Origin: Candidatus Amarolinea dominans
GTDB taxonomy: Bacteria > Chloroflexota > Anaerolineae > SSC4 > Amarolineaceae
NCBI GenBank assembly: GCA_016719785.1
Contig: JADJYJ010000010.1
Location: forward strand, 1-64,000
DNA: 64,000 nt
Direction: 5' to 3'
In this document: positions 1 to 64,000 of the stretch, in pieces
Layout: each line of letters begins with the position of its first letter
Position numbering within the stretch: position 1 is the first letter of the stretch
The notes under the pieces: model-generated
What the model saw: the letters and a program-made list of their open reading frames with translations, nothing else
Database searches by the model: none
Told to the model about the DNA's origin: nothing
Made by a program: the position numbers and the translations under genes

Positions 1-18
1 GAATGAAATGAGACAACC

Positions 19-1529
19 ATGAACTGGAAACAGGTTTTGCAGCAGGCTATGGCAGTGACCCTGGTGATGTTGTTCTTGGCTGGATGTGGAAGCGCCATAC
101 CCACTTCGGTCGTCGAAGCTCCGGCTCAAACACCAGAGCCGCCAGCGCCGACCCCACCACCCGCTCCGCCAACACCTGGCTCTGGACCAAAGTCCGGGGC
201 GTCTGGCCTCGGCGACTCCTTGTATCCCGGCTTCGGTAATGGCGGCTATGATGTCCAGCATTATCGCCTTGACTTGACCGTCAGTGATGTTGGCGCCAGT
301 ACCCTAAACGGCGTTGCTACCATCGAAGCAAAGGCGACACAAGATCTGAGCGCTTTCAACCTGGACTTCATCGGTTTCACCATCGCGGGCATCACCGTGG
401 ATGGTCAGCCAGCCGAGTTCAGCCGCAGCGGGCAAGAACTGACGATCACGCCGGCAACGCCACTTGACGCAAACGAGCTCTTCACGGTCGAGGTAACCTA
501 CCACGGCGCACCTGAAGCGATTGAATCGGTTGCGATCCCTGTGCCGACCGGCTGGGTGAATTTTGGCCGGGGAAGCTTCGTGTTGAGCGAACCCGACGGC
601 GCTGCCAATTACTACCCGGTGAACGACCATCCCCTGGACAAAGCGACCTACACCTTCCGCGTCACCGTGCCCAAACCCTTCGCGGTTGCGGCGAATGGAG
701 TGCTGGCTGACACGATTGATCACGGCGATTCCACCACCTTTGTGGGAAGCCCGTGATCCGATACCAAGTTATCTGACCACGGTGAACATCAGCGAGTTCG
801 AAGTCGAAACCGAGGAAGGCCCGAATGGGATACCAATTCGCAACTACTATGCGGTGGGATTGGACGCAGCGATACGCGCACCTTTCGCCCGCCAGGCGGA
901 GATGCTCGCCTTCTTTGGCGAAATTTTCGGCCCGTACCCCTTCGAGGTGTATGGTTCGGTGGTGATGAATACGGAGGTTGGTACCGCCCTGGAAGCGCAG
1001 ACGATGGCGATCTTCGGCGTTGACATAATCAATCTTGAGGACATCTCGTCCGCTGAGCGGATCATCGCTCACGAAGTCGCGCATCAATGGATTGGAAACA
1101 GCGTCAGTCTGGCGGATTGGAGCGACATCTGGCTGAATGAAAGCTTTGCGGCTTATGCGGAGGGGCTGTGGGTTGAACACACAGGGAAGCGAAGCTCTTG
1201 ATGCGTGGGTCAGAGACCGATACGAGCATGTCGTTGAGTCCCGCGAGAAGATGACCCCGCCGGGCAAACCCGCGGCTGACAGCCTGTTCAACGGCGGGGT
1301 GTACGCCTGGGGGGCGCTGGGACTGCACGCGCTGCGGATCGAGGTCGGCGATGAGGCCTTCTTCGCTATTCTGAGAACCTATTTTGACCGCTTCGAGGGT
1401 GGCAATGTCAGGACTGCCGATTTTATCGCCGTGGCGGAAGAGGTCAGCGGACAGGAATTAGGGGCGTTCTTCGATAGCTGGTTGTATAGCGAGGAAATTG
1501 CTCCTATGCCTGCGTTGGGGCTGAAGTAG
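19..1529 (+). pseudogene. M1 family zinc metallopeptidase (aminopeptidase N-like) lipoprotein, split into three frames by two +1 frameshifts
   Basis: ORFs 19-756, 686-1201 and 1137-1529 are consecutive pieces of one protein. Piece 1 has the lipobox LFLAGCGS. Piece 2 has the gluzincin HEVAHQW motif and the downstream NESFAAY Glu. Each piece picks up where the previous one ends in the next frame. Confidence 0.8.
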
Positions 1530-1571
1530 GTACACCACTGATCAAGGCGGTATAACCTCTCAAGTCGCATC

Positions 1572-2512
1572 TCAATTGCTTCGATACGCGGCCACGCGAT
1601 CCTGACGCCGCGCCAATTCGCTCGTGTAGCGCCGGCCCAAGGTGTCAGCATGGGTCGCGATCCACGCGCTGAGCGCGGTTGCGCCGGCCGGTTGGGCATC
1701 CACATAGAGTAGATTCGCCATCAGTCCGGCGATCTCCTCGTGCGTGATGGTCACATCGCCGACCAGCGCGCCAACCGCACGACCGACCCAGTAGCCCACG
1801 GCCGGCGGCATGCCGATCACCGGCCGCCGTGCGCCGATCAAGCGGCCGATGGTCCCCACCATCTCCCGGTAGGTGAACGTTTCGGGGCCGATGGCGTTAA
1901 TGATCGCGTTCTCCCGCGCCGCGCCCTGCACCACGGCCAGGGCAGCCAGGTCATCCACGTAGATCGGTTGCAGCTTGTAGGCGCCGTCGCCGAAGACGCC
2001 GAAGATGGGCAGGCGGCGCAGCAGCCAGGCGATGTTGTTGATAAGGATGTCCTCCTTACCGAAAAGCACCGTGGGCCGCAGGATGGCATACGACAGACCT
2101 GACTCGATCAGCGCCCGCTCCAGCCGGGCCTTGCCGCTGAAGTACTCCAGCGGCGAGTCCTCCGAGGGGTTGGTGATGCTCACATGCACGATCCGCGCCA
2201 CGCCGGCGCGTTTGGCCGCCTCGAAGAGCACGAGTGTATTGCGCACTGCGTCCGCGTGGCGAAAGAGCGGGTGGTTGAAACGTACCCAATAGGTGTTGTA
2301 GAGCACCTCGACCCCCTGCAGCGAGCGCGCCAGCTCGTCAGGCCGGTCGAAGTGGAACGGGTAAATCCGCAGCCGGCCTCCGAACGCGTTGGCGGTCGGT
2401 CGAGTTGGTGAGAGTGATCGTCGGCTGGCCCTGGGCAAGCAGACGTTGCGCAATGCTGCTTGCCGGAATAGCCGAACACGCCGGTGACGGCGTGGATGCG
2501 AGCTTCTGTCAT
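1572..2512 (-). pseudogene. NmrA-like / NAD(P)-dependent epimerase-dehydratase (atypical SDR), frameshifted near the N-terminus
   Basis: ORF 1572-2453 matches the SDR body (VHVSITNP, YxxxK-like region). ORF 2180-2512 starts MTEARIHAVTGVFGYSGKQ, which is the Rossmann GxxGxxG N-terminus, and then goes out of frame after about 20 codons. Confidence 0.7.
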
Positions 2513-4077
2513 TGATTCCTCTGACTTTGTTCAGCCGCCGGTTCTGACTTCCAGTCGCCTATGGCGCGTTTTTCCTTGTCGAAGGCAATGCCGATCAGCA
2601 CCACCGGTTTGCCGCTGGCGCGGTAGGGCTGATCGTAACCGCGCGCCCGAATCTGATCGAGCGCAACCTGCGCGCTGGTCATCTTGAATTCGATGATGTA
2701 GATTCTGTTGGGCAGTTCCAGCACCGCGTCTATACGGCCATGCGCCATGACCTCTTCGGCGTTCACCTCGAAGCCAAGTACGCTGAGGATCAGATAGACC
2801 AGTGAATGGTAGTAGGCTTCCAGCGGAAGATGAATGGTGTGAGGAATGCTGGCAAAGACCGAATTGAGGATCAGCACAAATTCGGCGATGGAATCCCGGC
2901 GCAGCGCCTTCTGCAGCCTGCCTGTCAAGGAAGATGGAAGGGCGCCTACCCGTGGCCCCAGATAATCCGCCAGCAAGTATTGCCTGAAAGCCTGTGCCAC
3001 TTCGTGATTGGGGTAGCCAAGCCGGTATTCGGTGCCAGCGACAGAGGGCAGTCTCTCTCGAATGGTGAGATAGCCGGTCTGAAATAGCAGGGAGACCGCA
3101 TCTATGTGATTCACGTCGGCCGAATCGAGCAACCGGTTGTCGGCATAGATTTCGTCCAGTTCATAGGCGGCCACCTGGTTGCTGCGCAGGAGTTTGATCA
3201 AGAAACTGGGCGTGGCGGTGGCGAACCAGTGATTCTCGAAGCTCTGCAGTTCGAAGAAGACCAGCGTGGAGAAGGGCACATAGAGCGTCTGCTTGCCATC
3301 CCAGGAAAAGCCGTTGTACCAGAAGCGGATGGCCTCCACCATCTCCGCCCGGCTGACGGCGAAGCGTGCGGCCAGGGCTTCGATGCGGTCGGGGAAGTAG
3401 CGCTCCAGTTCCTCCTGCGTATAGCCGACCAGGGTGGCAAAACGCTCGTCCAGGGTGATGTCGAGCAGGTTGTTCAGATCGGAAAAGAGCGACAGCTTGC
3501 CGTACTTGGAGATACCGGTCAGGAAAGTCCAGTGGATATGGTTGGCCGCGGTGGTCTTCAGCACCGAATAGAAATTTTTCAGGGTGGCGATATGCTCGGC
3601 CACCTTCTGCTCGTTCTCCAACAGGTCGGTGATAGCCCGGTCGTATTCGTCAATGAGCAGAACGATTTTTTGCTCGGCTGACAGGCAGACGATCAGTTCC
3701 TGGAATTTATCTTTGTAGTGTTCAGCCTGCAGTTGAACCTGATGCTCGGCGGCCAGGCGATCCAGGTGATTGGTCAGCGCTCGCTCCAACGGCTGTTCGT
3801 GATAGTCCAGATCGTTGAAGTTGATCACCAGCACCGGGCGCGGCCGCCAGTCAACCTTGTCTTCGATCCAAAGCCCGCGGAAAAGCTCACGATGTCCCTG
3901 GAAGAGATGCTGCAGCGTGGAGACCAGCAGCGACTTGCCAAAACGTCGCGGCCGCGATAAGAAGACGAAGGTTCCTGTGTTGATCAGCCGGTAGATCTGC
4001 TCGGTCTTGTCAACGTAGAGGAAATTGCCTTCGCGCAGCGAGTCGAAGAACTGGATACCGATCGGCAGCTTTTGCAT
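2509..4077 (-). CDS. Predicted AAA-ATPase (PF09820-like) with C-terminal PD-(D/E)XK nuclease domain (PF08011-like)
   Basis: N-terminus MQKLPIGIQFFDSLREGNFLYVDKTE and the FGKSLL Walker-like motif are typical of this family. The C-terminal RIDAVLELPNRIYIIEFK is the PD-(D/E)XK core. Start taken at the internal Met. Stop overlaps the epimerase start in an ATGA arrangement. Confidence 0.75.
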   Translation of the reverse strand: MQKLPIGIQFFDSLREGNFLYVDKTEQIYRLINTGTFVFLSRPRRFGKSLLVSTLQHLFQGHRELFRGLWIEDKVDWRPRPVLVINFNDLDYHEQPLERALTNHLDRLAAEHQVQLQAEHYKDKFQELIVCLSAEQKIVLLIDEYDRAITDLLENEQKVAEHIATLKNFYSVLKTTAANHIHWTFLTGISKYGKLSLFSDLNNLLDITLDERFATLVGYTQEELERYFPDRIEALAARFAVSRAEMVEAIRFWYNGFSWDGKQTLYVPFSTLVFFELQSFENHWFATATPSFLIKLLRSNQVAAYELDEIYADNRLLDSADVNHIDAVSLLFQTGYLTIRERLPSVAGTEYRLGYPNHEVAQAFRQYLLADYLGPRVGALPSSLTGRLQKALRRDSIAEFVLILNSVFASIPHTIHLPLEAYYHSLVYLILSVLGFEVNAEEVMAHGRIDAVLELPNRIYIIEFKMTSAQVALDQIRARGYDQPYRASGKPVVLIGIAFDKEKRAIGDWKSEPAAEQSQRNQ

Positions 4078-4230
4078 GGCGGTATTGTAGCACAATTGCG
4101 TCAGAAGTTGGAAATCACCCTCACGATCGGGGTTGATTCGCATCGTTATGATCTGTATCGTGCGGGTATTCCATCCACAGAAAACAGGTCATCAAGCAGG
4201 CAACCGCACTGACTGCCGCCGCCGAGTGAA

Positions 4231-7200
4231 TTAGGGTCGCCCGGCGCTCGCCACCGACGCCGGCCACCAGGACGGCGTCGGAATGGCCCCGCGGCCCGCC
4301 AGCCCGCTGTGGTTGATGGTCACCAGGCGGTCGCCCTGCGAGGCGCCGACGTTGTACGGCGTCGCATTCGGGTCCGGGCCTTGCCCCACTTCAACCCACC
4401 ACATGTAGACTTCGCCTGACGGCCAGCCGGCGGGAATGCCCGTCAGGTTGACGCAAGCCACGTTGCCCAGGAAGGCCGTCGTGGCGGTTTCGCCGGTCAG
4501 CCAGTTGTAGAGCGCCAGCCGGTAGGTGTCGGTGGCTACGCCGCGCGGGGTCCAGCAGAACTGCGCCGGCAGCGTGATCTCGGCCCCATCCTCTGGCGAG
4601 ACCAGTGCGACATCGGCCACGTCGAAGTCTCCGCCCCAGGCCGTCGCGCCTGCGGTGTAGGCGGCCAGCCGGTTGCCCCACCAGCTCCACAGATACCCCT
4701 CGCCAGGGTTGGGGTCGTCGGGGGTGTTCAGATAGCGCACCGCGTAGAACTCGTCCGCGGTCAGCGCCGGCGCGCCGACGAAGAGATAATTGCCGTTTGC
4801 GGCCGTTATCGTCGCGGCCTGTGTGCTCCAATCATCGCCGTTCCAGCGCCGGAGGTCCAGCCGTAAACCGCCCGCGGCCGCGCCGTGCGAGGTGACCCGA
4901 CCGTAGATGCCATTGGCAGACGCTGTGGCTGTGGGGGTAGCGGTGGGCGTGCGCGTACGCGTGGCGGTCGGTGTGTTGGTCGGCGTGCCCGCGGACGCGG
5001 TGGGCGTGCGCGTGGGCGTGACGGTCGGCGTGCGGGTGCGCGTGGCGGTCGGTGTGCTGGTCGGCGTGCCTGCGGACGCGGTGGGCGTGGCGGTCGGTGT
5101 GCCTGCGGACGCGGTGGGCGTGCGCGTCGGGGTACGCGTCGCGGTCGGTGTGCGCGTGGGCGTGCTGGAAGCGGCGGCGGTCGGCGTGACGGTCGCGGTG
5201 GCCGCGCCAGAACGGCAGCCGAAGTCCTGCGCCCAGTAATGTTTGTAAGTGCTTGCTGCGTTGTAGCCGTAGCCGACGCCAATCTCGCAGACCAGGGGAT
5301 TGAGGAGATTGGCGCGATGGGGCGGGCTGTTCAGCCAGGCATTCACCACTGCTTCGGCTGAGTCCTGCCCCCAGGCGATATTCTCAGCAATCGTGTAGTG
5401 CGGCGAGTAACCGAAGCCGACCAATCTCGTGGTCATGTCACGGCCCAGGCGATCAATGTGGTTGGCGCTGATGTAGTTATACGCCGCCATGTCCCCGGCG
5501 AACCAGGCGGACGCATTGCCCAGGTTGGTCTGTGTTTGCAGCGGCGGCAGGCCGTTTTGGCTGCGCGCGGCGTTACTCAGCTCGATGACCCGGCGCACAA
5601 AATCGTTGCTGGTCGTGGTTGGCGTGGCCGTGGGAGTGCGCGTGGGCGTTGGCGTGGGGCCGCCCCCGCCCGCACGCCGCAACAGCGGCAGATACAGGCG
5701 TGGCGACTGCATCCGGAACCGGGCCGCCTGGAAGCTGGTCTGCTGGTCGAAGCTCACGCGGACGCCGAAGGTGTACTCGCCTTCCGGCGAGGTGGGCAGT
5801 CGCCCTTCCAGTGTCAGCGTGTTGGCGCCGGGCGCCAGCGTGCGCGTGCCGCTCTCGGAGAGCGCCGGGATCGCCTGGCGCGCGCATCCACCAGGATCAG
5901 GCTGTAGGTCGCGGTCACATCCTGCCCCACGCGGCCGGCGCTGCTGGCGGTATTGCTGATCACCGCGCGCAGACGGATGGACGCGCCGGGCGTCAGTGCA
6001 ACCGCTGGATTGCCCGCGCCGTCCGTCACCTCGACCGCGGCCATCTGCACAGGCGAGCAGGCGCGCGGGGTCAGGCCGATGTCCAGGTCCGTCACCGGCG
6101 GCGGTACGGTCACGGTGCGGCTCTGCGCGTCGGCGAAGCAGGGCTTGGCGGCCAGCACGTAGAAGCTGCCCGCTGACGTCTGCCAGCCGTAGCGACCGTC
6201 GCTGTTCGTGGCCTGCGGGTTGAGCTGCCCGGAAAGGGCCGGGTTCCAGATCGCGTCGCCCGTGACCGGGTCGCGCTGGTAGAGCGTCACCACCGCGCCT
6301 GGCAAGGGGGCGCTCGTGCTGGCATCGAAGACCTTGCCGGCCGGATCAATGCAGGCCAGCCGGCCGCTCAGCACAGTCTCGGTCATGGTGACGCCATCGG
6401 ACCAGACGACCCGCTTGGTCACGACGACGCCCAGGGCCGTGTTGGGGATGCTCGCCGCGCCGCGGTAGAGTCCGCCGCCGGAAAAATTGGACACACGGGT
6501 CATGACGCCCAGCAGGTTGCCCTGGCTGTCCACCAGGGTGACGCTGCTCGGCGGGTCGCCGTAGATCGGCTCCTCGACTGTGATGCTTGCGTGTGGTACA
6601 CATGAGACCACGAAGGGATAGTTGGCTGAAGTCACCCCGCGCCAGGTGTAGGGGCCGTAGGTGACGGTGGCCGCGCCCAGCCCGCGGCTGACATCCGACC
6701 GCACGGTGAATCCCTGGGCGAGTACGCCTGCCCGGCCGTTGGGATTGGTCACGGTTACATCGCGCGCCTGGCGCCAGGCCCGCGACCAGCGTTCCGCGCA
6801 CGCGCGCGCGGAAGGGCGGCGCTGTCTCGTCGGGCAAGTGCTGAAGGCCCTGCACGATGCTCGACCCCACCGCCGCCTGCAAGCCGGGCTGGAAGAAGTA
6901 GCCCAGGATGGTGACTTCGACGTTGATGCCCGCGCTGGCTGACGCCGGTTCGATGGCATCTACGATCGGGGTCGCGCCGTCGAAACAGCGCGAGAACTCC
7001 GAGGTGTTGCCGTTGGGGTCCGTGGCGGTGGCCGTCATCTGGTCACCGGCCGGCACCGCATTGACGAAGGTGGCCGAGAACGCGGCATTGCCCGAGGCGT
7101 TGGTGGTGGCCGTAGTTGCGCCCAGGAACGTCCCACCCTCGCCGTAACCCGAAGGATCGCAGGTGGGGCTGGCGAAGAATTCCAGCCGATAGCTCTGCGA

Positions 7201-10200
7201 GGGCTGGCTGTTGATGGAGCCGGTCAGGGTCTTGCGGTTGGCGGAGAGGGTCAGCAGCAGCGGGAAGTTCTGCAGGCGGTTGGGGCCATCGTCCGCGTCA
7301 CCGCTGTCGTTGGCCGTCGCCCCGGCCGGCGCCAGGTCGAGGCCCAGGCTGTCGTTGGCGAAGATGCTGTTGACCGCGAAGGTGTTGGTCCGGCCAGAAT
7401 CGGCGAAGACGCCCGCCCCGGCGTTATGGGCGATGACATTGCCTTCGCCCGCTCCCGCGCCGCCGATGTCGTTCTCACTCGCGCCCAGGGTGAAGAAAAC
7501 GCCATGACCATCATTCCCCAGCGCGCTCGTTCCGTCCGCTGCGGCGCCGATGAAATTGCCTTGCACGGTATTTGTGGTTGCGCCCGGCCGCGTCAGTTGG
7601 ATGCCGTCCTCGCCGTTGCCGGAGATGACGTTGCCCGGCTGAGGGCCTGCGCCGCTGCGCGGCCCGCCGATGGTGTTGCCACTGGCGCTGTCAACGGCCA
7701 CGCCCGCACGGGTGTTGCCCAAACTGGCCGCGCCCACCGCGTCCGGGCCGATCAGGTTGCCCAGCACTTTGTTGCCACTGGCGGCCGTGCCATAGATGCC
7801 CACGCCGTTGCCGCTGTTGCCAGAGATGACATTGCCGGGCAGCGCGCCCGCCGGCGCCGCTGCTCCGCCGATGATGTTACCCGGCGCACCCTGCACGACG
7901 ACGCCATCACTCCCGTTGCTCAGAGCGACCGTGCCCGCCGCGTTCACGCCGATGGAATTGCCCAGCACCTTGTTGCCGCTGGCGCCCGCGCCTTCGATCT
8001 TCACACCCGCCTGGCCGTTGGCTGCAATCACGTTGCGCGGCGAGGCGATGCCGACCAACGTTTCGCCGCCGATGGTGTTGCCCGGCGCGCCTTGAAGATA
8101 GACGCCGTTCAGGCCGTTGCCCAGGGCCCGTGTGCCCGTCGCGTCCGTGCCAACCAGGTTGCCCCGCACGACATTGCCCATGGCATTGGGGCCGGCAATC
8201 GCAATGCCGTGCCCTTGCGCGCCGATCAGCCCGTTGCCGGAGATGGTGTTGCCCGGCGCCGACCCCATCACGGTCGTCTCCCGCCAATCGAATTGCGCGG
8301 CGCGTCGAAGATCTTCACGCCATTGGCCCCATTGCCCAGCACCCGCGCCCCGGTTCGATTCGGCCCGATGATGTTGCCCTGCACCCGGTTTTCCGCGGCG
8401 CCGCTCTGGATGGCGACGCCGTCGAGCATGTTGCCCGAAATGATGTTCTCGACGTCGAACCCCGTTCCGCCGATCTGATTGGTGTTCGTTCCCGCGTCCG
8501 TCAGCAGCACGCCGCTGAGCAGATTGGGCAGCGCGTTCTCACCGGCCAGGTCCGTGCCGATCAGGTTGCCCTGCACCGAGCTGTTGGCGGCGGCCAACGA
8601 GATGAGCACACCCACCCCGTGGCCTTCAGCGCCGTCGCCGTTGCCGGAGATCAGATTGCCCGCGAGCGCGGCCGGCGGGTTGTTCGACCCGCCGACGGTG
8701 TTGCCGGGCGCACCGGTGATCTCGACGCCGTGAAAGCCGTTGGGCAGCCGTCTGGCGCCGGTCGCGTCCGCGCCGATGATGTTCCCCAACAGCCTGTTGC
8801 GCGTGGCGCCGCCCGCCAGAATCACGCCGTCCTGCACGTTGCCGGAGATCAGATTGCCGGGCGCCGCGCCGCGGGTTGCCGTAGCCCCGCCAACCGTGTT
8901 GTCGTTCGCCGCGTTGATCTGCACCCCGCTGAGTCCGTTGCCCCTGGCCGTCGCGCCGGCCGCATCCGTGCCGATACGATTGCCGGCCACGGTATTTTGG
9001 GTGGCGCCGTTCTGCAGGCTGATGCCGTATTGGCCGTTCCCGGAAAGCACATTGCCTTCTCCGACGCCCGGCCCGCCGATGGTGTTCGTATTTGCCGCGT
9101 CCACGACCACGCCGCTCTGGCCGTTGCCCAATGCCGTCGTCCCGCTCGCGTCCATGCCAATCCTGTTGCCCTGCACCTTGTTGCGCGCTGCAGCCTCCGC
9201 CAGACGCACGCCGTCCTGACTGTTGGCCGCGATGATGTTGCCCTGGAACGCGGCCGACCCGCCGATGAGATTGAGATCGCTGCCCGCGCTGTAAACTGCC
9301 ACGCCGTGGCGTCCGTTGCCCAGTCGGGCGTTGGCGGTATTGACGCCGATGGCGTTGCCGTAAATGATGTTCTCTGCCGCGCCGTTCTGGATCGTCACGC
9401 CATCCAGCCCGTTGCCGACGATGATGTTGCCCCCATCAACCGCAACCCGCCCCACCTGGTTGGTGCGCGTGCCCGCGCCGTCCAAAATCACGCCGCTGAG
9501 CCGGTTGGGCCGCGCCAGCGTGGCGGTGGCGTCCGCGCCGATGACGTTGCCTTCGATTTTGTTCAGCGTCGAGCCGGCGCTGACGAACACGCCCACGCCG
9601 TTGCCCTGGCTGCCATCGCCGTTGCCCGCGATGACGTTGCCGGGCGCGCTGCCGGCGGGGTTGGCCGGCGCGCCGATGAAGTTGCTGGACGCGTTCTCGA
9701 GCGAGACGCCGTGCTGGCCGTTGCGCACCACCGTCGTGCCATCCGCGGCCAGGCCGATGAAGTTGCCGTAGATGCGGTTGCTGACCGCGCGATCGCTCAG
9801 CAGCACACCGCTGCGACCGTTGCCCGCAATCACGTTGCGCGACTCGCGATCCTCGCCGCCGACCAGGTTGGAGGCTGTGTCGGAACCAACCAGCGCGACG
9901 CCCGCGTTGCGGTTGCCCAGGTTGGCGCTCCCCGCGCTGTTCGTGCCAATCAGGTTGCCCTTGATTTCGACGCCGGTCGTGGTCCCGTGTAGAACAATGC
10001 CGACCCCACTGCCGGCCGCGGCGCTGCCGTTGGCCGCAATCACGTTGCCGGGCGGCGCCCGGCGTGGCGCTGCGCCCGCCGATGAAGTTGACGCCAGCGT
10101 CCGCCACCTCGATGCCGTGCAAATAGTTGCCCAGCGCTCCCCCGGCGCCGGTCAGGCCGATGAAGTTGCCCTGGACACGATTATCTCTGGCGCCGTTGCC

Positions 10201-11835
10201 GATCCACACGCCATCCAACTTGTTGCCGGAGATGACGTTGCCTTCGGCCGCGGTCGTCCCGCCGATCGTGTTTTCCCTGGCGCCGTTGATCTCGACCCCA
10301 TGGCCGGCGTTGCCCGGATCAGGGTGGGCGAACGGCACGGCGCCGATCAGGTTGCCGAGCACGTGATTGCCCGCCGATGTGCCCGAAATATGCACGCCGC
10401 TGCCGGCGTTGCCCGCGATCACGTTCTCCGCGCCGTCGGCCGTGCCGCCAACCTGGTTGTCGAAGCTATTCGCGATGGCGATGCCGGCGCTGCCGTTGCC
10501 CAGAAGCCCTGCGCCCCATTGCAGCCCAACTCTATTGCCCTGGATGCGGTTCCCGTTGGCGCCGGCATACAGATAGATGCCAACGTTCCCGTTGCCGGAG
10601 ACCACGTTGCCTTCCTCCTCCGTATCGCCGCCGATGTCGTTGCCGTTGGCGCCCTGGAACACGATGCCGTAGCTCGTGTTCGGCAGGGCGGCGAGGCCCG
10701 AGCTCGTCAAGCCGATCCCGTTGTTCTGAATAGAGACGCCCGCGGTCCCGTTGTAGAGCAAAACGCCATTGGTGTTGCCGGAGATCAGGTTTCCCTGTCC
10801 CTCCGCGGCCCCCCCTACGTAGTTCTCATTCGCGGCTTGAATGCTGACCCCCGCGCCAGGGCTGTTGCCTAGCGCCTGGTCGCCCGTCTTGTTCGTCCCC
10901 ACGTAGTTGCCATAGATCCGGTTGCCGGTCGTCGCGCCGTTGATGAACACGCCGGTATGGTTGGCGCTGATGACATTCCCCTCTACGCGGTTGTTGGGGG
11001 AGCCGCGAATCTCGATGCCCGAAAGCGCGTTGCCCTTCGCTTGCGTGCCGCTCAGACCAACGCCGATATAGTTGCCGGTAATGATGCTGCCGCCGCCGTC
11101 CAGAATGAAGATTCCAACCTGGAAGCGGTTGATCGCCAGCCCCTTCACCGTGGTGGAACCTGCCCGGATCTCAAGCCCATTGGCCTGGTAGGACGGGGTG
11201 CCGTCCAGCTCGATGACCGGGGCGCCGTTCCAGCCGGGCTGCGTGGTCGCGTCAATGGTCACCGGATCGGTGATGACCGGCAGCCCCGGCCCCTGCATGA
11301 AAATCGTGTGCGGCCCAGGCGGATCAATGGCAAAGGTGATGTCGTCGTGGCCGGGGTTGGCGTTGGCAAGATAAATGGCGGCGTAGAGCGAGTCTGGCCC
11401 GTCGGGGTTGGCGTTGCGCACGATGTAGCCCTGGGGCGCGGCAGATTGGGCGGCCGCTGGCTGCGTTGATTGAAGCGCCGAGAGCAGGCGCGCGGTCGCG
11501 GGAATGCCGCCAACGACCGTCGCGGCCCGAACGCCATCGGCCCAGGTTGAGGCGTAGGCGAGGGGCGCCGACGAGGAGACGACAACCGCGCCGGGCGCGG
11601 TCTTCTTCGACGCCGGCGCTGAAGCGCCGCGGACGACGAAGGTCGTCTGCAGGCCAGCGGGAGCCGGGATGGGTGCGGTTCGACGCGGCCCTTCCGCCGC
11701 AGACTGCGAACCTGCGGTGAATGTCAACATGAGGGAGATCGCCAGAGTAAAGGCAATGTGCCCGGCGCGGGCAGCCAGGCGCAGCAAGGTGTATCGCAGC
11801 GGCATGTATCTTATCATCGTGTTCATGATCACCAT
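4231..11835 (-). pseudogene. Giant (~2,500 aa) secreted parallel beta-helix (PbH1) repeat protein with Cna-B/CarboxypepD_reg-like domain, PT-rich linkers and a C-terminal CAP/SCP/PR-1 domain; split by about 4 frameshifts
   Basis: Five ORFs (9436-11835, 8268-10043, 6346-8271, 5814-6959, 4231-5757) continue one another across frame changes. The N-terminal signal peptide is followed by hundreds of GNxIGxxxxG.../NxIGG beta-helix turns. The CAP domain shows ...[13 protein letters not shown]... and ...YWAQDFG. TPT(A/R)TPT linkers separate the domains. Confidence 0.8.
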
Positions 11836-12150
11836 CTTTCCCAGGGCTTATGCTACACTCACTGCACAATCCGCCGTCGGTAGTTGCCGCGTATTTTGGA
11901 GTTGTTTGACAGAGCGATGAAGAAATCTGACTGCCTCATGGCGGCAGGCGGAAAGGAGCATTCTGTGTGAGAGATAATTTACGGACTTGTATAGCACTAA
12001 TACCGAATTAAGTCAAGTCGGGTTGGAGATGGACAGCAACCCCAAATGTGGGTTTTAGGCAGAATCGGCGCGGTTCGAGTGACTCCCACGATCCGGACCG
12101 GTGCAAGAAGGAGGAAAAGATGAAACACTCGCGCTCGAAGGCGATACACC

Positions 12151-12366
12151 ATGGATAACGAGAGACGAGCGACGATCAGAGAGCGATTAGCCCTGGTCAG
12201 CGACCAGTTGACAACGGGTGACAGCGCGCTGGCTGTCGTCTTGAGCGAGGCGCGCTTGCAGGCGGGGTTGGCGGCCTACGAACGCGCTCGAGCCGATGGC
12301 CTGTGCCATGAAGGCGCCTGGGAATGCGCGCTGGAGGCCATGCAGGCTCCTGCCGCTGAGACCTGA
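12151..12366 (+). CDS. Small hypothetical helical protein, 71 aa or longer; true start possibly the ATG at 12120 after an AGGAGG
   Basis: ORF in the AT-rich leader upstream of the recombinase. A strong RBS, aaggagg, precedes the ATG at 12120 in another frame (MKHSRSKAIHHG*), so a frameshifted 83-aa protein is possible. Confidence 0.3.
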   Translation: MDNERRATIRERLALVSDQLTTGDSALAVVLSEARLQAGLAAYERARADGLCHEGAWECALEAMQAPAAET

Positions 12367-12610
12367 GTATGCGTGCCGCCGTAACTGCTCAGCCAGGCAG
12401 TGAGAATGGTCTCGATAGCGCCCTTCGCGTCCTTGCGACTTGGCGTTATGGTTACAAACGACAAGAAGGTGGTGAAGAGAAGGGACTTGCACTTTGACAA
12501 TCGAATAGAACTTCCTATCTGTTTCGGGCGCAAGCGAGAACGCTGAAGTTACGGTGGCTGAAATGTGCTATCCTGAATAAAGTCATGAGGCGAAATTCAG
12601 GAGGCAGCCA

Positions 12611-12820
12611 ATGAAAGCAAAAACAGAATGGCGAGTACGGATGGAACGCCAAGCCCATCGAGATGCCATGCACAGACTGAAAGCCGCTTATCAGAAATTG
12701 AGTCAAGAAACAGAGCCGAAGGAGGTTCGTAATGAAACAGACAGCTGCGTTGTATGCCCGTGTTTCGACGCAACGCCAGGAAGAGGAGGCCACGATAGCC
12801 AGCCAGGTGGCGGCGATTGA
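12611..12820 (+). CDS. Small basic protein overlapping the recombinase start, possibly a recombinase accessory or regulatory protein
   Basis: AGGAGG lies 7 nt upstream of the ATG at 12611. The ORF reads through the recombinase RBS and start, suggesting translational coupling. Confidence 0.35.
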   Translation: MKAKTEWRVRMERQAHRDAMHRLKAAYQKLSQETEPKEVRNETDSCVVCPCFDATPGRGGHDSQPGGGD

Positions 12821-14307
12821 AGAATGTCCCACCCACGAGGGTACGCCTTGCGAAAGGACTTGTATTTTCTGGACGAGGCGGTGAGCGGGGCGAAATTGGA
12901 TCGTCCGGCGCTGGATCGGTTACGAGACCGAGAAGGTGAAGGCTGTTACCAGGTGGTGATCTGCCTGAGTCCAGATCGGTTGGCAAGGGTGTACATGTTG
13001 CAGGTGCTTCTGCTGGAAGAATTTCGGCAAGCCGGGATACAAATGTTGTTTGTGAACCAGCCTCCGGTGAGCGATAGCCCGCAGAGCCAACTGTTGTTCG
13101 GCATTCAAGGGTTGTTTGCCGAGTATGAACGGGCTGTGATTGCCGAACGGATGCGGCGAGGGCGTCTGCATTGCGCACGTCAGGGAGCAATGGTCAACCC
13201 AAAGACCCCATATGGGTATGATTACGTGCCCAAAACAGGGAGGGAAGGCGGGCGTTGGGAAATCAATGCCGAAGAAGCCAGGGTCGTGCGTCAAATTTAC
13301 GCCTGGTATACCCAATCCGAGCCGATGACTATTCAAGAAATCACAGATCGCTTGAATCGAGACGGCCTCCAACCGCGTCGCGGGAAGTGCTGGCGCAGTA
13401 GCCTGATTGAAACATCCTGCGACAAACCCAATATACCGGATTGGCTTACTACAATCGCACCGAAAAGGTGTATCATGAGGTGGGGCGATTGCGTAAAATT
13501 GGGCATGGCAAGCGTCTTTGCCCGGTGAGTATGCTTCGCCCCACAGAAGAATGGATTGCCATTCCCGTCCCCAGCATTTTGGACAAGGATATCTGGCGCA
13601 TGGCACAAGAACGACTGAAAACGAACCAGCGATTCTCAATGCGCAACAATCGCAACCACCGCTATCTCCTGCGCGGCTTGTTGATTTGCGCCACTTTTAG
13701 CCATACACTCACCGCCCCGCTGGGAATGGCTATTTTTCCTGGCTGTGGCTATGGCGGTGTTCACCGTGCCCCCGATACGCCTGAGCATACCTGCCGCATT
13801 GACGGCAACACCGTTGAAACCCTGGTTTGGAACGCAGTGGTGGAGCTTTTGAAAAATCCCAAACTGATTTCCCAAGCGTGGGGCTGCGATGAAGCTGCCA
13901 ACATCGAGCAAGGTGAGAAAGAGCGGTTGGAAAATCGCTTGCGATCGCTCGACCGTCAGCAAGAACGTCTGCTGGACTTGTACCAAGATGAGCAGATCGA
14001 AAAGCCATCCTACCTGGTGCGCAAACAACGTCTGGATGAGGAGCAAAAAAACATTCAAACGCGCCTTCTGCAAATCGAGCAAGAGGCCAAGTCCGAACAA
14101 ATCAAGCAGGAATTGATCGAAGATTTCCAGCAATATTGCCAGCGTATCCAGGAAAACCTTGCAAATCCCAGCCCGGATTTACAACAGGAAGTGATTCGGT
14201 TGTTAATTGATCACGTTGTTGTCGGAAAAAATGAAATCGTGATCAAGCACATCGTCCCGACCGATGATGATTGTCGTTTGAAACCACAACGTCTTTGCGT
14301 TGAATAA
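12732..14307 (+). pseudogene. Large serine recombinase (resolvase domain + recombinase domain + zinc ribbon/coiled coil), split by two frameshifts
   Basis: GGAGG then ATG at 12732 gives MKQTAALYARVSTQRQ, with the catalytic Ser in the resolvase N-terminus. The frame changes at about 12830, where a GGG homopolymer sits. It continues in ORF 12824-13528 (VFVNQPP..., DRLNRDG) and changes again near 13440 into ORF 13441-14307 (AYYNRTEKV, Cys-containing zinc-ribbon region and a long coiled coil). Confidence 0.8.
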
Positions 14308-14470
14308 CGATTTTTACACAAGGGCGTGGTGCAGGAAAGCGCGCGCTTTCCGAAAAATGAACAAGAAGTGAGCACTGTTCGATCTGTTCACAGAGCATCA
14401 TTCGCGTGTATCCTGGGGTCACTGATGATCGGTACGAGGCCGATGTCAATCACCGGCAGGAGATGCAATC

Positions 14471-15058
14471 ATGACGAACCCAGGCGCCGAGAGACCGCTT
14501 TCCAATTCCAATCCCAACACTCATGCCGCCGTTCTCGACGCCAGCCTGGCCGGTCTGTTGACAGCCCGCGTATACTATTCTTTTACCACCATCTGGCAAC
14601 TCGCCGCACCGGTTGCCCCCATCTGGACGGCGATTACCGAGGTTGAGCGATGGCCGCAGTGGTGGCGGGGGGTCGAGGCGGTCGTCCGCCTGCGCCGCGG
14701 GGACAGCCGCGGGATCGGCGCCGCCCACCACTACACCTGGAAGAGCAAGCTGCCTTATCGTCTCACCTTCGTGATGGAGACAACCTGCATCGAACCGTTC
14801 CGGCGCATCGAGGGCCGCGCCACAGGCGAGTTGGAAGGGACCGGTTACTGGACCTTCAGCGAAGCCAATGGCATCACGACTGCGCGCTACGATTGGAACG
14901 TGACGACCACCAAGCGCTGGATGAATCTCCTGGCGCCGCTCGCGCGACCGTTCTTCGCCTGGAACCACGACATCGTCATGGCGTGGGGCCGCGAAAGGGC
15001 TGTCCGCCTTACTGACTGCGCCCCTGCAAGCCTGGCCTCGACGGCCAGCCAGGCCTGA
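14471..15058 (+). CDS. SRPBCC superfamily protein (polyketide cyclase / dehydrase-like, COQ10-like)
   Basis: [14 protein letters not shown] followed by a beta-grip-like body typical of PF10604/PF03364. Confidence 0.65.
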
Positions 15059-15146
15059 GGTGCGCAGTCAGGGCGGCGCCTCCGCGCAAGACCTGTCGAA
15101 TGGCCGCAAGCGCCATCTTCAATATCCTGGTAACGAGGTATCATCT

Positions 15147-15761
<615 letters not shown>

Positions 15762-15776
15762 TAGGAGCAAGAAACC

Positions 15777-16057
15777 ATGTACGGCACGATTGCACGGATC
15801 AAAATTGACCCGACCAGGATCGAGGAATTGAAGGCGTTGGGTGACAGCATGGGCGTGGCGCCCGGTCAGGTCACGCTTGCGTTTACCAGATGGACGCCGA
15901 CCCCGGCGAGCTGTTCCTGGTGGCTGTGTTCGAGAGCAAGGAGGCCTACTGGGCCAACGCCCAAAGCCCGGAGCAGAGCGAGCGCTTCATGCAGTTGCGC
16001 GCCTTGCTGCTGGCTGACCCCGAATGGCACGACGGCGCGATCGTCAGCGTGGCTTGA
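15777..16057 (+). pseudogene. ABM (antibiotic-biosynthesis-monooxygenase/Dabb-like) small protein, frameshifted at about 15890
   Basis: [23 protein letters not shown]... continues in another frame as YQMDADPGELFLVAVFESKEAYWANAQSPEQSERFMQLRALLLADPEWHDGAIVSVA*. Confidence 0.5.
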
Positions 16058-16078
16058 CGAATTGATTGGGGGCGGGGC

Positions 16079-16264
16079 ATGGCCCATCAGACGATAGAAA
16101 CCGTTATCGTGGGCGGTGGACAGGCCGGGCTGGCAACCAGCTACTGGCTCTGCTGTTGGGTGTCGGGGACGATGCGGCGTTCATCGCCGAACACATCGCC
16201 GCGCGCTGGGACTGACAGAACGCACCTGCTCAGCCGGCGGCGGCCGCAGGCGAGCGCACGATGA
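16079..16264 (+). pseudogene. N-terminal remnant of an FAD-dependent oxidoreductase (flavin monooxygenase-like)
   Basis: MAHQTIETVIVGGGQAGLATSYWL is a GxGxxG FAD-binding start. The remainder is out of frame or absent. A palindromic repeat follows. Confidence 0.4.
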
Positions 16265-16298
16265 GCATCAGCCATTGATTGACCGAAAGAGTGCTGAA

Positions 16299-16385
16299 CT
16301 ATGCTGCAAGCGGGCACGAATTGCGCCTGTTTCCGCCGGCAGAAGAGTGAAGTCTATTCCCACTTGCAGTATACCTCGCCTGTCC
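16299..16385. repeat. Palindromic MITE/REP-like element copy A (about 85 bp, ends TGCAAGCGGG...CC(G/A)CTTGCA)
   Basis: ctatgctgcaagcgggcacgaattgcgcc...gaagtctattcccacttgcagtatacc. A second copy lies at 58341-58417. Confidence 0.7.
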
Positions 16386-16420
16386 GCGCACAGCGCTAAC
16401 CCTGCGCTGGCCGAAGCGCC

Positions 16421-16870
16421 TCAATCGCGCCGCGGCTGGTCGAGCAGGCGGTTGGTCAGCGCGGGGCCGATGATCATGACCAGCGCGGCGATGGCCCGGC
16501 CGGTCTGAGTCACCGCGAAGATGTCGGCGTAGCCCACCGAGGCGCAGGTGGCGATGTAATAGAAGGCATCGGTGTAGGTGGCGATTCTAGGGTTGGCGTG
16601 TTGTTCGGCGCGATAAAAGGCCCACGCGGCCGCTCCGAGGAATTGCACGGCTGCATCGAACGGGTTTTTCGCGACCCAGTCCAAGAGCCGCGCCTCGACA
16701 TGCGTCTTGCGCGCCTGCAGAGACTGCAAGGTGGCTCCGAGATCAGCGCCCGAAACGCCCAGCCACGTCTGCAACAGATCAGGCGCCGGCGTTGGCGTGC
16801 TGGCGGATGCTGCCGGCAGCCGGCGCAGTAAATCGGTCAGCGCTTGCTCTTGTTCTGGGGTCAGCGCCAT
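16421..16870 (-). CDS. Small 2-TM ion-channel family protein (K+-channel pore fold, filter SVGYAD)
   Basis: YYIATCASVGYADIFAVTQTGRAIAALVMIIGP is a pore helix, filter and TM2. It is the last gene of the flotillin operon. Confidence 0.6.
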   Translation of the reverse strand: MALTPEQEQALTDLLRRLPAASASTPTPAPDLLQTWLGVSGADLGATLQSLQARKTHVEARLLDWVAKNPFDAAVQFLGAAAWAFYRAEQHANPRIATYTDAFYYIATCASVGYADIFAVTQTGRAIAALVMIIGPALTNRLLDQPRRD

Positions 16871-17519
16871 GATGATTCCTCGGTCCTCGGTCGCGTCTGC
16901 GCCACTTCGCGGCGGGCTGCAATGCGGTCCTCAGCCTGGGCGATCTGCTCCTGACGCCGGCGCAGCTCGACCTGGATTTCCGCGGTCCGATGATCCTGCT
17001 CGCGCTGTGCCCGCGTCAGCGTTTCCACGGCGCCGGCCGTGCGTTCTCCCACGTTTCCAGGGCCTCGCGCTTTCGTCGCGCCTCAAGCAGGCGGGCCTCC
17101 TGGGTTTGGGCCGTCGCGGTCAGCTCGTCCAGAACCTGGGTGCAGGCCCGCTGCAGCTCTGCCCACTCCTGTACGCGGGCCTGACTTTGTTGCCGTGCGG
17201 CCAGGTGCCGGCGCGCCTGGTCCTCCTCGCCCGCCAGTAGCGCAGCATCCACCGCCGCATCCAGGCGGTTGACCTCGGCCAGGGCGGCTTGCCAGGCTAA
17301 CTCCACGCGCTTGCGCCGGGCCACGGCCGCGTGGCGCTGCGTCTGCAGGTCATCCAGCCGGGTTTGCGCCTCGGCGAGCAGGGCGTTCAGGCGATCGTCG
17401 GCCGCCCGGTCGCGCGACGTTGATCCCCGCGGCCTGTCCGCCCCGGCCTCATCGCCCTCGCCGAACAGGTCCCGCAGGATCGTTTGCCACCACGCGGCCA
17501 GCCATGCCCTCAACTTCAT
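16861..17519 (-). pseudogene. PspA/IM30-like coiled-coil protein, frameshift at about 17040
   Basis: ORF 17016-17519 (MKLRAWLAAWWQTILRDLFGEGDEAG... long heptad coiled coil) continues in ORF 16861-17052 after a frame change. Confidence 0.5.
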
Positions 17520-17545
17520 CGCTCATGACCTCCTGCAGCGACCGG

Positions 17546-19618
17546 TCAATGGGTTGCCATGCGCAGATAGAGGTCCTCGAAGGGCAGGTCGTTGAGCACC
17601 GGCAGCTGCGCCAACGCCCGCTGCGCCTTCTCAACCAGCGTGCGTTCGTCGCCGGACACCTTCTGACCCACCAGGGCTAGAATCTCACCCAGGCTCTTGC
17701 CCTTGACCTTGTTCAAGTCCACGCTCTTCTCGGCCACACGCATCACCTCAGGCACCAGGGCCGCCAGTTCTTCGATGCTGGTGCCCGGCGCCGCGGCCTT
17801 GCCGCTCTCCGTAGCCGCCATGCGCACCAGGCTATCGCCGGCTGGATCGCCAGTCGCCCGGTTGATCAACTGCTGGCCAATCTCCCGCACCGGCTCGGGC
17901 GCGGCCCTGATCACTTCACCGATGCCGTCGGCCAGCGTCACCAGGCGCAGCAGGGAAGCGGCCGCGTTCGGATCGCCGATCAGCTTGATATTCATGGACG
18001 CGAGGGCCGAGCCAAGCGCCTGGGCCTTGGCGATCTCGATGCGTACCTGGGCATCCAGTTGCAGCTTCAGCATTTCCACGCGCTGCGCCACGCCGTCGAA
18101 CGCGGCCAGCGCCTCGGCCTTGGCCTTGGCACTCTCGGCCTCGGCCAGGCCGCGGGCGCGTATCGCCTCGGCCTCGCGCATGGCCGCATCGGCCTTGGCC
18201 TTCATGACATCGGCCTCTGCCAGGCCGACCGCCGACGAGGTCGCCTTCGTGCCCTCCGCGCGCAACTTCGACGCCTCCGCCTCGGCCTGGGCTTGGGTGC
18301 GCAGCGTGTCGGCCTGTTTGAGCGCCGCTTCGGCTTCGGCCGCGGCGATCTCTTTCAAGGCTTTGGCCTGCGCTTCGGCCTCGCGCTGCTTGCGCAGCGC
18401 ATCCAGCTCGATGCGATTCTTCTGTTCGATGACCGCTTTCTGCGCCTCGCGCTCGGCCTCGATCACGCGGATTCTGGCTTCGCGCTGCGCTGTCTGCGTG
18501 GCCTGCACCGTCACCACCGCCTGCGCCGCCTCCTCGCGTGCGGCCGAGACCAGCAGGCGATCCTTCTCGGCGCCCTCGCGTTTTTGCTGCTCGGTCAGAA
18601 CGATGATCTGGCGCTGCTGTTCTGCCATTTCGATGGCCTGGCGTCGCGTCACCTCGGCCCCCATCACCTCTTGCTGTTTGCGCTCATTCTGGATGGCAAG
18701 CTGTTGGTCGCGCTCGATTTCCATCAGCGCCACGGCCCGTTCCTTGGCCACGCGCGCCGCTTCCGATTTTTGTATTTCCTCGTACTCGCGTAGCTCGGCC
18801 TGCGCCTTTTCCACCGCCTGGCTTGTCCGCACCTCGCGTGACTGGGTGGCGGACGCCAGGGCCAGTTCACGATCCAGGTTGAGTCGCAGCCGCGCGGTGT
18901 CGGTATCGCGCTGCTTGATCTCGATCTCCGCGGTGCGTTCGATGTCGTTACGCTCGCGCAGCGCCTGCTGAATGACCTGGGCGTTGGCGCGCGCCACCTG
19001 GGCGCCGAAGACATCATCGGTGCCGAACGATCCCTGCCGCGCGGCGCGCAGGGTCAGCACCGACACCGATTCGAGCACCAGGCCGTTTTCCTCCAGGTCG
19101 GTCTTGAGCCGATTCTGCACCTCCTGGATGAACTTCTCGCGTTCCTGGTGCAGGCTCATCAGCGTGAAGGAGGCCGCCACGTCGCGCAGCGCGCCATCCA
19201 GCTTGGCTTCGACCAGCTGCTTGACCGCGTTGACATCCACCTGCTTGCTGCCGATGGTGCGCGCGGCGTCAATGATACCTTCGACGGTGGGGTTGACTTT
19301 GACGTAAAAGATGGCCTTGATGTCCGCGTACTGCGGGTCTTTGGTGAGAAGGGCGTTGTTTTCGGTGCGTTCGATGTCAATCGCCATCGTGCCCAGGTCA
19401 ACCCAGGTGATTTCATGGATGGCCCGGAACACCCAGGCGCCGCCGTTCATCACCACCTTGGGCGGGTTATTGACCTTTTGCGACAGGCCGCCCGTGCGCA
19501 CGAACGAACGATTGGCCGGCGTTTTGACATAAGAGCGCATGACGGAGCGCACGAGGACCAAGAGGAGCAAGAGCACAACTGCAAGAATCACGGAACCATA
19601 GACAACGGCTATCTGCAT
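17546..19618 (-). CDS. Flotillin-like SPFH/band-7 protein (YqiK/FloT type), 690 aa
   Basis: N-terminal TM, SPFH domain and the very long Ala/Glu/Gln-rich coiled coil (EAEREAQKAV...) typical of bacterial flotillins. Confidence 0.85.
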   Translation of the reverse strand: MQIAVVYGSVILAVVLLLLLVLVRSVMRSYVKTPANRSFVRTGGLSQKVNNPPKVVMNGGAWVFRAIHEITWVDLGTMAIDIERTENNALLTKDPQYADIKAIFYVKVNPTVEGIIDAARTIGSKQVDVNAVKQLVEAKLDGALRDVAASFTLMSLHQEREKFIQEVQNRLKTDLEENGLVLESVSVLTLRAARQGSFGTDDVFGAQVARANAQVIQQALRERNDIERTAEIEIKQRDTDTARLRLNLDRELALASATQSREVRTSQAVEKAQAELREYEEIQKSEAARVAKERAVALMEIERDQQLAIQNERKQQEVMGAEVTRRQAIEMAEQQRQIIVLTEQQKREGAEKDRLLVSAAREEAAQAVVTVQATQTAQREARIRVIEAEREAQKAVIEQKNRIELDALRKQREAEAQAKALKEIAAAEAEAALKQADTLRTQAQAEAEASKLRAEGTKATSSAVGLAEADVMKAKADAAMREAEAIRARGLAEAESAKAKAEALAAFDGVAQRVEMLKLQLDAQVRIEIAKAQALGSALASMNIKLIGDPNAAASLLRLVTLADGIGEVIRAAPEPVREIGQQLINRATGDPAGDSLVRMAATESGKAAAPGTSIEELAALVPEVMRVAEKSVDLNKVKGKSLGEILALVGQKVSGDERTLVEKAQRALAQLPVLNDLPFEDLYLRMATH

Positions 19619-19693
19619 CGTCGGAATCTCCCTGAAACTGGGGCCGGTGGGGTGAGGTGCGCCGGCCTGGCGGAAGCTGTCAAAGAAAAACGT

Positions 19694-20500
19694 TCAGCGA
19701 CCCGCGTCGCGCAGCGGGGGTTGCGCCAGCGTGACGATGTAGCGGCGGTGAACCGGGTCGTAAGTCAACAGGATCACCTCAGAGCCGCGCTTGATGGCTG
19801 CTTCGCCCTGCACGACCGCGAAAATGGTGATCAACGTGTTGCCCGCGTCGCGCAGATGGACCATGCCATACTGGTCGTCCACGAACGGGCTGATGACCGT
19901 GCCGTGGGTACCCACCAGACTCTGCGCGCGACTGGCCGTGGTGCTGATGGGCGGCAGCGCGTGGCCCACCCAGCGCGCCATGCGTGCGGTCACCAGGCTG
20001 CCTATGACCAGCGCGGTCGGCAGCACCGCGAACAGCGCGGGGCCGGGGTACACCCCGGTGGCGCCAGCCAGCAGGCCGTTCAACAGCCAACCCAGCAGGG
20101 CCACCGATTCGAACAGGATCAGTAAGACCACCAGCAGCGGCGCCTTACCCGCGCCCAGGAAAGCCAGCAGCGAAAAACTGCCGGACGCGCCGGCGCCGCT
20201 CTCATGCTCGGCCGCGTGGCCGCCATCCGCCGCGTGATCGAGGTCTGCGCCATGATCGAGGTGAGCGTCGTGATCCAGCCCGGCATCATGATCGAGATGA
20301 ACGTCATGGTCCAGGCCGGCATCGTGATCGAGGTCCGCGCCCTGATCGACGTCCGCGTCGTGGTCTGCATCCCCGTGCGCGTCATCGCCCGCGCCCAGCC
20401 CGGTCAACTGCAGGCCGGCGAGCAGAATCCCCATGGCGAACAGCACCGTGAAAGGCAGGTTATACCAGGCAAAGGCAAAAGCGAGAAGATCACGCAGCAT
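19694..20500 (-). CDS. NfeD-like (YqiJ/DUF1449) membrane protein with OB-fold C-terminus and an internal His/Asp-rich repeat
   Basis: TM helices, a (D/H)HDAGLDH octad repeat and a C-terminal beta-barrel (VISPFVDDQYGMVHL...EVILLTYD). The position directly upstream of flotillin is canonical. Confidence 0.75.
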   Translation of the reverse strand: MLRDLLAFAFAWYNLPFTVLFAMGILLAGLQLTGLGAGDDAHGDADHDADVDQGADLDHDAGLDHDVHLDHDAGLDHDAHLDHGADLDHAADGGHAAEHESGAGASGSFSLLAFLGAGKAPLLVVLLILFESVALLGWLLNGLLAGATGVYPGPALFAVLPTALVIGSLVTARMARWVGHALPPISTTASRAQSLVGTHGTVISPFVDDQYGMVHLRDAGNTLITIFAVVQGEAAIKRGSEVILLTYDPVHRRYIVTLAQPPLRDAGR

Positions 20501-20733
20501 TGCACACCTCAGGCACAGCAGACCCCGTCCGCGCCGACTGACAGAATTTCGACGCCGATCACAGACCGCATTTTACCACCAGGTCGCAGCAGCCGTCAAA
20601 GCAAGTTGAGGACGAGTGCGGAGTTGAGCCAGCGGACGATGTCCCCGCGTGCCGTGGCATACGTGCGCAGACCGCCGGCGTTCCTGTTTGCACAGCACGT
20701 TGATGAGTTCGGTTGTAGACGCTCCGTTTTAGT

Positions 20734-21222
20734 TCAACTCAGTCCCTTTTCAAACATCCCCTGGTAAGGCCCTTCGGCCCCGCAGTGCTGGCAGGGTAGC
20801 GAGACGCCATAGGTGCATTTGTTGCAGCGTTCGCAGTGCCATTCCCGCCAATCCCGACACTGGCCGCAGACCTCACAGTGCCAGGTGCAGCTATCCTGGA
20901 CGACACTCTGCCAGCAAAAAGAGTACCAGTACACCTCGCTGCACCCCTGGCAGGTATAGTCATCGAGCAGCGACCTGAGCGGTACGTGCTCACACCCGCA
21001 CGGCAGTTCGTGTTCCTCTGCCAGCTCCTTCTCCGACAGCTCTTGGAACTCCTCGATATTCTGGATGGCGCAAACAGAAAGGGCGTCAACGTCCACGCCG
21101 TTCAACGGATTGTGGCAGTCGGCGCCGGTGCAGTTCTCGTCGCATGGCTCGTTGTTTTTCAAGCACGCGCAGCGCCTGTTGCGGCAGCCGGTTTTGCAGT
21201 TACAGTGAAATTCCTTCTTCAT
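20734..21222 (-). CDS. Cysteine-rich zinc-finger protein (CXC/CRC-like N-terminal motif + CHY-zinc-finger-like C-terminus), about 162 aa with 23 Cys
   Basis: The N-terminal Cys spacing and the two HCxxCxxC units are laid out under the Cys-rich-protein finding. Start taken at MKKEF after the GAGGAA RBS. Confidence 0.6.
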   Translation of the reverse strand: MKKEFHCNCKTGCRNRRCACLKNNEPCDENCTGADCHNPLNGVDVDALSVCAIQNIEEFQELSEKELAEEHELPCGCEHVPLRSLLDDYTCQGCSEVYWYSFCWQSVVQDSCTWHCEVCGQCRDWREWHCERCNKCTYGVSLPCQHCGAEGPYQGMFEKGLS

Positions 21223-21386
21223 TTCATTCCTCAGTAGTTTTGCACTTTTAACATAGGGCCAGATTGGACGGCCAGCGTTCTCCCGGTTAGAGTTAGGTTC
21301 ATGGTATCTCAACAAGCGTGTCTGGCGAACCACCCGCCAACGTGGCTGGGACCTGACTGGTGGTTGGTGTTGCGGAAACGGGCTGC

Positions 21387-23303
21387 TCAGCCTGGCATGA
21401 ACGGGAAGAACCAGGGCGATGCCTGCACCAGCGGCGTGATGCGCACGACGATCAGGCCGCCGGTGTCAGCCGCCACATAGGCCAGATCGTTCTGCACGTC
21501 CACGCCGCGCGCAGAACCGGGCGCAGCGAACAGGCCGGTGACCAACGGCTGCGCCGGATCGCTCACGTCCACGATCTGCAGGCCGCCGCTGCCGCAGGCC
21601 ACAAAGGCCCAGGACTGCGCCAGGGCCAGGCTGTAGGAATTGCCCGGCAGCGGCATGCTCGCCAGGCGCGCGGGCGCGGTGGGGCTGATGACCGTGGCTG
21701 TCTCCAGACCGACCGTCTGGGCGATGTACGCGACGCCATCGCGCACACGCGCTTCGCCCGCGGCGCCGTCATACGGGTAGGTTGCCAGCAGCAGAGGCGC
21801 CGCCGGATTCGCCAGGCTGAAGATGCGCAGCCCGCGCGGGGAGCGAAAATCGGCCACGTACATCAGATCGCCAACGATGTCCACGCTGCGCGCATCGCGC
21901 AGACCGAGCACGGTGACGAGGGTCGGCGTGGCCGGTTGGCTGACGTTGATGACCGAGAGGCGCGGCCCGTCGGCCACATAGGCCAGGGTGTTGCTGATCG
22001 CCACGTCGAAGGCATAGCCGATCGTGTCGTAACTGCCGAGCAGGGTTGGCTGGCCGGGGTCGGTGACATCGAGAATCTGCAGACCGCTGTCGCCGACCGC
22101 GACATAGGCAAGAGATCCATCCAGCGTGACATTGAGCGGCGATTCGGGCGTGCGATAGAGGCCGAGCGGCGCCGGGTTGGCCGGATCGGTGATGTCCATG
22201 ATCCACAGGCCGTCATCGGCATCGGCCAGGTAGGCGCGAGTTCCGTCAACACGCGTGCGCCGGACCGCGGCCGGTAGATCGAAGGAACTCTCGCGCACCG
22301 GCGCGGCCGGCTGCGACACATCCACGATCACCAGGTTTTGATCCTTGCCTGCGACGAAGGCGTGACCGCTGCTCACCCGCAGCGCGCTGCCGATGGCGGC
22401 ATAGGCGTAGCTGCCTGCCAGCGTCGGCGCGGCGGCGTCCTGGATGTCAACCACTTGCAGCCCATCTTGATCCGCGGCCAGGTAGGCGAACGCGCCGTCC
22501 ACGGCAATTCCCTTGCTGGCGCCGGGAGTCAGCAGGTGGCCGATCTGCGCCGGCACGGCCGGGTCGGTCACGCTGACGATCTCCATGCCGTCCGCGCCCG
22601 CGGCCAGGTAGGCCAGGCCATTGATCACCGTGACCGCTTCCAGGTAGGCCGTGGATTGGTAGGCGCCCATAAGGACAGGGTTGGCCGGATTGGCCGCATC
22701 GAGCAGCAGCATGCTTGTCCCGCGCAACAGGTAGACCATCGTCCCGACCGCTGCCACCTGGCGCGCCTGGCCTGGATAGGCGCCCAACCAGGTCAGGTGA
22801 TCGGCATCAGTCAGGCCGATGATTTGCAGGCTGCCCGTGCTGTCGGTGGCGTAGATACGGCCGGGCGCCAGGGCCAGCCGGCGAATATCACCGCTGGTGT
22901 CGAGTCTGCCGGCCAGCGTAGGGGCCGCGGGTGTGCTGACATCCAGCACCTGCACCCCAGCCTCGCCCAGGGCGACGATCAACAGACTGCCGCTGAGCTG
23001 CACGTCCTGCACCACGGTCGGCAGCGCGGCGCTCTGACCGACCTGCTGCGGTGCGGCCGGGTCGGTGACATCCAACACCAGCACGCGCGGCCCCACGCCG
23101 AGGTACACGTAGGGGCCGGAGGAATCGAGGGCATAGGTGGCGCCGCCGATCTGGCCGATCAACTCGGTGGCAACCGGCGGCAGCAGGGGGCCGGACGGCG
23201 GGGATGTTGGCTGAGTGAGAGGGGAAGCCAATCCACGGCTGGTCCATGCGCCAACCATCAAGAGGGCAACGATGGCCCAGGGAACGAGAAAATTACGACG
23301 CAT
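21387..23303 (-). CDS. Secreted LVIVD-repeat (PF08309) beta-propeller protein
   Basis: Signal peptide, then more than 12 repeats of ...AYVAxxxxGLxIVDVSxPxxP.... Confidence 0.75.
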   Translation of the reverse strand: MRRNFLVPWAIVALLMVGAWTSRGLASPLTQPTSPPSGPLLPPVATELIGQIGGATYALDSSGPYVYLGVGPRVLVLDVTDPAAPQQVGQSAALPTVVQDVQLSGSLLIVALGEAGVQVLDVSTPAAPTLAGRLDTSGDIRRLALAPGRIYATDSTGSLQIIGLTDADHLTWLGAYPGQARQVAAVGTMVYLLRGTSMLLLDAANPANPVLMGAYQSTAYLEAVTVINGLAYLAAGADGMEIVSVTDPAVPAQIGHLLTPGASKGIAVDGAFAYLAADQDGLQVVDIQDAAAPTLAGSYAYAAIGSALRVSSGHAFVAGKDQNLVIVDVSQPAAPVRESSFDLPAAVRRTRVDGTRAYLADADDGLWIMDITDPANPAPLGLYRTPESPLNVTLDGSLAYVAVGDSGLQILDVTDPGQPTLLGSYDTIGYAFDVAISNTLAYVADGPRLSVINVSQPATPTLVTVLGLRDARSVDIVGDLMYVADFRSPRGLRIFSLANPAAPLLLATYPYDGAAGEARVRDGVAYIAQTVGLETATVISPTAPARLASMPLPGNSYSLALAQSWAFVACGSGGLQIVDVSDPAQPLVTGLFAAPGSARGVDVQNDLAYVAADTGGLIVVRITPLVQASPWFFPFMPG

Positions 23304-23415
23304 CTGAAAACGCTTCTCCAAATTCGTAGATTTCTTGTGTCGGGCTGACGGGTGTAAAATGGTGATCAATTCCGAAATCGAACCTCACTCTGCAGGATAG
23401 GGAGCACGGATACGC

Positions 23416-24246
23416 ATGGAGATCACGATTCGCCGTCTTTCGACGTTCGAGGAGTATATCGCGGCCGAGGAGCTGCAGCAGGTCTGCTGGCAGACCGACC
23501 CGATCGACGCGGTGCCGGCCCATCTGCTCTTGACCATTCAGAACGAGGCCGGGCTGGTACTGGGCGCATTCACGCCGCAGGGCGAATTGATCGGTTTTGT
23601 CTTCGGTTTCCTGGGCCGTGAAGGCGATGTGCTCAAGCACTGCTCGCACATGGCCGCGGTCCATCCGTATTATCGCGATCATAACCTGGGCTACCGCCTG
23701 AAACTGGCTCAGCGCAGCTTGATGCTGGAACAGGGGTTGGAGATCTGCACGTGGACCTACGATCCGTTGGAGGCGCGCAACGCGGTGCTCAACATCGCTA
23801 AGTTAGGGGCCACGGCGCGCATCTACAAGCGTAACATCTACGGCCAGCGCCTGGGCGGTCTCAATGCGGCCTTGCCGACGGACCGCTTTCATGTGCGCTG
23901 GGAAGTAAGCAGCGATCGCGCGCTGCACTGTGTGAGTACGGGCCAGCGCGTGATGGCGCCGGTCGCCGGCCAGCCCGAGCAGATGCTGACGCGGGTCATC
24001 ATGCAAGGCGACCTGCCGTTCCTGGCCGCCACCGGGCCGCTTCCTGCCGACGACATCATCGGCGTGCAAATTCCGTCCAGTTTCCAGCGCGTCAAGCGGG
24101 AGAATGTCGAGGCTGCCAGCCACTGGCGCCTGGGCACCCGCGCCCTCTTCGAAAACGCCTTCCGCGCCGGCTACACCGCCGTCAACGTCACCGCCGATGC
24201 CGAGCATCCAGAATCGCTGGCGGTGTATACGTTGGTGAGGGGGTAG
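23416..24246 (+). CDS. GNAT-family N-acetyltransferase (COG3375-like)
   Basis: Acetyl-CoA-binding-like core HCSHMAAVHPYYRDHNLGYRLK. Confidence 0.65.
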   Translation: MEITIRRLSTFEEYIAAEELQQVCWQTDPIDAVPAHLLLTIQNEAGLVLGAFTPQGELIGFVFGFLGREGDVLKHCSHMAAVHPYYRDHNLGYRLKLAQRSLMLEQGLEICTWTYDPLEARNAVLNIAKLGATARIYKRNIYGQRLGGLNAALPTDRFHVRWEVSSDRALHCVSTGQRVMAPVAGQPEQMLTRVIMQGDLPFLAATGPLPADDIIGVQIPSSFQRVKRENVEAASHWRLGTRALFENAFRAGYTAVNVTADAEHPESLAVYTLVRG

Positions 24247-24480
24247 TGCAAAGTGCAAAGTACAAAGTACATAGTGCAAAGTGCAGACGACGTTCCGCCC
24301 TGTTGTCAATGATGAATGCTGAATTCTGAATAGTGCATAGGACGTTCAGCATTCAGCTCTGAGCATTCAGCATTCAGCTCTGAGCATTCAGCATTCAGCT
24401 CTGAGCATTCAGCATTCAGCTCTGAGCATTCAGCATTCCACATTCAGCGTTTTGCACTTCGCACTTTGCACTTTGCACTT
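24247..24480. repeat. Compound repeat between convergent genes: 5x GCAAAGT heptamers, 4x 21-bp unit (gagcattcagcattcagctct), then the inverted heptamer array
   Basis: Read directly: gtgcaaagtgcaaagtacaaagtacatagtgcaaagtgca ... (gagcattcagcattcagctct)x4 ... gttttgcacttcgcactttgcactttgcactt. Confidence 0.85.
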
Positions 24481-24483
24481 CCC

Positions 24484-25890
24484 TTACGGCGGCCAGTTTG
24501 GGGCCAGGCCGCGCTGTTGACGGATGTAGATGCGCAGTTTGGCATAGGCGGGGCGCCAGTGCAGTTCGTCAATCTGGCTTGGCTTCATGATGGACCACCA
24601 GTATTGCTCCTGCGCCTCGGTCCAATCCACGTCCGGCATGTAAACGACGACCATGAGACCGATCCAGGGCTGCCAGTGGGTCTTGGCCCATTCGAAGGCC
24701 TGCACCAGGTAATCGCCCTGCTGCTCCTCCGTCACCGCGTGCCAGTGGTAAGGTGAGTCTGGCCGCGAATCGGTGCTCCAGCCAAATTCCAGCACGGCCA
24801 CCCTCTTGTTGGTATCGCCGTACTTCACCATGATCTTGCGCAGGTCTTCGACACGGCGGAAGGTGAAGAAACGCTCGCCGCCGTACTCGGCCTTGTTGCC
24901 CGCGGCCTCATCCGGGCCGATGCTGGGTGCGGCCCGGAAACCGGCCGCATGCACGCCGAGCACATCGAAGTAACCCGCGCTGTTGCCGCCCATGGCCTGG
25001 TACATCTGCTCCAGATATTTGTCATCGGGAATGGCGATATCGCAGCAGGAGCCGGTGGGCGTCAGACCGGCCGAGATGACCAGGGCCAACGGCGCGCCCT
25101 TCTTGACGCCCGCGTAGGCCGACTTGAGCAGGCGCACATACTCGGTCGCGTTGGGCGGTCGGCAACCCCATTCACCGCCGCCATCGGGCCGATTCAGGTT
25201 CGGTTCATTCCAGATCTGATAGGCCTGAATTTTCCAGGTGTAGCGCTTGGCCACTGCCGACAGAAAATCCTCGAAGTCCTTGTAGTTGTCGGGCGGCCCG
25301 TTGCACGGGAAACCGCCGCCGGCCCATTTGGGCTGACTGTCCACACGCACGATCAGCTTGAGATTGTGCTCGATCGCCTGCTGCACGATGCGGTCGGTGA
25401 CGCTCCAGTCGAACTGACCTTTGCCCGCGCCCTCGATCTCACGCCAGGGGAAATTTTGCTTGACCCAGGTGAACCCGGCGGCCTCCACCAGCCCCAGGTC
25501 GCGGTCGGCAATCTCCGGTCGCCACCAGAGGAACGCCTGCACGCCGAAATCGGGCGATTTGAAGCCGCGGCTGGAATCACCGCCGGCCGGGGGCGGGGTG
25601 GCCGTCGGTTTGACCGGCGCGGGCGTGACGGTCGCCTGATTGGGCGCCGGGGTGACTGTCGCTCCCGTGCCCGCGGTGGGGGTGGCAGTGACCGGCGCCT
25701 GCGTGGCCGTCGGCGGCACAGGGGTAGCGGTCGGCGGTAGGGGGGTGTTGGTCGCGGCCACGGTTGGCGTCTTCGTTGGCGTGGGGGTTGGCGGCGGTGA
25801 CGCGGGGCCGCAGGCCGACAAAATCAGTGTGACAACAACGATTCCGGTCAGCAGGCGCAAGAATCGTCGGTACCTGTTGGATTGCCTCAT
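24484..25890 (-). CDS. Secreted lipoprotein glycoside hydrolase, clan GH-A (GH5-like TIM barrel), with PT-rich linker
   Basis: LILSACG lipobox, a PTPTPT linker, the WNEPN acid/base motif and the nucleophile context LEFGWS. Confidence 0.75.
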   Translation of the reverse strand: MRQSNRYRRFLRLLTGIVVVTLILSACGPASPPPTPTPTKTPTVAATNTPLPPTATPVPPTATQAPVTATPTAGTGATVTPAPNQATVTPAPVKPTATPPPAGGDSSRGFKSPDFGVQAFLWWRPEIADRDLGLVEAAGFTWVKQNFPWREIEGAGKGQFDWSVTDRIVQQAIEHNLKLIVRVDSQPKWAGGGFPCNGPPDNYKDFEDFLSAVAKRYTWKIQAYQIWNEPNLNRPDGGGEWGCRPPNATEYVRLLKSAYAGVKKGAPLALVISAGLTPTGSCCDIAIPDDKYLEQMYQAMGGNSAGYFDVLGVHAAGFRAAPSIGPDEAAGNKAEYGGERFFTFRRVEDLRKIMVKYGDTNKRVAVLEFGWSTDSRPDSPYHWHAVTEEQQGDYLVQAFEWAKTHWQPWIGLMVVVYMPDVDWTEAQEQYWWSIMKPSQIDELHWRPAYAKLRIYIRQQRGLAPNWPP

Positions 25891-25899
25891 CTTTCCTCG

Positions 25900-27321
25900 T
25901 TACTTCGGCATGTTGCGCAGCGCATCATAGGTGGGCCTGCCATAGATCTTGAACGCGCTTTGCTCGCCGGATTCGAAGTTCAAGTTCCACAGGAACATCG
26001 GGCCAACCCAGCCCCAGGAGCGGGCAAGCTCGTAGGCGCGCACAGTCCAGGCGGCCTGTTCGTCGGCCGTGTTGTCGGCTGCATACTCATAGCCAGGATG
26101 CGGGTTGCCGGAAACGGCCCAGCCAAACTCGGTGGGCCAGATGCGCTTGGCGCCGTCGCCATTTGCCAACATGACATTGCGATAGCCCTCCATCGTGCCG
26201 CGGAAGCACCAGGAGTGGTGTCGGTTGTCGAAGGGGCCGCGATAGATGGCGCCGGCATCGGAGACCGAGCGCCAATCGCCGTCCGGCGGGCAGTTGAACC
26301 CGCTGGGGTGCGCGCCGATGGCGTCGGAATAGCTGCGCAGCCCGGCGCGGTACATGGCCGAGAGGTAGGCGACATCATCCATCGCCAGCGGCGCGGGCGC
26401 GCCGGTCGGCGTCAGCGCACCGCTGACCACGATCATGCCCGGGCATGCGCCCTTGATGGCGCGGTAGGCCGCGGCCAGGAGCTGCACGTAACGGCCTGGA
26501 TCAAGCGGTTCCCCGCCCCATTCGTACCACAGGTTTTGTTCGTTCCAGACCTCGATGGCCTGCACGCGGCCGCAGTAGCGGCTGGCAAAGCCGCGCACGA
26601 AGTTGGCATAGGTGCCCGGGTCGGCCGGCGGGCCTTCGACATCGAAGTTGCTGTTGCCAGCCCGCGCCCACTGCGGCGCCTTGACGATGCTGGCGAGGAT
26701 GCTCAGCCCGTTACCGTTGAACTGGCCGATCATGTCGTCCAGGCCGCCGAAGTCCACCTGGCCCGGCTGTCCCTCGAAATCCTTCCAGGGAAGCTGGAAT
26801 TTGATCCAGTTGAAGCCCATGTTCTTGACCGCGCCGATGATGAAGCCCTTGTCTGCGCTGGTCTCTACCTGGATGCCATAGCCAAAGAAGCCGGCCGCGC
26901 GCACGTTGGGCGCGGGCGCGGACACGGTGGTGCGTTTGGCCGTCGTCTGTGGCGGCGGCGCGGGCGCAGCTACCTCGGGTACGGCGCTCAGGCTGCTGTT
27001 GGCTTTCACCAGGGAGGCGCTGACCCAGCCCTGCTTGTCGCCGGTGGTGCAGCAGACCTTGAGCCAGGTGGCGCCCTTGTTCTTACCGATCACTTCCAGC
27101 GAACGGCCGAGCGTGACGCGGCCCAGGATCGTGTAGGCGGTGGAGGGACCAGAGCGTATATTGACCAGATCGCCGGTGACGGTGGCGGTGGGGCCAGAGG
27201 CCAGGGCGGGGCGGGCGACCGGCGCCGGTTGGGGAAGCGCGGCCAATGACACGGCCGGGAGCGCGGTGAGCAGAATCAGTGTGAGAAACAGGGCACGACG
27301 CAGCACGAACAGACGAGACAT
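25900..27321 (-). CDS. Secreted SH3b-domain + GH-A (GH5-like) glycoside hydrolase
   Basis: Start ATG 27319-27321 after AGGAGGA. Signal peptide, SH3b (GDLVNIRSGPSTAYTILGRV...WLKV), then VWNEQN and PTEFGW catalytic motifs. Confidence 0.75.
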   Translation of the reverse strand: MSRLFVLRRALFLTLILLTALPAVSLAALPQPAPVARPALASGPTATVTGDLVNIRSGPSTAYTILGRVTLGRSLEVIGKNKGATWLKVCCTTGDKQGWVSASLVKANSSLSAVPEVAAPAPPPQTTAKRTTVSAPAPNVRAAGFFGYGIQVETSADKGFIIGAVKNMGFNWIKFQLPWKDFEGQPGQVDFGGLDDMIGQFNGNGLSILASIVKAPQWARAGNSNFDVEGPPADPGTYANFVRGFASRYCGRVQAIEVWNEQNLWYEWGGEPLDPGRYVQLLAAAYRAIKGACPGMIVVSGALTPTGAPAPLAMDDVAYLSAMYRAGLRSYSDAIGAHPSGFNCPPDGDWRSVSDAGAIYRGPFDNRHHSWCFRGTMEGYRNVMLANGDGAKRIWPTEFGWAVSGNPHPGYEYAADNTADEQAAWTVRAYELARSWGWVGPMFLWNLNFESGEQSAFKIYGRPTYDALRNMPK

Positions 27322-27335
27322 AGGGTCCTCCTCAC

Positions 27336-27390
27336 GAGAGACTGAGAGACTGAGAGATTGAGAGATTGAGAGATTGAGAGATTGAGATCG
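27336..27390. repeat. 8-bp tandem repeat (gagagact/gagagatt, about 7 copies) in the 5' leader of the GH gene
   Basis: gagagactgagagactgagagattgagagattgagagattgagagattgagatcg, 15-70 nt upstream of the start codon. Confidence 0.85.
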
Positions 27391-27476
27391 CACCTGAAGG
27401 GCGTGACGGCCAGGCCATAGATTAGTACACGAGCAGCAGGAGAGGCGCATCGGATCAGCGCCTCTCCTGCTCGGAT

Positions 27477-30428
27477 TCACTTGGGCATGCGGGCCAGGGC
27501 ATCGTAGGCTGGCCGCCCGGCGATGCCGAACTGCGCCAGCTCCGTGCCCGGGTTGGTGATGCCAAAATTGATATTCCAGAGGAACATGGGGCCAACCCAA
27601 CCCCAGCCACGCGCCATTTGGTAGGCTTGCACCAGCCAGGCGGCCTGCTCTTCGGGGGTGTTGTCGTTGGCATAGCCGTAGTTGTTGTTGAAGGCCGGGC
27701 CGATCGCCCAGCCAAACTCGGTGGGCCAGATGCGCTTGCCGCCGTCGCCGTTGGCGATCATCACGTTGCGGTAGCCTTCCATGGTGCCGCGGAAGCACCA
27801 GGAATGATGATGGTTGTCGAACGGGCCGCGGAAGGAGGCGCTCGGGTCTTGCACCGTGCGCCAGTCGCCGTCAGCCGGGCAGTTGTAGCCGCTGGGGTGT
27901 GCACCGATGGCGTCGGCGTAATTCTTCATGCCGGCGCGGTACATCGCCTGCAGGTATTCGATGTCATCAATGGCCTTGCCGCCGCCGCCGCCCGTGGGCG
28001 TTGGCGCGCCGCTGACCACGATCATGCCCGGACACGCTCCCTTGATGGCGCGGTAGGCCAGTTTCAACATCTCCACATAGCGGCCGGCGTCGAGCGGCTC
28101 GTTGCCCCACTCGTAGTGCAGATTTTGCTCGTTCCACACCTCGATGGCCTGCACGCGGCCGCAGTAGCGCCCCGCGTACGCGCCCACGAAATCGGCGTAG
28201 TCCTGCAAGTTCTGCGGCGGGCCTTCATCCGAATAGCCGTAGGCCGGGTTGCGCGACCAGTTGGGCGCCTTGACGATGCTGGCCAGGATCTTCATGCCGC
28301 CGCCCGCCAGGGTGTTGACGATGTCGTCCATACCGCCCCAACCGTAGTCGCCCTTGCCGCCGCCTTCGAAGTCCTTCCAGGGCGCCTGGAACTTGACCCA
28401 GTCGAAGCCCATGTTGCGGGTGGCGTTGACCACATAACCCAGGTCGGCGCCGCCGTAGACCTGCGCCTGCACGCCGTAGCCAAACCCGGCGCCGCCACTA
28501 GGGCGCGGCGCGGGCGGGTTGTTGGCCGCCGGCGGCGCCGCGGGCGCAGGCGGCCGGGTGGGCGCGGGCGTTGCGGTCGGGGCCGGCGTGGGGGTCGCGG
28601 TCGGTTCCGGCGTGTCGGTTGCCACCGGGGTGTAGGTGGCGACCAGCAGCGCGACTTCACCGGCCGGGCTGACGGGGCGACCGTTTTCCACAATGACTGC
28701 ATTGATCTGATACTGCGCGCCTGGGCTATCCGGCGCCTTGAACGCGTAGACGCTGTTTTCGCTCAGCGGTTGGCTGGAAACATCGGTCACCTGTCCATCA
28801 GCGCCCTTGACGGTCCAACTGATGCCGAATTCGCTCTGCTGCGCCGATGGCGCGCCCTGCTGGAAGGTGGTCAGCATGCGCCACAGTTCCGGATCGGTTG
28901 CAGGCAGATAGTCCAGGGTAGCGCCTTGCAGGTGATACTGATTGACCAGCGCAAACTTGTGGCTCAGGCTGGCGGCATTTTCCAGCCAGACCGTCCGCTC
29001 ATAGCCCTGATCGTCGCGATAGCGATAGGTGTAGGCGCCGATGGCGTCATCGAAAGTCAACTGGCTGGTGGCGCGCTCGGCAATGACCTTGAGATCAATC
29101 TGTTCGCCCGGCGCGGCCACGCCTTTGGTGGCCTGCACCTGGCCGACCAGCGGCTGCAGGGCTTCATCGTAAGCCTTGAGCAGATAGTAGTTGCCCGAAC
29201 GCTCGATGCTGCGGCCGGGCAGCACGATCTGAATCTTGCTGCGGTTGACTTCGCCCACGGCCCATTTGAGCAGGGTGTGCATCTGGCCGTCTGGCGCATA
29301 GGCCTGCGGATTGCTGATGGCCGGGATGCGGAAGGTGTCCACCACCGCGCCCAGCTCACGCCAGAGGTACGGCCCGGTTTCCCAGCGATCCGCCGCCACC
29401 TGGCGCGGCTCCTCCACCCGCACAGAGACCTTCTTGTCCTGGGCGTGCAGCCTTGCGGCCAGTTTGGTCACAAAGGCGACATAGTCCCCCGCCAGTTCGG
29501 CGTTGATCCCGCGGTAGTCCAGGTCAATGCCCTTGTACAGGTTGCTCACCAGCAACTGCTCGATGGCGCTGATCTGCTTTTCCTGCTGCTCCGCGCTGAC
29601 CAGCAAGTTGGCGATCAAATCGGTGCGGATGGAGCCGTCATCGCCAAAGTTACGCAGGGTGGGGACCACCGCAAAGGAACTGGCTGCGTCGGCGGGCAGG
29701 CCCTGTATGCTGCCCTCGATGCCACCGTCACCGGCCAGGCGCAGGCCCACCGGGTTGACCTCCACCAGCGCGCCCTTGCCGGCGTCTGGCAGCGGATTGT
29801 CCGCGGTGACCAGTGCGGCGGCAACCGGCGGCTGCGCGGTGGTCTGCATCACCATGAAGGCCGCGGGGACGGCCGTCAGCTTCGACTCGATCGCGTCATC
29901 CTGCGGCACAATCTGGCTGGGGATGTAAGACCAGGCAGCAGCCTTCGGGTCGTAACCGTAGAGGTCGAGCGTTTCATAAGGTTCGGAGTCGTTGGGGATC
30001 GGTACGTGAATGACAGCCTGGGGCGGCTTGGCGCCGCGCACGCTGGTCTGATAAAGCGGACTGCGCGGGTTGACCGTGTTTGGCAGTTGCTCGGCCGCTT
30101 TGCGCAGTTCCGCACCACCCTCACCGGCCATGAAGGGCTGGCGCGAGATGCTGGTCAGGCGTATCTGCGTCGTGCCTTGCGTCATGGCCTCGGCAGGCAC
30201 CGTGACCGAGGTGCCATCGGAGTCAACCACCGAGCCACCCTGCTCGCCCACGCGGGTGAAGCCTCGGGTCTGGGTGCGCTCGATGAGAGAAACAGGGGGG
30301 AGAATCAGGCTGAAAATGACCAGCCCGGCAATAGCGAGATTCAACAACCAGCTTCCGTTGCGGCTGTTGAACCACCGGGTCAGGTTTGGATAGAGGTCAG
30401 ACGAGTTCGCGGTTTGCTGCATTGACAA
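27477..30428 (-). CDS. Membrane-anchored multidomain glycoside hydrolase: N-terminal TM, GH18-like domain lacking the catalytic Glu, PT linker, C-terminal GH-A (GH5-like) domain
   Basis: TM WLLNLAIAGLVIFSLILPP. The GH18-like motif reads KGIDLDYRG in place of DGxDxDWE. The C-terminal domain is about 60% identical to the neighbour gene (VWNEQNLHYEWG, PTEFGWA). Confidence 0.75.
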   Translation of the reverse strand: MSMQQTANSSDLYPNLTRWFNSRNGSWLLNLAIAGLVIFSLILPPVSLIERTQTRGFTRVGEQGGSVVDSDGTSVTVPAEAMTQGTTQIRLTSISRQPFMAGEGGAELRKAAEQLPNTVNPRSPLYQTSVRGAKPPQAVIHVPIPNDSEPYETLDLYGYDPKAAAWSYIPSQIVPQDDAIESKLTAVPAAFMVMQTTAQPPVAAALVTADNPLPDAGKGALVEVNPVGLRLAGDGGIEGSIQGLPADAASSFAVVPTLRNFGDDGSIRTDLIANLLVSAEQQEKQISAIEQLLVSNLYKGIDLDYRGINAELAGDYVAFVTKLAARLHAQDKKVSVRVEEPRQVAADRWETGPYLWRELGAVVDTFRIPAISNPQAYAPDGQMHTLLKWAVGEVNRSKIQIVLPGRSIERSGNYYLLKAYDEALQPLVGQVQATKGVAAPGEQIDLKVIAERATSQLTFDDAIGAYTYRYRDDQGYERTVWLENAASLSHKFALVNQYHLQGATLDYLPATDPELWRMLTTFQQGAPSAQQSEFGISWTVKGADGQVTDVSSQPLSENSVYAFKAPDSPGAQYQINAVIVENGRPVSPAGEVALLVATYTPVATDTPEPTATPTPAPTATPAPTRPPAPAAPPAANNPPAPRPSGGAGFGYGVQAQVYGGADLGYVVNATRNMGFDWVKFQAPWKDFEGGGKGDYGWGGMDDIVNTLAGGGMKILASIVKAPNWSRNPAYGYSDEGPPQNLQDYADFVGAYAGRYCGRVQAIEVWNEQNLHYEWGNEPLDAGRYVEMLKLAYRAIKGACPGMIVVSGAPTPTGGGGGKAIDDIEYLQAMYRAGMKNYADAIGAHPSGYNCPADGDWRTVQDPSASFRGPFDNHHHSWCFRGTMEGYRNVMIANGDGGKRIWPTEFGWAIGPAFNNNYGYANDNTPEEQAAWLVQAYQMARGWGWVGPMFLWNINFGITNPGTELAQFGIAGRPAYDALARMPK

Positions 30429-30800
30429 AACGCCACTCCTTTCGTAAATTTGTAGTCAGATATGAAAAATGCCTCATACCAGTGCGTGTGCCAACACCCC
30501 GGCGCACTCCATAGGGTACGACGCGGCCGGCGTGACGAACAGCGGTCTCTGGTCGAGGCGCTCATCAGACGAAGGACGATGACTGCCCGTCCACGTTTGA
30601 ATAGGTTCGGCGCACAGCCCTCTCGGCAGAGCAACACAGGGAACTGGGCGCCTACTTGTACGTCTCACATCGGCGTACTCCAACATGGTTGACATTCTAG
30701 CATAGCGATTGGGATTTGGCAAAGTGACAGACGAATGTGACGGCGCCGCCCCAATTCCAGATTTCGCTCGTTTTGCAGTATACTTGGGATCCGGCAGCCA

Positions 30801-30899
30801 CCGATGGAAATCTGATGGAAATCCGATGGAAATCCGATGGAAATCCGATGGAAATCCGATGGAAATCCGATGGAAATCCGATGGAAATCGGCGGAAACC
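30801..30899. repeat. 11-bp tandem repeat CCGATGGAAAT x8 (plus a degenerate 9th) in the divergent intergenic region
   Basis: ccgatggaaatctgatggaaat(ccgatggaaat)x6cggcggaaacc. Confidence 0.9.
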
Positions 30900-31023
30900 T
30901 GCTGAAGCAGATTCGAAACGCCGCCCGCCGCAACCCGCTTCAGCGGGTTTCCAGTCGGATTCATCCGATGCCGGGGGGCAGGTTGAGCAGTAGGTACGCT
31001 TTTTGAGATGATACCGCTACAGG

Positions 31024-32334
31024 ATGTTGTGCATGCCGCGTAAATTCGATTGGACGTTTATCGGCCTGGGTGTGGGCCTGGTTTTCTTGCTTGGCCTGGG
31101 CTTGATCTCGCTCTATGCTTATTTCAGCCTTGATACGACGCCCGCCAACGCACCGGACCTGACCTGGGAGGAACCGTGGCGCGCGGTGGATGGCGCGTTC
31201 GTGCCGCCAGACCTGGGACTGCTGCCCCTGGCCGGCGATGCGGTGGATGACGCCGTGCGCCGGGCGCTGGCGGCTAATGAACTCGATGCTGGCTACGCCC
31301 TGGTGGTGCAGTCGCCTGAACTGACCGATGCTCAGCGCGCCGGCCATCTCCTGCTCCTGAGCAGGTCTTTCATGACCAGCCAGCAGCCCGCCAAGTCAGC
31401 GCTCTGCTTGCGCCTGACCCAGGAGGTGATTGCGCTCAGCCCCGCGCTGCCCGACATCGCACGCGCGGAGACCGCCCTGCAGGTCGCGGAGGGCTGGCGC
31501 AAATTGCAGCAACCGAGCCTGGCACGGGTTAGCCTGGATTTGGCCGAAACCCTCGCCATCAGCAGCACCTACCTGCTCGACCCGCAGCGTGTGGACATCC
31601 TGACGCGTCTGGCTGCCGCGTACATTAAAATGGAAGACCAGCCGCAGGCGCAGGCGCTGCGCCAACTGGCGAGCAAACTACCCCCGCGCAGCGCCCCGCC
31701 CCAGCGTCCGCCTGACCTGGCGCTTGACCGCTGGCGCGCGCCGCTGGCGATTTCCGAGACCCTGACCGCCACCATCGAGGCGCGGCGCGCGACCGTGGAT
31801 GGCCTCATCAACGGGCTGCTGGCGGGCCGTCAACTGACCGATGCGGATGTCATCCGCCTGGAGCCGCAGTTGGTGGCAGAAGACGAGCAGCGCACGGCGT
31901 TCTATCGGCAGATCGCAAGCGATGCCGCGCAGATGCCGGAAACCCAGGCCGCGGCGCAATTGGCACTGACCAACTGGCTGACCTTCAAGTGGCGGGTGGC
32001 GCGGCTGGATCTGCAGGTCAGCCTGGCGCCCGCCTGGGAGGCGCAGCGGGATGAGATCGAGGCGCAACTGGTGGAGGCCAACGCCAACCTGTTTGCCCTC
32101 TACCGCGACCTGGCCAGCGCGCTGCCCGACAGCGATACCGTCAGCCGGGCGCGGTTGGAGGTGCTGCGCGCCGAAATTTTGCGCGGGCGCCTGGGGCTGT
32201 ATCCCGATTATCCATTGGATGAGCTGGTCGCGCGACTGAATGAGGCACAGGCGGGATTGGAGCCAGGCCTCGGCCCGCACGTCGCCCTGCGCAAGGTGGA
32301 TGAACACCTGATCTTCACACTGGCAACCCGGTAG
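31024..32334 (+). CDS. Hypothetical membrane-anchored helical protein
   Basis: N-terminal TM (FIGLGVGLVFLLGLGLISLYAYF) and a long Ala/Leu/Arg-rich helical body. No recognisable motifs. Confidence 0.5.
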   Translation: MLCMPRKFDWTFIGLGVGLVFLLGLGLISLYAYFSLDTTPANAPDLTWEEPWRAVDGAFVPPDLGLLPLAGDAVDDAVRRALAANELDAGYALVVQSPELTDAQRAGHLLLLSRSFMTSQQPAKSALCLRLTQEVIALSPALPDIARAETALQVAEGWRKLQQPSLARVSLDLAETLAISSTYLLDPQRVDILTRLAAAYIKMEDQPQAQALRQLASKLPPRSAPPQRPPDLALDRWRAPLAISETLTATIEARRATVDGLINGLLAGRQLTDADVIRLEPQLVAEDEQRTAFYRQIASDAAQMPETQAAAQLALTNWLTFKWRVARLDLQVSLAPAWEAQRDEIEAQLVEANANLFALYRDLASALPDSDTVSRARLEVLRAEILRGRLGLYPDYPLDELVARLNEAQAGLEPGLGPHVALRKVDEHLIFTLATR

Positions 32335-32345
32335 GACCCAAGAGA

Positions 32346-33215
32346 ATGCCACATACATTGTACATTGTGGGCACGCCGCTGGGCAACGCGGCCGATTGGT
32401 CGCTGCGAGCGCAGCAGGTGCTGGCGGCAACGCCGGTCATTGCGGCCGAGGACACGCGCGTCACCGCGCGGCTGCTGGCCCACTGCGGCATCAGCGGGCC
32501 GCGGCTGCTCACCTACACCGACGCCTTTGCGCCCAAGAAGGCGCAGCGCCAGGCCGAAGTGCTGGCGGCCCTGCAGGCAGGCGATGTCGCGCTGGTGTCG
32601 GACGCCGGGATGCCGGGCATTGCCGATCCCGGTTCCGAACTGGTGCAGGCGGCCATCGCGGCCGGGCATCGGATCGTGCCGGTGCCCGGTCCCTCGGCGG
32701 TGGTAACTGCCCTGGCGGCGTCGGGTTTACCCGGCGAACGTTTCCTCTTCCTGGGCTTCCTGCCCCGTCAGCGCGCTGAGCGGCAGCAACTGCTGCGTCA
32801 GGCCGCGGATGAGCCGGGCGCGCTGGTCTGCTTCGAGGCGCCGCATCGCCTGCTGGACTGCCTGCAAGACCTGGTTGCGGTGTTGGGCGACCGCCGCGTG
32901 ACCCTGGCGCGTGAATTGACCAAGGAGCATGAGGAGATCTGGCACGGTCGCTTGGGCGAGGCGCTGGCACGGTCGCAAACCCAGGCCCCGCGTGGGGAAT
33001 ATGTGATCGTCATCGAAGGCGCGCCGCCCGCGCCGGCCGCGGAGAGCGGCGCCTGGCCGGTTGGTCAGGTGCGCGAGGCGCTCGCCATCCTGGCGCAGGA
33101 AGGGATTGACACCCAGATGGCGCCGCGGCTGGTCGCGCGGCTGGCCGGCTGGCGCAAAAAGGACGTCTACCGCCTGCTGGTGGCAGACAGGGATGCCGCT
33201 GACCCCGAGGGGTGA
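32346..33215 (+). CDS. rsmI: 16S rRNA (cytidine1402-2'-O)-methyltransferase
   Basis: MPHTLYIVGTPLGNAADWSLRA, with AAEDTRVT, VSDAGMPGIADPG and FLGFLP motifs of the RsmI tetrapyrrole-methylase fold. Confidence 0.85.
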   Translation: MPHTLYIVGTPLGNAADWSLRAQQVLAATPVIAAEDTRVTARLLAHCGISGPRLLTYTDAFAPKKAQRQAEVLAALQAGDVALVSDAGMPGIADPGSELVQAAIAAGHRIVPVPGPSAVVTALAASGLPGERFLFLGFLPRQRAERQQLLRQAADEPGALVCFEAPHRLLDCLQDLVAVLGDRRVTLARELTKEHEEIWHGRLGEALARSQTQAPRGEYVIVIEGAPPAPAAESGAWPVGQVREALAILAQEGIDTQMAPRLVARLAGWRKKDVYRLLVADRDAADPEG

Positions 33216-33300
33216 CGCCTGACCGCTATACGCTCGACCGGCTGGCCGACGACTTGCTGGATTTCGCCGAGCCGGCCGACCTGCAGCGCTGGTTTACCCG

Positions 33301-33711
33301 TTACACGACGCAGTAGCCGCACACTGTCTCCCCAGTGAAAGCGAGGCGGCGGCTGGCAAGGGGCGGTTGGAGTAGACGCGACGACGCGATGGCTCCTGCC
33401 GCTCCCTTGTGTTCCTCGCCCCGGTTGCCGACGTAGCTACGCATCCACTCCTGCGCCGACCCCGTCAGGTTGAAGCCCACCGTGCCGCCTGCCACGTCGT
33501 CCAGCACCTGCCCGGTGAAGCGGCGCTGCGTCGGCGTCGTACCGAAGGTGTAGCGGCTCTCGCCCCACGGCTTGTAGCGAATCTCCGACAGCCGGCCGCC
33601 GGTCTCGCTGGCTGTCAGCGCCGTGCTGCCGAGATGATCGGTCGCCAGCCAGCGCACCACCCCGTTGACCCGCAGCGCAATGCGCTGACCCCCGGCCTGG
33701 TAATACATCTT
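33301..33711 (-). pseudogene. Orphan RHS core-end fragment with a short divergent C-terminal tail
   Basis: MYYQAGGQRIALRVNGVVRWLATDHLGSTALTASETGGRLSEIRYKPWGESRYTFGTTPTQRRFTGQ is the conserved RHS C-terminal core. It has no upstream repeats. Confidence 0.55.
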
Positions 33712-33748
33712 CACCTCATCACCTGCCTTGCGAGCAAGACAAACAATC

Positions 33749-34137
33749 CTAATCCTCGAACTGCTCGCGCTGCAGACAATCCTTGTAGACGGCATGCCAG
33801 ACGTATGGCTCAAAGCTGCCGAGATCATCGTCCACGACGAATACGCCATTGACAGGCCTACTCTTGACAATCACGATGTCGGCTTGGTCATACTTATGAC
33901 GGCCGAAGAAGAAAAGATCCGTGATTGTTTCAAGCTTGCCGCCTACGAGATTGGGGCATGGCTGATGGTACCAGGCCTTTCGCTCAGACTCCGGATCGCA
34001 TCGTCGCGCAGCGTCCCCACGGGCACCTGTTTTCTCGCCTCCTCCAACGGCGATGTATAGCATCCAGCTACCAGTGTGACCAACAAGATCACGACACTCA
34101 CTGCTCCCAGTCTGCCGGCAACACTGATATGTTGCAT
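33749..34137 (-). pseudogene. Small lipoprotein directly downstream of RHS-1 (candidate immunity protein), frameshifted
   Basis: ORF 33943-34194 gives signal peptide plus lipobox VILLVTLVAGC. It continues in ORF 33749-34063 in another frame. Confidence 0.4.
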
Positions 34138-34160
34138 AACAAGCCTCCTGGCAGCGTCCA

Positions 34161-36687
34161 TCAGAACCAACGATCCAGCATGAAAAAGTTCCATGCGTGT
34201 GTGATGTCCGTCAACCCCAGGACACGGAATCGAACACCGAGCGCAGCCCCGCGATTTCCGATGCTGACATCTGACCAGCTATTGCGCCAATCGCCATGAA
34301 ATTGCGTGATTTCGCGCCCCGTGTTGAGCAAACTGCCGCCCGGGCCGTACTCCGCCCCCATGGTCAGCGCCCAAGCCCAATGATGCACATTCGCATCGTC
34401 ATCTGAGGTGCCCATGAACGAGGCAGGCAACCCCTGCCGATCAAAATAAACCCAGGTCCGTATGGGATTCCCTGCATTGCTGACCGCCGGCCAAGCGTTT
34501 GGCGCTTCCAAGCGATTGGCTAGACCTCCGAACAGGCTACCAATGTCTCTGGTGAACATACCCTCTTCGCCAGCTTTGTACCAACCGGTCAAGCGTTCCA
34601 GCGCGCTTGGCATGTCATTCCATGACCAGTTAGCAGGTCGGTTGTCTCGGAATACGCTCTCCAGGTTTCCCTGGACGTAGTTACCGTCAGCGTCGTAGAA
34701 GACTGACCAATTCCACTCGCCAGGAAAGGCTATCGAGAACAGACGAATCAAAATGTCTTCGGCCGTCGGCGCACGATGATGCATCTGCTCAAATTCGTCT
34801 TGCCACGCCTGATCCAACGGGTCGTGGCCTGATGGATCGATAAAGCGTAGAGGATTATTCCGGCAGTAAGAGTAGCGATTGAGATTTTGCGGATCGCCAG
34901 GATTGGGTATAATGCTGTCGGGTTGGATCCACCGGTTAAGATAAGGGTCGTAGTATCTGGCGTTGTAGAAATACAACCCAATGCTCGCATCCTCGCGTTG
35001 ACCCGTGAACCGGTAGGTCGTCGGCGTCGCGCCGACGGGCGTCCCTCGATTCTCACCCCACGGCTTGTACCACAACTCCCCCGTGCGCTCACCGCTGGCG
35101 CCATTGGCCGTCACCGTCGTGCTACCCAGGTGATCGCGCAACAGCCAGTACAACACCCCCGCCACGCGCACGGCCACCCGCTGACCGTTGAAATAGTAGT
35201 ATTTCGTGTGCGTCGTCGCGCCGCCAACCACCTTCTTCTCGTACAGGTTGCCGATCGTGGTGACCGTCTCCCCGTTCATCACGCTCTTGACCCGGTTCCC
35301 ATCCGCGTCATACACGAAGCTCGCCGTTGCTGCCCCGCTGATGCTGACCAGGCGATTCTCGTCATCATACGTCAGGGTGTAGGTGTTCCCCCCGATCGTG
35401 CGCCGCCGCATGTTGCCGTTCTGATCGTAACAGTAACTGCTGCCGTTGCTTGTGCTCACCACCGCATGCTTCTTCACCAACGCACCTTCCGGGCAACTGC
35501 CCGCCTGCGCCACCCCGTAGCTGTACGTCCCCTGCCCCGTCTTGCTGATCAGGTTGCCCGCATTGTTGTAGCTGTAGCTCTCATCGTACACCCAGCTCCC
35601 GGTCCCATCGTCGTAGCCCGCGCAAATCGCATCACCCGTGAAGCCGCGCAACAACCGATCCAACCCGTCGTAGCTGAAGCACTGCCGCTGACCGCTATTG
35701 CGCGCATCCACGATCCAGCGCACATTGCCGGCCGTATCGTAGCCATACGTCAAGTCCTGCAAACTGCTGGCATCCGCCGACGTTCCTGCCTTCACCTTCT
35801 GCAGGCGCCCCAGTCCGCCGCTCGCTGTCCAGGGATGGTAGGTGAACGCCATCTGCACCACCGGATTGTTGTTGGTGCTCTGCTTGCCCAGCTTCAACTG
35901 CGTCAGCCTTCCGGCCTCATCATACACCGCATTCCCGCTGCGCACATAATCCACACTGCTGTACATCCGCCCCGGCAGCCCCTGCGCTGTGTACGCCACG
36001 TTGACCGTCTCCGCACTCTGGGTCGGGTAAACCACCCGCAGCACCCGGTCCGCCGAATCATAGGTGTAACCGAGGGTGTACGCCTCCCCATCAATCGTGT
36101 GCGTTTCCGCCGTCACCCGCCCGCGCTTGTCGTATGTCCAACTCGCGCTGTTGTTGACTTCGCCGCCCACATACGCCCTCATCCCGGTGCGCCGACCCTT
36201 GCCGAACTGCGTGGCCCCATCGAACGCATCATAGCTGTAATCGGCCAACACCATCCCGCTGCTGCTGCCGCTCTGCCATTTCTGCGTCAGCCGGTTCCAG
36301 TCCGTCATAGCCAAACCCTATCGTGACATTCCGCGCATCGGTCTGCGCCACCAGGTTCCCGGCCGTGTCGTACGTGTAACTCCACGCACCCATGTCCGGG
36401 TCGTTCATACTCGTCTTGCGCCCCAGCAGGTCGTACGTGATCGTCGTCACCGCCCCATCCGGCCCGGTCATCTGCAGCAGCCGGTCGGCGATGTCGTAAG
36501 CATAGGTCGTCACCCCGTTCGCATTCGCATTCCAGGCCGGCGTCGGACACGTGGCCGTGCCGCTGCCCAGTCGGTCGCCAGCCAGCGGGCGCGGGCGGGG
36601 CGGGGGGCTCGGGGCGCTTTGCGCTGATACCGTCGTCGCCAGAGTGGTAACAAGCATCAACTCTGCCGTGCAAAAAGGGGACATCAA
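34161..36687 (-). pseudogene. RHS/YD-repeat protein (about 840 aa) with signal peptide and about 240-aa C-terminal domain; one frameshift at about 36300
   Basis: ORF 36229-36687 carries the signal peptide and the first YD repeats, and ORF 34161-36314 carries the rest. The core ends ...YRFTGQREDASIGLYFYNARYYDPYLNRWIQPD...RFIDPSGHDP, followed by the C-terminal domain. Confidence 0.8.
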
Positions 36688-36765
36688 ACACCTCCTCTAC
36701 CCTAGATAACGCTACTTTATCACAGCGTTACTTTACCCAACTTTGGTAGTGGTGTCCAGTCCTCA

Positions 36766-37177
36766 TTTCACATCGTACGGTGTCAAATCGAGCAGATTCA
36801 GAGGAATCCACCCTTCAAGAGAACCTGAGGATTTGACAAAGGCCCAGAATTCTTGATCGGTATTTGACCAGGCAAAGTCCCAAATGGTAACTTCTTTGTA
36901 GCATGGCAGAACCCCCAACAGATTACCTCTGTCACCCATGTATGCACTGTTTGGATCTGAAGGCTTGACACCGGGCAGTTCCCAGATACTAATCCCGCCT
37001 GGATCTAATTTCGGATCCCCTGTACATCCAATACTCGCCTTTTTTGGCAGTACTTGTAGTTCGTGTGGTGTTGTTGGTGTTCTCTCGGGGAGGGGTCGGT
37101 TGAGGCGATATCAAGGCGCATCCGTTCAGCGTCAACATAAATAAACACATCGTTATGGTCAATATGGTATTCAGCAT
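36766..37177 (-). pseudogene. Small lipoprotein starting 4 nt after the giant RHS stop (candidate immunity protein), frameshifted
   Basis: MLNTILTITMCLFMLTLNGC lipobox in ORF 36989-37270. After a frame change near 37000 it continues ...GCTGDPKLDPGGISIWELPGVK...WIPLNLLDLTPYDVK* to 36766. Low-GC region. Confidence 0.45.
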
Positions 37178-37181
37178 GGCG

Positions 37182-40100
37182 CTACCTCGCCCACGGCTGA
37201 AAGTAGTACCATGGCACACGATGACCAGGCGAGTTGCTCGCCCAAAGCCCGGATCGCGCATCCACAGCATAAGTCACGGCCAAGCCAACCTCTGCCATGC
37301 TGATGATTCCATCATACAACATGGACCCGTGGCTTACCGCCACATACCCCAAGTTCAGATCGGGATTACTCAACTCGCTGAGAGGGCCATCTCGAAGCCA
37401 ATTGCTGGCGTAACCAGCAGCTGGCCCAAAGAAATACCCCAGGTAAAAAAGTCCTGCGTAATGATGGCTTGGATTGGGGTCATCAACCAATGATGCTCTC
37501 CAGTTGGCTGTGCCTTCGAAGAGAGGTTCATATTGGGCCCATGCAGCGCCAGGGTTGGTTGCCATCTGCCAGGCTGCAGGGATGGCATGGCCAAGCGGTA
37601 CACCTCCCCAAATAAAACCAATGGCTTGGGCGTATAATCCTTCCTCGCCGGGTGCATAATACGAGGCCAGTTGTTGAAGATGAGTAACAAAACGATCCAG
37701 TCCTGCAGATGGAGCGCCTTGCCATGATGTGCTACCTTCCCAGAGTCCTTCCCTATTGGCGTGATACCTTGTCCAATCCTCATCTGTCCACGAACCGTTA
37801 GCCCCACTGCCGGCAAACAAGATCGAAAAGAACCGATCTCGGCGATCTTGGTCAGTTGGCGCACGATCATGCGCGGCGTAGAAGGCTTGCTCCCACGCAG
37901 CATCTATGGGGTCAAATCCACTCGGATCCACAAAACGTAAAGGTCGGTTCCCGACATAGCTGTACCGATTCAAACTTTGCGGATCTTTGCGGCTGGGGAA
38001 TGATCGTATCCGCGGCGAGGAATCGCCCGATGACCGGGTCATACCATCGCGCCTGGTAGAACAGCAACCCTGATCCACTATCCCGCCGCTGCCCCGTGAA
38101 GTTGAACGTCGTCGGCGTCGTGCCCGCCGTGTAACGCGGCGCGCCGTAGGGGTAGTAGCGAATCTCGGTGTTGGTGTTCAACCGATTCCCCGCGCTGTCC
38201 AGCGTCAGCGCGGTGGAGCCGAGATGATCCGTCAGCAGATAGTAGAGTACACCGCCGCTGTTCTCCGCCACGCGTGCGGCGCCAGCGTAATAGTACTTCT
38301 TGACCGTCCCGTTGTCTACTTCGTAAGTGTTCCCTACGAAGACCCGGGTCGCGCCGCTGATGGTCTCCTTGACCCGGTTGCCGTCGCCGTCGTACACGTA
38401 ACTCGCCGTCACGCCCCCGGACATCGCAGTCAGCCGATTCTCCGCGTCGTAGGTCAACGTGATGTCCTGGCTGCCGCTGATGCGCCGGGTGGCGTTGCCA
38501 TTCTGGTCGTACCAGTATTTCTGATAGCCTGCCGTCGTGCCCCCGACATGGGTCACAGCATGCTTGTGTGCGCCATTCTGATAGTAGAGGTTCGTGCCTG
38601 TGCTCTCGAAATTGGTGATGTTGCCCGCATTGCTGTAGGCGTAATTGCGCTGGCTGTAAGCTCCGTAGTTTCCATTGTTGGCAACGCAGGTCCCCCCGCT
38701 CAGCGTGCATGCCGTTTGCAGACGATCCAGTCTGTCATACGTGAAGCGCAGCGCCTGGCTCCCGCCGTACGCCGCCGCATCCGTAATCGTCAGCACGTTG
38801 CCCGCATCATCGTACGTGTAGCTGATGTTCTGCCGGTTATCGTAGTTCGGACTCGTGCCTGCCTTCAGGCTCAGCAGGCGGAAGTTCTCGGCCGCACTGT
38901 AGGCGTACAGTTGTTTCACCACCCCGGTCGTGCTGCCCAGCCAGCGTTCCATCACCTGCCCGCGTTCGTTGTACTGCGTCTTGCCGACATAGTAGGTGCT
39001 GCCGTTGCTGCGCACTGTGTTCAGCAACCCCTGCGTCGTGTACGCATAGTGTACCTGCTCGCCAATCTGACTCGCACTGCCGCCGGGGTATTTCATCCAC
39101 AGCGGCCGATCCGCCGAGTCGTATCCCCACTGTGTCACGAAGGTTCCGCCGCCCGTTCCGTTGATGGCCTTGCTCTCCTGCGTTACCCGTCCGCGGCCGT
39201 CGTAGGTCCAACTCGCGCTGCCGGAGCTGTCGCTCATCCCGGTGCGTCTCCCCTTGCCGGTTGTGCCGCTGTCATACGTGTAACCCACCGCCGTCGCACT
39301 GCATCCACTCGACCCGCTGTAGGTCTTGCCCTTCACCCGGTTGAGGCCATCGTAGCTGAAGGTGATGACGCAACCCCGCGCATCGGTCTGCGTCTGCAGA
39401 TTGCCCGCCGTATCGTAGGTGTAGCTCCACGCACCCATGTCCGGGTCGCTCATGCTGGTCTTGCGGCCGGCCAGGTCGTACCCGATCGTCGTCACCGCCC
39501 CGTCCGGCCCCGTCATCTGCTTCAGCCGGTCGGCCACATCGTAGCTGTAGCTGGCCTGCCCGTAGACCGTCGCTCCCCAGTTCGGCGCAGCCCCCGGCGC
39601 CAGCGTCAGATCATACTGCTTGACACTCGCCAACCGCCCAAAGGCATCGCTCTCCGAGATCGTCTGGTGGTTCAGCTCGTCCAGCATCGCCGTCTGTCGA
39701 TTCTGGTAGTAGGTGCGCACGGTGCTGCCGTCCGCCTGCGTGACCTGCGTCACCCGCCCCAACCGATCGGACGTTGACTGCGTCGCGGCCAGCCCACTCC
39801 AGTTCACCGCCTGGTACGTCACTCCGCTCACCGTACTCGTGTACGGCGCCGAGGCCGCCGCCAGGTTGCCCAGCCCATCGTAGCGCTGGCTCACCAGGCT
39901 CCACTGGCTGCTGCTGTACTCCTTCTGCACCTGCCGCACGCGCCCCAACCCATCGTAGAACGTGCGCTCCTCCAGGTAGGTCGCACTCGCGCTGGCGTCG
40001 CCATTCCCATCATCGCGCAGCAAATGCCGCTGCACATACAACCCCTGGTCCGTCGTGTAGACAATCTTCTCCGTCGCCGGGTTGCTGAACCCCGCCCCCG

Positions 40101-43100
40101 GCTTACGCACCTCCGTCAGCCGGCCAAACGTATCGTACGTATAGAGCGTGACCGCCTCGTTGGCGTCGGTCTCGCTCTGTATTTGTCCCACCAACCCGCT
40201 GCCCCCGCCGTCGCATTCATGCCGTAGCGCGATGGTCGTCGTCAGCGTCGCGCCGCCCAACTGACAGGCCTGCACCGTTACGCTCATCGCATAGGCATGA
40301 AACGTGCTGTCGAAGGCCGTCGTGACCACGCTGCCATTGGCCGCCGTCTCGCTCCAACGGTTGCCCCATTGGTCATAGCCGTAAGCCGTCGACCGCATCC
40401 AGTTCGCGTCACACCCCGTGCCGCCCTGTCCCGCCTGCCACACCTCTCTCACCTGCCCAGCCGTCGGCGCCTGGTTGTACGCCGCATAGCCGCTGTAGTT
40501 GTCGTAGATGGTGCGCGTCTGCCCCTGGCATGTCCCGCTTTCGCTCCCCGCGAACAGCTTCTCCTCCGCCACCCGATTGACGATGTAGGTCGTGCCGTCA
40601 TTGCGTGGGGAATAGACCCGCTTGATCGTTCGGTATGGTATCGTTGGCGCGGCCTCGCTGTATAGCCGGGTCAACAGCAGATTGCCATACGCCGCATCGT
40701 AGGTGTTGACGCTTTTGGTGTAACGCAGCGGCGGGTCCGTGCCGTTGGGGTCCACAACGTATTCGGTCTTGTCTTGCAGATAGACGAAGTGCATCCCGCC
40801 CGGCGTCCCCACGCTGGTCTCGTTCCAGGTCTGCAGCGAACGCGCCAGCAAGTTGTTGGTGACGCCCAAACCCGCACGCGTCTCTGTCTTGGACAGCTTG
40901 CCTTTCCAGCGGTGCTGATTGGTCGTGGTGTGGAACCACTGCTTCAGCCGCGTGTCCGGCTGACCGCTGCCGATCAAGGCGCCGCTCCCTACCAGCGTCA
41001 TTTCCGCTTCGGCAAAGCCCCCCGCCTCGTTGTCCCAGGTCGTCGTGTACCAGTAGCTCGTCACGATGTCCGGATCGCTCCCGCCCCCACGCCGCCGCTC
41101 CTGCTGCACCACCATTCCGCCGCTCGAACCGCCGTACGTAACCTCCACCCGTCCCTGGTAGCCGTTGTTCACCGTCACCATGTGCCCATCCGTCGTGCCG
41201 CTCCCGTAGGTGTAGCTGGTTGGCGGCAGCGCATTGCTGCCGGTCCCATAGTGCGTGATCGTACTCAAGTACAGCCGGCTCTGCGACGGCGCCGCCGGGT
41301 TGATGAACGCCGTCATGCCCAACACCAGTTTGTGCAGCAGCGTATTGTTGGCCATCACCTCCACCCGCTGCAGGTACTTTCGTGTCCAGAAAACCTGGTA
41401 GCCGGTCTCGTCGAAGTGCTGAGCCCGGTCCTCCCGGTTCAGATAGAATAGCTTCAGCTTGAAGGCGCCGTTTGGCCCATAGCTGATCTCCTTCACCCGC
41501 ACCGCACGCACCTGGATGCGCGCATCGGCCGTGTAGTCGCGGTTCCAACAGTCTGCCGGCACATTCACCGCCAACAACGAACCCTCATAGTCATAGCTGA
41601 ACGTCAGACGATTAGGCGTCGTTGGCGTGGTGTCGCGCACCTCGGTCAACACCCACTTGGTGAAGCGATGCACCACCCGCAGTTCCGAAGGCGTCCAGTC
41701 TCCATTGCTGCAATCGCGCACATACAGCGCCGGCTCGAAGTGATAGGTAATGCCGCCCTCGGTCGTCACCTCCCACACCAGGTTGTCCCGGTTGTACAGC
41801 GCCGGCGTCTGGGGCAGATCAATCGTCTTGAAGGGCGTCGGCGTACTGGGGTCAAAACTTCCATCGACTGGATAGTCAGGGTTGGAAGCGGTGGGCCGGC
41901 GAATCTTCAGGAAGGGGTCCTGCACGCTGTAGAAAATCTCGCCGTGTTTCTCCAATTCATGGGTCACGCCGTTCAGGGTCAGGTGTACTTTCCCATGCCG
42001 TCTGGAGTCAAATCGTGCAGGATGTAGCTCAACCCACCGATGTCCCAGCCCCACCCGGCCAGTTGATGATGACCGGCGCCGGCCAGGCTGCGGCTGCTAT
42101 AGTCCAGGCTTAGCCCAGGCGCCAGTCCGCCCGGCCCCGGCGGCGCTGCGATCGGGTAGCTCACGGTCCAGGCCCCGTTGTACAACTGCGACTGCACCCC
42201 TTCGATCCCCGGCGCAGGCTCTGGCACAATGGCGTTGCCTTGCGCAAACAGCGTCAAATGGGTCAGGGTGGTGATCAGCCGCCTTTGCTCCTGATCCATG
42301 CTCGTTGGCAAGACCACCCAACGCCCGTCGGCCGCATCCTGGAAGAACAGCGAAGCGCCCGGTGGCCAGGGCGTTTGCTCATCGCCAGCCGCCGGATCGC
42401 GATAGCGCAGCGTCAACCCCACCGCAAACTGTGTCACCGGCAGTCCCGACATCTCCGTGGCGCTCAACTCGAACAGGAAATCAAGGTTCGCCGGCTGATC
42501 GGGATCGCTCTCGTGCGGGTGTAGCGCACCAGGGTCGGTGCGCTGACCGTACCAGCCGGAATCGTGAGCACCACCCGCCCATCGCTGCTCTGCAACCGGC
42601 TCTCCTGATCAGGCATCACCCACACCTCATCCGGCCCCGGCCCCGGCGTCCAGGTGGCGTCGGCGTCGGCGTACACCCCTCATCATCCTGGCAGGGGTGA
42701 CGGTGCAGCCGTCGGCGTTGGCGTCGCCGTCGGCGTCCAGGTGGCGGTCGGCGTTGGCGTCACTCCTCATCCTCGGTGGCGTGGCCGTCGGCGTCGGTGT
42801 ACACTCCTCATCCTGGCAGGGCGGCGGCTCGGCCGTCGGCGTGGCGGTCGGCGGTTCGGCCGTGGGCGTCGGCGCGCAGTCCTCGCCCAGGCAGGGCGCC
42901 GCGGTGATCGTGATCGCAGCGCTGGCCGTCACCCCTGCGCCCACCTCCTCGCTCACGATGGCCGCGGTGTTGGTGATGACCTGCCCGCTGACCGCACCCA
43001 GCGCCTGCGCCTGGAACGTGCCGGTCAGCGTCGCGCCCGCGGCCAGTTGGCCGATGACCCACTCCAGCCGGCGCTCGGCCTCCAGGTAGCTGAAATCCCC

Positions 43101-43322
43101 CTCCCCGGCCGGCCAATAGGCCAGCTCCAGCGGCAGGGTATCGCTCACCACCAGCCCGCTCAGGGCGCGGTCGGCCAGGGTGTTGGTGATGACCACGGTG
43201 TAGGTGACCACCCCGGCCGGCTCGACCTGCCGCGGTGCCGCGGCCAGCGTCAACTGCACCGGCGCAGGCGCGGGCGTCGCACCAGGATCGGAAATGAGAT
43301 CGAAATTGGGATCAGGGGACAT
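37182..43322 (-). pseudogene. Giant (about 2,040 aa) RHS/YD-repeat polymorphic-toxin-like protein: DUF11/CARDB-like domain, PT linker, SpvB-like N-terminal region, YD repeats, RHS core, about 270-aa C-terminal domain; about 4 frameshifts
   Basis: Pieces 42627-43322 (DUF11, TPTPTATP), 42464-42676, 41979-42467 (GWGWDIGGLSYI) and 37912-42054 (dozens of YD repeats; YYYAGAARV...LTDHLGSTAL...FTGQRRDSGSGLLFYQARWYDPVIGRF). These are followed by 37182-38078 (PxxxxDPSGFDP then the C-terminal domain). The shift at about 42005 occurs in a gggaaag run. Confidence 0.85.
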
Positions 43323-43345
43323 GGGTTTAGTAGCGGTATTTATCT

Positions 43346-43357
43346 GGGGGGGGGGGG
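43346..43357. repeat. Homopolymeric G12 tract (C12 on the RHS coding strand) about 25 bp upstream of the giant RHS start
   Basis: tatctggggggggggggtagcagc. Confidence 0.85.
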
Positions 43358-43726
43358 GTAGCAGCAGCCGCCGTGGAAAAGAGCAGGCTGAATACTACCA
43401 ACAGATGAACCAACGACGACAGGCGCGGCGCGAGCCGGCCGCGAGCAGAATGTCGAGAAGAGAGGAGAGAGAAAGTAGAACACCAGCGTAACATGACAAC
43501 GGACTCCTTTCGTGCAGCAATCGAAACGGCTGGGGTCAGGGACATTTTCCTGACTGCTGTAAGGAGGTCGCGGGCGGGAGAGAGAACTCTCGCCGGGGAC
43601 TTCCGACGGCGGGAGACGACTCGGAAGGCGGGGGGCATGCTTGTGGCTGGTCACAGCATACCACGCGCGCGGCGATCTGTCAAGAGGCAAATTCGGGTGA
43701 CGACAGGGAGTCACGAAGGAACCAAG

Positions 43727-43952
43727 GAATACTCCTTTGTGTCTTGGCGTCCCTGTGTGACCAAGAAAGAAATCTCACACAAAGACACGAAGAACACAAA
43801 GGAATCAGAGAATACTCCTTTGTGTCTTGGCGTCCCTGTGTGAGCAAATCCCGTTAACGCAAAAGACGCCAGAGGCGCAGGAGACGCAAGGGTTACTTGA
43901 AAACCCTTTGCGTCCCGGCGTCTTGGCGTCCCGGCACCCCGGCGTTGAAAAA
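43727..43952. repeat. Cluster of short GC-rich repeats (core TTGGCGYCCC): a 34-bp direct repeat x2 plus a 70-bp element related to 59547-59594
   Basis: gaatactcctttgtgtcttggcgtccctgtgtga occurs at 43727 and 43811. gagacgcaagggttacttgaaaaccctttgcgtcccggcgtcttggcgtcccggcaccccggcgttgaaaaa compares with gagacgcaagggctttttcttggcgccccggcgccccggcgttaaaat at 59547. Confidence 0.75.
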
Positions 43953-43961
43953 ATGGAACTA

Positions 43962-44576
43962 TCAGGCCATTGCGGCTGCGAAGCGCTTGCTGACCTCGTC
44001 CCAGTTGACGGTGTTCCACCACGCGGCCAGGTAGTCGGGCCGGCGGTTCTGATACTTCAGGTAGTAGGCATGTTCCCACACGTCAATGCCCAGGATCGGG
44101 GTGTGCCCGTCCATCAGGGGGCTGTCCTGGTTGGCTGTGCTATAGGCGGCGAGCTTGTGCTTGCCGTCCACCACTAGCCATGACCAGCCGCTGCCAAAAC
44201 GGGTAACGCCGTTCTGCGTGACCTTGGTCTTGAAATCGGCAAAGCTGTTGAACGTGCCGGCAATGGCCTCGGCCAGCGCGCCGGTCGGTTCCCCGCGGCC
44301 GCCGGGAGCCATGATCTCCCAAAATAGCTTGTGATTGTGATGCCCGCCGCCGTTGTTGCGCACAGCCGTGCGGATGCTCTCCGGCACGCCGGCGATCTCA
44401 GCCAGCAGGGCCTCCAGCGGTTTCTCGGCCAGTTCGGGCGCATTGGCCAGCGCGTTGTTCAGGTTGGTGACATAGGCCTGATGATGCTTGTCGTGGTGAA
44501 TCTGCATCGTCAGTTCATCAATGAATGGTTCCAGTGCGTTGTATGCATAGGGTAAAGGTGGAAGCGTATGAGCCAT
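43962..44576 (-). CDS. sodA: Fe/Mn superoxide dismutase
   Basis: [10 protein letters not shown], a GGGHHNH-containing helix, and [18 protein letters not shown], which is the metal-ligand Asp/His signature. Confidence 0.9.
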
Positions 44577-44805
44577 CGGTGATTTCTCCTTCGTTCTGTT
44601 TTCTTTCGTGATTGTTCGGAACAGCCATCATTTTACTACAATGCGCCGGTGTTGTCAACTTTAGCAACACTAATGTTGCTTTACTCGCAATCAGATAGAG
44701 CCTTTGCGCCCTCGCGTCTTCGCGTTGAAATATCTTCCCGTCAGCAAACCATGCTCCGCCGCGGACAGCGCCGTCACGCCGGAGGCGTGACCTACGGGGG
44801 GAGCG

Positions 44806-46347
44806 TCAGAAGGCAGCGTCGGCAAACGTACACACCTGGCTGAGGCGGCCCACACGGCGGGCCATGTGCAGCTCGGGCCACGGTTCGCCCAAAATGCCGT
44901 CATGAATCGCCCAACTGCGCCCGCGCACGGTGCGGCCGGCGTCCAGCGGCCGGAAAGTGCTGCCATCCAGGCGGCCGGCCAGGTCGCCGTCGCGAAAGCG
45001 CCGATCGAGGTCTTCCATGAATCGCTGACCGGTCAGGTAGAAAAAGCCCCAGCGCTCCAGCAGGATGGCGTTGTGATAGGCCAGCGGCTGGGCAAAGATG
45101 TACTGCTTGCCCCACGCGGCCGCCAACCGTTCGACGCGCGGCAGCAGGCGGCGGCTGACCAGCCCCAGCCCGGCGCGCACCTGCCCGGGCGTCAGGCCGG
45201 CGCGCAGAGCGGCCTCTTCTGCAGCCAGATTGCGCGCCACTAACCCCAACAGCGTGGGATGTCCTGCGCTGTCGTAATCAATGTCGAACCGCTCTGCGTC
45301 CAGGTTGTTGACCACCACCAGGTAGATTTGCAACTGGCCGTTGCTGGTCTCGCCAAAGTGCAGGAGCAGCGCCGGGTCTTGATCCCCGCGCTGGCGCCAG
45401 ATCGTCAGTTCGACCATGGCGCTGTTGGCGTTGGTGGCCAGGCGCAGGGCGAAGTCGCCATGCCGGTCGCGCAGTGACTGTTCGTCAATCTCACAGGTGG
45501 TCAGCAGCAGGTTGGGAATCAAAGGGCGAAAGGCCTTGATCTGCTCAGGCAACGGCAACTGGCACAGGTCGCGTAAGGAAACATACTGGGCGCCTGGGGC
45601 GGGTGCTTCTGTCTCAGGCAAGGCCGGCGGCGGCGGCTGGTGCGGCCTTTGAACTTTCAGCGCACGCAGATAGGGCGGCAGCGCGCTGTTGTGTTCAAGG
45701 TCATCCAGAATGTGACGCGCCATCGTCTGCACTTGGGGTTTCCAATGGGTGCTGAACGGCTCTGCCAACGCCCGTATCTGCGCCTGCCACGGGCGACCAG
45801 ATGCACTGCCCGCCAGGGTGCGAATCCCCTCCAACATGCCGTCCACCTGGTGCGTGTTGGCCTGATGGCCGATGGCCTGCGCCAGCTCCTCCCAGGCTTC
45901 TTGTAGCAGGTCTTGATCGCCGGCCATCAGCCGCGCCAGGGTCTGCGCGGCAAAGGCGCGGGCGGCAGCGCTGCGCTGATCCCACAGGGCGCGGCGCAGC
46001 GCTGCCATCTCCGGCGCGCTGCGCAGAGGTTTCAAGCTCCAGTCGGCCACCGCCTCCAGCGCGCGCACGACATCCCGATGCGCATCGAGGTCGTCCCAGT
46101 CGGTCAGCGCGGCCAGCAGTTGCGGGACCACCGGCGCCAGTGTGGCCGGCCGGTGCAGGCCAATGTCGGCCAGCCTGGCCGCGGCCTGCGCTTGCCGGTC
46201 CTTGTCGTCGCCGTGCAGCAGCGCGACGACATCGGGTAAGGCCAGATCGCCAACCGAGACAGTCGGCGCCTGTATCGCGGCCGATTCATCCCCTGACGCG
46301 ACGGCAAGCGTGCTTTCCTCCAGGACAGTCATTCCAGGTGTCGTCAT
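44806..46347 (-). CDS. Hypothetical protein (N-terminal helical-repeat region, C-terminal alpha/beta domain)
   Basis: Intact 513-aa ORF with no diagnostic motifs recognised. Confidence 0.5.
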   Translation of the reverse strand: MTTPGMTVLEESTLAVASGDESAAIQAPTVSVGDLALPDVVALLHGDDKDRQAQAAARLADIGLHRPATLAPVVPQLLAALTDWDDLDAHRDVVRALEAVADWSLKPLRSAPEMAALRRALWDQRSAAARAFAAQTLARLMAGDQDLLQEAWEELAQAIGHQANTHQVDGMLEGIRTLAGSASGRPWQAQIRALAEPFSTHWKPQVQTMARHILDDLEHNSALPPYLRALKVQRPHQPPPPALPETEAPAPGAQYVSLRDLCQLPLPEQIKAFRPLIPNLLLTTCEIDEQSLRDRHGDFALRLATNANSAMVELTIWRQRGDQDPALLLHFGETSNGQLQIYLVVVNNLDAERFDIDYDSAGHPTLLGLVARNLAAEEAALRAGLTPGQVRAGLGLVSRRLLPRVERLAAAWGKQYIFAQPLAYHNAILLERWGFFYLTGQRFMEDLDRRFRDGDLAGRLDGSTFRPLDAGRTVRGRSWAIHDGILGEPWPELHMARRVGRLSQVCTFADAAF

Positions 46348-46552
46348 AGGTCATTCCCCTTCTCCGGCGGTCGAAAATCTATTCTTGCTGACTGATTTTA
46401 GTGTAACATACATGACGCAGTGCGTCAAGCACCGCGTAAAGCCCCAAATTGCCTTGTGTGTCAATTTGGAGTAAACTCCCCCAATCCATCGTCTGCCCCC
46501 AACCGCCCATCGGCGCTGCAAAGCCCGATTCCATCTGCTGGAGGAATTCATC

Positions 46553-47953
46553 GTGCGTCCGCCTGCTGAAGCAACCGAAAAGGTCCCTCTCGTCACCAAA
46601 TTGGCGTTCGGCGCGGGAGATGTCGGCCCCGCCATCGCCACCGCCATCATGTCCTTTTTCCTGCTCTTTTTCCTGACCGACGTGGCCCGCCTTAATCCCG
46701 CCGTGGCCGGCGTCATCCTGCTGCTCACCAAAATCTGGGATTCTGTCAATGATCCCATTGTGGGTGTGCTTTCGGACCGCATCAAGACGCGCTGGGGCCG
46801 CCGCCGGCCCTGGTTCCTGTTCGGCGCCATTCCCTTCGGCCTGACCTTTTTCCTGCTCTTTCTTGTACCGCAGGTCAGCAACAATGGCAAATTCTGGTAC
46901 TACCTGGTCGTCTCTCTGCTCCTGGACACCGCCTTCACGGTGGTCAACGTGCCGTACACCGCGCTGACGCCCGAACTGACGCGTGATTACGACGAGCGCA
47001 CCAGCCTGAACTCCTTTCGCTTTGCCTTCTCCATCGGCAGCGGCCTGATTGCCGCGGTCCTGCATCCCCTCATCGTCAACGCCGTGCAGCCGAGCATGGG
47101 CATCCAGGGCGCCTATGCCGTGTCGGCCGGCGTCTGGGCCATCTGCGCCACCCTGCCCTTCTTCTTCGCCTTCTGGGGCACCTACGAACGCCATCAGGAG
47201 TCGGAACAGGAGGAGATCCCGTTCTTCGATGGCCTCAAGATCACCTTCAGAAATCGCGCCTTTCGTTATGTTACCGGCATCTACCTGCTCTCCTGGCTGG
47301 TGGTGCAAACAGTCTCCACCATCGTCATCTACTACATGACCTACTGGCTGCGCCAGCCCGGCCTGGTGCCGGTGGTGATTCTGGCGGTGCAGGGCAGCGC
47401 GCTCATCTGGCTCTTCATCTGGACGGCCGTCAGCCGCCGCACCGGCAAGAAAGGCGTCTACTACCGCGGCATGATCTTCTGGATCGTCGTGGCCTTCGCC
47501 CTCTTCCTGGTGCAGCCGGACTGGCCCAGTTGGGTCATCATCGCGCTGGGCGCGCTGGCCGGCGTTGGCGTGGCCACGGCCTACCTGGTGCCCTGGGCCA
47601 TGCTGCCCGACGTGATCGAGCTGGACGAACTGGAAACCGGCAAGCGGCGTGAGGGCGCGTTTTACGGCTTCTTCGTACTCTTGCAGAAGCTCGGCCTGGC
47701 GCTCGGCCTCTTCCTGGTCAGCCAGGTGCTCAACTGGACCGGTTACATCACGCCGCCCGAAGGCGCCACCACACTCATCGTGCAGCCGGACAGCACGCTG
47801 CTCGCCATTCGTCTGATGATCGGCCCCATTCCCGCCTTCATCCTGGCGGCCGGCATCTACCTGGTGTACAAATTCCCCATCACCAAAGAAAATCATGAAG
47901 AAACGCTGCGGGAATTGGCGCGGCGCCGCGCCGCAACGACACTCTCAGCCTGA
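46553..47953 (+). CDS. MFS transporter, glycoside-pentoside-hexuronide (GPH):cation symporter family
   Basis: 12 TM helices. The RIKTRWGRRRPWFLFGAIPFG motif is diagnostic of GPH/MelB-like symporters. Confidence 0.8.
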   Translation: MRPPAEATEKVPLVTKLAFGAGDVGPAIATAIMSFFLLFFLTDVARLNPAVAGVILLLTKIWDSVNDPIVGVLSDRIKTRWGRRRPWFLFGAIPFGLTFFLLFLVPQVSNNGKFWYYLVVSLLLDTAFTVVNVPYTALTPELTRDYDERTSLNSFRFAFSIGSGLIAAVLHPLIVNAVQPSMGIQGAYAVSAGVWAICATLPFFFAFWGTYERHQESEQEEIPFFDGLKITFRNRAFRYVTGIYLLSWLVVQTVSTIVIYYMTYWLRQPGLVPVVILAVQGSALIWLFIWTAVSRRTGKKGVYYRGMIFWIVVAFALFLVQPDWPSWVIIALGALAGVGVATAYLVPWAMLPDVIELDELETGKRREGAFYGFFVLLQKLGLALGLFLVSQVLNWTGYITPPEGATTLIVQPDSTLLAIRLMIGPIPAFILAAGIYLVYKFPITKENHEETLRELARRRAATTLSA

Positions 47954-48072
47954 CCAACGCATGAAGAATCTCAGCAAGAATCGCAACATCACCATCCTGT
48001 TCTTCACCATGATCGTGGTCATGCTCGGTTTTGGAATAATGGCCCATTCATTTTCATTATTAGCGAGGTATC

Positions 48073-48783
48073 ATGACACCAACCTTCAATGGTACACTGG
48101 CGCTGCTAGGCGCCGGCGAATATCTACCAGTCGTCGAAGCGATAGACCGCTTCTTGCTCAGCCGCTTGCCCGCGCCCCAGCGTGTGGTCTGCCTACCCAC
48201 GGCGGCCGGCGCGGAGAGCGAGGAGCGCCTGCGCTATTGGGCCGATTTGGGCATCAACCACTTCACCCGCCTGGGTGCAGAGGTGCAGTCACTGCCCGTA
48301 TTTGATCGCGCCAGCGCCCAAGATACCCGCCTGGCCGACCAGGTGGCCGAGGCCAACTTCGTCTACCTGTCCGGCGGCAGAGCCACCTACCTGTACGATG
48401 TTCTCGTGGGCACCCCGGTCTTCGACGCCATCATGTACGTCCTGGACACCGGCGGGGTCGTGGCCGGCTGCAGCGCCGGCGCCATGATCTGGGGCGAGCA
48501 CATTCCCCGCTTCCCACCGCCGCCCGTCTGTCAGCCCGGCTTGGCCTATCTGCCCAACGCCATCATCCTGCCGCACTTCGACGAGATATCGCACCTCATG
48601 ACCAACATCCTGCACTTTGTCCTGGGCAACGGGCATACGCTCGTGGGCATTGACTGCAACACCGCCCTGATCTGCATGGATAGCATCTTGACGGTCGCGG
48701 GCAGCGGCGGGGTAACGGTGTGGGACGCCAGTCGCAAGGAGCGTTACACCGCCGGAGAGACCGTGAGCCTGCCCACAAGCTGA
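48073..48783 (+). CDS. Peptidase S51 / class-I glutamine-amidotransferase-like protein (dipeptidase E / cyanophycinase family)
   Basis: VYLSGGRATYLYDVL...AGCSAGAMIWGE with the nucleophile Ser in context, and ILPHFD. Confidence 0.6.
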   Translation: MTPTFNGTLALLGAGEYLPVVEAIDRFLLSRLPAPQRVVCLPTAAGAESEERLRYWADLGINHFTRLGAEVQSLPVFDRASAQDTRLADQVAEANFVYLSGGRATYLYDVLVGTPVFDAIMYVLDTGGVVAGCSAGAMIWGEHIPRFPPPPVCQPGLAYLPNAIILPHFDEISHLMTNILHFVLGNGHTLVGIDCNTALICMDSILTVAGSGGVTVWDASRKERYTAGETVSLPTS

Positions 48784-48793
48784 AAGGCGACCA

Positions 48794-50551
48794 ATGACCA
48801 ACCACTCTCAACTCTCGCCAACGGGCGCACAACCCTGGTGGCAAACGACCGTCTTCTACCAAATCTACCCGCGCAGCTTTGCCGATAGTAACGGCGACGG
48901 CATCGGCGACCTGGCCGGCATCAACAGTCGCCTCGACTATCTGCAAGACCTGGGCATCGGCGCGATCTGGCTTTCGCCGCATTACCCCTCGCCCCTGCTG
49001 GATTGCGGCTATGACGTGGCCGACTACACCGGCGTGGCGCCAGAGTACGGCACGCTCGACGATTTCACGCACTTCCTCGACGCCGCCCATCAGCGTGACA
49101 TCCGTGTGGTGCTCGACCTGGTGCTCAACCACACCTCCGATCAGCACCCCTGGTTCCAGGACGCCCGCCGCGGCCGTCAGCAGCCGCATCACGATTGGTA
49201 CGTCTGGCATCCCGGCCGCGACGGCGGGCCGCCCAATAACTGGAACTCAGCCTTTGGCGGTTCGGCCTGGGAATTTGTGCCAGAGCTGGGCCTCTACTAC
49301 TACCATTACTTCCTCAAGCAGCAGCCCGACCTCAACTGGCGCCATCCGGCTGTCAGGCAGGCGATGTTCGCGGCCGCGCGTTTCTGGCTCGACCTGGGCG
49401 TGGACGGCTTCCGCCTGGATGCCATCAACACCCTCTTCGAAGACCCTGCGCTGACCGATCATACCACGCAGATGAGTCAGCGTGATCTGTTCGCGCTGAT
49501 GGCCCTGGCCTCCAGCGACGAGCAGCGCCAGCAGGTCGTCGAGCAATGGCGCCTGATGTACCAGCACCAGGTGGATCAGCCGGGCGTCCATGCGCTGATG
49601 TCCGATCTGCGCACGATGATTGACGCCTATCCCGGCGCCATGCTCGTGGGCGAAACGGACGACATCGCCTACATGGGCAACGGCCACAACGAGTTGCACC
49701 TGGTTTTCAATTTTCCGCTCATGCAAACCGAGCGCCTGACGCCAGCCTGGGTACGCGCCAATCAGGCCGCTCGCCTGACCGCACTGCCCGCCGGCGGTTG
49801 GCCGTGCAACACCCTGGGCAACCATGACTCGTCCCGCGTCTACACCCGTTTTGGCAACGGCAAACACGACGCGGCGCTGGCGCGGCTCTCGGCTGCCCTG
49901 GTGCTGACCCTGCAAGGCACCCCGTTTCTCTACAACGGCGAGGAGATCGGCATGACCGACCTGCTGCTCGACGACGTCAGTCAGTTCCGCGACCTGCTCG
50001 GCCTGCAGCTCTACCAGATGGCGCACGCGGAGTTCGGCTTGCCGGCGGAGGTCGCCGTGGCGCATGCGGCCCATCATGGGCGCGACAAATGTCGCACGCC
50101 GCTGCAATGGACGCCTGCGCCCCAGGCCGGCTTCTGTCCGCCCAGCGTGCAGCCCTGGCTGCCGGTCAACCCCAACGCGGCCCAGGTGGTCAACGTGGCC
50201 GAGCAGGCTGACGACCCTGCTTCGCTGCTCAACTTCTATCGCCGCCTGCTGGCCGTGCGCCGGCAAACCCCCGCGCTACAAACGGGCGCCTACGTCCCGC
50301 TGCACGAATCGGCCGACACTTATCTCGCCTTCCTGCGTCAGCTCGACCAGACGGAGGCAAGTTGCCTGGTGGTGCTCAACATGGCGGACCAGGCCCAAGA
50401 CCTGACCTTCGATCTGGCGGCCGGACAGGTGCAATGCCTGTTTTCCAGCCACGAGCGCCCGGCCGGCCCGCAGGCCCTGCGCCATCTGACACTGGCGCCG
50501 TTCGAGGTTTTCATCGGCGCATTGAATCGAAAATCCCAAGTTAGATTGTGA
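48794..50551 (+). CDS. GH13 alpha-glucosidase / oligo-1,6-glucosidase-like
   Basis: WWQTTVFYQIYPRSFADSNGDGIGDLAGI, DLVLNHTSDQHPWF, GVDGFRLDAI and GETD are the conserved GH13 regions I-IV. Confidence 0.85.
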   Translation: MTNHSQLSPTGAQPWWQTTVFYQIYPRSFADSNGDGIGDLAGINSRLDYLQDLGIGAIWLSPHYPSPLLDCGYDVADYTGVAPEYGTLDDFTHFLDAAHQRDIRVVLDLVLNHTSDQHPWFQDARRGRQQPHHDWYVWHPGRDGGPPNNWNSAFGGSAWEFVPELGLYYYHYFLKQQPDLNWRHPAVRQAMFAAARFWLDLGVDGFRLDAINTLFEDPALTDHTTQMSQRDLFALMALASSDEQRQQVVEQWRLMYQHQVDQPGVHALMSDLRTMIDAYPGAMLVGETDDIAYMGNGHNELHLVFNFPLMQTERLTPAWVRANQAARLTALPAGGWPCNTLGNHDSSRVYTRFGNGKHDAALARLSAALVLTLQGTPFLYNGEEIGMTDLLLDDVSQFRDLLGLQLYQMAHAEFGLPAEVAVAHAAHHGRDKCRTPLQWTPAPQAGFCPPSVQPWLPVNPNAAQVVNVAEQADDPASLLNFYRRLLAVRRQTPALQTGAYVPLHESADTYLAFLRQLDQTEASCLVVLNMADQAQDLTFDLAAGQVQCLFSSHERPAGPQALRHLTLAPFEVFIGALNRKSQVRL

Positions 50552-50638
50552 CGCAAGTTGGCAACTGGCGCCCCTGGCGTTTTCTGCGAAATCGCCCCCG
50601 CAGGAGCATGAGCGACTGACCGGAAAAGCGCAGGCCAT

Positions 50639-53008
50639 CTACCGGTTGATGCTGTTGTAGCTGGCCAGCCACTGTCCACTCTTGAGCGTCTCCGCCACGG
50701 CTACCAGTGGTTGGTTAGACTGAATCCGTACCGAACCTGTCCAGTTGCCGCCCAAAGAAATCGTAGCACAATGGTTGCGGGTATTGCGGCTGAGCGATCT
50801 GCCCGCGACGATCGTCAAGTTCGACTCCTGGAACGTCAGCGTGCCGTTCTGGTCGTAGTAATAGATGTCCACGTCAGTGGCATTGCTGGTAGTTGGATTC
50901 TGGATGCGCAAGATGGAGTACTGATCCCACTGGTTTTCACTGGACGGGCAAGAAGTGTAGGCGGTGTTCTTCTGGTAGACACCCGGCAGGTAGGTGTTCG
51001 TGCTCGCCAGTCCGCTGTGAACGCCGGTATAGGCGCCAGCCACGTTGTTGTCCGGCCGGAGGGTGATCTGCGCTACTGCCAGCGGCTGATTGGACTCAAC
51101 AATGACAGCGCCTGCCCATGCGCCTCCCAGAACACTGTAGACGCTGGCCTCGACATTGCCACCCGTCTTGGTGTTGAAGCCTTTGGCCGCATTCGGTGTG
51201 ATGGTTTGACCGGAGATGGTCAGGTCTTCGTTGCCGGTAGCGGCATTGCGATAGCGCAGGGTCACGTTGGCATTGCTGCTGCCCAGGTTTTGCACGATGG
51301 TGATCGAGAAGCCCTGCCAGCTTCCTGCGTTGGGATTGCAGTCGGTGCAACGCCGCTCTATGGAAGGTGCAAAGACCGGCCGTGCGCCACCGCTGACGCC
51401 GTTGTAAGCCGCCACATACCAGCGCCAGTAGTTGGTCAGCACAGAAGTGATGAGCTGGCCGTTGGTCGAGGTAACCTTGACTGCTCCGGTCCAGTTGCAG
51501 CCGGCCAACGTTCCGCATTGAGTATTGTAGTAGTCCGTCTGCCTCAGATCCGGCACTGCACCGCCTGGATCACGCAAGTCGTAATTGCGAAAGCCGTTCG
51601 CTACCAGGGTGTCGGAGCGCGTGAAGTCGGTCACGCCGCCGCGGTTGATGTACGTGAGCTCCAGGCTGGCGGCCGCGGTGGTCGTGTTTTGCACCATGAA
51701 GCGGGAATACTGGACGAAAGGCACGCCGTGGGTGACCGGATCCGGGTAGTAGACGGCGTAAGGCAGGTACATCGCAGCGCTACCCGCGTCGAAAGCGCTG
51801 TAGGCGACTGCCGCGTTGCCATCCCCATAATCGCCGCCGCTATAGCGATTCTCCACGATCACGGCCTGGTCCTGGCTGGCCACCGCCAGGGTTGAGCCGC
51901 GACAAAAGGCGCAATAGTTGGAGAAACGCACCTCCCTGGTGCTGTTGAGCGCAATGAAGTCGGTATTCTGCCGGTGTACCCAGTCGTCAGCGAGCAAGCT
52001 GGTGTTGACTTGGGCTACCTTGGCCTGGCTGTTGTTGCGCACCAGGATGGTCGAGTTCCAGCCGTAGTAGTTGGATAGGATGTCCGGCAGATAGGCGGGA
52101 TACAGACCAATGAAGGTGGTCCGGCCCGCGACGAAGGTGTGGTTGCCCAGGTCTTCATAGAGGGTGTCGTTAGGATAGCGAGCATAGAGGTGGTAGGTCC
52201 CCGGCTGCACGTCGGTGGTACCAAAATTCTCCACCACCAAGTCGTCCGCATTGGCCCAGGTGTAGGCATAGGTCTGTGACCAACCATAGCTCCCCCAAGT
52301 GGCATTGGCAGGTTTTTGTATGCCATGAATTCGCAATCCGCCGACTGGGTTTCCATTGGCATCGGTCACTTTGCCTACTGCGTTCGCTGTTTGGGTCCCG
52401 CCGTTATTGAATGATTCAAGCCAGAGTTCAGGGTTCCGCGACCGGGCCTCTGAGTCGAGTGTGTTAGGCTCCAGCTGTCTGTCTGACTCAGGATGAACAA
52501 CAATCTGCTGGTGTAGGTGATTTCCCTGCGAGTAACTACCGGTGTCGTCCACTTCACCGATCTTGGTTTGGCCAGCGTATACGACGTTGCCCACCTGTAC
52601 TGGTACACTCCATTGTTTGAGATGAAGATACACGGAGTAGACGTAAGCCATCTGTTGCGATGTACGATCATAGTGTCGCTGATTGTGACGCACGAGCGCA
52701 AAATTGCCCCAAGCGGTGCTTCTGTCTCCATCCGGTCTATCTTCACGCAGTTGGACAACCGTACCGTCTGCGACAGCGTATACGCTGGTGCCGTTTGGGT
52801 AGGGAAAGTCGATGCCTTTATGCGTGCTTCCACCGGACTCCTCAGCATACAAATAATACTGGTTGATCTTTCCACCATTGTCAGTGATCGGGCGTCGAAT
52901 TTGGTATGCTGCGTAAATGTCACCAATAAGCGCTGCCATCAGTAACACCAGGAATGCAGCGATAAGTACACTTATTCTGAACTGCTTTTCTACGAGTGTG
53001 TTTGTCAT
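50639..53008 (-). CDS. Membrane-anchored M23/LytM-family metallopeptidase with large C-terminal domain of unknown function (copy 1)
   Basis: N-terminal TM, HKGIDFPYP...GNHLHQQI (HxxxD...HxH M23 motifs), then a 550-aa Asn/Thr/Tyr-rich beta domain. Confidence 0.8.
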   Translation of the reverse strand: MTNTLVEKQFRISVLIAAFLVLLMAALIGDIYAAYQIRRPITDNGGKINQYYLYAEESGGSTHKGIDFPYPNGTSVYAVADGTVVQLREDRPDGDRSTAWGNFALVRHNQRHYDRTSQQMAYVYSVYLHLKQWSVPVQVGNVVYAGQTKIGEVDDTGSYSQGNHLHQQIVVHPESDRQLEPNTLDSEARSRNPELWLESFNNGGTQTANAVGKVTDANGNPVGGLRIHGIQKPANATWGSYGWSQTYAYTWANADDLVVENFGTTDVQPGTYHLYARYPNDTLYEDLGNHTFVAGRTTFIGLYPAYLPDILSNYYGWNSTILVRNNSQAKVAQVNTSLLADDWVHRQNTDFIALNSTREVRFSNYCAFCRGSTLAVASQDQAVIVENRYSGGDYGDGNAAVAYSAFDAGSAAMYLPYAVYYPDPVTHGVPFVQYSRFMVQNTTTAAASLELTYINRGGVTDFTRSDTLVANGFRNYDLRDPGGAVPDLRQTDYYNTQCGTLAGCNWTGAVKVTSTNGQLITSVLTNYWRWYVAAYNGVSGGARPVFAPSIERRCTDCNPNAGSWQGFSITIVQNLGSSNANVTLRYRNAATGNEDLTISGQTITPNAAKGFNTKTGGNVEASVYSVLGGAWAGAVIVESNQPLAVAQITLRPDNNVAGAYTGVHSGLASTNTYLPGVYQKNTAYTSCPSSENQWDQYSILRIQNPTTSNATDVDIYYYDQNGTLTFQESNLTIVAGRSLSRNTRNHCATISLGGNWTGSVRIQSNQPLVAVAETLKSGQWLASYNSINR

Positions 53009-53020
53009 TGCTCTTGCCTC

Positions 53021-54403
53021 CTAATAGTCTAACGAAGAAAGAACGATGAAATCAGGCGTTGCTGAAAGCCCGGTTTGCACTCCAATGCTCAGCGAGAGAG
53101 TCCACACCCTCCTTAAATCAGTAACATAGATCAGTTGGGTGCCATCTGGAGACCAGGTCGCCAGCCATTCGTTGCTGGCGCTCGTAAAATTCGAGGTTAG
53201 ATGTTTCAGCTCGGTTCCTGTCCTATCGATAAGCCACAGGTCGGTAAGGGGTTGGGGCTCTTCATAATATCGAATTCCGGTAAATACAATCCAATTTCCA
53301 TCAGGAGACCAACGGGGAATCCCCGCGGTCACGTCAATGTCTCGCGTGAGTTGGGTTTGTCTGGATCCATCAGGGTTCATAATCCACAAGTTGTAAGGAT
53401 AATCAGGACCTGATCTCTCGCCTAACAGAGAGACATACAGAATCTTATCGCCATTAGGCGACCATTGTGGAAAGTACAGTTCCGGTGCCTGTGGTGACAC
53501 CAGCACAGGAACAGATCCTCCACCGTCTGCCTCAACGACCACCATCGTGGCAGACCGCCGAAAAACACTGTCCACCAAGACCAAACGCTGTCCACCGGGC
53601 GCCCAAGCGAAATTGACGGCTTTATGTTCATTTTCTCGATCAACCGGATAAATCTCGCCTCGATCCCCGGTCGCCACATCCACAATCCACAAGCCCTGAG
53701 TCCGAGTACTGTGATAGGCGATGCGCGCGCCGCCAGGAGACCAAACCGGTTCGATTCCACCCTGCACCAGCTGCCGCAAGATCCCCATTCGAAGATCGAA
53801 TAGATAGATGCTATATTCGGGTGCTTCACCTTTACTTAAGGATGTCCGACTTTCTACGTTGCTCAATACTAAGGCAAGTTGAGTTCCATCTGGTGACGGA
53901 TTGGCCCATGTGTCAACACCCATATCTTGGCTGGCTAAAAAGAGTGGCACTTGGGCGTGAACATCTATTAGCACGCGCTCGCTCGTACCATCATTGCGGA
54001 TAGCGCGAATAAGATTACCGGTACGAAAAGCAATCGTATACGATGCGGTCTGTCCCGGTGGCAGCGGAATGATGGGCGGTACCGCGGTGGGGATGCGGGT
54101 CACCACCGGCGTGGGCAGCCGCGTGGGCACAGGCGGAATGGTGGGCGTCGGTCGCCGGGTCGGTGGGGGCGGCTCGATCCACAGCGTGGGGACAGGCGTC
54201 GGTGTCTGGATAGGAGACTGGAATAGTGATACGATAGGTCCCGTTGTGCTGCTTGGCATCGCCTGCGGCTGCGCGACTTCAGTCAGCGGCTCTGGCGTGA
54301 CACTTGGCGGCCACCCGGGCCCGCAACTGGCTAACACAACCAGCAGACCGGCCAACAGCAGCGCCCCCAGTGCGATAGTCAATCTCATGTGCAACCCATT
54401 CAT
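53021..54403 (-). CDS. TolB-like WD40/PD40 beta-propeller lipoprotein with Pro/Thr-rich N-terminal linker (copy 1)
   Basis: LVVLASCG lipobox, PTPT linker, repeated WSPDG...I.F/Y blades (PD40 repeats). Confidence 0.75.
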   Translation of the reverse strand: MNGLHMRLTIALGALLLAGLLVVLASCGPGWPPSVTPEPLTEVAQPQAMPSSTTGPIVSLFQSPIQTPTPVPTLWIEPPPPTRRPTPTIPPVPTRLPTPVVTRIPTAVPPIIPLPPGQTASYTIAFRTGNLIRAIRNDGTSERVLIDVHAQVPLFLASQDMGVDTWANPSPDGTQLALVLSNVESRTSLSKGEAPEYSIYLFDLRMGILRQLVQGGIEPVWSPGGARIAYHSTRTQGLWIVDVATGDRGEIYPVDRENEHKAVNFAWAPGGQRLVLVDSVFRRSATMVVVEADGGGSVPVLVSPQAPELYFPQWSPNGDKILYVSLLGERSGPDYPYNLWIMNPDGSRQTQLTRDIDVTAGIPRWSPDGNWIVFTGIRYYEEPQPLTDLWLIDRTGTELKHLTSNFTSASNEWLATWSPDGTQLIYVTDLRRVWTLSLSIGVQTGLSATPDFIVLSSLDY

Positions 54404-54608
54404 GGCTTGTCCTCCTCAGGTCAGAGTGTCGCAAATCAATCGGTCGCCCAACCGGGCGGTTATGATGGGCGGCAGTTCCATCACACCCTAAAGTATAGCA
54501 CGGAGGTGGCTACAAACTGGCTACAAATGGGTGTTTTTAGGGGAAAAAATCAACGAGTTTTGGAGCAGTTTGGCGCCATGTCAAGGCTCGATGTGACGCG
54601 GCCGTTGC

Positions 54609-54637
54609 TTGACACTCATAAACATTTCGTTTATGAT
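54609..54637 (+). promoter_or_regulatory. Consensus sigma70-type promoter of higBA (TTGACA-17-TATGAT), giving a near-leaderless transcript
   Basis: cttgacactcataaacatttcgtttatgatat, with the -10 about 8 nt upstream of the GTG at 54645. Confidence 0.55.
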
Positions 54638-54644
54638 ATATCTT

Positions 54645-54926
54645 GTGATTCAATCATTCGCTGATGACGAAACGGAATACTTCTACACCACCGGCAGGTC
54701 ACGCCGTCTCCCAACCGAGATTCGCGCTCGTGCAGCGATGCGGCTCACACAACTGAATGCATCCACGCGCATCGAGGATCTACACCTACCACCGTCGAAC
54801 CGCTTAGAGGCACTGAGGCATGACCGCAGCGGACAGTGGAGCATCCGCATCAATGACCAGTGGCGGGTCTGTTTTCGTTTCGAGAATGGCGACGCTATTG
54901 ACGTCGAAATCGTTGATTATCACTGA
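54645..54926 (+). CDS. higB: HigB-type toxin (RelE/ParE superfamily, killer protein)
   Basis: (M)IQSFADDETEYFYTTGRSRRLPTEIRARAAMRLTQLNASTRIEDLHLPPSNRLEALRHDRSGQWSIRINDQWRVCFRFENGDAIDVEIVDYH matches the HigB consensus closely. Start assigned to GTG. Confidence 0.8.
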   Translation: MIQSFADDETEYFYTTGRSRRLPTEIRARAAMRLTQLNASTRIEDLHLPPSNRLEALRHDRSGQWSIRINDQWRVCFRFENGDAIDVEIVDYH

Positions 54927-54938
54927 GAAGAGGTTGTT

Positions 54939-55298
54939 ATGATCAGTAGTGGTTTGCCGCCCATTCACCCCGGCGAGTTTCTGCTTGAGATACTGCATGA
55001 ACTTGGCATTTCACAGGCACAGTTTGCGCGCGCCATTGGCGTATCGCCTATGCGCGTGTCGTATGTCGTCAATCGCACACGCCCGGTGACGGCGGAACTT
55101 GCACTGCTTTTCGGTCGCGCACTGGACCAATCGCCGCAATACTGGCTCAATCTACAAGCGGCTTACGACCTGAAGACTGCTGAGATAGCTATCGGCCAGC
55201 AGTTGCTGACCGTTGCCCAGTTGGCGCCTGCTAGACAGGCCAATACACCTGTTGGCTTGCGCGAAGGCCGTTCGCCAGCAGGGTGTCGGTGCGCGTGA
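54939..55298 (+). CDS. higA: HigA-type antitoxin (HTH_XRE)
   Basis: IHPGEFLLEILHELGISQAQFARAIGVSPMRVSYVVNRTRPVTAELALLFGRALDQSPQYWLNLQAAYDL. The ORF tail reads antisense through the truncated M23 copy, so the true C-terminus is probably near 55240. Confidence 0.8.
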   Translation: MISSGLPPIHPGEFLLEILHELGISQAQFARAIGVSPMRVSYVVNRTRPVTAELALLFGRALDQSPQYWLNLQAAYDLKTAEIAIGQQLLTVAQLAPARQANTPVGLREGRSPAGCRCA

Positions 55299-56697
55299 AG
55301 TCGGTCACACCGCCGCGGTTGATGTACGTGAGCTGCAGGCTGGCGGCTGCGGTGGTGGCGTTTTGCACCGTGAAGCGGGAATACTGGACGAAAGGCACGC
55401 CGCCGGTGACCGCATCCGGGTAGTAGACGGCATAGGGTAGGTACATCGCGGCGCTACCCGCGTCGAAAGCACTGTACGCAACCGCCGCGCTGCCATCCCC
55501 ATAATCGCCGCCGCTATAGCGATTCTCCACGATCACGGCCTGGTCCTGGCTGCTCACCGCCAGGCTGGAGCCCCGACAATAGAAGCAATAGTTGGAGAAG
55601 CGCACCTCCCTGGTGCCGTTGAGCGCAATGAAGTCGGTATTCTGTCGGTCTACCCCGTACTCATCGTCGGCGAGCAAGCTGGTGTTGACCTGGGCTACCT
55701 TCACCTGGCTGTTGTTGCGCACCAGGATGGTCGAGTTCCAGCCGTAGTAGTTGGATAGAACGTCCGGCAGATAAGCGGGATACAGTCCGATGAAGGTGGT
55801 TCGACCCGCCACAAAGGTGTGGTTGCCCAGGTCTTCATACAGGGCGCCGTTGGGATAGCGCGCATAGAGATGGTAGGTACCCGGTTGAACATCCGTAGTG
55901 CCAAAATTCTCCACAAGCAGGTCGTCCGCATTGGCCCAGGCGTAGGCATAGGTCTGTGCTGTCAGGAAATTGTGCGCCGGGTCCCCTTCCGCTGCCAGGG
56001 GCTTCTCCATTCCCCAGATCAGCTTGCCGCCAACAGGATTACCGTTGACATCGGTGAGTTTGCCTATCGCGCTGGTCGTCTGAACACCGCTATTATTGAA
56101 CGCTTCCAACCACAGCTCAGGATTGCGCGAGGTGTTTTGCGACCACTCCCAATCCTCTGGGTCAGTACGGTTGAGATCCGTGGAAAGATTGACCTGCAGG
56201 TGAAGATGAGAAAGGGTGCTATTACCCGTGCTATTGGACTGGGCAATTACCTGTCCGGCACTGACAGTATCATCAACATTGACGCTTATGCTGTTATACT
56301 TCAGATGCGCGTAGATTGAGTACACATAGGCCATTTGACCCACTGCACGATCGTAGTGCATTCGAGCATGCCGTATCATCACGTAGTTGCCAAATGCACC
56401 CTCTGTGTTTTGATTGTCACGCACATCCTCGTTAACGGCCATTACTCTTCCATCATCGGTAGACCGAACATTGGTACCTGTTCCATGCCGGAAGTCTACA
56501 CCTCTATGAACTTGGCCACCAGATTCTTCTCCATACAAGTAGACTTGATTGACGATGCCACCGTTATCAGTGATGGGCCTTCGGATAGAATAGGCAGCAT
56601 ATACGGTTATGACCATAAGAGCCGCAGTAACAGCAAGAATAAGCAAGCCATAGATGACGTAATGTCGTGGGTGAGAATGCTTGATCATAAGAATCAC
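55231..56697 (-). CDS. M23/LytM-family metallopeptidase paralog (copy 2), truncated at the 3' end by the higBA insertion
   Basis: Close to copy 1 through ...TRTDTLLANG, then 11 unrelated codons and a stop inside the higA region. It lacks the last about 300 aa of copy 1. Confidence 0.7.
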   Translation of the reverse strand: MILMIKHSHPRHYVIYGLLILAVTAALMVITVYAAYSIRRPITDNGGIVNQVYLYGEESGGQVHRGVDFRHGTGTNVRSTDDGRVMAVNEDVRDNQNTEGAFGNYVMIRHARMHYDRAVGQMAYVYSIYAHLKYNSISVNVDDTVSAGQVIAQSNSTGNSTLSHLHLQVNLSTDLNRTDPEDWEWSQNTSRNPELWLEAFNNSGVQTTSAIGKLTDVNGNPVGGKLIWGMEKPLAAEGDPAHNFLTAQTYAYAWANADDLLVENFGTTDVQPGTYHLYARYPNGALYEDLGNHTFVAGRTTFIGLYPAYLPDVLSNYYGWNSTILVRNNSQVKVAQVNTSLLADDEYGVDRQNTDFIALNGTREVRFSNYCFYCRGSSLAVSSQDQAVIVENRYSGGDYGDGSAAVAYSAFDAGSAAMYLPYAVYYPDAVTGGVPFVQYSRFTVQNATTAAASLQLTYINRGGVTDFTRTDTLLANGLRASQQVYWPV

Positions 56698-56768
56698 CTC
56701 TTGAATGAGAGCCTTGCATTGTCAGTGACTTCCACACAGGTTCTGATTGTGCGCCGATGAGTCGAAAT

Positions 56769-58142
56769 CTATCGCAAGAGAAGAAACGATACGACATCGT
56801 GATCCCAGGCTTGCCTGAGTGAACCGTCTCTGAGGGTCACATCCCAAATCCCGTCGCCTTCCCTGTAGAATACTATCCGCTGCCCATCCGGTGTCCAGAC
56901 TGGGTTCAGGTCAGTAGCAGGGTCATTATTCAGGCGTGCGAGTGCATTCCCATCATTGCTAATCAGCCAAAGGTCATATTGATAGGGTTCGCCTTCCAAT
57001 AGATTCGTTCCTGCAAAAGCAATCCAATTGCCATCCGGCGACCAGACTGGTGCGCCGCCGCCAGCGCTCATGTTTCGAGTCAACTGCCGCTGTACTCCGG
57101 TGTCTGCTTCGACAATCCAAATGCTAAGCGGTCGTCCGGGAGTTAGTCGTTCACCTTTCCTTGATCGGAACAAAACGTCCTTACCAGTAGGAGACCACTC
57201 GAGACCCAAGGCGTTCATCTCCATTGAAACTACTTGACGAGACTCGCCGCCATTGCCCACATTGACGATCCAAATACCCCCTACATTGGCGACACCGCCC
57301 CAGTTCTTCACCACGGCGATTCTCTGCGCATCGGGTGACCATGTGAACCAATCGGCCTGATGCTCGGTTTCGGGATAGCCTACAGCGAACAGTTCTTGAG
57401 TGTCCCCTGTGGCCACATCTACCACCCACAACCCCTGGGTTCGGGTGCTGCGATAGGCAATGCGAGCACCATCCGGTGACCACACCGGCTTGACGCCGTC
57501 TTCCACCAGCAATCGCAGGTCCCTGGTCGCCGGATCGAGGAGATAGATGGCGAATTCAACCTGTTTCCCCCTCGGTAACGTATCGAGGTTCTCGAAATCG
57601 CTTGCCACCAGCGCCAGTCGGCTGCCATCGGGCGCAGGACTGGCCCAGGTGCCCACCAGGAAGCTGCGGTCAACCAGAAAGCGCGATAATTGGGCAGGAA
57701 TGTCTATCACCACCCGGTCGTTGCGGCCGTCGCTGTCCACGGCTCGCACCACACTGCCCTCTCGATAGACGATGGTGTATGGTTCCGGCTCTCCCGGTGG
57801 CAGCGGAATGATGGGCGGCACCGCGGTAGGGATGCGGGTCACCACCGGCGTGGGCAGCCGCGTGGGCACAGGCGGAATGGTGGGCGTCGGTCGCCGGGTC
57901 GGTGGGGGCGGCTCGATCCACGGCGTGGGGATAGGCGTCGGCGTCTGGATAGGAGACTGGAATAGTGATACGATAGGTCCCGCTGTGCTGCTTGGCATCG
58001 CTTGCGGCTGCGCGACCTCAGTCAGCGGCTCTGGCGTGACACTTGGCGGCCACCCGGGCCCGCAACTGGCTAACACAACCAGCAGACCGGCCAACAGCAG
58101 CGCCCCCAGTGCGATAGTCAATCTCATGTGCAACCCATTCAT
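56769..58142 (-). CDS. TolB-like WD40/PD40 beta-propeller lipoprotein (copy 2)
   Basis: The first about 110 aa and the upstream 80 bp are identical to copy 1. The propeller is about 55% identical. Confidence 0.75.
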   Translation of the reverse strand: MNGLHMRLTIALGALLLAGLLVVLASCGPGWPPSVTPEPLTEVAQPQAMPSSTAGPIVSLFQSPIQTPTPIPTPWIEPPPPTRRPTPTIPPVPTRLPTPVVTRIPTAVPPIIPLPPGEPEPYTIVYREGSVVRAVDSDGRNDRVVIDIPAQLSRFLVDRSFLVGTWASPAPDGSRLALVASDFENLDTLPRGKQVEFAIYLLDPATRDLRLLVEDGVKPVWSPDGARIAYRSTRTQGLWVVDVATGDTQELFAVGYPETEHQADWFTWSPDAQRIAVVKNWGGVANVGGIWIVNVGNGGESRQVVSMEMNALGLEWSPTGKDVLFRSRKGERLTPGRPLSIWIVEADTGVQRQLTRNMSAGGGAPVWSPDGNWIAFAGTNLLEGEPYQYDLWLISNDGNALARLNNDPATDLNPVWTPDGQRIVFYREGDGIWDVTLRDGSLRQAWDHDVVSFLLLR

Positions 58143-58340
58143 GGCTTGTCCTCCTCAGATCAGAATGTCGCAAATCAATCGGTCGCCCAACCGGGCGGTT
58201 ATGATGGGCGGCAGTTCCATCATAACCTAACCCGGCCAAGCCGGGATCGAACAGGATGATCTCTGCCACGAATTTTCACGAATTGGCCCCTTTGCCTTCG
58301 TGAGCATGGTTCAGACGATCCAAGGTAATGCAACTGAATG

Positions 58341-58417
58341 CTATACTGCAAGCGGGAATAGACTTCGCTTTTCCGCCTAAGGAAAAAGGCGCAATTCGTG
58401 CCCGCTTGCAGTATATC
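58341..58417. repeat. Palindromic MITE/REP-like element copy B
   Basis: ctatactgcaagcgggaatagacttcgcttttccgcctaaggaaaaaggcgcaattcgtgcccgcttgcagtatatc. The ends and subterminal blocks match copy A at 16299-16385. Confidence 0.7.
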
Positions 58418-58718
58418 AGAAGTACAACTGCCAGGGGTAGATCATCCGATCCTCGGCGGGGCGCCCGTACAGCCCCACGACTCGATAATCCTCCACCTCA
58501 GCCACAGCATCACCGACGGCGGCGCCAGCAGCCTTCAGCAGGGGAGGTGTCCCATGCGGAAAAGTGAGCTTGGTCTCGATCAGTAGGGTGACTCCTGGCT
58601 GGCGCACGATAAAGTCAACCTCGCGCTTGTCGGTGGTCCGCCAGTAACCTACCTGCTGGCTGCCGTAGCGTTTGAGCAGTTCCGTGTAGACGCTGGTCTC
58701 GAAGACCGCTCCCACCAC
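58416..58718 (-). pseudogene. C-terminal remnant of a DUF4143-type (AAA-ATPase-associated) protein
   Basis: ...YWRTTDKREVDFIVRQPGVTLLIETK resembles the DUF4143 C-terminal domain. There is no N-terminal ATPase part. Confidence 0.4.
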
Positions 58719-58842
58719 TTTAATCCTATTTTTCTTAAAGTCAACTCTTATTTTTATATGATGCGAATCGGACAGGAACAGGTTGCGCCGTGGCGCCTTT
58801 TCGTGATAGAATAAGATGAGACAGGGGAAACATAATCAATCC

Positions 58843-59484
58843 ATGAATTCAATCGTCCCAACAACGCTCCTTTTCATCCGTCATGGCGAGACCGACGCCA
58901 ACGTCAACGGCCAGTTGGAAGGCGCCACCGACAGGCCGCTCAACGCCACCGGGCAGGCGCAAGCCCAAGCCCTGGCCGCCCGCCTGCTGAGCGAAAACCG
59001 GCCTATCCAGGTCATCTACAGCAGTTCGCTGACCCGCGCCCGGCAGACGGCCGCCGCCCTGGCTACGGCGCTCGGCGAACTGCCGGTGCAGGTTGACCCC
59101 GACTTGTCTGAGTATCGCTTGGGCGAGTGGGACGGCTTGACCTTGGAGGAACTGCGCGACGAGAAACAGATGTGGGTGCGCACGGCAAGCGACCCGCATT
59201 TTGCTCCGCCCGGCGGTGAGTCGGCCATGCAGTTCGGCTTGCGCCTCGTGCGCGCCGTGCGCGCCATCCTCAGCCGCCACCCAGGCCAGACCGTCGCCAT
59301 CTTCAGTCACGGCGGCGCCCTGGCCACCGTGCTGGCCCTGCTCCTGGAAAACCAGGGCAATCGCTGGCCTGGGTACCAGATGGACAACTGCGGTATCAGC
59401 GAGGTGGTGTTCGAACCGGCGCCGCGCCTCGTGCGCATGAATGATGTCGGTCATATCGGAGAAATGCTGAACGAGGAACGCTGA
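58843..59484 (+). CDS. Histidine phosphatase family protein (phosphoglycerate-mutase-like)
   Basis: LLFIRHGETDANV has the RHG catalytic His, and SHGGAL contains the second His. Confidence 0.75.
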   Translation: MNSIVPTTLLFIRHGETDANVNGQLEGATDRPLNATGQAQAQALAARLLSENRPIQVIYSSSLTRARQTAAALATALGELPVQVDPDLSEYRLGEWDGLTLEELRDEKQMWVRTASDPHFAPPGGESAMQFGLRLVRAVRAILSRHPGQTVAIFSHGGALATVLALLLENQGNRWPGYQMDNCGISEVVFEPAPRLVRMNDVGHIGEMLNEER

Positions 59485-59546
59485 ACGCTGCGGTCGCGCA
59501 AGGAGCGTTGGGCAAGCGGACTCTAACGCAAGGGCGCAAAGGTGCA

Positions 59547-59594
59547 GAGACGCAAGGGCTTTTTCTTGGCGCCCCGGCGCCCCGGCGTTAAAAT
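59547..59594. repeat. Intergenic GC-rich repeat related to the 43880-43952 element
   Basis: gagacgcaagggctttttcttggcgccccggcgccccggcgttaaaat. Confidence 0.65.
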
Positions 59595-59625
59595 CGGCAT
59601 CGCCCCTCGCGGCAGATGCCCCTCA

Positions 59626-60354
59626 TCAGGAAGTGGGCATTGGCGCGCGGCTTTTGCCGAGATAGGCCTCTACAATGGCTGGGTCTGCGCGTAACTGGGC
59701 GGCCGGCCCTTGCTGCACGATGTGCCCGCTCTCCAGGACATAGGCGTAGTCGGCGATCTGCAGAGCCTTGCGCGCGTTCTGTTCCACCAGGAGAATGGTT
59801 GCGCCTTGCGCTTTCAAATCGGCGATGATGCGGAAAATCTCCTGCACCAGCAGCGGCGCCAGCCCCAGCGACGGTTCATCCATCATCACCAGGCGTGGCC
59901 GCGCCATCAACGCGCGGCCGATGGCTAACATTTGCTGTTCGCCGCCGGAGAGCGAACCGGCCTCCTGGCGCCGCCGCTCACGCAGCCGCGGAAAGCGCTG
60001 AAAGGTCGCCTCCAGGTCGGCGTGAATGTGGGCGCGGTCACGCCGCCGGTTGGCGCCCAACAGCAGATTTTCTTCCACGCTCAGCGGCGCCAGGATTTGG
60101 CGGCCTTCGGGCACCTGCACCAGGCCCAGGGCAGCCACCCGATCCGCGCGCCAGCCTGTAATATCCTGCGCGTCGAACGTGATGCGGCCCTCGCGCGGGG
60201 CCAACAGCCCGCTGATCGTGTTCAGGGTGGTGGATTTGCCCGCGCCATTGGCGCCCACCAGCGCGACCACGCTGCCCTGTGCCACCGTGAATGTGATGCC
60301 CTTCAGCGCGGCAATCGCACCGTAGGCTGTCTGTAGATTCGTCACCGTGAGCAT
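59626..60354 (-). CDS. livF: Branched-chain amino acid ABC transporter ATP-binding protein
   Basis: Walker A GANGAGKST, signature LSGGEQQML. Start taken at MLTVTNL. The ORF is open to 60390. Confidence 0.85.
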   Translation of the reverse strand: MLTVTNLQTAYGAIAALKGITFTVAQGSVVALVGANGAGKSTTLNTISGLLAPREGRITFDAQDITGWRADRVAALGLVQVPEGRQILAPLSVEENLLLGANRRRDRAHIHADLEATFQRFPRLRERRRQEAGSLSGGEQQMLAIGRALMARPRLVMMDEPSLGLAPLLVQEIFRIIADLKAQGATILLVEQNARKALQIADYAYVLESGHIVQQGPAAQLRADPAIVEAYLGKSRAPMPTS

Positions 60355-60382
60355 GATCTCGCTACGCCTCGGTCTCTTTATT

Positions 60383-60433
60383 GCCTTCATTGGCCTTCAT
60401 TGACCTTCATTGGCCTTCATCGCCTTCATTGCC
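60383..60433. repeat. 9-bp tandem repeat (CCTTCATTG x about 5.5) spanning the livG stop / livF start junction
   Basis: ttgccttcattggccttcattgaccttcattggccttcatcgccttcattgccc. On the coding strand this is CAATGAAGG, giving an ATG plus GAAGG in each unit. Confidence 0.85.
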
Positions 60434-61195
60434 CAAATAGGCCTCGATGACGCGGGGGTCATGACGCACCTGGTCCGGCGTCCCGGCGGCGATGGTGCGG
60501 CCAAAGTTGAGCACCACCACCTGATCGCAGATGCTCATGATCAAATCCATGTGATGTTCGATGACCAACAGGGTCAGGCCGGCCGCGCGCAGTTCCAGCA
60601 GGAGATGCGCCAGTTGCTCAGTTTCCGCGGCGATCATGCCGGCCGCCGGTTCATCGAGCAGCAGCAGCCGTGGCTCCAGCGCCAGGGCGCGCGCCATTTC
60701 CACGCGGCGCTGATCACCATAGGAGAGCGCCCCGGCCGCGGCCGCCGCCAGGTGCTCCACGCGCAACCGGCGCAGGAGGCCCAGGGCGGCGGCCTGCGTC
60801 GCCTGCTCCGCGCGCCGGCTGCGCGGCAGACGCAGCAGCGTCTCGATGATGGCGCCCGGCTGGCGCAGGTGGTGGCCGACCATGACATTCTCCAGCACCG
60901 ACAGGTCGCCAAACAGGCGGATGTTCTGAAAGGTGCGGCCGATGCCACAACGGGCAATGTCATGCGCAGGCAGGCCGCTGATCACCGCGCCGTCGAAGGT
61001 GATGCGCCCGCTGTTGACCGGAGTCAGCCCGCTGATGATGTTGATGAGCGTGGTCTTGCCGGCTCCATTCGGCCCAATCAAACCACAAATGGCGCCGGCC
61101 ATGACATCGAAGGAGACATGATCGAGCGCGGTCAGGCCACCAAACTGGCGGCTGACATCGGCGACGCGCAGCAGCGTCTGGGTGCGATCAGGCAT
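60407..61195 (-). CDS. livG: Branched-chain amino acid ABC transporter ATP-binding protein
   Basis: Walker A GPNGAGKTT, signature LSYGDQRRVE. Confidence 0.85.
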   Translation of the reverse strand: MPDRTQTLLRVADVSRQFGGLTALDHVSFDVMAGAICGLIGPNGAGKTTLINIISGLTPVNSGRITFDGAVISGLPAHDIARCGIGRTFQNIRLFGDLSVLENVMVGHHLRQPGAIIETLLRLPRSRRAEQATQAAALGLLRRLRVEHLAAAAAGALSYGDQRRVEMARALALEPRLLLLDEPAAGMIAAETEQLAHLLLELRAAGLTLLVIEHHMDLIMSICDQVVVLNFGRTIAAGTPDQVRHDPRVIEAYLGNEGDEGQ

Positions 61196-61201
61196 GGCCC
61201 C

Positions 61202-62128
61202 TCACTCCTGCGCCGCGGCGGGCACGCGTGACCAGAAGCGCAGGCGGCGCCAAAAGTGTGGATCGGCCAGCCCGCGCGGCAAATAGATGATGGCCAGCAT
61301 GATGACCAAGCCGTTGATCACTTCGCGCTGCGCCCGCAAAAAACGCAGGGTCTCCGGCAGGGTTGACAGTAGAATGGCGCCCAGGATCGGGCCGGCCCAG
61401 TGGGTCATGCCGCCGAGCACCGCGTAGGCCAGAATGTCCACGGCGCGGCCGAAGACATAGTTGCGCGGATCAATCACGCGTACGATGGGGGTGCTCAAGG
61501 CGCCGGCGCCGGCGGCCAACGCCGCGCCGAGGACGAAGACGAGCAGCTTGTAGCGCACCACCTGGATGCCGAGGGTTGACGCGGCTGCTTCATCCAGGCG
61601 GATGGCGGCCATCAAGCGGCCGTAGCGTGAATGCTGCAGGGTGGCCAGCAGGTAAATGCAGGCCAGGACGTAGAGCAGGATCGGCCAGGTGGTGTGCGGC
61701 AGGCCGAGGATGATCTGTGGCGTGCGGTAGGTGAGGGTGATGCCTTCGGCGCCGTTGAAAATAGTCAGGTCGGGCTGGCCGCTGAAGGCGCGCAGCAGTT
61801 TGTCGCCATTGAGGGCGATAATGCGCACGATCTCGCCAAAGCCCAGGGTGGCAATCGCCAGGTAGATGTCGCGCAGGCGCAGGATGATCAAGCCGAAGGG
61901 TACGGCCAGCAGCACGCCGATGAGCATGGCCAGGGCCAGCCCGGCGCCCAGCGGCAGCCTCGTTTGCGTGGCGACGATGGCGGCCGTGTAGGCGCCGATC
62001 GCCATGAAGCCGGCATTGGACAGGGAGAGCAGGCCGGTTGCAAGGGTCAGGTAGATGCTCAGCCCCAGGGCGATGTTGATGAGGGTGAAGTTGACGAGGG
62101 AGATGTGGTTGCTGATGAACGCAGGCAT
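61202..62128 (-). CDS. livM: Branched-chain amino acid ABC transporter permease
   Basis: 8-10 TM helices. Position and size are canonical for LivM. Confidence 0.8.
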   Translation of the reverse strand: MPAFISNHISLVNFTLINIALGLSIYLTLATGLLSLSNAGFMAIGAYTAAIVATQTRLPLGAGLALAMLIGVLLAVPFGLIILRLRDIYLAIATLGFGEIVRIIALNGDKLLRAFSGQPDLTIFNGAEGITLTYRTPQIILGLPHTTWPILLYVLACIYLLATLQHSRYGRLMAAIRLDEAAASTLGIQVVRYKLLVFVLGAALAAGAGALSTPIVRVIDPRNYVFGRAVDILAYAVLGGMTHWAGPILGAILLSTLPETLRFLRAQREVINGLVIMLAIIYLPRGLADPHFWRRLRFWSRVPAAAQE

Positions 62129-62142
62129 GTCTCAACTCCTCA

Positions 62143-63198
62143 TCAGGCGCGTACGCTGCTGCTGCGGCCGAGGATGCCGCTGGGACGCACGAGCAGGACC
62201 AAGATGAGCAGGGCAAAGACGAAGGCATCGCGGAAGCTGCTGTCAAGGTAGGCCACACTCAAGACACGAATCATGCCCACCAGAAAGGCCGCCACGGCCG
62301 CGCCGCCGATGCTGCCCATGCCGCCCACGATGATGACGGTCAGCCCGGCCAGTTCCACCTCGTTGCCCATGGTTGGCTCCAGGCGGTTGAAGGCCAGGCC
62401 CAGCAGTACGCCGGCCGCGCCGGCCAGCGCACCAGAGAGGAAAAATGTCTGCGCCACCACCCAGTCTACGTTGATGCCGAGCAGGCGGGCCGTGCGTTCA
62501 TTCCAGGCGATGGCGCGAATGGCGCGCCCCAGGGATGTGCGTTCGATGAGCAGGCGCAGGGTGAGCATCAGGCTGAGGGCAAGGACAAGAACCAGAACCT
62601 GAATCGGCGCAATGACCGCGCGCCCGAAGAGGGACAGGGGGGCGGTGGGGAAAATCTCAGGGGGAAAGCGGGAGACCTGCGCACCAAAAACGCCCTGCGC
62701 CACGCTGATGAAGATGATGGACGCGCCGATCGAGGAAATCATCGGCGCCAGGCGCGGCACCGGCGCCTGGCGCAGCGGCCGGATCGCGCGATAGTCAAGC
62801 ACGATGCCGGCCAGCGCCAGCGCGGCGCCGGCGCCGAGCAGGATCATCCCCCAGGGCGCGGGCCAGGCGCCGATGATGCCGAGCAGTAAAAGGATGAAGC
62901 CGGCCCAGAGCACCAGGCCGCCCATCGTCAAGCTGCGTAGCGGTTTGAACGCGAGGCGATCGAGCAGAATCGCCAGCAGGCCCGCGCCGATCATGGCTAG
63001 CGGAATAGAAACCCACAGCGGCCAGCCCAACTGCGTGACACACAAGAACGCGATGAACGCGCCCCACATGTAGTTGGCGCCGTGTGCCAGGTTGACGATA
63101 TCGAGCACCCCAAAGACCAGGGTGTAGCCCATGGCAAACAGTGCCAGGGCAGCCCCTTGCCAGATACCGTTGATGAGCTGCTGTGGGAGTTGTTCCAT
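62143..63198 (-). CDS. livH: Branched-chain amino acid ABC transporter permease
   Basis: Polytopic permease with the EAA-like loop region, upstream of livM. Confidence 0.8.
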   Translation of the reverse strand: MEQLPQQLINGIWQGAALALFAMGYTLVFGVLDIVNLAHGANYMWGAFIAFLCVTQLGWPLWVSIPLAMIGAGLLAILLDRLAFKPLRSLTMGGLVLWAGFILLLLGIIGAWPAPWGMILLGAGAALALAGIVLDYRAIRPLRQAPVPRLAPMISSIGASIIFISVAQGVFGAQVSRFPPEIFPTAPLSLFGRAVIAPIQVLVLVLALSLMLTLRLLIERTSLGRAIRAIAWNERTARLLGINVDWVVAQTFFLSGALAGAAGVLLGLAFNRLEPTMGNEVELAGLTVIIVGGMGSIGGAAVAAFLVGMIRVLSVAYLDSSFRDAFVFALLILVLLVRPSGILGRSSSVRA

Positions 63199-63215
63199 AA
63201 CTGTGCCAGTCTGCC

Positions 63216-64000
63216 CTACTTGAACAGATCGAACTTGCCGTCCTTGACCACCTGCACGATCGGGGCATGCACAGGGTCGCGGCTGGCGGCGAAGGAGAAC
63301 TTACCGAGCACGGTGTCCGCGTCCTTGACCTGTGCCAGGGTATCGCGAATTGCCTGCCCCTCCGCCTTGCCTGCGTTCTTGATGGCCGAGGCCATGATGT
63401 AGACCGCGGCATAGGCCTGCGCGGCGAACTGGTCGGGATTGGCGCCGTACTTGGCGTTGTAGGCCTTGACGAAATCCTGGTTGCCAGGCGCGTCGGAGTT
63501 GACGAACCAGGCCGCGCCGGAGATGGCGCCCTCAGCGGCCGCGCCGGCCAACTGCGCCAGTTTGGGCGAGTTGAAGCCGTTGCCGCCAATGAAACGAACG
63601 CTATCGGGAATGCCGAGCTGTCGGCCCTGGGACATGATGCCCGCCGCTTCTTCTGCCAGCGCGGAGACCACGATGGCCTCGGGGTTCAGCGACTTGATCT
63701 TGGTCAACTGCGCCGAGAAGTCGGTGTCACCTTTTTTGAACGTCTCGGTGGTCAAGATCTCGATGCCTTCGGCGTCCAGGGCAGCCTTGAAGGCATCATA
63801 GCCGCTCTTGGTAAAGGCGTCGTCGTCACCGTAGAGAACGGCCACCCGCTTGTAGCCCAGCTTGGCTTTGGTCATCTTGATCGTGTTGGGAATCACGGAC
63901 GCCTCAGGCAAGCTGTTGCGGAAGATGAAATCGCCAATTTCGACGATGCCGGCGGCCGTGTTGGAGGTGGCCAGCACCACTACCTTCTTCTCCTGGGCGA
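63216..64000 (-). CDS. ABC transporter substrate-binding protein, LivJ/LivK (type I periplasmic binding fold) family; partial, N-terminus beyond window end
   Basis: ORF 63216-63980 continues to the window edge. It has the PBP1 fold pattern (VVLATSNTAAGIVEIGDFIFRNSLPEA...). Confidence 0.75.
   Translation of the reverse strand, partial: AQEKKVVVLATSNTAAGIVEIGDFIFRNSLPEASVIPNTIKMTKAKLGYKRVAVLYGDDDAFTKSGYDAFKAALDAEGIEILTTETFKKGDTDFSAQLTKIKSLNPEAIVVSALAEEAAGIMSQGRQLGIPDSVRFIGGNGFNSPKLAQLAGAAAEGAISGAAWFVNSDAPGNQDFVKAYNAKYGANPDQFAAQAYAAVYIMASAIKNAGKAEGQAIRDTLAQVKDADTVLGKFSFAASRDPVHAPIVQVVKDGKFDLFK

Follow-up and report, generated by a model that had tools for sequence, protein, structure and literature searches.

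Regionally clustered frameshifts in a Candidatus Amarolinea dominans contig are very probably consensus errors of one metagenome-assembled genome

The window analysed here, the first 64,000 nucleotides of contig JADJYJ010000010.1 of Candidatus Amarolinea dominans (assembly GCA_016719785.1), contains two stretches in which genes are interrupted. Positions 1-17.1 kb (zone A) hold an M1 metallopeptidase, an NAD-dependent epimerase-like gene, a giant beta-helix/CAP-domain protein, a large serine recombinase, an SRPBCC-like gene, an ABM-like gene and a PspA/IM30-like gene, and positions 33.3-43.4 kb (zone C) hold two RHS genes and two immunity candidates. Two further stretches, zone B (17100-33300) and zone D (43500-64000), serve as clean controls. 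We call a gene split from protein-guided alignment to intact orthologues on related contigs and from the order of its Pfam profile matches. The initial annotation had proposed that such an alignment be made; the alignment to homologues does find the genes split across frames, and the list of interrupted genes in the initial annotation turns out to be right. The annotation's figure of about 18 frameshifts, which are indeed present in the sequence, is an undercount, since we find a total of at least 25 frameshifts or other indels in the window.

Zone A opens with the M1 metallopeptidase (19-1529, plus strand), which runs through three frames because of private 2-nt deletions at 745 (TG) and 1185, where private means seen in the window and in none of the relatives covering the site. 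Site 1185 is complex, with three substitutions adjoining the deletion. The split is evident from the Pfam order and from a tblastn search with the intact 504-aa orthologue, the deletions are found against all three relatives compared (L125, L073 and L144), and the intact 504-aa protein is present in at least ten assemblies. The expectation that annotation pipelines would report fragments here is borne out: NCBI lists the peptidase as MBK9093629.1 and MBK9093630.1, both named "hypothetical proteins", and these two, together with MBK9093648.1, MBK9093651.1, MBK9093665.1 and MBK9093666.1 (locus tags IPM84_), match fragment products of the window exactly, and all six belong to a single 273,855-bp MAG contig at NCBI. 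Next to the peptidase, the epimerase-like gene (1572-2512, minus strand; 313 aa in relatives) differs from its relatives by merely 4-5 substitutions over the gene and carries a private 2-nt deletion at 2392-2395 and an inserted C at 2456, which a substitution at 2458 adjoins. As had been read from the sequence at about 2450, this extra C lies outside any homopolymer. The sole indel that relatives share, at 1563, falls between genes and is a real polymorphism.

The beta-helix/CAP-domain gene (4231-11805, minus strand), whose product has 2333-2534 aa in relatives, contains four private deletions, at 5880 (C), 6763 (TA), 8281 (G) and 10055 (GC), each of them found against all covering relatives and supported by Pfam, a frame model and tblastn; once the frame is corrected, the gene contains no in-frame stops. 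Just outside it, the intergenic position 4207 lacks one G relative to 3/3 relatives and, in a separate comparison, also relative to L073 and L075. The serine recombinase (12732-14307, plus strand; 544 aa when intact) sits in a 1.84-kb insertion (12447-14290) and has private deletions at 12842 (one G of GGGG), 13409 (G), 13718 (G) and 13741 (AC). Two frameshifts had been proposed for it, and the two uncompensated deletions at 12842 and 13409 agree with this, as does the missing G that had been placed at about 12830; the deletions at 13718 and 13741 form a further, compensating pair, which brings the gene to four indels. Its Pfam match and an intact homologue, P0062 (97% identity, from a cluster of 53 sequences), define the full-length protein, and a short-read contig (L148) matches the window's copy at 99.1% identity, with 9 substitutions and the 4 deletions between them.

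The remaining zone A genes carry private indels as well. The SRPBCC/polyketide-cyclase-like gene (14471-15058, plus strand) carries a compensating pair that had been overlooked, an inserted A at 14996 and a missing C at 15025, private against 10/10 relatives, and 3' of it the intergenic position 15084 lacks a C. The ABM-like gene (15777-16057, plus strand; 93 aa), with a weak Pfam ABM match (E 0.002), has a private complex site at 15877-15879, where one nucleotide is missing and two are substituted; tblastn identity is 100% on either side of the shift, and 10/10 relatives differ from the window. In the PspA/IM30-like gene (16861-17519, minus strand; 218 aa in relatives), which belongs to an operon conserved across the class, a private 2-nt insertion (TC) at 17045-17048 is seen against 7/7 relatives; Pfam coverage extends over profile positions 28-143, compared with 28-195 in an intact relative.

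Zone C can be compared with one relative only, L063, a sibling MAG that is itself an error-prone hybrid assembly. Immunity candidate 1 (33749-34194, minus strand), with no Pfam match, consists of two overlapping ORFs, and the ORFs and their translations make a frameshift possible. The orphan RHS1 fragment (34161-36696, minus strand) has an inserted C at 36297; L063 is intact at the equivalent position and has a break of its own, the loss of two nucleotides (CG) from a CG repeat at the counterpart of 36144. For immunity candidate 2 (36775-37177, minus strand; 135 aa in L063) the single frameshift that had been proposed is found against L063, as an inserted C at 37082. The last and longest gene is a DUF11-linker-RHS2 toxin (37182-43494, minus strand), which probably forms a single protein of about 2070 aa. 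About four frameshifts had been assigned to it, and it is interrupted, but we find about seven disruptions: an inserted C at 37985, several small indels over 41985-42015, single-nucleotide deletions at 42519 and 42658 and an insertion at 42706 in the linker, an extra 58-nt repeat at 42725-42782, and the poly-G tract discussed below. What look like stops in the DUF11 linker fall within an out-of-frame segment. The junction at about 42005 is a real disruption, as had been stated, but a disordered one, with several small indels scattered over 45 nt in place of a clean homopolymer slip; nor is it a plain gene boundary, since DUF11 and RHS lie in one frame in L063. The breaks of L063 in these RHS genes differ from those of the window and include, in DUF11-RHS2, private ones at 39129 and 39215 and an in-frame TAG; that a sibling MAG is broken differently in these genes speaks for consensus error.

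Towards the 5' end of the toxin gene, a tract of 13 G at 43346-43358 separates the signal peptide from the DUF11 domain and leaves the signal peptide out of frame. The tract has 10 G in an independent contig (L067) and 11 G in L063, where its flank is different, and only in L063, among these three assemblies, is the gene in frame across it. Of all the indels in the window, this tract may be the only one that reflects real variation. It is conceivable, though on balance doubtful, that the picture is mixed, with most indels artefactual, the tract truly length-variable through slipped-strand phase variation and some of the orphan-RHS breaks perhaps real as well. Such a mixture would fit the differing tract lengths and the single in-frame assembly. 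Orphan RHS fragments are commonly truncated, and the same 45-nt DUF11/RHS junction is disrupted in both hybrid MAGs, the window's and L063. Against it, the tract is spanned by three assemblies only, and Nanopore and Illumina platforms alike have difficulty in sizing homopolymers of at least 10, so that the differing tract lengths may be nothing but assembly errors.

The indels are more clustered along the window than the initial annotation described. In zone B all genes are full length, and indels relative to the related contigs are solely intergenic or multiples of three. Zone D is 99.2-99.9% identical to about 20 contigs, and every indel against these sits in an intergenic spacer; the claim that nothing after 44 kb is affected thus holds already from 43.5 kb on. 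At the zone A rate, a stretch free of indels would occur with a probability of 4e-8 at 17.1-33.3 kb and of 4e-10 at 43.5-64 kb, and on the window's private branch we count 14 indels with 73 substitutions in zone A and 0 with 27 in zone B. In all, 37 kb of the window is error-free. The boundaries of the affected zones are sharp, an observation that speaks against consensus error. A contrast between an accessory and a core part of the window, as had been suggested, is too simple a description: clean DNA at 17.1-33.3 kb lies between the affected zones, and the PspA-like gene of a class-wide conserved operon is also struck.

How do these lesions look from the relatives, which include SPAdes, MEGAHIT and Logan short-read contigs? 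Every tested gene is intact in up to ten independent assemblies that are 94.8-99.5% identical to the window. Every indel of 1-17.1 kb that is not a multiple of three is private, against 3/3, 4/4, 7/7 or 10/10 covering relatives, and no zone A lesion is common to close relatives. Coding indels among the relatives themselves are mostly multiples of three, with a 22-nt deletion in L149 as an exception. L157 equals the window over 14331-16329 apart from 4 indels and 6 substitutions, all ten differences being private to the window; outside these 2 kb the relatives are other strains, 1-5% diverged, so that real mutations private to the window's strain keep a small probability. Over 14.5-15.5 kb, another relative (L143) differs by 2 substitutions and 3 indels.

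The intact orthologues also bear on programmed recoding, in which ribosomal frameshifting or transcriptional slippage would decode the shifts. Nothing specific speaks for it beyond the fact that at each junction the homology carries on in a different frame, and orthologues entirely free of frameshifts effectively refute it. The shifts are moreover mixed in sign and size (-2, -1, +1, +2) and their sites share no slippery motif, so that we give this explanation next to no credence.

The character of the zone A indels departs from what had been expected. An association with homopolymers had been noted where junctions were inspected, and across zone A it disappears: 3 of the 18 indels lie in runs of three or more, about as many as expected by chance with 12.9% of the bases in such runs, while all but one of 30 runs of five or more agree with the relatives. 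Deletions outnumber insertions by 15 to 3, and 2 of the 18 indels are intergenic. Most are deletions of a single G or C or of two nucleotides (the latter one third of the total), frequently with miscalled bases next to them. This profile, without homopolymer enrichment and with long homopolymers correct, is unusual for R9.4.1 data and to that extent counts against consensus error.

We considered several specific sources for these indels. Homopolymer slippage is rejected as the mechanism, given the lack of enrichment, the share of 2-nt deletions and the many sites with adjoining miscalled bases. An artefact at the 500-bp window boundaries of Racon is rejected because the positions have no common phase modulo 500. 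A consensus of two known haplotypes is rejected as well: the relatives are monomorphic around the indel at nearly all sites, and known strain variants therefore do not explain the indels. No consistent sequence or methylation motif is shared over the 18 sites, although GGAAGC follows 2 of the deletions and CCTGG lies near 3.

A test that needs no reads, and that separates artefact from true decay, is whether private synonymous substitutions respect the unbroken frame. Read in the orthologue frame, private substitutions at a distance of over 30 nt from any indel comprise 30 synonymous and 17 non-synonymous changes (P 1.4e-7 against random). Those within 30 nt comprise 4 synonymous and 11 non-synonymous and look random (Fisher P 0.017), and 16 of the 73 private substitutions fall in the 6% of sequence that adjoins indels (P 9e-6). 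None of the private substitutions creates a stop, and no in-frame stops are left once the frames are corrected. The test thus came out against relaxed selection (dN/dS near 1) on the lineage that bears the lesions. By gene, dN/dS is 0.21-0.30 for the broken genes and 0.10 for the intact AAA-ATPase. The somewhat higher values of the broken genes are an observation against consensus error; as a discriminator, gene-level dN/dS is undecisive alone, and polarised private substitutions are required.

These results weigh on the possibility of genuine strain-specific pseudogenisation, in which two accessory islands decay by real small indels and their proteins are non-functional in vivo. The indels do cluster in two zones where the recombinase insertion and the RHS locus represent mobile or accessory genes, the broken genes do have the higher dN/dS, a ratio of about 1 indel to 20 substitutions against 98% relatives is not unnatural in itself, and the relatives compared are mostly other strains. 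Yet the events, at least 25 in number, include no nonsense codons, larger deletions or IS disruption, and with the 30:17 synonymous bias in the unbroken frame, 16 coding indels would have had almost no neutral time to accumulate. Several sites are clusters of an indel plus substitutions, the otherwise identical L157 haplotype lacks 4 indels within 2 kb, and the newly inserted recombinase element has 4 deletions but only about 4 isolated substitutions. The lesions are also blind to coding: the intergenic positions 4207 and 15084 and the gene of the conserved operon are struck at an equal rate. Wholesale decay, the alternative that had been offered to indel error, is thus disfavoured by the private indels, the intact relatives and the purifying selection, and we regard pseudogenisation as very unlikely. 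A variant, in which the indels are real and one strain has very recently undergone a localised burst of 1-2 nt deletions, accompanied by changes of neighbouring bases, in two islands, we consider slightly less probable still; if it were true, the burst could stem from error-prone repair of a transferred or single-stranded segment, or from damage to it, and more than ten genes would have been inactivated at once with the flanking DNA untouched.

We conclude, with high though not complete confidence, that the frameshifts are residual consensus errors of one MAG assembly and that the organism would lack these mutations, so that they correspond to no real feature. This reading, drawn from sequence comparison, follows from every other assembly of the species carrying the genes intact. 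The initial view that these are indel errors and that the proteins are intact in vivo is thereby strongly supported, by intact relatives, private indels and purifying selection in the unbroken frames. In cells the M1 peptidase, epimerase, beta-helix, serine recombinase, ABM-like and PspA-like proteins and the RHS toxins would then be whole. Candidatus Amarolinea dominans was described from four MAGs (Singleton et al. set). The species name, the series of accessions and the fact that there are four MAGs lead us to infer that the window comes from one of these activated-sludge MAGs, a CANU assembly of Nanopore R9.4.1 reads whose polishing presumably consisted of Racon, medaka (two rounds) and one round of Racon with Illumina reads. 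That R9.4.1 assemblies need polishing with short reads is a subject of Sereika et al. (2022, PMC9262707). In the two affected stretches, 1-17.1 and 33.3-43.4 kb, about one small error per kb would have been left in the final consensus, scattered without regard to coding and frequently within small clusters of miscalled bases. The likely cause would be that reads supported these places poorly or that short-read polishing failed there, as might happen in a low-coverage strain-specific segment or in repeated RHS sequence. Zone A is clean in sibling MAGs that appear to share the pipeline, and the cause would therefore be local to the window's MAG.

The significance of this result is one of quality control of a MAG, not of biology. 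More than ten genes of a public MAG are deposited as fragments or would be called pseudogenes, and studies of the pangenome, pseudogenes and metabolism of this abundant bulking filament would be distorted by the fragments. The errors that remain in Nanopore MAGs after hybrid polishing can be heavily concentrated in particular regions and do not have to lie in homopolymers; an error-free part of a contig is therefore no guarantee for the part beside it, and homopolymer-aware correction would miss most of the errors in this window.

Three known systems offer a comparison. Pseudogene-rich reductive genomes, such as that of Mycobacterium leprae and those of recently host-restricted pathogens, resemble the window in having several frameshifts per gene in many unrelated genes; unlike them, the window shows neither nonsense codons nor large deletions nor an expansion of IS elements, its indels occur in no relative, and purifying selection is visible on its own branch. 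Phase-variable contingency loci with homopolymeric tracts are found in Neisseria, Haemophilus and Campylobacter. The 13-G tract alone is like these, as a long homopolymer of assembly-variable length that closely follows the signal peptide in a secreted DUF11-RHS protein, and the window's other indels, all outside repeats, are unlike them. Indel artefacts of long-read assemblies (Nanopore or PacBio CLR), whose interrupted ORFs are reportedly flagged by IDEEL-type length-ratio tests (Watson and Warr 2019), differ from the window in that its indels show no homopolymer enrichment, its long homopolymers are correct, its errors are confined to two zones and many of its sites combine an indel with substitutions. 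What the window has in common with such artefacts is unrelated genes split into adjacent fragments in different frames, by 1-2 nt, deletion-biased indels that are present in one assembly only and missing from short-read assemblies.

The frameshifts are real in the deposited sequence: single Pfam domains run on across neighbouring ORFs in different frames, a codon-usage Viterbi model switches frame on the same strand at 745, 1173, 5877, 6772, 8302, 10051, 15056, 17043, 36291, 41983, 42513 and 42680, and in the protein-guided alignment that had been proposed as a check, the match to each intact orthologue from related contigs is spread over two or three frames. Exact events were taken from nucleotide alignments against those contigs. 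In the first 17.1 kb (zone A) they are -2 at 745 and 1185 in the M1 peptidase; -2 at 2392 and +1 at 2456 in the epimerase; -1 at 4207 (intergenic); -1 at 5880, -2 at 6763, -1 at 8281 and -2 at 10055 in the beta-helix protein; -1 at 12842, 13409 and 13718 and -2 at 13741 in the serine recombinase; +1 at 14996 and -1 at 15025 in the SRPBCC gene; -1 at 15084 (intergenic); -1 at 15878 in the ABM-like gene; and +2 at 17047 in the PspA-like gene. Between 33.3 and 43.4 kb (zone C) we find +1 at 36297 in RHS1, an orphan RHS module, +1 at 37082 in immunity candidate 2, +1 at 37985 in RHS2, a multi-indel stretch at 41985-42015 at the DUF11/RHS junction, four events from 42519 to 42782 in the DUF11 linker, and the 13-G tract at 43346-43358. 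The initial annotation named the interrupted genes correctly (for the immunity candidates, the aligned event is that in candidate 2, while the frameshift in candidate 1 is putative), and the same alignments that bear out its frameshifts show its count of 18 to be too low.

The events are unevenly placed. Genes are full length at 17.1-33.3 kb and everywhere beyond 43.5 kb, in line with the earlier claim that nothing is hit toward the end of the window, and indels against relatives in these zones are intergenic or multiples of three. At the zone-A rate of 1.05 indels per kb, the probability of finding the two zones clean is 4e-8 and 4e-10.

What do close relatives carry at these sites? Those covering zone A are 94.8-99.5% identical and include short-read contigs (from SPAdes, MEGAHIT and Logan) as well as two sibling hybrid MAGs, both clean in zone A. 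Every zone-A indel is present against all covering relatives (3/3, 4/4, 7/7 or 10/10), all of which have intact genes; the sole indel common to the window and a relative lies at 1563 and is intergenic. At least 10 intact 504-aa proteins share the M1 peptidase's 90% cluster, and both fragments occur on the source contig only. Among the relatives themselves, coding indels are mostly multiples of three, one exception being a 22-nt deletion in the sibling MAG contig L149. Related contig L157, of the same haplotype, differs from the window at 14331-16329 by 6 substitutions and 4 indels in total, 10/10 of them private to the window (absent from all covering relatives); 14.5-15.5 kb differs from contig L143 by 3 indels yet 2 substitutions; and between the recombinase and an intact short-read copy there are 4 deletions and 9 substitutions, of which five adjoin indels. 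In zone C a sibling MAG, L063, has private breaks of its own in the same RHS genes, at differing places: -2 in a CG repeat matching 36144, +1 at 39129, +1 at 39215, and a TAG in frame where DUF11 and RHS meet.

Genuine decay is the rival reading, and gene-level dN/dS (0.21-0.30 in broken genes versus 0.10 in the intact AAA-ATPase) fits error and decay alike. That measure is superseded by a test in which window substitutions were polarised with at least three relatives and classed in the orthologue's frame. Private substitutions over 30 nt away from any indel are 30 synonymous and 17 non-synonymous (P 1.4e-7 versus random), those within 30 nt are 4 and 11 (Fisher P 0.017 versus the distant ones), and 16 of 73 fall in the 6.2% of sequence adjoining indels (P 9e-6). 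None of those classed creates a stop, and the three private changes 3' of the ABM-like frameshift are all at third codon positions of the original frame. The synonymous bias implies a lineage under purifying selection in unbroken frames, in which 16 coding indels would have had next to no neutral time to accumulate. Other marks of decay (nonsense codons, large deletions, IS disruptions) were not found in the affected genes. Because the indels are private, the relatives intact, the unbroken frame selected and decay marks absent, indel error is favoured; judged from sequence comparison, the frameshifts are very probably an assembly artefact, and decay is highly improbable.

Several further features of the window were noted. 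A 1.84-kb insertion at 12447-14290, missing in all relatives, has a large serine recombinase as sole cargo; the empty site in L143 is CGACTTTGGGTT, and similar half-sites are kept at both junctions, CGACTTGGCGT and CGTCTTTGCGTT. Because the recombinase ORF reads on into flanking DNA, copies (P0062, P0063, P0064) have different C-terminal tails. Dozens of near-identical copies on ~2-kb contigs suggest an IS-like serine-recombinase element present many times over. At 4920-5195, toward the C-terminus of the beta-helix/CAP protein, degenerate tandem repeats (12, 24 and 57 nt) change length in frame by 6, 12, 24 and 45 nt between strains; here a 22-nt out-of-frame difference peculiar to L149 splits the gene into 2333 + 192 aa. 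An intergenic, perfect 21-nt tandem repeat at 24345-24438 (TTCAGCATTCAGCTCTGAGCA, 4.5 copies) differs by one or two units between strains. From 14290 to 30479, divergence from the sibling strain of L143 is mosaic (0-0.2% at 27.5-30.5 and 14.5-15.5 kb, 9.6% at 16.5-17.0 kb), which indicates recombination between strains. At 50639-58230, a HigB/HigA-like toxin-antitoxin pair is flanked by two paralogous Tricorn-like + M23 peptidase pairs (segments ~90-97% identical); GCA_016718485.1 lacks this island and has a 701-aa ORF in its place. A DUF4143-only ORF of ~100 aa at 58416-58718, common to all strains, may be a real pseudogene fragment, unlike the artefactual ones, since it resembles the remnant of a longer ATPase gene.

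At the DUF11-RHS toxin gene, the 13-G homopolymer lies between signal peptide and DUF11 domain; it has 10 G in L067 and 11 G in L063 (other flank), and the gene is in frame in L063 only. The tract could act as a switch for phase variation or just be hard to sequence; within the artefact reading, that it is a real variable site is conceivable but rather doubtful. An SpvB/TcB-like motif, GWGWDIGGLSYILR..GKV.LTLNG, crosses the annotated DUF11/RHS2 boundary (window 41960-42030; L063 14250-14330), where the window has a frameshift and L063 the in-frame TAG, and the two products are probably one polypeptide of ~2,070 aa. Located 3' of RHS2 and its immunity gene are RHS1 (34161-36696), a C-terminal module matching RHS2 residues ~795 onward, and a shorter RHS-tip fragment (33488-33715), together forming an array of the kind typical for displaced toxin tips.

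The source assembly bears on how such errors could arise. Exact look-up of ORF products places the 245-aa M1 peptidase fragment (MBK9093629.1, IPM84_12830), the next fragment (MBK9093630.1), the YqiJ-like protein (MBK9093648.1), a 276-aa protein (MBK9093651.1), the DUF11 fragment (MBK9093665.1) and superoxide dismutase (MBK9093666.1) on one and the same NCBI MAG contig. The window has ~63% G+C, homologues of its SPFH gene are confined to Chloroflexota (Anaerolineae) MAGs, and cluster mates of its proteins carry the name Candidatus Amarolinea dominans, whose description is based on four MAGs of the activated-sludge set of Singleton et al. With three sibling assemblies among the relatives (GCA_016704685.1, GCA_016707735.1, GCA_016718485.1), we infer that the window is the fourth. 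These MAGs were assembled with CANU 1.8 on Nanopore reads and polished with Racon, medaka twice (r941_flip213) and Racon once with Illumina reads. The zonal pattern likely arose where a strain-specific segment was poorly supported locally, or where short-read polishing failed in repeated or heterogeneous sequence. There is nothing new in the frameshift finding; its value is as a quality-control lesson.

The initial annotation had sited the indels at homopolymers where inspected, the epimerase junction excepted, and here the alignments disagree. Runs of at least 3 hold 3/18 zone-A indels (GGGG at 12842, CCCCC at 15025, CCC at 15084) versus 12.9% of bases, and homopolymer enrichment is therefore absent; all but one of 30 runs of at least 5 match relatives. 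Deletions outnumber insertions in zone A by 15 to 3, the base lost in 1-nt deletions is G or C in 9/9, six events are 2-nt deletions, some within short dinucleotide repeats, and private substitutions lie within 5 nt of an indel at six or seven sites (e.g. 1185, 2456, 13741, 15878). Such a non-homopolymer profile is unusual for R9.4.1 and suggests removal of the simple homopolymer errors and persistence of complex error clusters.

What the first reader, a model, noticed from the sequence alone, without database searches (positions are those of the whole stretch)
4231..11835. About 2,500-aa secreted beta-helix adhesin-like protein ending in a CAP/PR-1 domain
After the signal peptide there are well over 1,500 residues of parallel beta-helix turns (NxIGG/GNxI repeats), then a Cna-B/carboxypeptidase-regulatory-like beta-sandwich. 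A PT linker follows, then a CAP/SCP/PR-1 domain ([15 protein letters not shown]), another PT linker and an about 230-aa C-terminal domain of unknown function (WxxWW-rich: [19 protein letters not shown]). CAP domains fused to giant beta-helix proteins are uncommon. The gene lies adjacent to a serine-recombinase islet, which hints at horizontal mobility or recent rearrangement. It is broken into five ORFs as sequenced.
Basis: partly seen in the sequence, partly recalled or inferred. Interest (0 to 1): 0.6.

Follow-up and report, generated by a model that had tools for sequence, protein, structure and literature searches.

The report
Giant beta-helix surface protein, falsely split
The five reading frames are one roughly 2,535-residue secreted surface protein of an uncultured Anaerolineae bacterium, most likely split by small sequencing deletions; it belongs to a very large, functionally unstudied family of beta-helix proteins and is unusual only in its C-terminal add-ons.

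Summary
Window 11835-4231 (minus strand) encodes one modular protein of about 2,535 aa. Four small deletions, at about 10055, 8283, 6763 and 5884, split it into five ORFs. A syntenic relative with 94% nucleotide identity (L001, a short-read MAG) carries the gene as a single intact ORF. A 99.6%-identical contig from another assembly (L006) reads straight through junction 3. Other genes in the window are broken in the same way, so the frameshifts are most likely assembly errors.

The domain order is: signal or anchor peptide, about 1,300 aa of right-handed beta-helix (not more than 1,500), five Ig-like beta-sandwiches, a YLP-box motif, PT linker, CAP domain, PT linker, and a C-terminal module. 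That "unknown" C-terminal module is a pair of beta-sandwiches, one transthyretin/CnaB-like and one FN3-like. It has no Pfam model but matches at least 764 protein clusters, nearly always at the C-terminus of secreted proteins.

The serine-recombinase islet is a real 2.5-kb low-GC insertion or replacement just upstream. The giant gene itself sits in conserved synteny.

Function is inferred only: a rigid extracellular fibre or adhesin. This is a new member of a known kind and of low to moderate interest. The most interesting by-product is the internal YLP box, which NCBIfam names a putative C-terminal sorting motif.

The parts
4231..11835 (-). Whole gene. It encodes about 2,535 aa once the four small deletions are repaired, and is read as five ORFs in the window as it stands.
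   Evidence: intact orthologue at L001 5375-13246
11698..11835 (-). N-terminal signal peptide or membrane anchor (aa 1-46): an Arg-rich stretch followed by the hydrophobic segment IAFTLAISLMLTFTAG. The start codon and first ~18 codons lie in DNA that has no counterpart in L001.
   Evidence: hydropathy scan; homology to L001 begins at window <=11781. No signal-peptide predictor was run.
11431..11697 (-). Ala/Pro/Ser-rich spacer (aa 47-135)
   Evidence: sequence
7351..11430 (-). N-terminal cap plus right-handed parallel beta-helix (aa ~136-1495). It has a 62-67-aa super-repeat, and about 58 coils are inferred.
   Evidence: Pfam NosD and Beta_helix; TIGR03804; autocorrelation peaks at lags 62, 67 and 134-136; more than 5,600 homologues
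10050..10056 (-). Frameshift junction 1. The window lacks 2 nt relative to L001 (CCGGGCGC--CGCCCGGC).
8279..8284 (-). Frameshift junction 2. The window lacks 1 nt in a G run (GGGG to GGG).
6976..7350 (-). Beta-helix C-terminal cap with the Asp-rich NDSGDADDGPNRLQNFP motif, followed by a Big_6-like Ig domain (aa 1496-1620)
   Evidence: Pfam Big_6 E 2.3e-4, below the cutoff; this stretch is also conserved in Acidobacteriota and Bacteroidales loci L002-L005
5716..6972 (-). Cassette of four beta-sandwich domains: IPT/TIG-like, unnamed, CarboxypepD_reg-like and CARDB-like (aa 1622-2040)
6762..6764 (-). Frameshift junction 3. The window lacks 2 nt (TA) that are present in both L001 and the 99.6%-identical L006.
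5878..5885 (-). Frameshift junction 4. The window lacks 1 nt in a GCGCGC context.
5671..5700 (-). YLP box, [10 protein letters not shown] (aa 2046-2055), lying internally just before the G4/PT linker
   Evidence: motif found in 85 of 267 related proteins against about 3 expected by chance; positional preferences; NCBIfam NF053834 and NF050076 hit the same motif at the C-termini of P0072 and P0056; disordered in the AF2 model
5215..5613 (-). CAP/SCP/PR-1 (YkwD-like) domain (aa 2075-2207)
   Evidence: Pfam CAP 59.6 bits against a cutoff of 21.1; TIGR02909 4.9e-22, below its cutoff; PDB 4IFA E 1.5e-7
4927..5208 (-). Second Pro/Thr linker (94 aa here; 31 aa longer in L001)
4291..4926 (-). C-terminal two-sandwich module (aa 2304-2515): a transthyretin/CnaB/CarboxypepD_reg-like domain followed by an FN3-like domain
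11782..14323 (.). Low-GC (51-56%) islet of 2.5 kb carrying a frameshifted large serine recombinase (12824-13528 plus 13441-14307, + strand). L001 has 254 unrelated nt at this position. The islet is adjacent to the gene and supplies its start codon.

Best explanation
Shown: window 11835-4231 (minus strand) is a single gene for a modular protein of about 2,535 aa from an uncultured Anaerolineae (Chloroflexota) bacterium. The five ORFs arise from four 1-2-nt deletions.

Most likely, though not proven for all four sites, these deletions are consensus errors of the assembly and not real mutations.

Inferred mechanism:
- An N-terminal signal or anchor peptide sends the protein through the Sec pathway.
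- About 58 coils of right-handed beta-helix form a rigid rod of roughly 25-30 nm. This assumes about 4.8 A rise per coil, from general knowledge of beta-helices.
- Five Ig-like sandwiches extend the rod.
- A YLP box and PT linkers then tether a CAP domain and a terminal two-sandwich module.

The terminal module is shared by hundreds of otherwise unrelated Chloroflexota exoproteins, including S8 and C1 peptidases and malectin-like and sortilin-like proteins. This suggests it performs a task common to all of them, most plausibly holding them at the cell envelope or sheath, or on a polysaccharide. It is unlikely to be a protein-specific catalytic domain. On this reading the whole protein is a non-enzymatic surface fibre or adhesin-like stalk. 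The biochemical role of the CAP domain is unknown. A distant CAP-like relative, DalA, binds peptidoglycan non-covalently, which makes envelope binding a reasonable guess.
For: One gene:
- The frames join without stops and the GC3 phase is continuous across the junctions.
- L001 (MAG Anaerolineae NJ_NJASGE3bin.1, a k141 short-read contig) is syntenic and ~94% identical in nucleotide sequence, and carries one ORF with the same domain order.
- P0196 (2,477 aa) is a third full-length homologue.
- dN/dS between the window and L001 is 0.31 overall, and 0.17-0.29 in the middle, CAP and C-terminal parts. There are no nonsense codons.

Artefact:
- The only frame-breaking indels relative to L001 are the four junctions, and all four are deletions in G+C-rich runs.
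- L006 (GCA_049292995.1) is 99.6% identical over 1,570 nt and differs by one gap only, the 2 nt missing at junction 3.
- Other genes in the window are split in the same way: an M1 peptidase into 3 ORFs, the recombinase, a GH18 protein, an RHS protein, and the gene at 14471-15761, which has three 1-nt indels relative to L001.
- The window's ORF is NCBI MBK9093635.1 on a 273,855-nt MAG contig.

Domains.

Shared terminal module:
- It has 3,630 hits at E<=1e-3 and 764 at E<=1e-30.
- In 132 of 147 top representatives it lies within 60 aa of the C-terminus.
- Its partner domains are diverse.

DalA binds peptidoglycan (PMC10470522, abstract). The NCBIfam DalA model overlaps the CAP region at E 2.4e-7.
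Against: - Only junction 3 is shown to be intact in a near-identical (99.6%) assembly. For junctions 1, 2 and 4 the comparison is with a genome that is 94% identical.
- Two of the deletions are 2 nt long and not in homopolymers, which is less typical of long-read error.
- The upstream islet replaces the native 5' end, which could have silenced the gene and allowed real decay.
- No read data could be inspected.
- Function is entirely inferred. No signal-peptide predictor was run, the beta-helix part was not modelled, and no ligand or partner is known for the CAP domain or the terminal module.
- NosD/CASH-type beta-helices also include polysaccharide lyases and hydrolases, so an enzymatic role for the rod is not excluded.
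Confidence: 0.7

Rival explanations
1. The gene is a true, recently inactivated pseudogene in this strain. The four deletions would be real mutations, accumulated after the recombinase islet replaced the promoter and 5' end.
For: There are four independent frame-breaking deletions in 7.6 kb, two of them 2 nt long and outside homopolymers. The islet supplies the start codon and the upstream DNA.
Against: Unrelated genes across the window carry the same kind of break. The 99.6%-identical L006 lacks the junction-3 deletion. dN/dS is 0.31 and there are no nonsense codons.
Confidence: 0.15
2. The five ORFs are separate genes, or a chimera of unrelated genes.
For: The only support is the ORF table as it stands. 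NCBI annotated one piece as a protein of its own (MBK9093635.1).
Against: That annotated piece ends in about 170 aa of out-of-frame Arg/Gly/Pro-rich sequence. L001 and P0196 carry all the parts in one ORF in the same order. Domains run across the junctions: the IPT/TIG-like domain spans junction 3 and the CARDB-like domain spans junction 4.
Confidence: 0.01
3. The protein is a secreted polysaccharide-active enzyme. The NosD/CASH-type beta-helix would be the catalytic or binding body, and the sandwiches, CAP domain and terminal module would serve as carbohydrate-binding appendages.
For: The NosD and Beta_helix families include pectate-lyase-like enzymes (general knowledge). The terminal module also follows real hydrolases, namely S8 and C1 peptidases. 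The neighbourhood contains GH5-like and GH18-like genes.
Against: No glycoside hydrolase or lyase family was hit and there is no PDB sequence match for the helix. A 1,300-aa, highly regular repeat is far longer than known catalytic beta-helices (general knowledge).
Confidence: 0.15
4. The YLP box is a processing or sorting site. The mature surface protein would end at about aa 2055, and the PT-CAP-PT-terminal-module tail would be cleaved off or used as a sorting or anchoring cassette, by analogy with sortase signals or type IX secretion system (T9SS) C-terminal domains.
For: NCBIfam names the motif a putative sorting motif and hits it at true C-termini. It is about 30-fold enriched, and sits either at the extreme C-terminus (13 cases) or directly before a PT linker or the terminal module (51 cases). 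It is disordered in the AF2 model.
Against: No processing enzyme has been identified and no paper was found. Only 40 of 147 terminal-module proteins have the motif upstream. The internal motif could not be scored with the NCBIfam model.
Confidence: 0.15

Closest known systems
Giant right-handed parallel beta-helix repeat proteins of Planctomycetota and Chloroflexota. These are annotated as 'beta strand repeat-containing protein', 'right-handed parallel beta-helix repeat-containing protein' or 'NosD domain-containing protein' (Pfam PF13229/PF05048).
   Same: It has the same repeat type, at 35-43% identity over more than 700 aa to thousands of proteins. The C-terminal cap motif (NDxxDxDxGxNxLQNFP) is also conserved in Acidobacteriota and Bacteroidales loci.
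   Different: This protein carries a tail of five sandwiches, YLP box, CAP domain and terminal module. In the sampled set only its orthologues L001 and P0196 have that tail. No member of the family has a tested function, as far as I know.
Bacterial CAP/SCP domain proteins: YkwD family (TIGR02909), B. anthracis 4IFA, S. aureus 4H0A, Borrelia BB0689, Rhodobacter DalA
   Same: The Pfam CAP match is well above threshold. The H, ENIA and HRxNL motif residues align with 4IFA.
   Different: It scores far below the YkwD (78 against 171 bits) and DalA (31 against 200 bits) cutoffs. Known bacterial members are small proteins of 150-370 aa or lipoproteins, whereas here the domain is an internal module of a 2.5-kaa protein.
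Gram-positive surface fibres and pilins built from CnaB, transthyretin-like and Ig-like sandwiches (SpaA, BcpA, SdrD B domains)
   Different: There is no LPXTG signal and no Cna_B Pfam hit. Isopeptide residues were not examined. Sequence identity is only 9-16%.
YLP-box putative sorting motif (NCBIfam NF053834 'ultrashort_CTERM', NF050076 'sort_motif_YLP')
   Same: RLYLPLLRR differs in two positions (K to R, V to L) from the C-terminal KLYLPLVRR of P0056, which reaches the NF053834 cutoff (11.3 against 10 bits).
   Different: Here the motif lies about 480 aa from the C-terminus and is followed by two linkers and two modules.
Two-partner-secretion and autotransporter beta-helix adhesins (FHA/TpsA, pertactin)
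   Same: Both are long secreted beta-helical rods.
   Different: No TPS domain, ESPR or beta-barrel translocator was detected, the repeat family is different, and I understand the host phylum to lack a classical outer-membrane secretion route (my general knowledge, not tested here).

Membership tests
Right-handed parallel beta-helix repeat proteins (Pfam Beta_helix PF13229 / NosD PF05048) | HMM match above the gathering threshold | tested here: met
   NosD scores 89.2 bits (cutoff 23.6) and Beta_helix 80.3 bits (cutoff 25.9).
Right-handed parallel beta-helix repeat proteins (Pfam Beta_helix PF13229 / NosD PF05048) | Regular coil periodicity of about 22 aa, with Gly/Asn turn motifs | tested here: met
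   There are 54 GNx[IVLF] motifs. Autocorrelation peaks at lags 62, 67 and 134-136, which I read as about three coils of ~21-22 aa per super-repeat.
Right-handed parallel beta-helix repeat proteins (Pfam Beta_helix PF13229 / NosD PF05048) | Three-dimensional beta-helix fold | not tested
There is no PDB sequence match.
CAP/SCP/PR-1 superfamily (PF00188) | HMM match above the gathering threshold, covering the full profile | tested here: met
   It scores 59.6 bits against a cutoff of 21.1, over profile positions 3-117 of 117.
CAP/SCP/PR-1 superfamily (PF00188) | Conserved His/Glu motif residues | tested here: inconclusive
   NH, ENIA and PHRANL align with SH, ENIA and GHRKNL of 4IFA. The complete tetrad was not mapped onto a structure.
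YkwD subfamily (TIGR02909) and DalA equivalog (NF052539) | Score above the curated cutoff | tested here: not met
   It scores 78.2 bits against 171 for YkwD and 30.7 against 200 for DalA.
CarboxypepD_reg (PF13620) / Cna-B | HMM match above the gathering threshold | tested here: inconclusive
IPT/TIG (PF01833) | HMM match above the gathering threshold | tested here: not met
YLP-box putative sorting motif (NF053834 / NF050076) | Motif sequence | tested here: inconclusive
   A regular expression matches RLYLPLLRR, with strong family-wide enrichment. The NCBIfam models returned nothing for the excised peptide.
YLP-box putative sorting motif (NF053834 / NF050076) | Position at the extreme C-terminus ('ultrashort CTERM') | tested here: not met
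   The motif is at aa 2046-2055 of about 2,535.
TpsA / autotransporter adhesins | TPS secretion domain or C-terminal beta-barrel translocator | tested here: not met
   Pfam found no such families on the joined protein, and NCBIfam found none on the L001 orthologue.
Pseudogene | Frame-breaking mutations that are real in the organism's DNA | not testable with these tools
   Reads are not available. Indirect evidence points to artefact.

The most novel reading that the evidence does not exclude
The YLP box would be the cleavage or attachment site of a Chloroflexota-specific surface-display pathway that has not been described in the literature. The recurrent tail 'YLP box - PT linker - two-sandwich module' (here with a CAP domain inserted) would be its sorting or anchoring cassette, playing a role like the T9SS C-terminal domain or the sortase signal. 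On this reading the giant protein is one cargo among hundreds.
Probability: 0.15. Interest if true: 0.65.

Novelty: new member of a known kind. Interest (0 to 1): 0.3.

Why it matters
For annotation, five deposited fragments should be merged into one gene. One of them is MBK9093635.1, which carries about 170 aa of out-of-frame sequence at its end. The assembly also has frame-breaking indels in several other genes.

Biologically, the protein is one more giant beta-helix surface protein of a filamentous Anaerolineae lineage, and no function has been tested.

The wider value lies in two by-products:
- The C-terminal two-sandwich module is a very large family without a Pfam model.
- The YLP box, which NCBIfam treats as an ultrashort C-terminal sorting motif, is often internal and sits directly in front of that module. 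If a sorting pathway stands behind this arrangement, it would bear on how Chloroflexota display exoproteins.

Tried and rejected
- Exact look-ups of the window ORFs returned nothing: window 4231-5757 and P0271.
- Literature searches for the YLP motif and for 'YLP-box' found no relevant paper.
- NCBIfam scans of the excised motif peptide gave no hit, because the peptide is too short for HMMER's filters.
The cassette was therefore modelled on the 82%-identical P0196, so that model is of a homologue and not of the window protein.
- The afdb50 fold library was unavailable, so the taxonomic range of the terminal module rests on a few source names only.
- The third protein search was meant to find near-identical fragments spanning junctions 1 and 2. 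It returned only homologues at 35-43% identity.
- The search for homologous proteins appears to list only hits up to about 1.75 times the query length (maxima of 787, 641 and 1,339 aa). It therefore cannot show how rare the CAP plus beta-helix fusion is.
- Programmed frameshifting was considered and rejected. The orthologue simply has the extra bases at all four sites.
- No inverted or direct repeats flank the islet convincingly. I1 (21 nt, 90% complementary, 12444/14271) lies inside the islet.
- The DalA paper does not itself call DalA a CAP protein. That link is my inference from overlapping HMM hits.
Full report
**Observation.**
The minus strand of window 4231-11835 carries five long ORFs in alternating frames. 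I read all three frames and the DNA at the overlaps. Each ORF continues the repeat pattern of the previous one after a shift of one base. Four single-base repairs give one frame of 2,534 aa without stops. A third-position GC plot changes phase exactly at about 10051, 8251, 6751 and 5851, so coding continues across every junction.

**Is it one gene?**
A scan of species-representative genomes with the middle region found L001, a MAG of an Anaerolineae bacterium (NJ_NJASGE3bin.1, contig k141_1575997), matching over the whole query at 97% identity in the best tblastn segment.
- L001 is collinear with window 2528-15727 at about 94% nucleotide identity.
- It holds the gene as a single ORF, 5375-13246, with the same domain order from the hydrophobic N-terminus to the last residue. 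Protein identity is 92%.
- In a global DNA alignment, the only frame-breaking differences inside the gene are the four junctions. The window lacks 2, 1, 2 and 1 nt at about 10055, 8283, 6763 and 5884. Two further differences are in frame: 30 nt in the leader and 93 nt in the second PT linker.
- A third full-length homologue, P0196 (2,477 aa), came from the representative search.

**Artefact or pseudogene?**
Four lines of evidence favour artefact.
- Breaks of the same kind occur across the window. An M1 peptidase is in three ORFs (19-756, 686-1201, 1137-1529). The serine recombinase is in two. A GH18 protein and an RHS protein are in several pieces. The gene at 14471-15761 has three 1-nt indels relative to L001.
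- L006 is a 1,570-nt contig of a different assembly (GCA_049292995.1). It is 99.6% identical to window 7724-6157, and its only gap is the TA that the window lacks at junction 3.
- dN/dS between the window and L001 is 0.31 overall and 0.17-0.29 in the non-repeat parts, and there are no nonsense codons.
- The window's 641-aa ORF is exactly NCBI MBK9093635.1, on a 273,855-nt MAG contig. A contig of that size fits a long-read assembly, although I could not verify the sequencing platform.

Against this, only junction 3 is covered by a near-identical sequence, and two of the deletions are 2 nt long and outside homopolymers. I put a real pseudogene at about 0.15.

**Anatomy** (joined-protein numbering; window coordinates are in the parts list).
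- aa 1-46: an Arg-rich stretch followed by a hydrophobic segment. No signal-peptide predictor was run.
- aa 47-135: an Ala/Pro/Ser-rich spacer.
- aa ~136-1495: N-terminal cap and right-handed beta-helix. The evidence is NosD 3.3e-25 and Beta_helix 1.5e-22, TIGR03804, and a 62-67-aa super-repeat with 54 GNx[IVLF] motifs. This is about 1,300 residues, not more than 1,500.
- aa 1496-1620: C-terminal cap with an Asp-rich motif, plus a Big_6-like domain (E 2.3e-4, below the cutoff). This stretch is the part conserved in Acidobacteriota and Bacteroidales loci.
- aa 1622-2040: four beta-sandwiches. They are IPT/TIG-like (Pfam below cutoff), unnamed, CarboxypepD_reg-like (32.1 bits against 32.3) and CARDB-like.
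It is all-beta with pLDDT 70.5.
  - The same cassette occurs on its own in P0269 and P0270.
- aa 2046-2055: [10 protein letters not shown], the YLP box.
- Next come a G4/PT linker, the CAP domain at aa 2075-2207 (59.6 bits) and a 94-aa PT linker.
- aa 2304-2515: the C-terminal module.

**The C-terminal module.**
It has no Pfam hit. Even so, 20 homologues in the first search carry it behind PT linkers. Their N-terminal parts are unrelated to one another and include S8 and C1 peptidases and malectin-like and sortilin-like domains.
- A 19-sequence profile (A1) found 3,630 representatives at E<=1e-3 and 764 at E<=1e-30.
- In 132 of the top 147 the module lies within 60 aa of the C-terminus, and 46 carry two or more copies.
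- So it is a common module of ordinary fold without a Pfam model, not a unique domain.

**The YLP box.**
The motif [x]YLP[LV][VIL][LM][RK] occurs in 85 of 267 fetched proteins, against about 3 expected from shuffles.
- It sits at the extreme C-terminus in 13 cases, before a P/T/S-rich linker in 38, and directly before the terminal module in 13.
- NCBIfam has two models for it, NF053834 'ultrashort_CTERM' and NF050076 'sort_motif_YLP', both described as 'YLP-box putative sorting motif'. They hit the C-terminal copies in P0072 and P0056.
- I found no paper on it.
- In the target the box is internal, and it is disordered in the model.

**Surroundings.**
- The 3' neighbour (2509-4143) is an AAA-ATPase_like/PDDEXK_9 gene, conserved in L001.
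- On the 5' side, window 11782-14323 (2.5 kb, 51-56% GC against 64-70% for the gene) has no counterpart in L001, which has 254 other nucleotides at that position.
- This stretch encodes a large serine recombinase (Resolvase plus Recombinase domains) that is itself frameshifted.
- The start codon of the giant gene lies inside this unique DNA.
- The islet is therefore a strain-level insertion or replacement next to the gene. It is not evidence that the gene itself is mobile.

**Mechanism (inferred).**
I propose Sec export followed by a long rigid beta-helical rod and an Ig-like stalk. The CAP domain and the terminal module, tethered by PT linkers, would serve envelope or substrate binding.
- The terminal module's presence on many unrelated exoproteins argues for a shared localisation or binding role.
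- DalA overlaps the CAP region in NCBIfam at E 2.4e-7 and binds peptidoglycan non-covalently (PMC10470522). That link is a lead, not a test, because the paper does not call DalA a CAP protein.
- An enzymatic beta-helix is not excluded.

**Comparison and verdict.**
- The helix belongs to a very large family, with more than 5,600 hits at 35-43% identity, mostly Planctomycetota and Chloroflexota.
- Among all 391 proteins fetched, only P0196 combines helix, CAP and terminal module. That sample is biased by an apparent length cap in the word-index search.
- The verdict is a real single gene, a new member of a known but functionally unstudied kind, with an uncommon C-terminal accretion. Interest is low to moderate.
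- The internal YLP box in front of the widespread terminal module is the lead most worth following.

Noticed in passing
window 19-1529 (+), 12824-14307 (+), 14471-15761 (+), 25900-30428 (-), 34161-42467 (-): Several unrelated genes are each split into 2-5 overlapping ORFs: an M1 peptidase, a large serine recombinase, an SRPBCC-like gene, a GH18/SH3 protein and an RHS-repeat protein. Where L001 overlaps, the cause is a 1-nt indel in a G or T run. The assembly seems to carry frequent frame-breaking indels, mostly in GC-rich stretches.
   Followed up: partly
window 5671-5700 (-); P0002-P0221 and others: A YLP-box motif (consensus vYLPLvL[RK]) is about 30-fold enriched in the related exoproteins. 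NCBIfam (NF053834, NF050076) calls it a putative ultrashort C-terminal sorting motif. In most cases seen here it is internal, directly before a PT linker or the C-terminal module. No publication was found.
   Followed up: partly
window 4291-4926 (-); alignment A1: The C-terminal two-sandwich module has no Pfam model, yet its profile finds 764 representative clusters at E<=1e-30. Copies are often in tandem (46 of 147) and lie behind enzymes of many kinds. It is a candidate for a new domain-family entry.
   Followed up: yes
window 11782-14323: A 2.5-kb low-GC islet carries a large serine recombinase and has no counterpart in the 94%-identical L001. It provides the start codon and upstream region of the giant gene. 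No clear terminal repeats were found; a 21-nt inverted repeat at 12444/14271 lies inside the islet.
   Followed up: partly
window 5716-6972 (-); P0269, P0270: The four-sandwich cassette (IPT-like, unnamed, CarboxypepD_reg, CARDB-like) recurs as a unit at 44-51% identity in two shorter Chloroflexota-type proteins. In P0269 it is followed by a YLP-like box (LWLPFILRD), and in P0270 by a dockerin.
   Followed up: partly
window 4927-5208 (-) vs L001 12295: The second PT linker differs by an in-frame 93 nt (31 aa) between the two relatives. This suggests length variation by repeat slippage, or collapse of the repeat during assembly.
   Followed up: no
window 21387-23369 (-), 17546-19618 (-): An LVIVD-repeat beta-propeller protein (Pfam 1.2e-67) and a 690-aa SPFH/Band_7 protein with a long GC-rich tail lie nearby. 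The region is rich in large secreted or surface proteins.
   Followed up: no
The search for homologous proteins outputs: The longest hits listed were 787, 641 and 1,339 aa for queries of 460, 435 and 765 aa. This suggests a length cap near 1.75 times the query, so giant multidomain relatives are invisible to that tool.
   Followed up: partly

Follow-up and report, generated by a model that had tools for sequence, protein, structure and literature searches.

What is the short palindromic sequence that occurs twice in a 64,000-nucleotide stretch of the genome of Candidatus Amarolinea dominans (this whole stretch is called the window below), each time in the neighbourhood of a gene remnant? An earlier note, made from the letters of the window, took the two copies for a MITE- or REP-like element and proposed either an association with deletion or rearrangement breakpoints or a mobilisable miniature element. 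Anaerolineae filaments such as Ca. Amarolinea matter in wastewater treatment; they are mostly uncultured and are known from MAGs. The comparisons reported here show that the window copies are ordinary members, in opposite orientations, of a previously undescribed family of elements. This 74-bp non-coding element is probably a bacterial MITE family of Anaerolineae, whose transposition we infer from the size, ends and sites of its copies.

Both copies are present where they had been noted, each 74 bp long (Table 1). The extent first given to copy A, up to 16385, was about 12 nt too long, the true end being at 16373. Both copies start with TAT(A/G)CTGCAAGCGGG and finish with CCC(G/A)CTTGCAGTATA. 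Between these arms come, in order, CACGAATTGCGCC, a variable centre (TGTTTCC-loop-GGCGGAAAAG) and GAAGTCTATT. In the alignment, copy A read on the + strand and the reverse complement of copy B are identical at 65 of 74 positions. Thus, the subterminal blocks that had seemed to occur in swapped order simply reflect one asymmetric element in opposite orientations. The same is seen with the covariance model (R2), which gives copy A 92.5 bits on the + strand vs 35.9 on the - strand (E value about 1e-24) and copy B 105.6 bits on the - strand vs 51.7 on the + strand (about 1e-27). The next-best match in the 64 kb reaches 12.9 bits. The forward strand of the element is defined here as the strand reading CACGAATT first. 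Beyond the two elements, this subterminal motif occurs in the window only as a tandem pair at 58267-58284, 58-75 nt from copy B. The idea that this pair is an extra binding site was rejected, as it is present at no other element locus.

The element had also been described as a long imperfect hairpin. The 15-bp ends do pair, but the dyad symmetry of the interior is weak (8-11 of 22 positions), so that the description was overstated. The predicted fold comprises a 15-bp outer stem and small inner helices. When compared with shuffled sequences, the gain in stability is clear for copy B (z -5.4 to -6.6) but marginal for copy A (z -1.8 to -2.3). With a G+C content of 0.49-0.53, vs 0.62 for the genome, the element is relatively A+T-rich. 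It has no coding capacity, 74 bp being too short for a protein.

Table 1. Positions in the window of the two element copies, of their terminal inverted repeats and of the neighbouring features.
Feature	Coordinates	Strand	Description
Copy A	16300..16373	+	TATG-CTGCAAGCGGG-CACGAATTGCGCC...GAAGTCTATT-CCCACTTGCAG-TATA; 67/74 identical to family consensus
Copy A, left terminal inverted repeat	16300..16314		Pairs with 16359-16373; 13/15 complementary
Copy A, right terminal inverted repeat	16359..16373		Pairs with 16300..16314
Copy B	58342..58415	-	Forward orientation on the - strand; 72/74 identical to family consensus
Copy B, terminal inverted repeat arm 1	58342..58356		Pairs with 58401-58415; 15/15 complementary
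Copy B, terminal inverted repeat arm 2	58401..58415		Pairs with 58342..58356
Stub ORF, 61 aa	16079..16264	+	First ~24 codons (MAHQTIETVIVGGGQAGLATSYWL) correspond to the N-terminal FAD-binding part of a flavin monooxygenase type of ~360 aa; rest lost
Synteny breakpoint	16374..16378		Homology with L109/L110 (window 17071-16378) stops at outer edge of copy A
Ion-channel gene (Ion_trans_2)	16421..16870	-	Stop codon separated from copy A by 47 nt; on the side of the break where synteny is conserved
PD40/Tricorn-type gene	56769..58142	-	Follows copy B in the element's forward direction, its start 199 nt away
DUF4143 remnant, 100 aa	58416..58718	-	5'-truncated; stop codon abuts copy B; Pfam DUF4143 positions 106-159 of 160

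The window copies belong to a dispersed family, as the earlier note had suspected. One genome per species was scanned with a pattern made of two 11-nt arms and an unconstrained interior. Matches with a conserved interior were found in Candidatus Amarolinea aalborgensis (4 contigs), two Anaerolineae MAGs, one Chloroflexota MAG and one unclassified digester bin, and the element occurs in at least five genome assemblies; the copy B locus was located on GCA_016704685.1. A scan of metagenomes gave 72 loci with 65 family matches, mostly from anaerobic-digester and activated-sludge assemblies (ERZ10267xx-8xx of PRJEB22104, CXWK01, UETR01). After identical sites were merged, 42 distinct flank pairs were obtained, including the two window sites. 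Five genome matches (L001, L003, L004, L008, L010) and 16 metagenome matches were discarded as unrelated hairpins having only the 11-nt arms in common. Neither two scans of viral contigs, which returned only chance matches, nor a search of the PLSDB plasmids gave any copy of the element. In the literature, a full-text search retrieved no description of a MITE for Chloroflexi, and the arm sequence appeared only in unrelated primers.

The search pattern demanded intact inverted-repeat cores. The copy number is thus a lower bound and the invariance of the arms is uninformative, whereas the conservation of the interior, left free in the pattern, is real evidence. The family consensus, TATACTGCAAGCGGGCACGAATTGCGCCTGTTTCCTTAGGCGGAAAAGTGAAGTCTATTCCCGCTTGCAGTATA, has a mean column identity of 91%, and its asymmetric interior blocks are kept across genera. 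The ends of the element are TA-TACTGCAAGCGGG ... CCCGCTTGCAGTA-TA, with terminal inverted repeats of 13-15 bp (consensus TATACTGCAAGCGGG / CCCGCTTGCAGTATA), and the length of the core is fixed, 66 nt in 37 of 42 sites. A half copy, with the left arm and the interior and lacking the right arm, lies in an Anaerolineae MAG contig (L011, 3198-3271), 1.7 kb from a complete copy. In two further contigs (L046, 770-930; L056, 763-895), the common sequence consists of 14 nt, the element and about 90 nt, the contigs being unrelated further out; in L046, an ORF resembling a small antitoxin begins where the common block stops. L046 also contains two copies of another repeat, approximately GCCTTCG[C/T]G.CACTTCGCGGCTTCGTGATCC, which is found in L056 as well (42-nt exact match).

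Where does the element reside? Positions -4 to -1 and +1 to +4 around the 66-nt core are T/A/T/A in 32-40 of the 42 sites. Past the flanking TATA, base composition hardly departs from background, apart from a slight A/T preference seen symmetrically at -7 and +7. TATA is rare in the 62% G+C window (39 occurrences in 64 kb) and three times denser outside genes. All sites are intergenic, except three doubtful ones, and several lie 0-10 nt past a stop codon. The adjacent genes have no function in common (amidase, FtsK, acyl-CoA dehydrogenase, class-III aminotransferase, RecA, nucleotidyl transferase, and an RNase D-like protein with 3'-5' exonuclease and HRDC domains), which argues against a gene-specific regulatory site.

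These features resemble those of bacterial MITEs, which measure 50-800 bp, have inverted repeats of at least 10-15 bp and target-site duplications of 2-10 bp (PMC11602168), and show 5'-TA-3' termini, relative A+T-richness and long stem-loop transcripts (PMC2229807). Indeed, the element is 74 bp long and non-coding, its terminal repeats match at 13/15 to 15/15 positions, and it is dispersed over 42 unrelated loci. Its TA termini would be compatible with a MITE derived from IS630/Tc1-mariner. A target-site duplication, which the earlier note proposed to look for, could account for the TA or TATA found on both sides of most copies. Because TA and TATA are palindromic, such a duplication and an extension of the inverted repeat look alike, and the rare non-TATA flanks are mixed, with two sites favouring a direct repeat (CATA/CATA, TCTA/TCTA) and three an inverted repeat (TATG/CATA, CATA/TATG, TGTG/CATA). 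Among 12 contig comparisons, no empty site was observed: contigs of the same species were all filled, and distant relatives were non-syntenic. The proposal of a mobilisable miniature element fits the size, repeats, lack of coding capacity and termini, from which mobility as such is deduced. The search for a parent gave neither solitary arms nor related pairs of ends 0.3-6 kb apart that would betray a longer element with the same ends. A Pfam scan of 37 window ORFs at stringent thresholds revealed no transposase, nor did inspection of the window and of about 0.6 Mb of loci reveal an element with an ORF and matching ends or a recurrent transposase. The only protein family recurring near copies consists of two-component-system paralogues.

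The following scenario can be proposed. A transposase encoded elsewhere in the genome would recognise the terminal inverted repeats of 13-15 bp, and recognition would probably extend to the conserved subterminal blocks CACGAATTGCGCC and GAAGTCTATT. Insertion would take place at TA- or TATA-containing sites, which are rare in this 62% G+C genome and concentrated just past stop codons and in promoter regions, and this placement would make copies accumulate in intergenic DNA. The dispersed 74-bp homologies may then act as rearrangement junctions. Finally, between co-directional genes, one orientation would survive, the transcribed reverse form being harmful or the forward form useful.

The last step is suggested by the orientation of the element relative to transcription. 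Gene directions were taken from a simple ORF caller, with a Pfam check at key sites. At the ten independent sites located between co-directional genes, one of which is that of copy B, the forward strand always follows the direction of transcription (10:0, binomial p = 0.002), and the ratio is 7:0 (p = 0.016) when the count is restricted to sites whose two neighbours both have Pfam support. In addition, the 'downstream' end of the element faces a gene start in a ratio of 27:8, vs 16:16 for the 'upstream' end (Fisher p = 0.025). We take this bias as evidence that transcription through the element in its reverse orientation is selected against, or that the forward orientation is favoured. It can also be read in another way, in which the element would above all be an RNA or DNA module that is functional, strand-specific and under selection, such as a 3'-UTR or operon-spacer hairpin involved in mRNA stability or processing, or a site for a host protein, its spread being secondary. 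The conservation of the asymmetric interior blocks across genera points in that direction. So do the predicted stability of the RNA, slightly greater for the forward than for the reverse strand (-34.0 vs -32.4 kcal/mol, forward favoured 30:14), and the G-U pairs of the inner helix, found on the forward strand only. Moreover, some MITEs act on transcripts: RNase III cleaves those containing Correia elements, and ERIC alters transcript levels in Yersinia (PMC10969869).

Several observations nevertheless make such a module an unlikely primary explanation. The mismatches of the outer stem favour the opposite strand, and covariation is no better than in shuffles (93.4% vs 93.2% paired; score 0.061 vs 0.055, reached by 34 of 500 shuffles). 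A known RNA or tRNA was rejected, the window having no Rfam match at gathering thresholds and no tRNA gene; around copy B, Rfam matches with E up to 10 were noise only. A promoter or terminator role was rejected as well: no sigma-70-like promoter was found at either copy, nor any intrinsic terminator, that is, a G+C-rich hairpin followed by a T run, and the flanks consist of TATA and unrelated sequence. The lack of functional relation between neighbouring genes also speaks against a module of this kind. Finally, at orthologous sites, no clear excess of conservation distinguishes the element from its flanks (0.6% vs 1.1% without adapter contigs, from non-independent pairs). An apparent extra conservation had to be rejected, since it disappears when two contigs are left out. 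In one of them (L074), the divergent 'flanks' are Illumina/Nextera adapter sequence, which occupies the left part of the contig (AATGATACGGCGACC...AGATGTGTATAAGAGACAG). The other (L042) looks contaminated too, a translated ORF containing the adapter-derived peptide LIHISEPTRL. A broader proposal would combine several of these aspects: a strand-specific transcript-level module, acting as a 3' UTR or operon-spacer hairpin, tolerated or selected in the direction of transcription only and with its asymmetric interior kept across several Anaerolineae genera, that would also serve as a rearrangement junction and be moved by a TATA-specific transposase type not yet linked to MITEs. We consider this combination rather doubtful.

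A different mode of spread has also to be considered, in which the element would be a palindrome of the REP/REPIN type, propagated by a RAYT (HUH tyrosine transposase acting on single-stranded DNA) instead of a DDE transposase. In favour of this mode, the element is a small palindrome with many intergenic copies, often located just past stop codons (0-10 nt at several sites); no DDE parent was found in the loci examined; and the strict orientation bias could reflect strand-specific transposition of single-stranded DNA. However, a REP is a 20-40-bp palindrome with a GTAG or CGTC tag at one end (PMC3733652), and this tag, present in most REPs, stands at neither end of the element (TATAC.../...GTATA). 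The two halves are alike over their 15-nt termini only, so that they are not paired inverted REPs, and copies are single, not clustered. A replication-strand effect was rejected, as the link between local GC skew and orientation is not significant (27:15, p = 0.09), and the loci contain no RAYT-like recurrent gene. A RAYT origin thus appears unlikely. Lastly, the idea of a local duplication or a chance palindrome without wider meaning, which the presence of only two copies in 64 kb and the frequency of the 13-mer arm (5 matches with up to 2 mismatches vs 1.8 expected, hence not rare on its own) might have favoured, retains practically no probability, because the same 74-bp sequence is found at 42 distinct sites in other contigs and organisms, the flanks of copies A and B have nothing in common outside the element, and the copies score 92-106 bits vs 13 bits for the best background match.

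With a MITE family as the preferred reading, the relationship between the element and the gene remnants can be examined. The earlier note placed each copy directly after a truncated gene, which raises the idea that the element marks the truncation. For copy B, the adjacency is exact, its TATA abutting the stop codon of the DUF4143 remnant (TGA at 58418-58416). The C-terminus of this remnant (MIYPWQLYF*) is native and common to homologues, which reach further at the N-terminus. Thus, the loss concerns the 5' end, about 300 bp from copy B. Copy A is indeed a neighbour of the flavin stub, but it starts 35 nt past the stop codon of the stub (16264). The best PDB matches of this ORF cover residues 3-26 of flavin monooxygenases of 357-361 aa (E 0.02-0.03), it has no Pfam match, and its reading frame is disrupted near 16150, at a distance of 150 bp from copy A. 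In our reading, a stretch in another frame ending at 16215 may resemble the C-terminus of such flavin enzymes, a resemblance that the PDB search did not confirm. Both remnants are real, but in neither case does the cut coincide with the element. Elsewhere, the genes beside the element at the sites checked are ordinary and apparently intact, as exemplified by recA, ftsK and the aminotransferase gene. The idea that the element marks the truncation of its neighbours is consequently not supported.

Some features of these surroundings deserve to be reported. Homologues of the DUF4143 remnant in four contigs (L105, L106, L107, L108; 58-78% identical; window 58416-58815) are also 5'-truncated; the codon at which they are cut and the genomic context differ from one to the next, and the C-terminus is the same in all; one of them adjoins a tRNA-like sequence. 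A promoter-like motif, TTGAC..TAAGAAAAATAGGA.TA, lies directly upstream of the differing truncation points in the window and in L107. The gene pair made of a PD40/Tricorn-type gene and a gene for a Peptidase_M23 protein is tandemly duplicated (50639-54403 and 55231-58142), and the interval of two same-species contigs (L092, L093) that matches this PD40 region (50639-58142) carries an HTH_3 / HigB-like toxin pair. In relatives, the PD40 gene is preceded by a 5' leader that is conserved and by the extended -10 motif TGCTATACT, which the window lacks at this place. Further away, the window encodes RHS-repeat proteins of 717 and 1380 aa surrounded by paralogous fragments (33301-42054), and a peak of the cumulative GC skew near 32-34 kb suggests a switch in strand composition or an acquired block. 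Short tandem repeats occur in or near gaps between crudely called ORFs (24245-24480, 27336-27387, 30801-30889 and 60376-60431); their units are a 7-mer AGTGCAA (x5.9), a perfect 21-mer (x4.5), the 8-mer GAGAGATT (x6.5), the 11-mer CCGATGGAAAT (x8.1) and a 10-mer (x5). The 21-mer unit recurs in the flank of the element copy of another contig (L067).

An association with rearrangements fares better than one with gene truncation. In a related lineage, represented by two assemblies (L109, L110), the ion-channel protein is 89% identical to that of the window, and the DNA is 89% identical over 694 bp. This match runs from window position 17071 down to 16378 and is lost within 0-4 bp of the outer TATA of copy A. 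Past the break, the two assemblies have an MFS remnant, a hydrolase gene and ABC-2 transporter genes. The gene adjoining the break in L109 (702-968) is a short MFS_1 fragment of 88 aa; gene remnants are therefore found downstream of the ion-channel gene in both lineages. The L109/L110 junction contains neither the element nor a TA, and the flank past the element site differs as well. The absence of a TA at the L109 junction indicates that the comparison reveals a rearrangement and not a simple insertion. The window arrangement is found in four other assemblies (L023, L060, L086, L087) and the alternative one in the two mentioned above. Copy A thus sits on a real synteny breakpoint. Two other contigs (L019 and L038) have the aminotransferase gene and the element in common and then differ, with an AAA_15 ATPase gene in one and a DUF1292 gene in the other, which represents either a second example of a junction or a chimeric join at the repeat. 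Taken together, these cases lend partial support to the breakpoint association put forward in the earlier note, as a consequence of dispersed homology or of the action of a transposase.

Several consequences can be drawn. Occurring at dozens of sites, a 74-bp repeat gives rise to assembly breaks and chimeric joins. Since one copy lies on a synteny break, the element is also a likely substrate for rearrangement, and filled and empty sites could be used as a strain marker. With its strict orientation between co-directional genes, the element provides a simple case in which selection on transcription through a miniature transposon can be tested. The current understanding of mobile DNA is unchanged; a family is added in a phylum for which the full-text search returned no description of a MITE.

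Comparison with known systems places the element closest to Correia/NEMIS, RUP and ERIC, and it belongs to none of them. It lacks the defining features of REP/REPIN sequences, the palindromes mobilised by RAYT. Like these, it is a short extragenic palindrome present in many copies. However, its ends, TATACTGC... and ...GCAGTATA, and its consensus are devoid of the GTAG/CGTC tag, and whereas a REPIN consists of two inverted REPs alike over their whole length, the halves of the element match at only 8-11 of 22 positions beyond the 15-nt termini. ERIC/IRU of enterobacteria is, like the present element, an intergenic palindromic MITE, but it measures about 127 bp, has 7-bp inverted repeats and an unrelated sequence, and its hosts are proteobacterial. 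At the 3' ends of Yersinia genes, ERIC exposes an RNase E site located in its 3' inverted repeat, thereby changing transcript levels (PMC10969869). By analogy, this effect might be a parallel to the 10:0 orientation bias described above, should the element act at the RNA level.

The Correia/NEMIS elements of Neisseria share with the present element a small size without coding capacity, terminal inverted repeats, 5'-TA-3' termini and the formation of a long stem-loop when transcribed (PMC2229807, PMC10969869). Target-site duplications have been described for Correia elements, and most of them were mapped immediately upstream of genes (PMC2229807, PMC10969869). They are nonetheless longer (about 107-155 bp vs 74 bp), with longer repeats (about 24 bp vs 13-15 bp), show no sequence similarity to the element and have hosts in a different phylum. 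Unlike the present element, at which no promoter-like site was found, they carry sigma-70 promoters and an IHF site. RUP of Streptococcus pneumoniae is a miniature element as well, with short inverted repeats, insertion at TA and a transposase proposed to act in trans (PMC2229807). It is thought to be mobilised by IS630-Spn1, the parent IS having been identified through the similarity of the inverted repeats. RUP thus has an identified parent IS, whereas none was found for the present element in the loci searched, and the TA duplication is here putative. By analogy with RUP, insertion at TA and mobilisation in trans would be the most likely mechanism for the spread of this element.

Follow-up and report, generated by a model that had tools for sequence, protein, structure and literature searches.

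The window, a 64,000-nt stretch of DNA from Candidatus Amarolinea dominans, carries four genes on its minus strand in the order NfeD/YqiJ-like, flotillin, PspA-like and channel. On balance, they probably constitute one operon for an inner-membrane complex in which flotillin would be the scaffold and a small tetrameric cation pore the dedicated client or effector. Operons containing PspA, flotillin and YqiJ have already been published; the distinctive element of the present operon is the channel, not the PspA-flotillin-NfeD pairing, and no published description of this channel partner was found.

Gene products and organization of the locus

Gene 1 (19694..20500, minus strand) encodes an NfeD/YqiJ-like membrane protein of 268 aa, which matched Pfam YqiJ_N (E=1.6e-7, 32 bits; cutoff 23). 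It comprises an N-terminal TM helix, a D/H-rich acidic repeat loop, two more hydrophobic segments, and a conserved beta-rich C-terminal domain, and this architecture, including the acidic loop, was kept across 15 aligned orthologues. Alignment of gene 1 with its Myxococcota-type counterpart by hhalign gave a probability of 97.9 and E=4e-13. Gene 2 (17546..19618, minus strand) encodes a flotillin-like SPFH protein of 690 aa with a match to Pfam Band_7 (E=4e-15, 56.6 bits). An N-terminal hydrophobic anchor is followed by the SPFH domain, a long E/A/Q-rich helical region, and a conserved C-terminal region. The NCBIfam FloT model matched residues 12-323 (E=9e-12) with 44.8 bits against an equivalog cutoff of 700, and human flotillin-2 chains 9bq2 and 9l3g were matched weakly. 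A Pfam scan detected no 'Flot' domain in gene 2, whereas its counterparts in loci L066 and L104 do have one. Orthologues of gene 2 were present in all Chloroflexota loci (E=0 to 1e-280).

Gene 4 (16421..16870, minus strand) encodes a 2-TM K-channel-fold protein of 149 aa and matched Pfam Ion_trans_2 (E=3e-8, 33.8 bits; cutoff 22.5). A helical N-terminal domain of ~70 aa precedes TM1, the pore helix, the filter TCASVGYAD, and a short TM2 that ends shortly past a Gly-Pro hinge. KvLm, KCNQ2, and KcsA were matched in a PDB profile search at E=4e-6 to 1e-4, and the AF2 model of the pore region superposed on KcsA at 2.5-2.9 A over ~81 columns, with 26-29% identity over the pore. The filter is non-canonical (SVGYAD versus TVGYGD) and was invariant in 19 aligned relatives. 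The second filter glycine was replaced by A, S, D, H, C, or T in 117 of the best 150 family representatives, and G was found in only 10. Across distant subfamilies, little or no variation was seen in the pore residues, among them the pore helix, the S-V-G-Y core with the D/N after it, and the Gly-Pro hinge; this constancy speaks for selection on the pore itself. With a residue other than glycine at this filter position, the putative channel may have an altered selectivity or may not conduct at all.

The spacing of the genes is operon-like: 75 nt separate genes 1 and 2, 26 nt separate genes 2 and 3, and genes 3 and 4 overlap by 10 nt. This overlap (16861..16870, minus strand; ATGGCGCTGA) contains the stop codon of the PspA-like gene and the start codon of the channel gene, with GAGGA located 8 nt upstream of the channel ATG, and it was also found in loci L001-L008. 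A putative promoter, TTGACG-18 nt-TAAAAT with a TG extension, lies at 20570..20599 on the minus strand, ~70 nt upstream of the start codon of the NfeD-like gene; identified by its match to the consensus, it was the sole sigma-70-like site in 15700-21500, where 0.5 would be expected by chance. None of the six terminator-like matches fell within the intergenic gaps. These features point to a single transcriptional unit. The initial annotation had delimited the ORFs at 20500-19694, 19618-17546, and 16870-16421 (268, 690, and 149 aa, all minus strand) exactly, as well as the 10-nt overlap, and its four family assignments were borne out by Pfam, profile, and structure comparisons.

Frameshift in the PspA-like gene

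The same annotation had read gene 3 as one continuous ORF of 219 aa at 17519-16861. This interval is 659 nt long, which is not a multiple of 3, and the frame that opens at 17519 stops at 17016. The gene as read in the window is thus a truncated PspA/IM30-like ORF of 167 aa (17016..17519, minus strand), whose frame matches homologues only to 17049. Comparison with two related assemblies (L001 and L002) located a 2-nt 'GA' insertion within GAGA at 17045..17048 (minus strand), where the window reads TGGGAGAACGC and both relatives read TGG--GAACGC. The displaced 3' part (16861..17046, minus strand), recognized by homology to P0001, the intact 218-aa protein of Ca. Amarolinea dominans, consists of 61 codons and a stop in another frame and encodes the C-terminal helices; its translation (ERTAGAVETL...EESSWR) matches the C-terminus of P0001 exactly. 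The truncated ORF is 98% identical to P0001, and an intact 218-aa gene 3 is present in two ~98.5%-identical Candidatus Amarolinea assemblies and in other relatives. The match to Pfam PspA_IM30 was marginal (E=0.001; 19-21 bits, below the gathering cutoff of 33.9). Nevertheless, the coiled-coil protein has the PspA/Vipp1 fold that had been predicted for it, and the assignment of the product as a divergent PspA/Vipp1 (ESCRT-III-type) protein holds.

Conservation of the gene neighborhood

A survey of Chloroflexota anchored on the channel found 49 loci. The full order NfeD, flotillin, PspA-like, channel was present in 35 of them, as the initial annotation's expectation of co-conservation had implied, and 10 truncated contigs were consistent with it; a lone channel was seen in only one. 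Dozens of species share the identical order, far more than chance would produce. The PspA-like stop overlaps or abuts the channel start codon in these cassettes, and overlapping or directly adjoining start and stop codons are a feature of many channel loci. Canonical PspA directly follows the channel in 16 Chloroflexota loci, and the flanking genes vary between genera. Channel sequence identity was 55-60% across a whole class.

In all eight Myxococcota-type loci, the channel gene is divergent from a YqiJ-like-flotillin pair, and there is no PspA-like gene. A gene for a protein of ~1900-1950 aa follows in six of the eight, with DUF3686/AAA matches in five, and these loci also carry a PI-PLC-like gene. 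A metagenomic set comprised 80 loci of other channel subfamilies; these lack taxonomy, so that the phylogenetic breadth is only partly defined. NfeD/YqiJ-like and flotillin genes adjoin a small SVGYx[D/N] channel, without a PspA-like gene, in 54 of the 58 informative loci. These loci show three different arrangements, and their labels were confirmed by Pfam in sample loci. Overall, the channel and its partners adjoin each other on the same strand (upstream or downstream) or divergently, in at least two phyla. Since the neighborhood is kept in lineages without a PspA-like gene, the channel appears to be tied primarily to the NfeD-flotillin pair.

The partners were absent in only four metagenomic loci with at least 2.5 kb on both sides. 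These loci and the single Chloroflexota locus with a lone channel count against the link between channel and partners.

Comparison with known systems

The pairing of PspA with flotillin/NfeD, which had been regarded as unusual, has been studied experimentally in B. subtilis pspA-ydjGHI (PMC8581546) and catalogued in comparative-genomic work (PMC9239133, PMC11237479). Like the present locus, pspA-ydjGHI (pspA-samGHI) is a single operon for a PspA/IM30 protein, an SPFH protein, and membrane partners, and recruitment of PspA to the membrane depends on the latter two (PMC8581546; bioRxiv 10.64898/2026.02.06.704340). However, YdjI is a soluble SPFH protein, whereas the 690-aa flotillin is N-terminally anchored; the partners are YdjG (zinc ribbons) and YdjH (TPM-type) instead of a YqiJ/NfeD-like protein (PMC11237479); and the gene order is different, with no ion channel. 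Ravi et al. (2024) described operons of CesT/Tir-PspA, TM-band-7-flotillin, AAA+ ATPase, and YqiJ/YuaF, and abbreviated YqiJ-flotillin(-AAA+) operons (PMC11237479). These likewise place a PspA homologue in the same operon, and the large DUF3686/AAA protein is present in the Myxococcota-type loci. On the other hand, the Chloroflexota cassette has neither the CesT/Tir chaperone nor the AAA+ ATPase, and its PspA-like protein belongs to a divergent subfamily. The sole channel mentioned in that study, a ligand-gated K channel, belongs to a polyamine-type PspA operon that is unrelated, and the SVGYx[D/N] mini-channel partner is not described there. In E. coli yqiJK and B. subtilis yuaF-floT (NfeD-like plus SPFH2/reggie-like flotillin), as here, the gene for an NfeD-type protein immediately precedes that for a flotillin-like SPFH protein within one operon (PMC2636767), and gene 1 has a YqiJ_N match. 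In contrast, both are two-gene units as described, and gene 2 scored below the FloT equivalog threshold.

Gene 4 shares the TM1-pore helix-filter-TM2 fold of KcsA and viral Kcv-type 2-TM K+ channels. Kcv also has a small size and a short inner helix. Apart from the filter, the gene 4 family differs from KcsA and Kcv in its additional segments, which are an N-terminal domain in the Chloroflexota members and a C-terminal 'ERLDAIL' helix in those of other lineages, and in its fixed genomic partnership with NfeD-flotillin. An SPFH scaffold functionally dedicated to an ion channel is also found in the eukaryotic stomatin-family pairs, namely MEC-2 with MEC-4/10, podocin with TRPC6, STOML3 with Piezo, and stomatin with ASICs, but the channel families are unrelated, and the link is biochemical there and a genomic association here. 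Archaeal NfeD-stomatin cleavage regulating an ion channel figures as a suggestion only, as cited in PMC13086221. Our literature search found no description of the channel partner or of a bacterial flotillin-ion channel partnership.

Alternative explanations

The GA insertion may be a real mutation or an assembly error, and at least this copy may not make the full module. It is quite conceivable, if somewhat short of an even chance, that the module is decaying in this genome, with the PspA-like gene a true pseudogene and the other three genes working as a PspA-less module. Owing to the insertion, the protein ends short of the C-terminal helices, which ESCRT-III-type polymer contacts require, and substitutions are clustered just upstream of the insertion site. 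In addition, gene 3 is abnormal in two more assemblies (an internal deletion with an out-of-frame stretch in P0006, and a split in L024), and PspA-less three-gene modules are common. However, the remainder of gene 3 is ~99% identical to intact copies, the displaced 3' part bears no further damage, the channel retains its own Shine-Dalgarno sequence, and neighboring genes show several single-base indels relative to L001, as expected from long-read assembly errors.

It is unlikely that the 'channel' serves chiefly as a structural receptor or anchor in the membrane, tethering the PspA-like protein and/or flotillin, with conduction lost or incidental. PspA homologues as a rule have dedicated membrane anchors (PMC8581546, PMC9239133); most family members have another residue in place of the second filter glycine, and the extra N-terminal cytosolic domain of the Chloroflexota channels co-occurs with the PspA-like gene. 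Models for such an anchor are LiaI for LiaH, PspB/C for PspA, and YdjG/H for YdjI-PspA. A mere anchor, however, would have no need of near-invariant pore residues across distant subfamilies; moreover, the fold superposes on conducting KcsA, and the channel persists in lineages devoid of a PspA-like gene. Defence systems often employ small pore-forming effectors, this strain has a degraded serine recombinase at a distance of 2 kb from the operon, and the Myxococcota-type loci add a giant AAA+ protein and the PI-PLC-like gene. Even so, a conflict or abortive-infection-type system, in which flotillin, NfeD, and the PspA-like protein would restrain a depolarising pore until phage or toxin attack freed it, is highly doubtful: no protein had a meaningful PADLOC match (weak ones, E about 0.01, reflected coiled coils resembling those of SMC-like proteins), the recombinase remnant lies outside the operon in an insertion specific to this strain, and the cassette occurs once per contig in a conserved position with ordinary housekeeping-type flanks. 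The class-wide conservation of channel and flotillin also fits vertical inheritance, not a defence island. Small 2-TM K channels are widespread in bacteria, with roles mostly not known, and gene 4 could be an ordinary K+ homeostasis channel that neighbors its partners by descent only. This explanation is strongly disfavoured by the adjacency kept in at least three gene arrangements and at least two phyla, by the overlapping or abutting codons, and by the family's own filter signature.

Proposed function

For the flotillin-scaffolded complex that we favour, the core module, conserved beyond Chloroflexota, would be the YqiJ/NfeD-like membrane protein, the membrane-anchored flotillin, and the KcsA-fold mini-channel of the SVGYx[D/N] family. 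Flotillin may form a large oligomeric cage or clamp above a membrane patch, as seen in solved SPFH assemblies. Given its lack of the second filter glycine and its short inner helix, the mini-channel probably depends on its partners, not on a bundle-crossing gate. Joint action on client proteins is known for S. aureus FloA-NfeD (PMC11222466). In Chloroflexota, a divergent PspA/Vipp1 protein is encoded between flotillin and channel, and the extra ~70-aa N-terminal cytosolic domain of the channel may be its docking site. With its N-terminal amphipathic helix and polymerising hairpin, this protein would sense membrane perturbation at the flotillin/NfeD platform, to which it may be recruited much as PspA is by YdjI in B. 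subtilis, where YdjG/H are also required (PMC8581546). Such sensing would either control cation flux through the confined channel or draw support from it; the flux might, for example, reset membrane potential or turgor during bilayer repair. We infer the physical complex, ion conduction, the direction of regulation, and the physiological trigger, as the initial annotation did its ion-leak response in a flotillin raft. The adjacency of channel and flotillin points to a bacterial flotillin-ion channel partnership.

Organization of the gene cluster

ORF calling on the minus strand yielded an NfeD/YqiJ-like gene (gene 1, 20500-19694, 268 aa), a flotillin-like gene (gene 2, 19618-17546, 690 aa), and a small channel gene (gene 4, 16870-16421, 149 aa), whose coordinates match exactly those in the initial annotation, which had proposed a four-gene membrane-stress operon. 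The fourth member, a PspA-like gene (gene 3), is frameshifted in the window, where its ORF extends from the ATG at 17519 to 17016 (minus strand) and encodes only 167 aa. The gap between the NfeD-like gene and the flotillin gene is 75 nt, and that between the flotillin and PspA-like genes is 26 nt. The PspA-like stop and the channel start overlap by 10 nt, with the common sequence ATGGCGCTGA. Shine-Dalgarno-like motifs were found upstream of all four starts. A σ70-like site (TTGACG-18-TAAAAT) at 20599-20570, approximately 70 nt upstream of gene 1, was the sole match in 15700-21500. Intrinsic terminators were matched only at chance level and always within coding regions, so that none of them marks the 3′ end of the operon. 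The four genes are probably co-transcribed. NCBIfam gave an equivalog-level assignment for none of the four proteins.

The genes flanking the operon, which code for an LVIVD-repeat protein, a Cys-rich ORF, an SRPBCC-type protein, and a recombinase remnant, are unrelated to it. The Cys-rich ORF (20734-21333, minus strand, 199 aa), located between the LVIVD-repeat gene and the operon, showed weak matches to tesmin/MSL2-type CXC domains (E about 0.002-0.004) and contains a Cys/His cluster of CHY-like type. The annotation of L001, a contig of a related Candidatus Amarolinea assembly, lacks this ORF and has a 47-aa gene on the opposite strand in its place. The remnant of a large serine recombinase is situated in a 1.85-kb insertion (12442-14289), which L001, although collinear elsewhere, does not contain and in which the GC content drops to about 0.55. 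Its frame is split between ORFs 12824-13528 and 13441-14307, and its Resolvase match begins at profile position 34, the N-terminus being missing. The recombinase was rejected as a sign of a mobile island because this insertion is strain specific and outside the operon.

Disruption and classification of the PspA-like gene

The frame starting at 17519 stops at 17016, and the stretch ending at 16861, which overlaps the channel start, is in another frame. The 219-aa product assigned to gene 3 in the initial annotation thus joins two frames. The closest database relative was P0001, an intact 218-aa hypothetical protein of Candidatus Amarolinea dominans with 98% identity. The contig that encodes it, L001, runs collinear with the window for 12.6 kb at 98.5% identity. 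The window comes from an Amarolinea-like Chloroflexota bacterium. DNA alignment revealed two extra bases in the window at 17045-17048 (TGGGAGAACGC versus TGG--GAACGC). Owing to this 2-nt insertion, the PspA-like ORF is truncated and the window has no intact full-length CDS, but the P0001 C-terminus is still encoded exactly by the displaced 3′ part (17046-16861). The frameshift may represent a real strain pseudogene or an assembly error. A programmed frameshift was rejected, since two approximately 98.5%-identical assemblies are simply without the two bases.

Single-base indels relative to L001 were also seen at 15876, 15081, 15020, and 14994, in or beside small genes downstream of the operon. 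One of the indels changes the length of ORF 15777-16097 (106 aa versus 93 aa), and two within 27 nt compensate each other inside the SRPBCC-type gene. These differences reflect either variation between strains or errors of long-read assembly, and have to be weighed when the gene 3 frameshift is judged. Disrupted forms also occur elsewhere: in P0006, a 174-aa homologue from an Anaerolineae MAG (locus tag IPM84_20030), an internal deletion is combined with an out-of-frame stretch, and the related locus L024 has the gene in two separate ORFs (7394-7998). No other gene of the cassette evolves as fast as the PspA-like gene, and this is also the one repeatedly disrupted.

Neither the window ORF (19.2 bits) nor the intact homologue (21.4 bits) reached the threshold of PspA_IM30 (PF04012, 33.9 bits). 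All seven aligned members of the gene 3 family matched PF04012 (best E=3e-7), and the family profile matched solved Vipp1/PspA chains (E=3e-8 to 2e-7) in a colinear manner (37-201 versus 27-189). The AlphaFold2 model of the intact homologue (pLDDT 83) has a helix at its N-terminus, joined by a disordered linker to a long helical hairpin (helices 2-19, 34-95, and 99-208), so that both the N-terminal amphipathic helix and the long α-helical hairpin expected of a family member were present. In a Foldseek search of the PDB, the top 15 matches of this model were all Vipp1/PspA, with the modest E-values (1.6e-3 and weaker) usual for coiled coils, and E. coli PspA (4whe) superposed on it with an rmsd of 1.6 Å over 116 columns. 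The profile matches and the predicted fold indicate that gene 3 belongs to a divergent PspA/ESCRT-III subfamily, in agreement with the family originally proposed for it. No canonical PspA gene was found elsewhere within the 64-kb window.

NfeD-like and flotillin-like proteins

The N-terminal multi-transmembrane (TM) region of gene 1 (residues 14-164) matched YqiJ_N (PF21001; E=1.6e-7, 32 bits versus a cutoff of 23). No Pfam match at E≤1 was obtained for its C-terminal part, where a soluble OB-fold (NfeD-C) domain would be expected of the family, and a sequence search against the PDB gave nothing meaningful. In 15 orthologues, one layout recurs: a TM helix is followed by an acidic, D/H-rich repeat loop whose length varies, then by two further hydrophobic segments and a conserved block at the C-terminus. 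The β-rich C-terminal block (LVGxxGTVISP...YGMV.LRD.GG...FA...YD) is kept in all of these orthologues as well as in the Myxococcota-type partners described below. The loop following TM1 is filled with D-x-D/D-H-D repeats (window 20230-20370, residues ~43-95); it is acidic, often His-rich, and of low complexity in every orthologue (L001-L051), and G/D/H-rich in the Myxococcota-type partners. This loop may bind divalent cations. Gene 1 adjoins an SPFH gene in the same operon, and the pairing was kept in all loci with enough sequence. YqiJ and YuaF are NfeD-type partners of flotillin-like SPFH2 proteins (PMC2636767).

Gene 2 contains an SPFH/Band_7 domain (PF01145; E=4e-15, 56.6 bits versus a cutoff of 23.6). 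As read directly from the sequence, the hydrophobic residues 1-27 (MQIAVVYGSVILAVVLLLLLVLV...) form an N-terminal membrane anchor, and the E/A/Q/R-rich region at approximately 200-520 was taken as a long coiled coil. The NCBIfam FloT model scored 44.8 bits versus a cutoff of 700, with an alignment reaching the first 310 residues of the model. The Pfam Flot domain (PF15975), which is present in the partner flotillins of other channel subfamilies, was not matched in gene 2 at E≤1. Because the FloT score is far below the equivalog level and PF15975 is missing, the gene 2 product is classified, on sequence grounds, as flotillin-like and not as a FloT orthologue.

Pore and selectivity filter of the channel

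The pore of gene 4 matched Ion_trans_2 (PF07885; 33.8 bits versus a cutoff of 22.5). The channel family profile matched KvLm, KCNQ2, and KcsA in the PDB, and the modelled pore superposed on KcsA with an rmsd of 2.5-2.9 Å (Foldseek). The filter TCASVGYAD, in which the second glycine of GYG is replaced by alanine, was invariant in 19 relatives; the canonical signature T-[VI]-G-[YF]-G is thus absent from gene 4, which has S-V-G-Y-A-D. TM2 stops approximately 10 residues past the Gly-Pro hinge, and therefore the protein has little of a KcsA-type bundle-crossing gate. The first ~70 residues are a predicted helical cytosolic domain with no Pfam family, modelled at low confidence (pLDDT 45-70).

A profile of both channel subfamilies (the Chloroflexota type and the SVGY[S/C]D type described below) was searched against 1.84 billion representatives, and 217 proteins were obtained at E≤1e-10. 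Among the best 150 of these 217, the second-glycine position was occupied by A (56), S (34), D (13), H (7), C (4), or T (3) in 117 proteins and by G in only 10. Most of the channels from outside Chloroflexota have a C-terminal 'ERLDAIL' helix in place of the N-terminal domain.

Conservation of the cassette in Chloroflexota

With the channel as an anchor, a scan of one genome per species gave 49 loci, which were annotated by phmmer and by HMMs derived from the proteins of the window. Almost all of them were from Chloroflexota MAGs (Anaerolineales, Thermoflexales, Ardenticatenaceae, and others). The complete order NfeD→flotillin→PspA-like→channel on one strand was found in 35 of the 49 loci, so that the operon conservation search suggested in the initial annotation came out in favour of its proposal. 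A further 10 loci were on truncated contigs but consistent with this order, two had the channel at a contig edge, one (L056, Labilithrix) was of a different type, and one (L043, Ardenticatenaceae) had a lone channel. The channel gene of L043 (2758-3210), the only such case among the Chloroflexota loci, has unrelated neighbours but retains the N-terminal domain; the partner genes may lie at another place in that genome.

The flanking genes differ between genera; the four genes thus travel as one block. Conservation is high for the flotillin and the channel (55-60% identity for the channel), whereas the PspA-like protein changes rapidly (about 20-40%). The start of the channel gene overlaps the PspA-like stop, or is located within ~15 nt of it, in most loci. 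Canonical PspA (Pfam E=2e-18) is encoded by a fifth gene directly after the channel in 16 loci, among them L012, with a 227-aa protein (4128-4811). A receiver-domain regulator gene is located just upstream of the cassette in eight Chloroflexota loci; in L016 (3587-4396), it lies 36 nt before the NfeD-like gene. Both extensions are absent at the window's locus.

Channel-flotillin association in other channel subfamilies

The Labilithrix locus led to a second channel subfamily with the filter SVGY[S/C]D. In all eight loci of this Myxococcota type examined, the channel gene is divergent from a YqiJ-like gene, which has a flotillin gene of 664-708 aa behind it. The YqiJ-like protein aligned with Chloroflexota gene 1 in hhalign (probability 97.9, E=4e-13). 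A gene of ~1900-1950 aa comes next in six of the eight loci, with DUF3686/AAA/DUF7902 matches in five of these. No PspA-like gene was found in the eight loci. Directly after the channel, five of the eight have a PI-PLC-like gene (PI-PLC X-domain/Rv2075c-like; L060:6540-7535, L061:6576-7583, L063:7503-8498, L064:7566-8570, and L065:7521-8516) that overlaps the channel gene or is separated from it by at most 14 nt, an arrangement that hints at a lipid-hydrolysing component of the Myxococcota-type module.

A metagenome scan with yet other channel subfamilies gave 80 loci. The order NfeD→flotillin→channel on the same strand was seen in 30, a divergent arrangement (flotillin←NfeD← →channel) in 18, and channel→NfeD→flotillin on the same strand in six. 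Another 18 loci were too short to judge, four were one-sided, and four had no partners despite at least 2.5 kb on both sides. Pfam labels in sample loci, which are independent of our annotation, were YqiJ_N, Band_7 plus Flot, and Ion_trans_2. The channel thus goes with flotillin rather than with PspA, and the general unit is a three-gene module of NfeD/YqiJ, flotillin, and an SVGYx[D/N] channel. In the Chloroflexota variant of this module, a PspA-like gene has been inserted ahead of the channel gene. Because the N-terminal domain of the channel is new in the PspA-bearing variant, we infer that it docks the PspA-like protein.

Discussion

In Bacillus subtilis, the link of PspA to an SPFH protein and membrane partners has been established by experiment: membrane foci of PspA require YdjI, YdjG, and YdjH, and PspA is an interaction partner of YdjI (PMC8581546). 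In Acidobacteriota, PspA adjoins band-7/FloT and NfeD (PMC9239133). Ravi et al. described operons of CesT/Tir–PspA with a TM-band-7-flotillin, an AAA+ ATPase, and YqiJ/YuaF, and found abbreviated versions without PspA to be widespread; the sole channel in that study is a ligand-gated K channel of a different, polyamine-type operon (PMC11237479). The pairing that the initial annotation regarded as unusual is therefore already published as far as the PspA–flotillin–NfeD trio is concerned, and the term applies to the channel. Its description of the locus is confirmed only in part, gene 3 being frameshifted in the window. Its interpretation likewise stands in part only, although the assignment to PspA/ESCRT-III is correct. 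A literature search, incomplete for subscription journals, found no description of a channel partner of YqiJ–flotillin or of the SVGYx[D/N] filter family. We conclude that the locus is a variant of the known PspA–flotillin–YqiJ operon type and that what it adds is the broadly conserved and directly testable flotillin–channel association, for which this search gave no earlier account.

The observed gene identities, folds, spacing, and co-conservation are best accounted for by a flotillin/NfeD platform that would have a cation pore as its dedicated client. Such a platform would imply a physical complex, ion conduction, a direction of regulation between the partners, and a trigger. In Chloroflexota, the platform and pore would in addition be coupled to a PspA-type stress-sensing polymer. 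The main rival explanation takes the 'channel' to be primarily a membrane anchor, in which case the finding would shrink to another variant of the known PspA–flotillin–YqiJ operons. However, the pore residues are invariant and the channel persists in lineages that have no PspA, which argues against a pure anchor. A role of the cassette in defence or abortive infection has no positive support: PADLOC gave only weak matches (DndD, JetC, LmuB, and PbeC; E about 0.01-0.2) confined to coiled coils, which were discounted as support for such a role.

The dedicated-client reading can be extended to a broader proposal, which we put forward tentatively and at somewhat less than even odds. The SVGYx[D/N] mini-channels would be dedicated, co-evolved clients of bacterial YqiJ/NfeD–flotillin assemblies and the first prokaryotic SPFH–ion channel regulatory pair, to which Chloroflexota would additionally have coupled an ESCRT-III-type PspA. 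The eukaryotic analogue of such a pair is found in stomatin, MEC-2, and podocin with their channels. For ion-channel biophysics, the predicted structure would offer a natural KcsA-fold pore that does without the second glycine of the filter and the greater part of the inner-helix gate. The targets of bacterial flotillins and their NfeD partners are debated, and membrane fluidity, scaffolding, and the stabilization of unfolded proteins have been proposed. A channel family that keeps its NfeD–flotillin neighbourhood across lineages and arrangements is a concrete, testable candidate for such a client. If the proposal is true, bacterial flotillins would gain a defined molecular job, the gating or confining of a cation pore, and in the Chloroflexota version, ion flux would be tied genetically, in a direct way, to a membrane-repair protein of ESCRT-III type.
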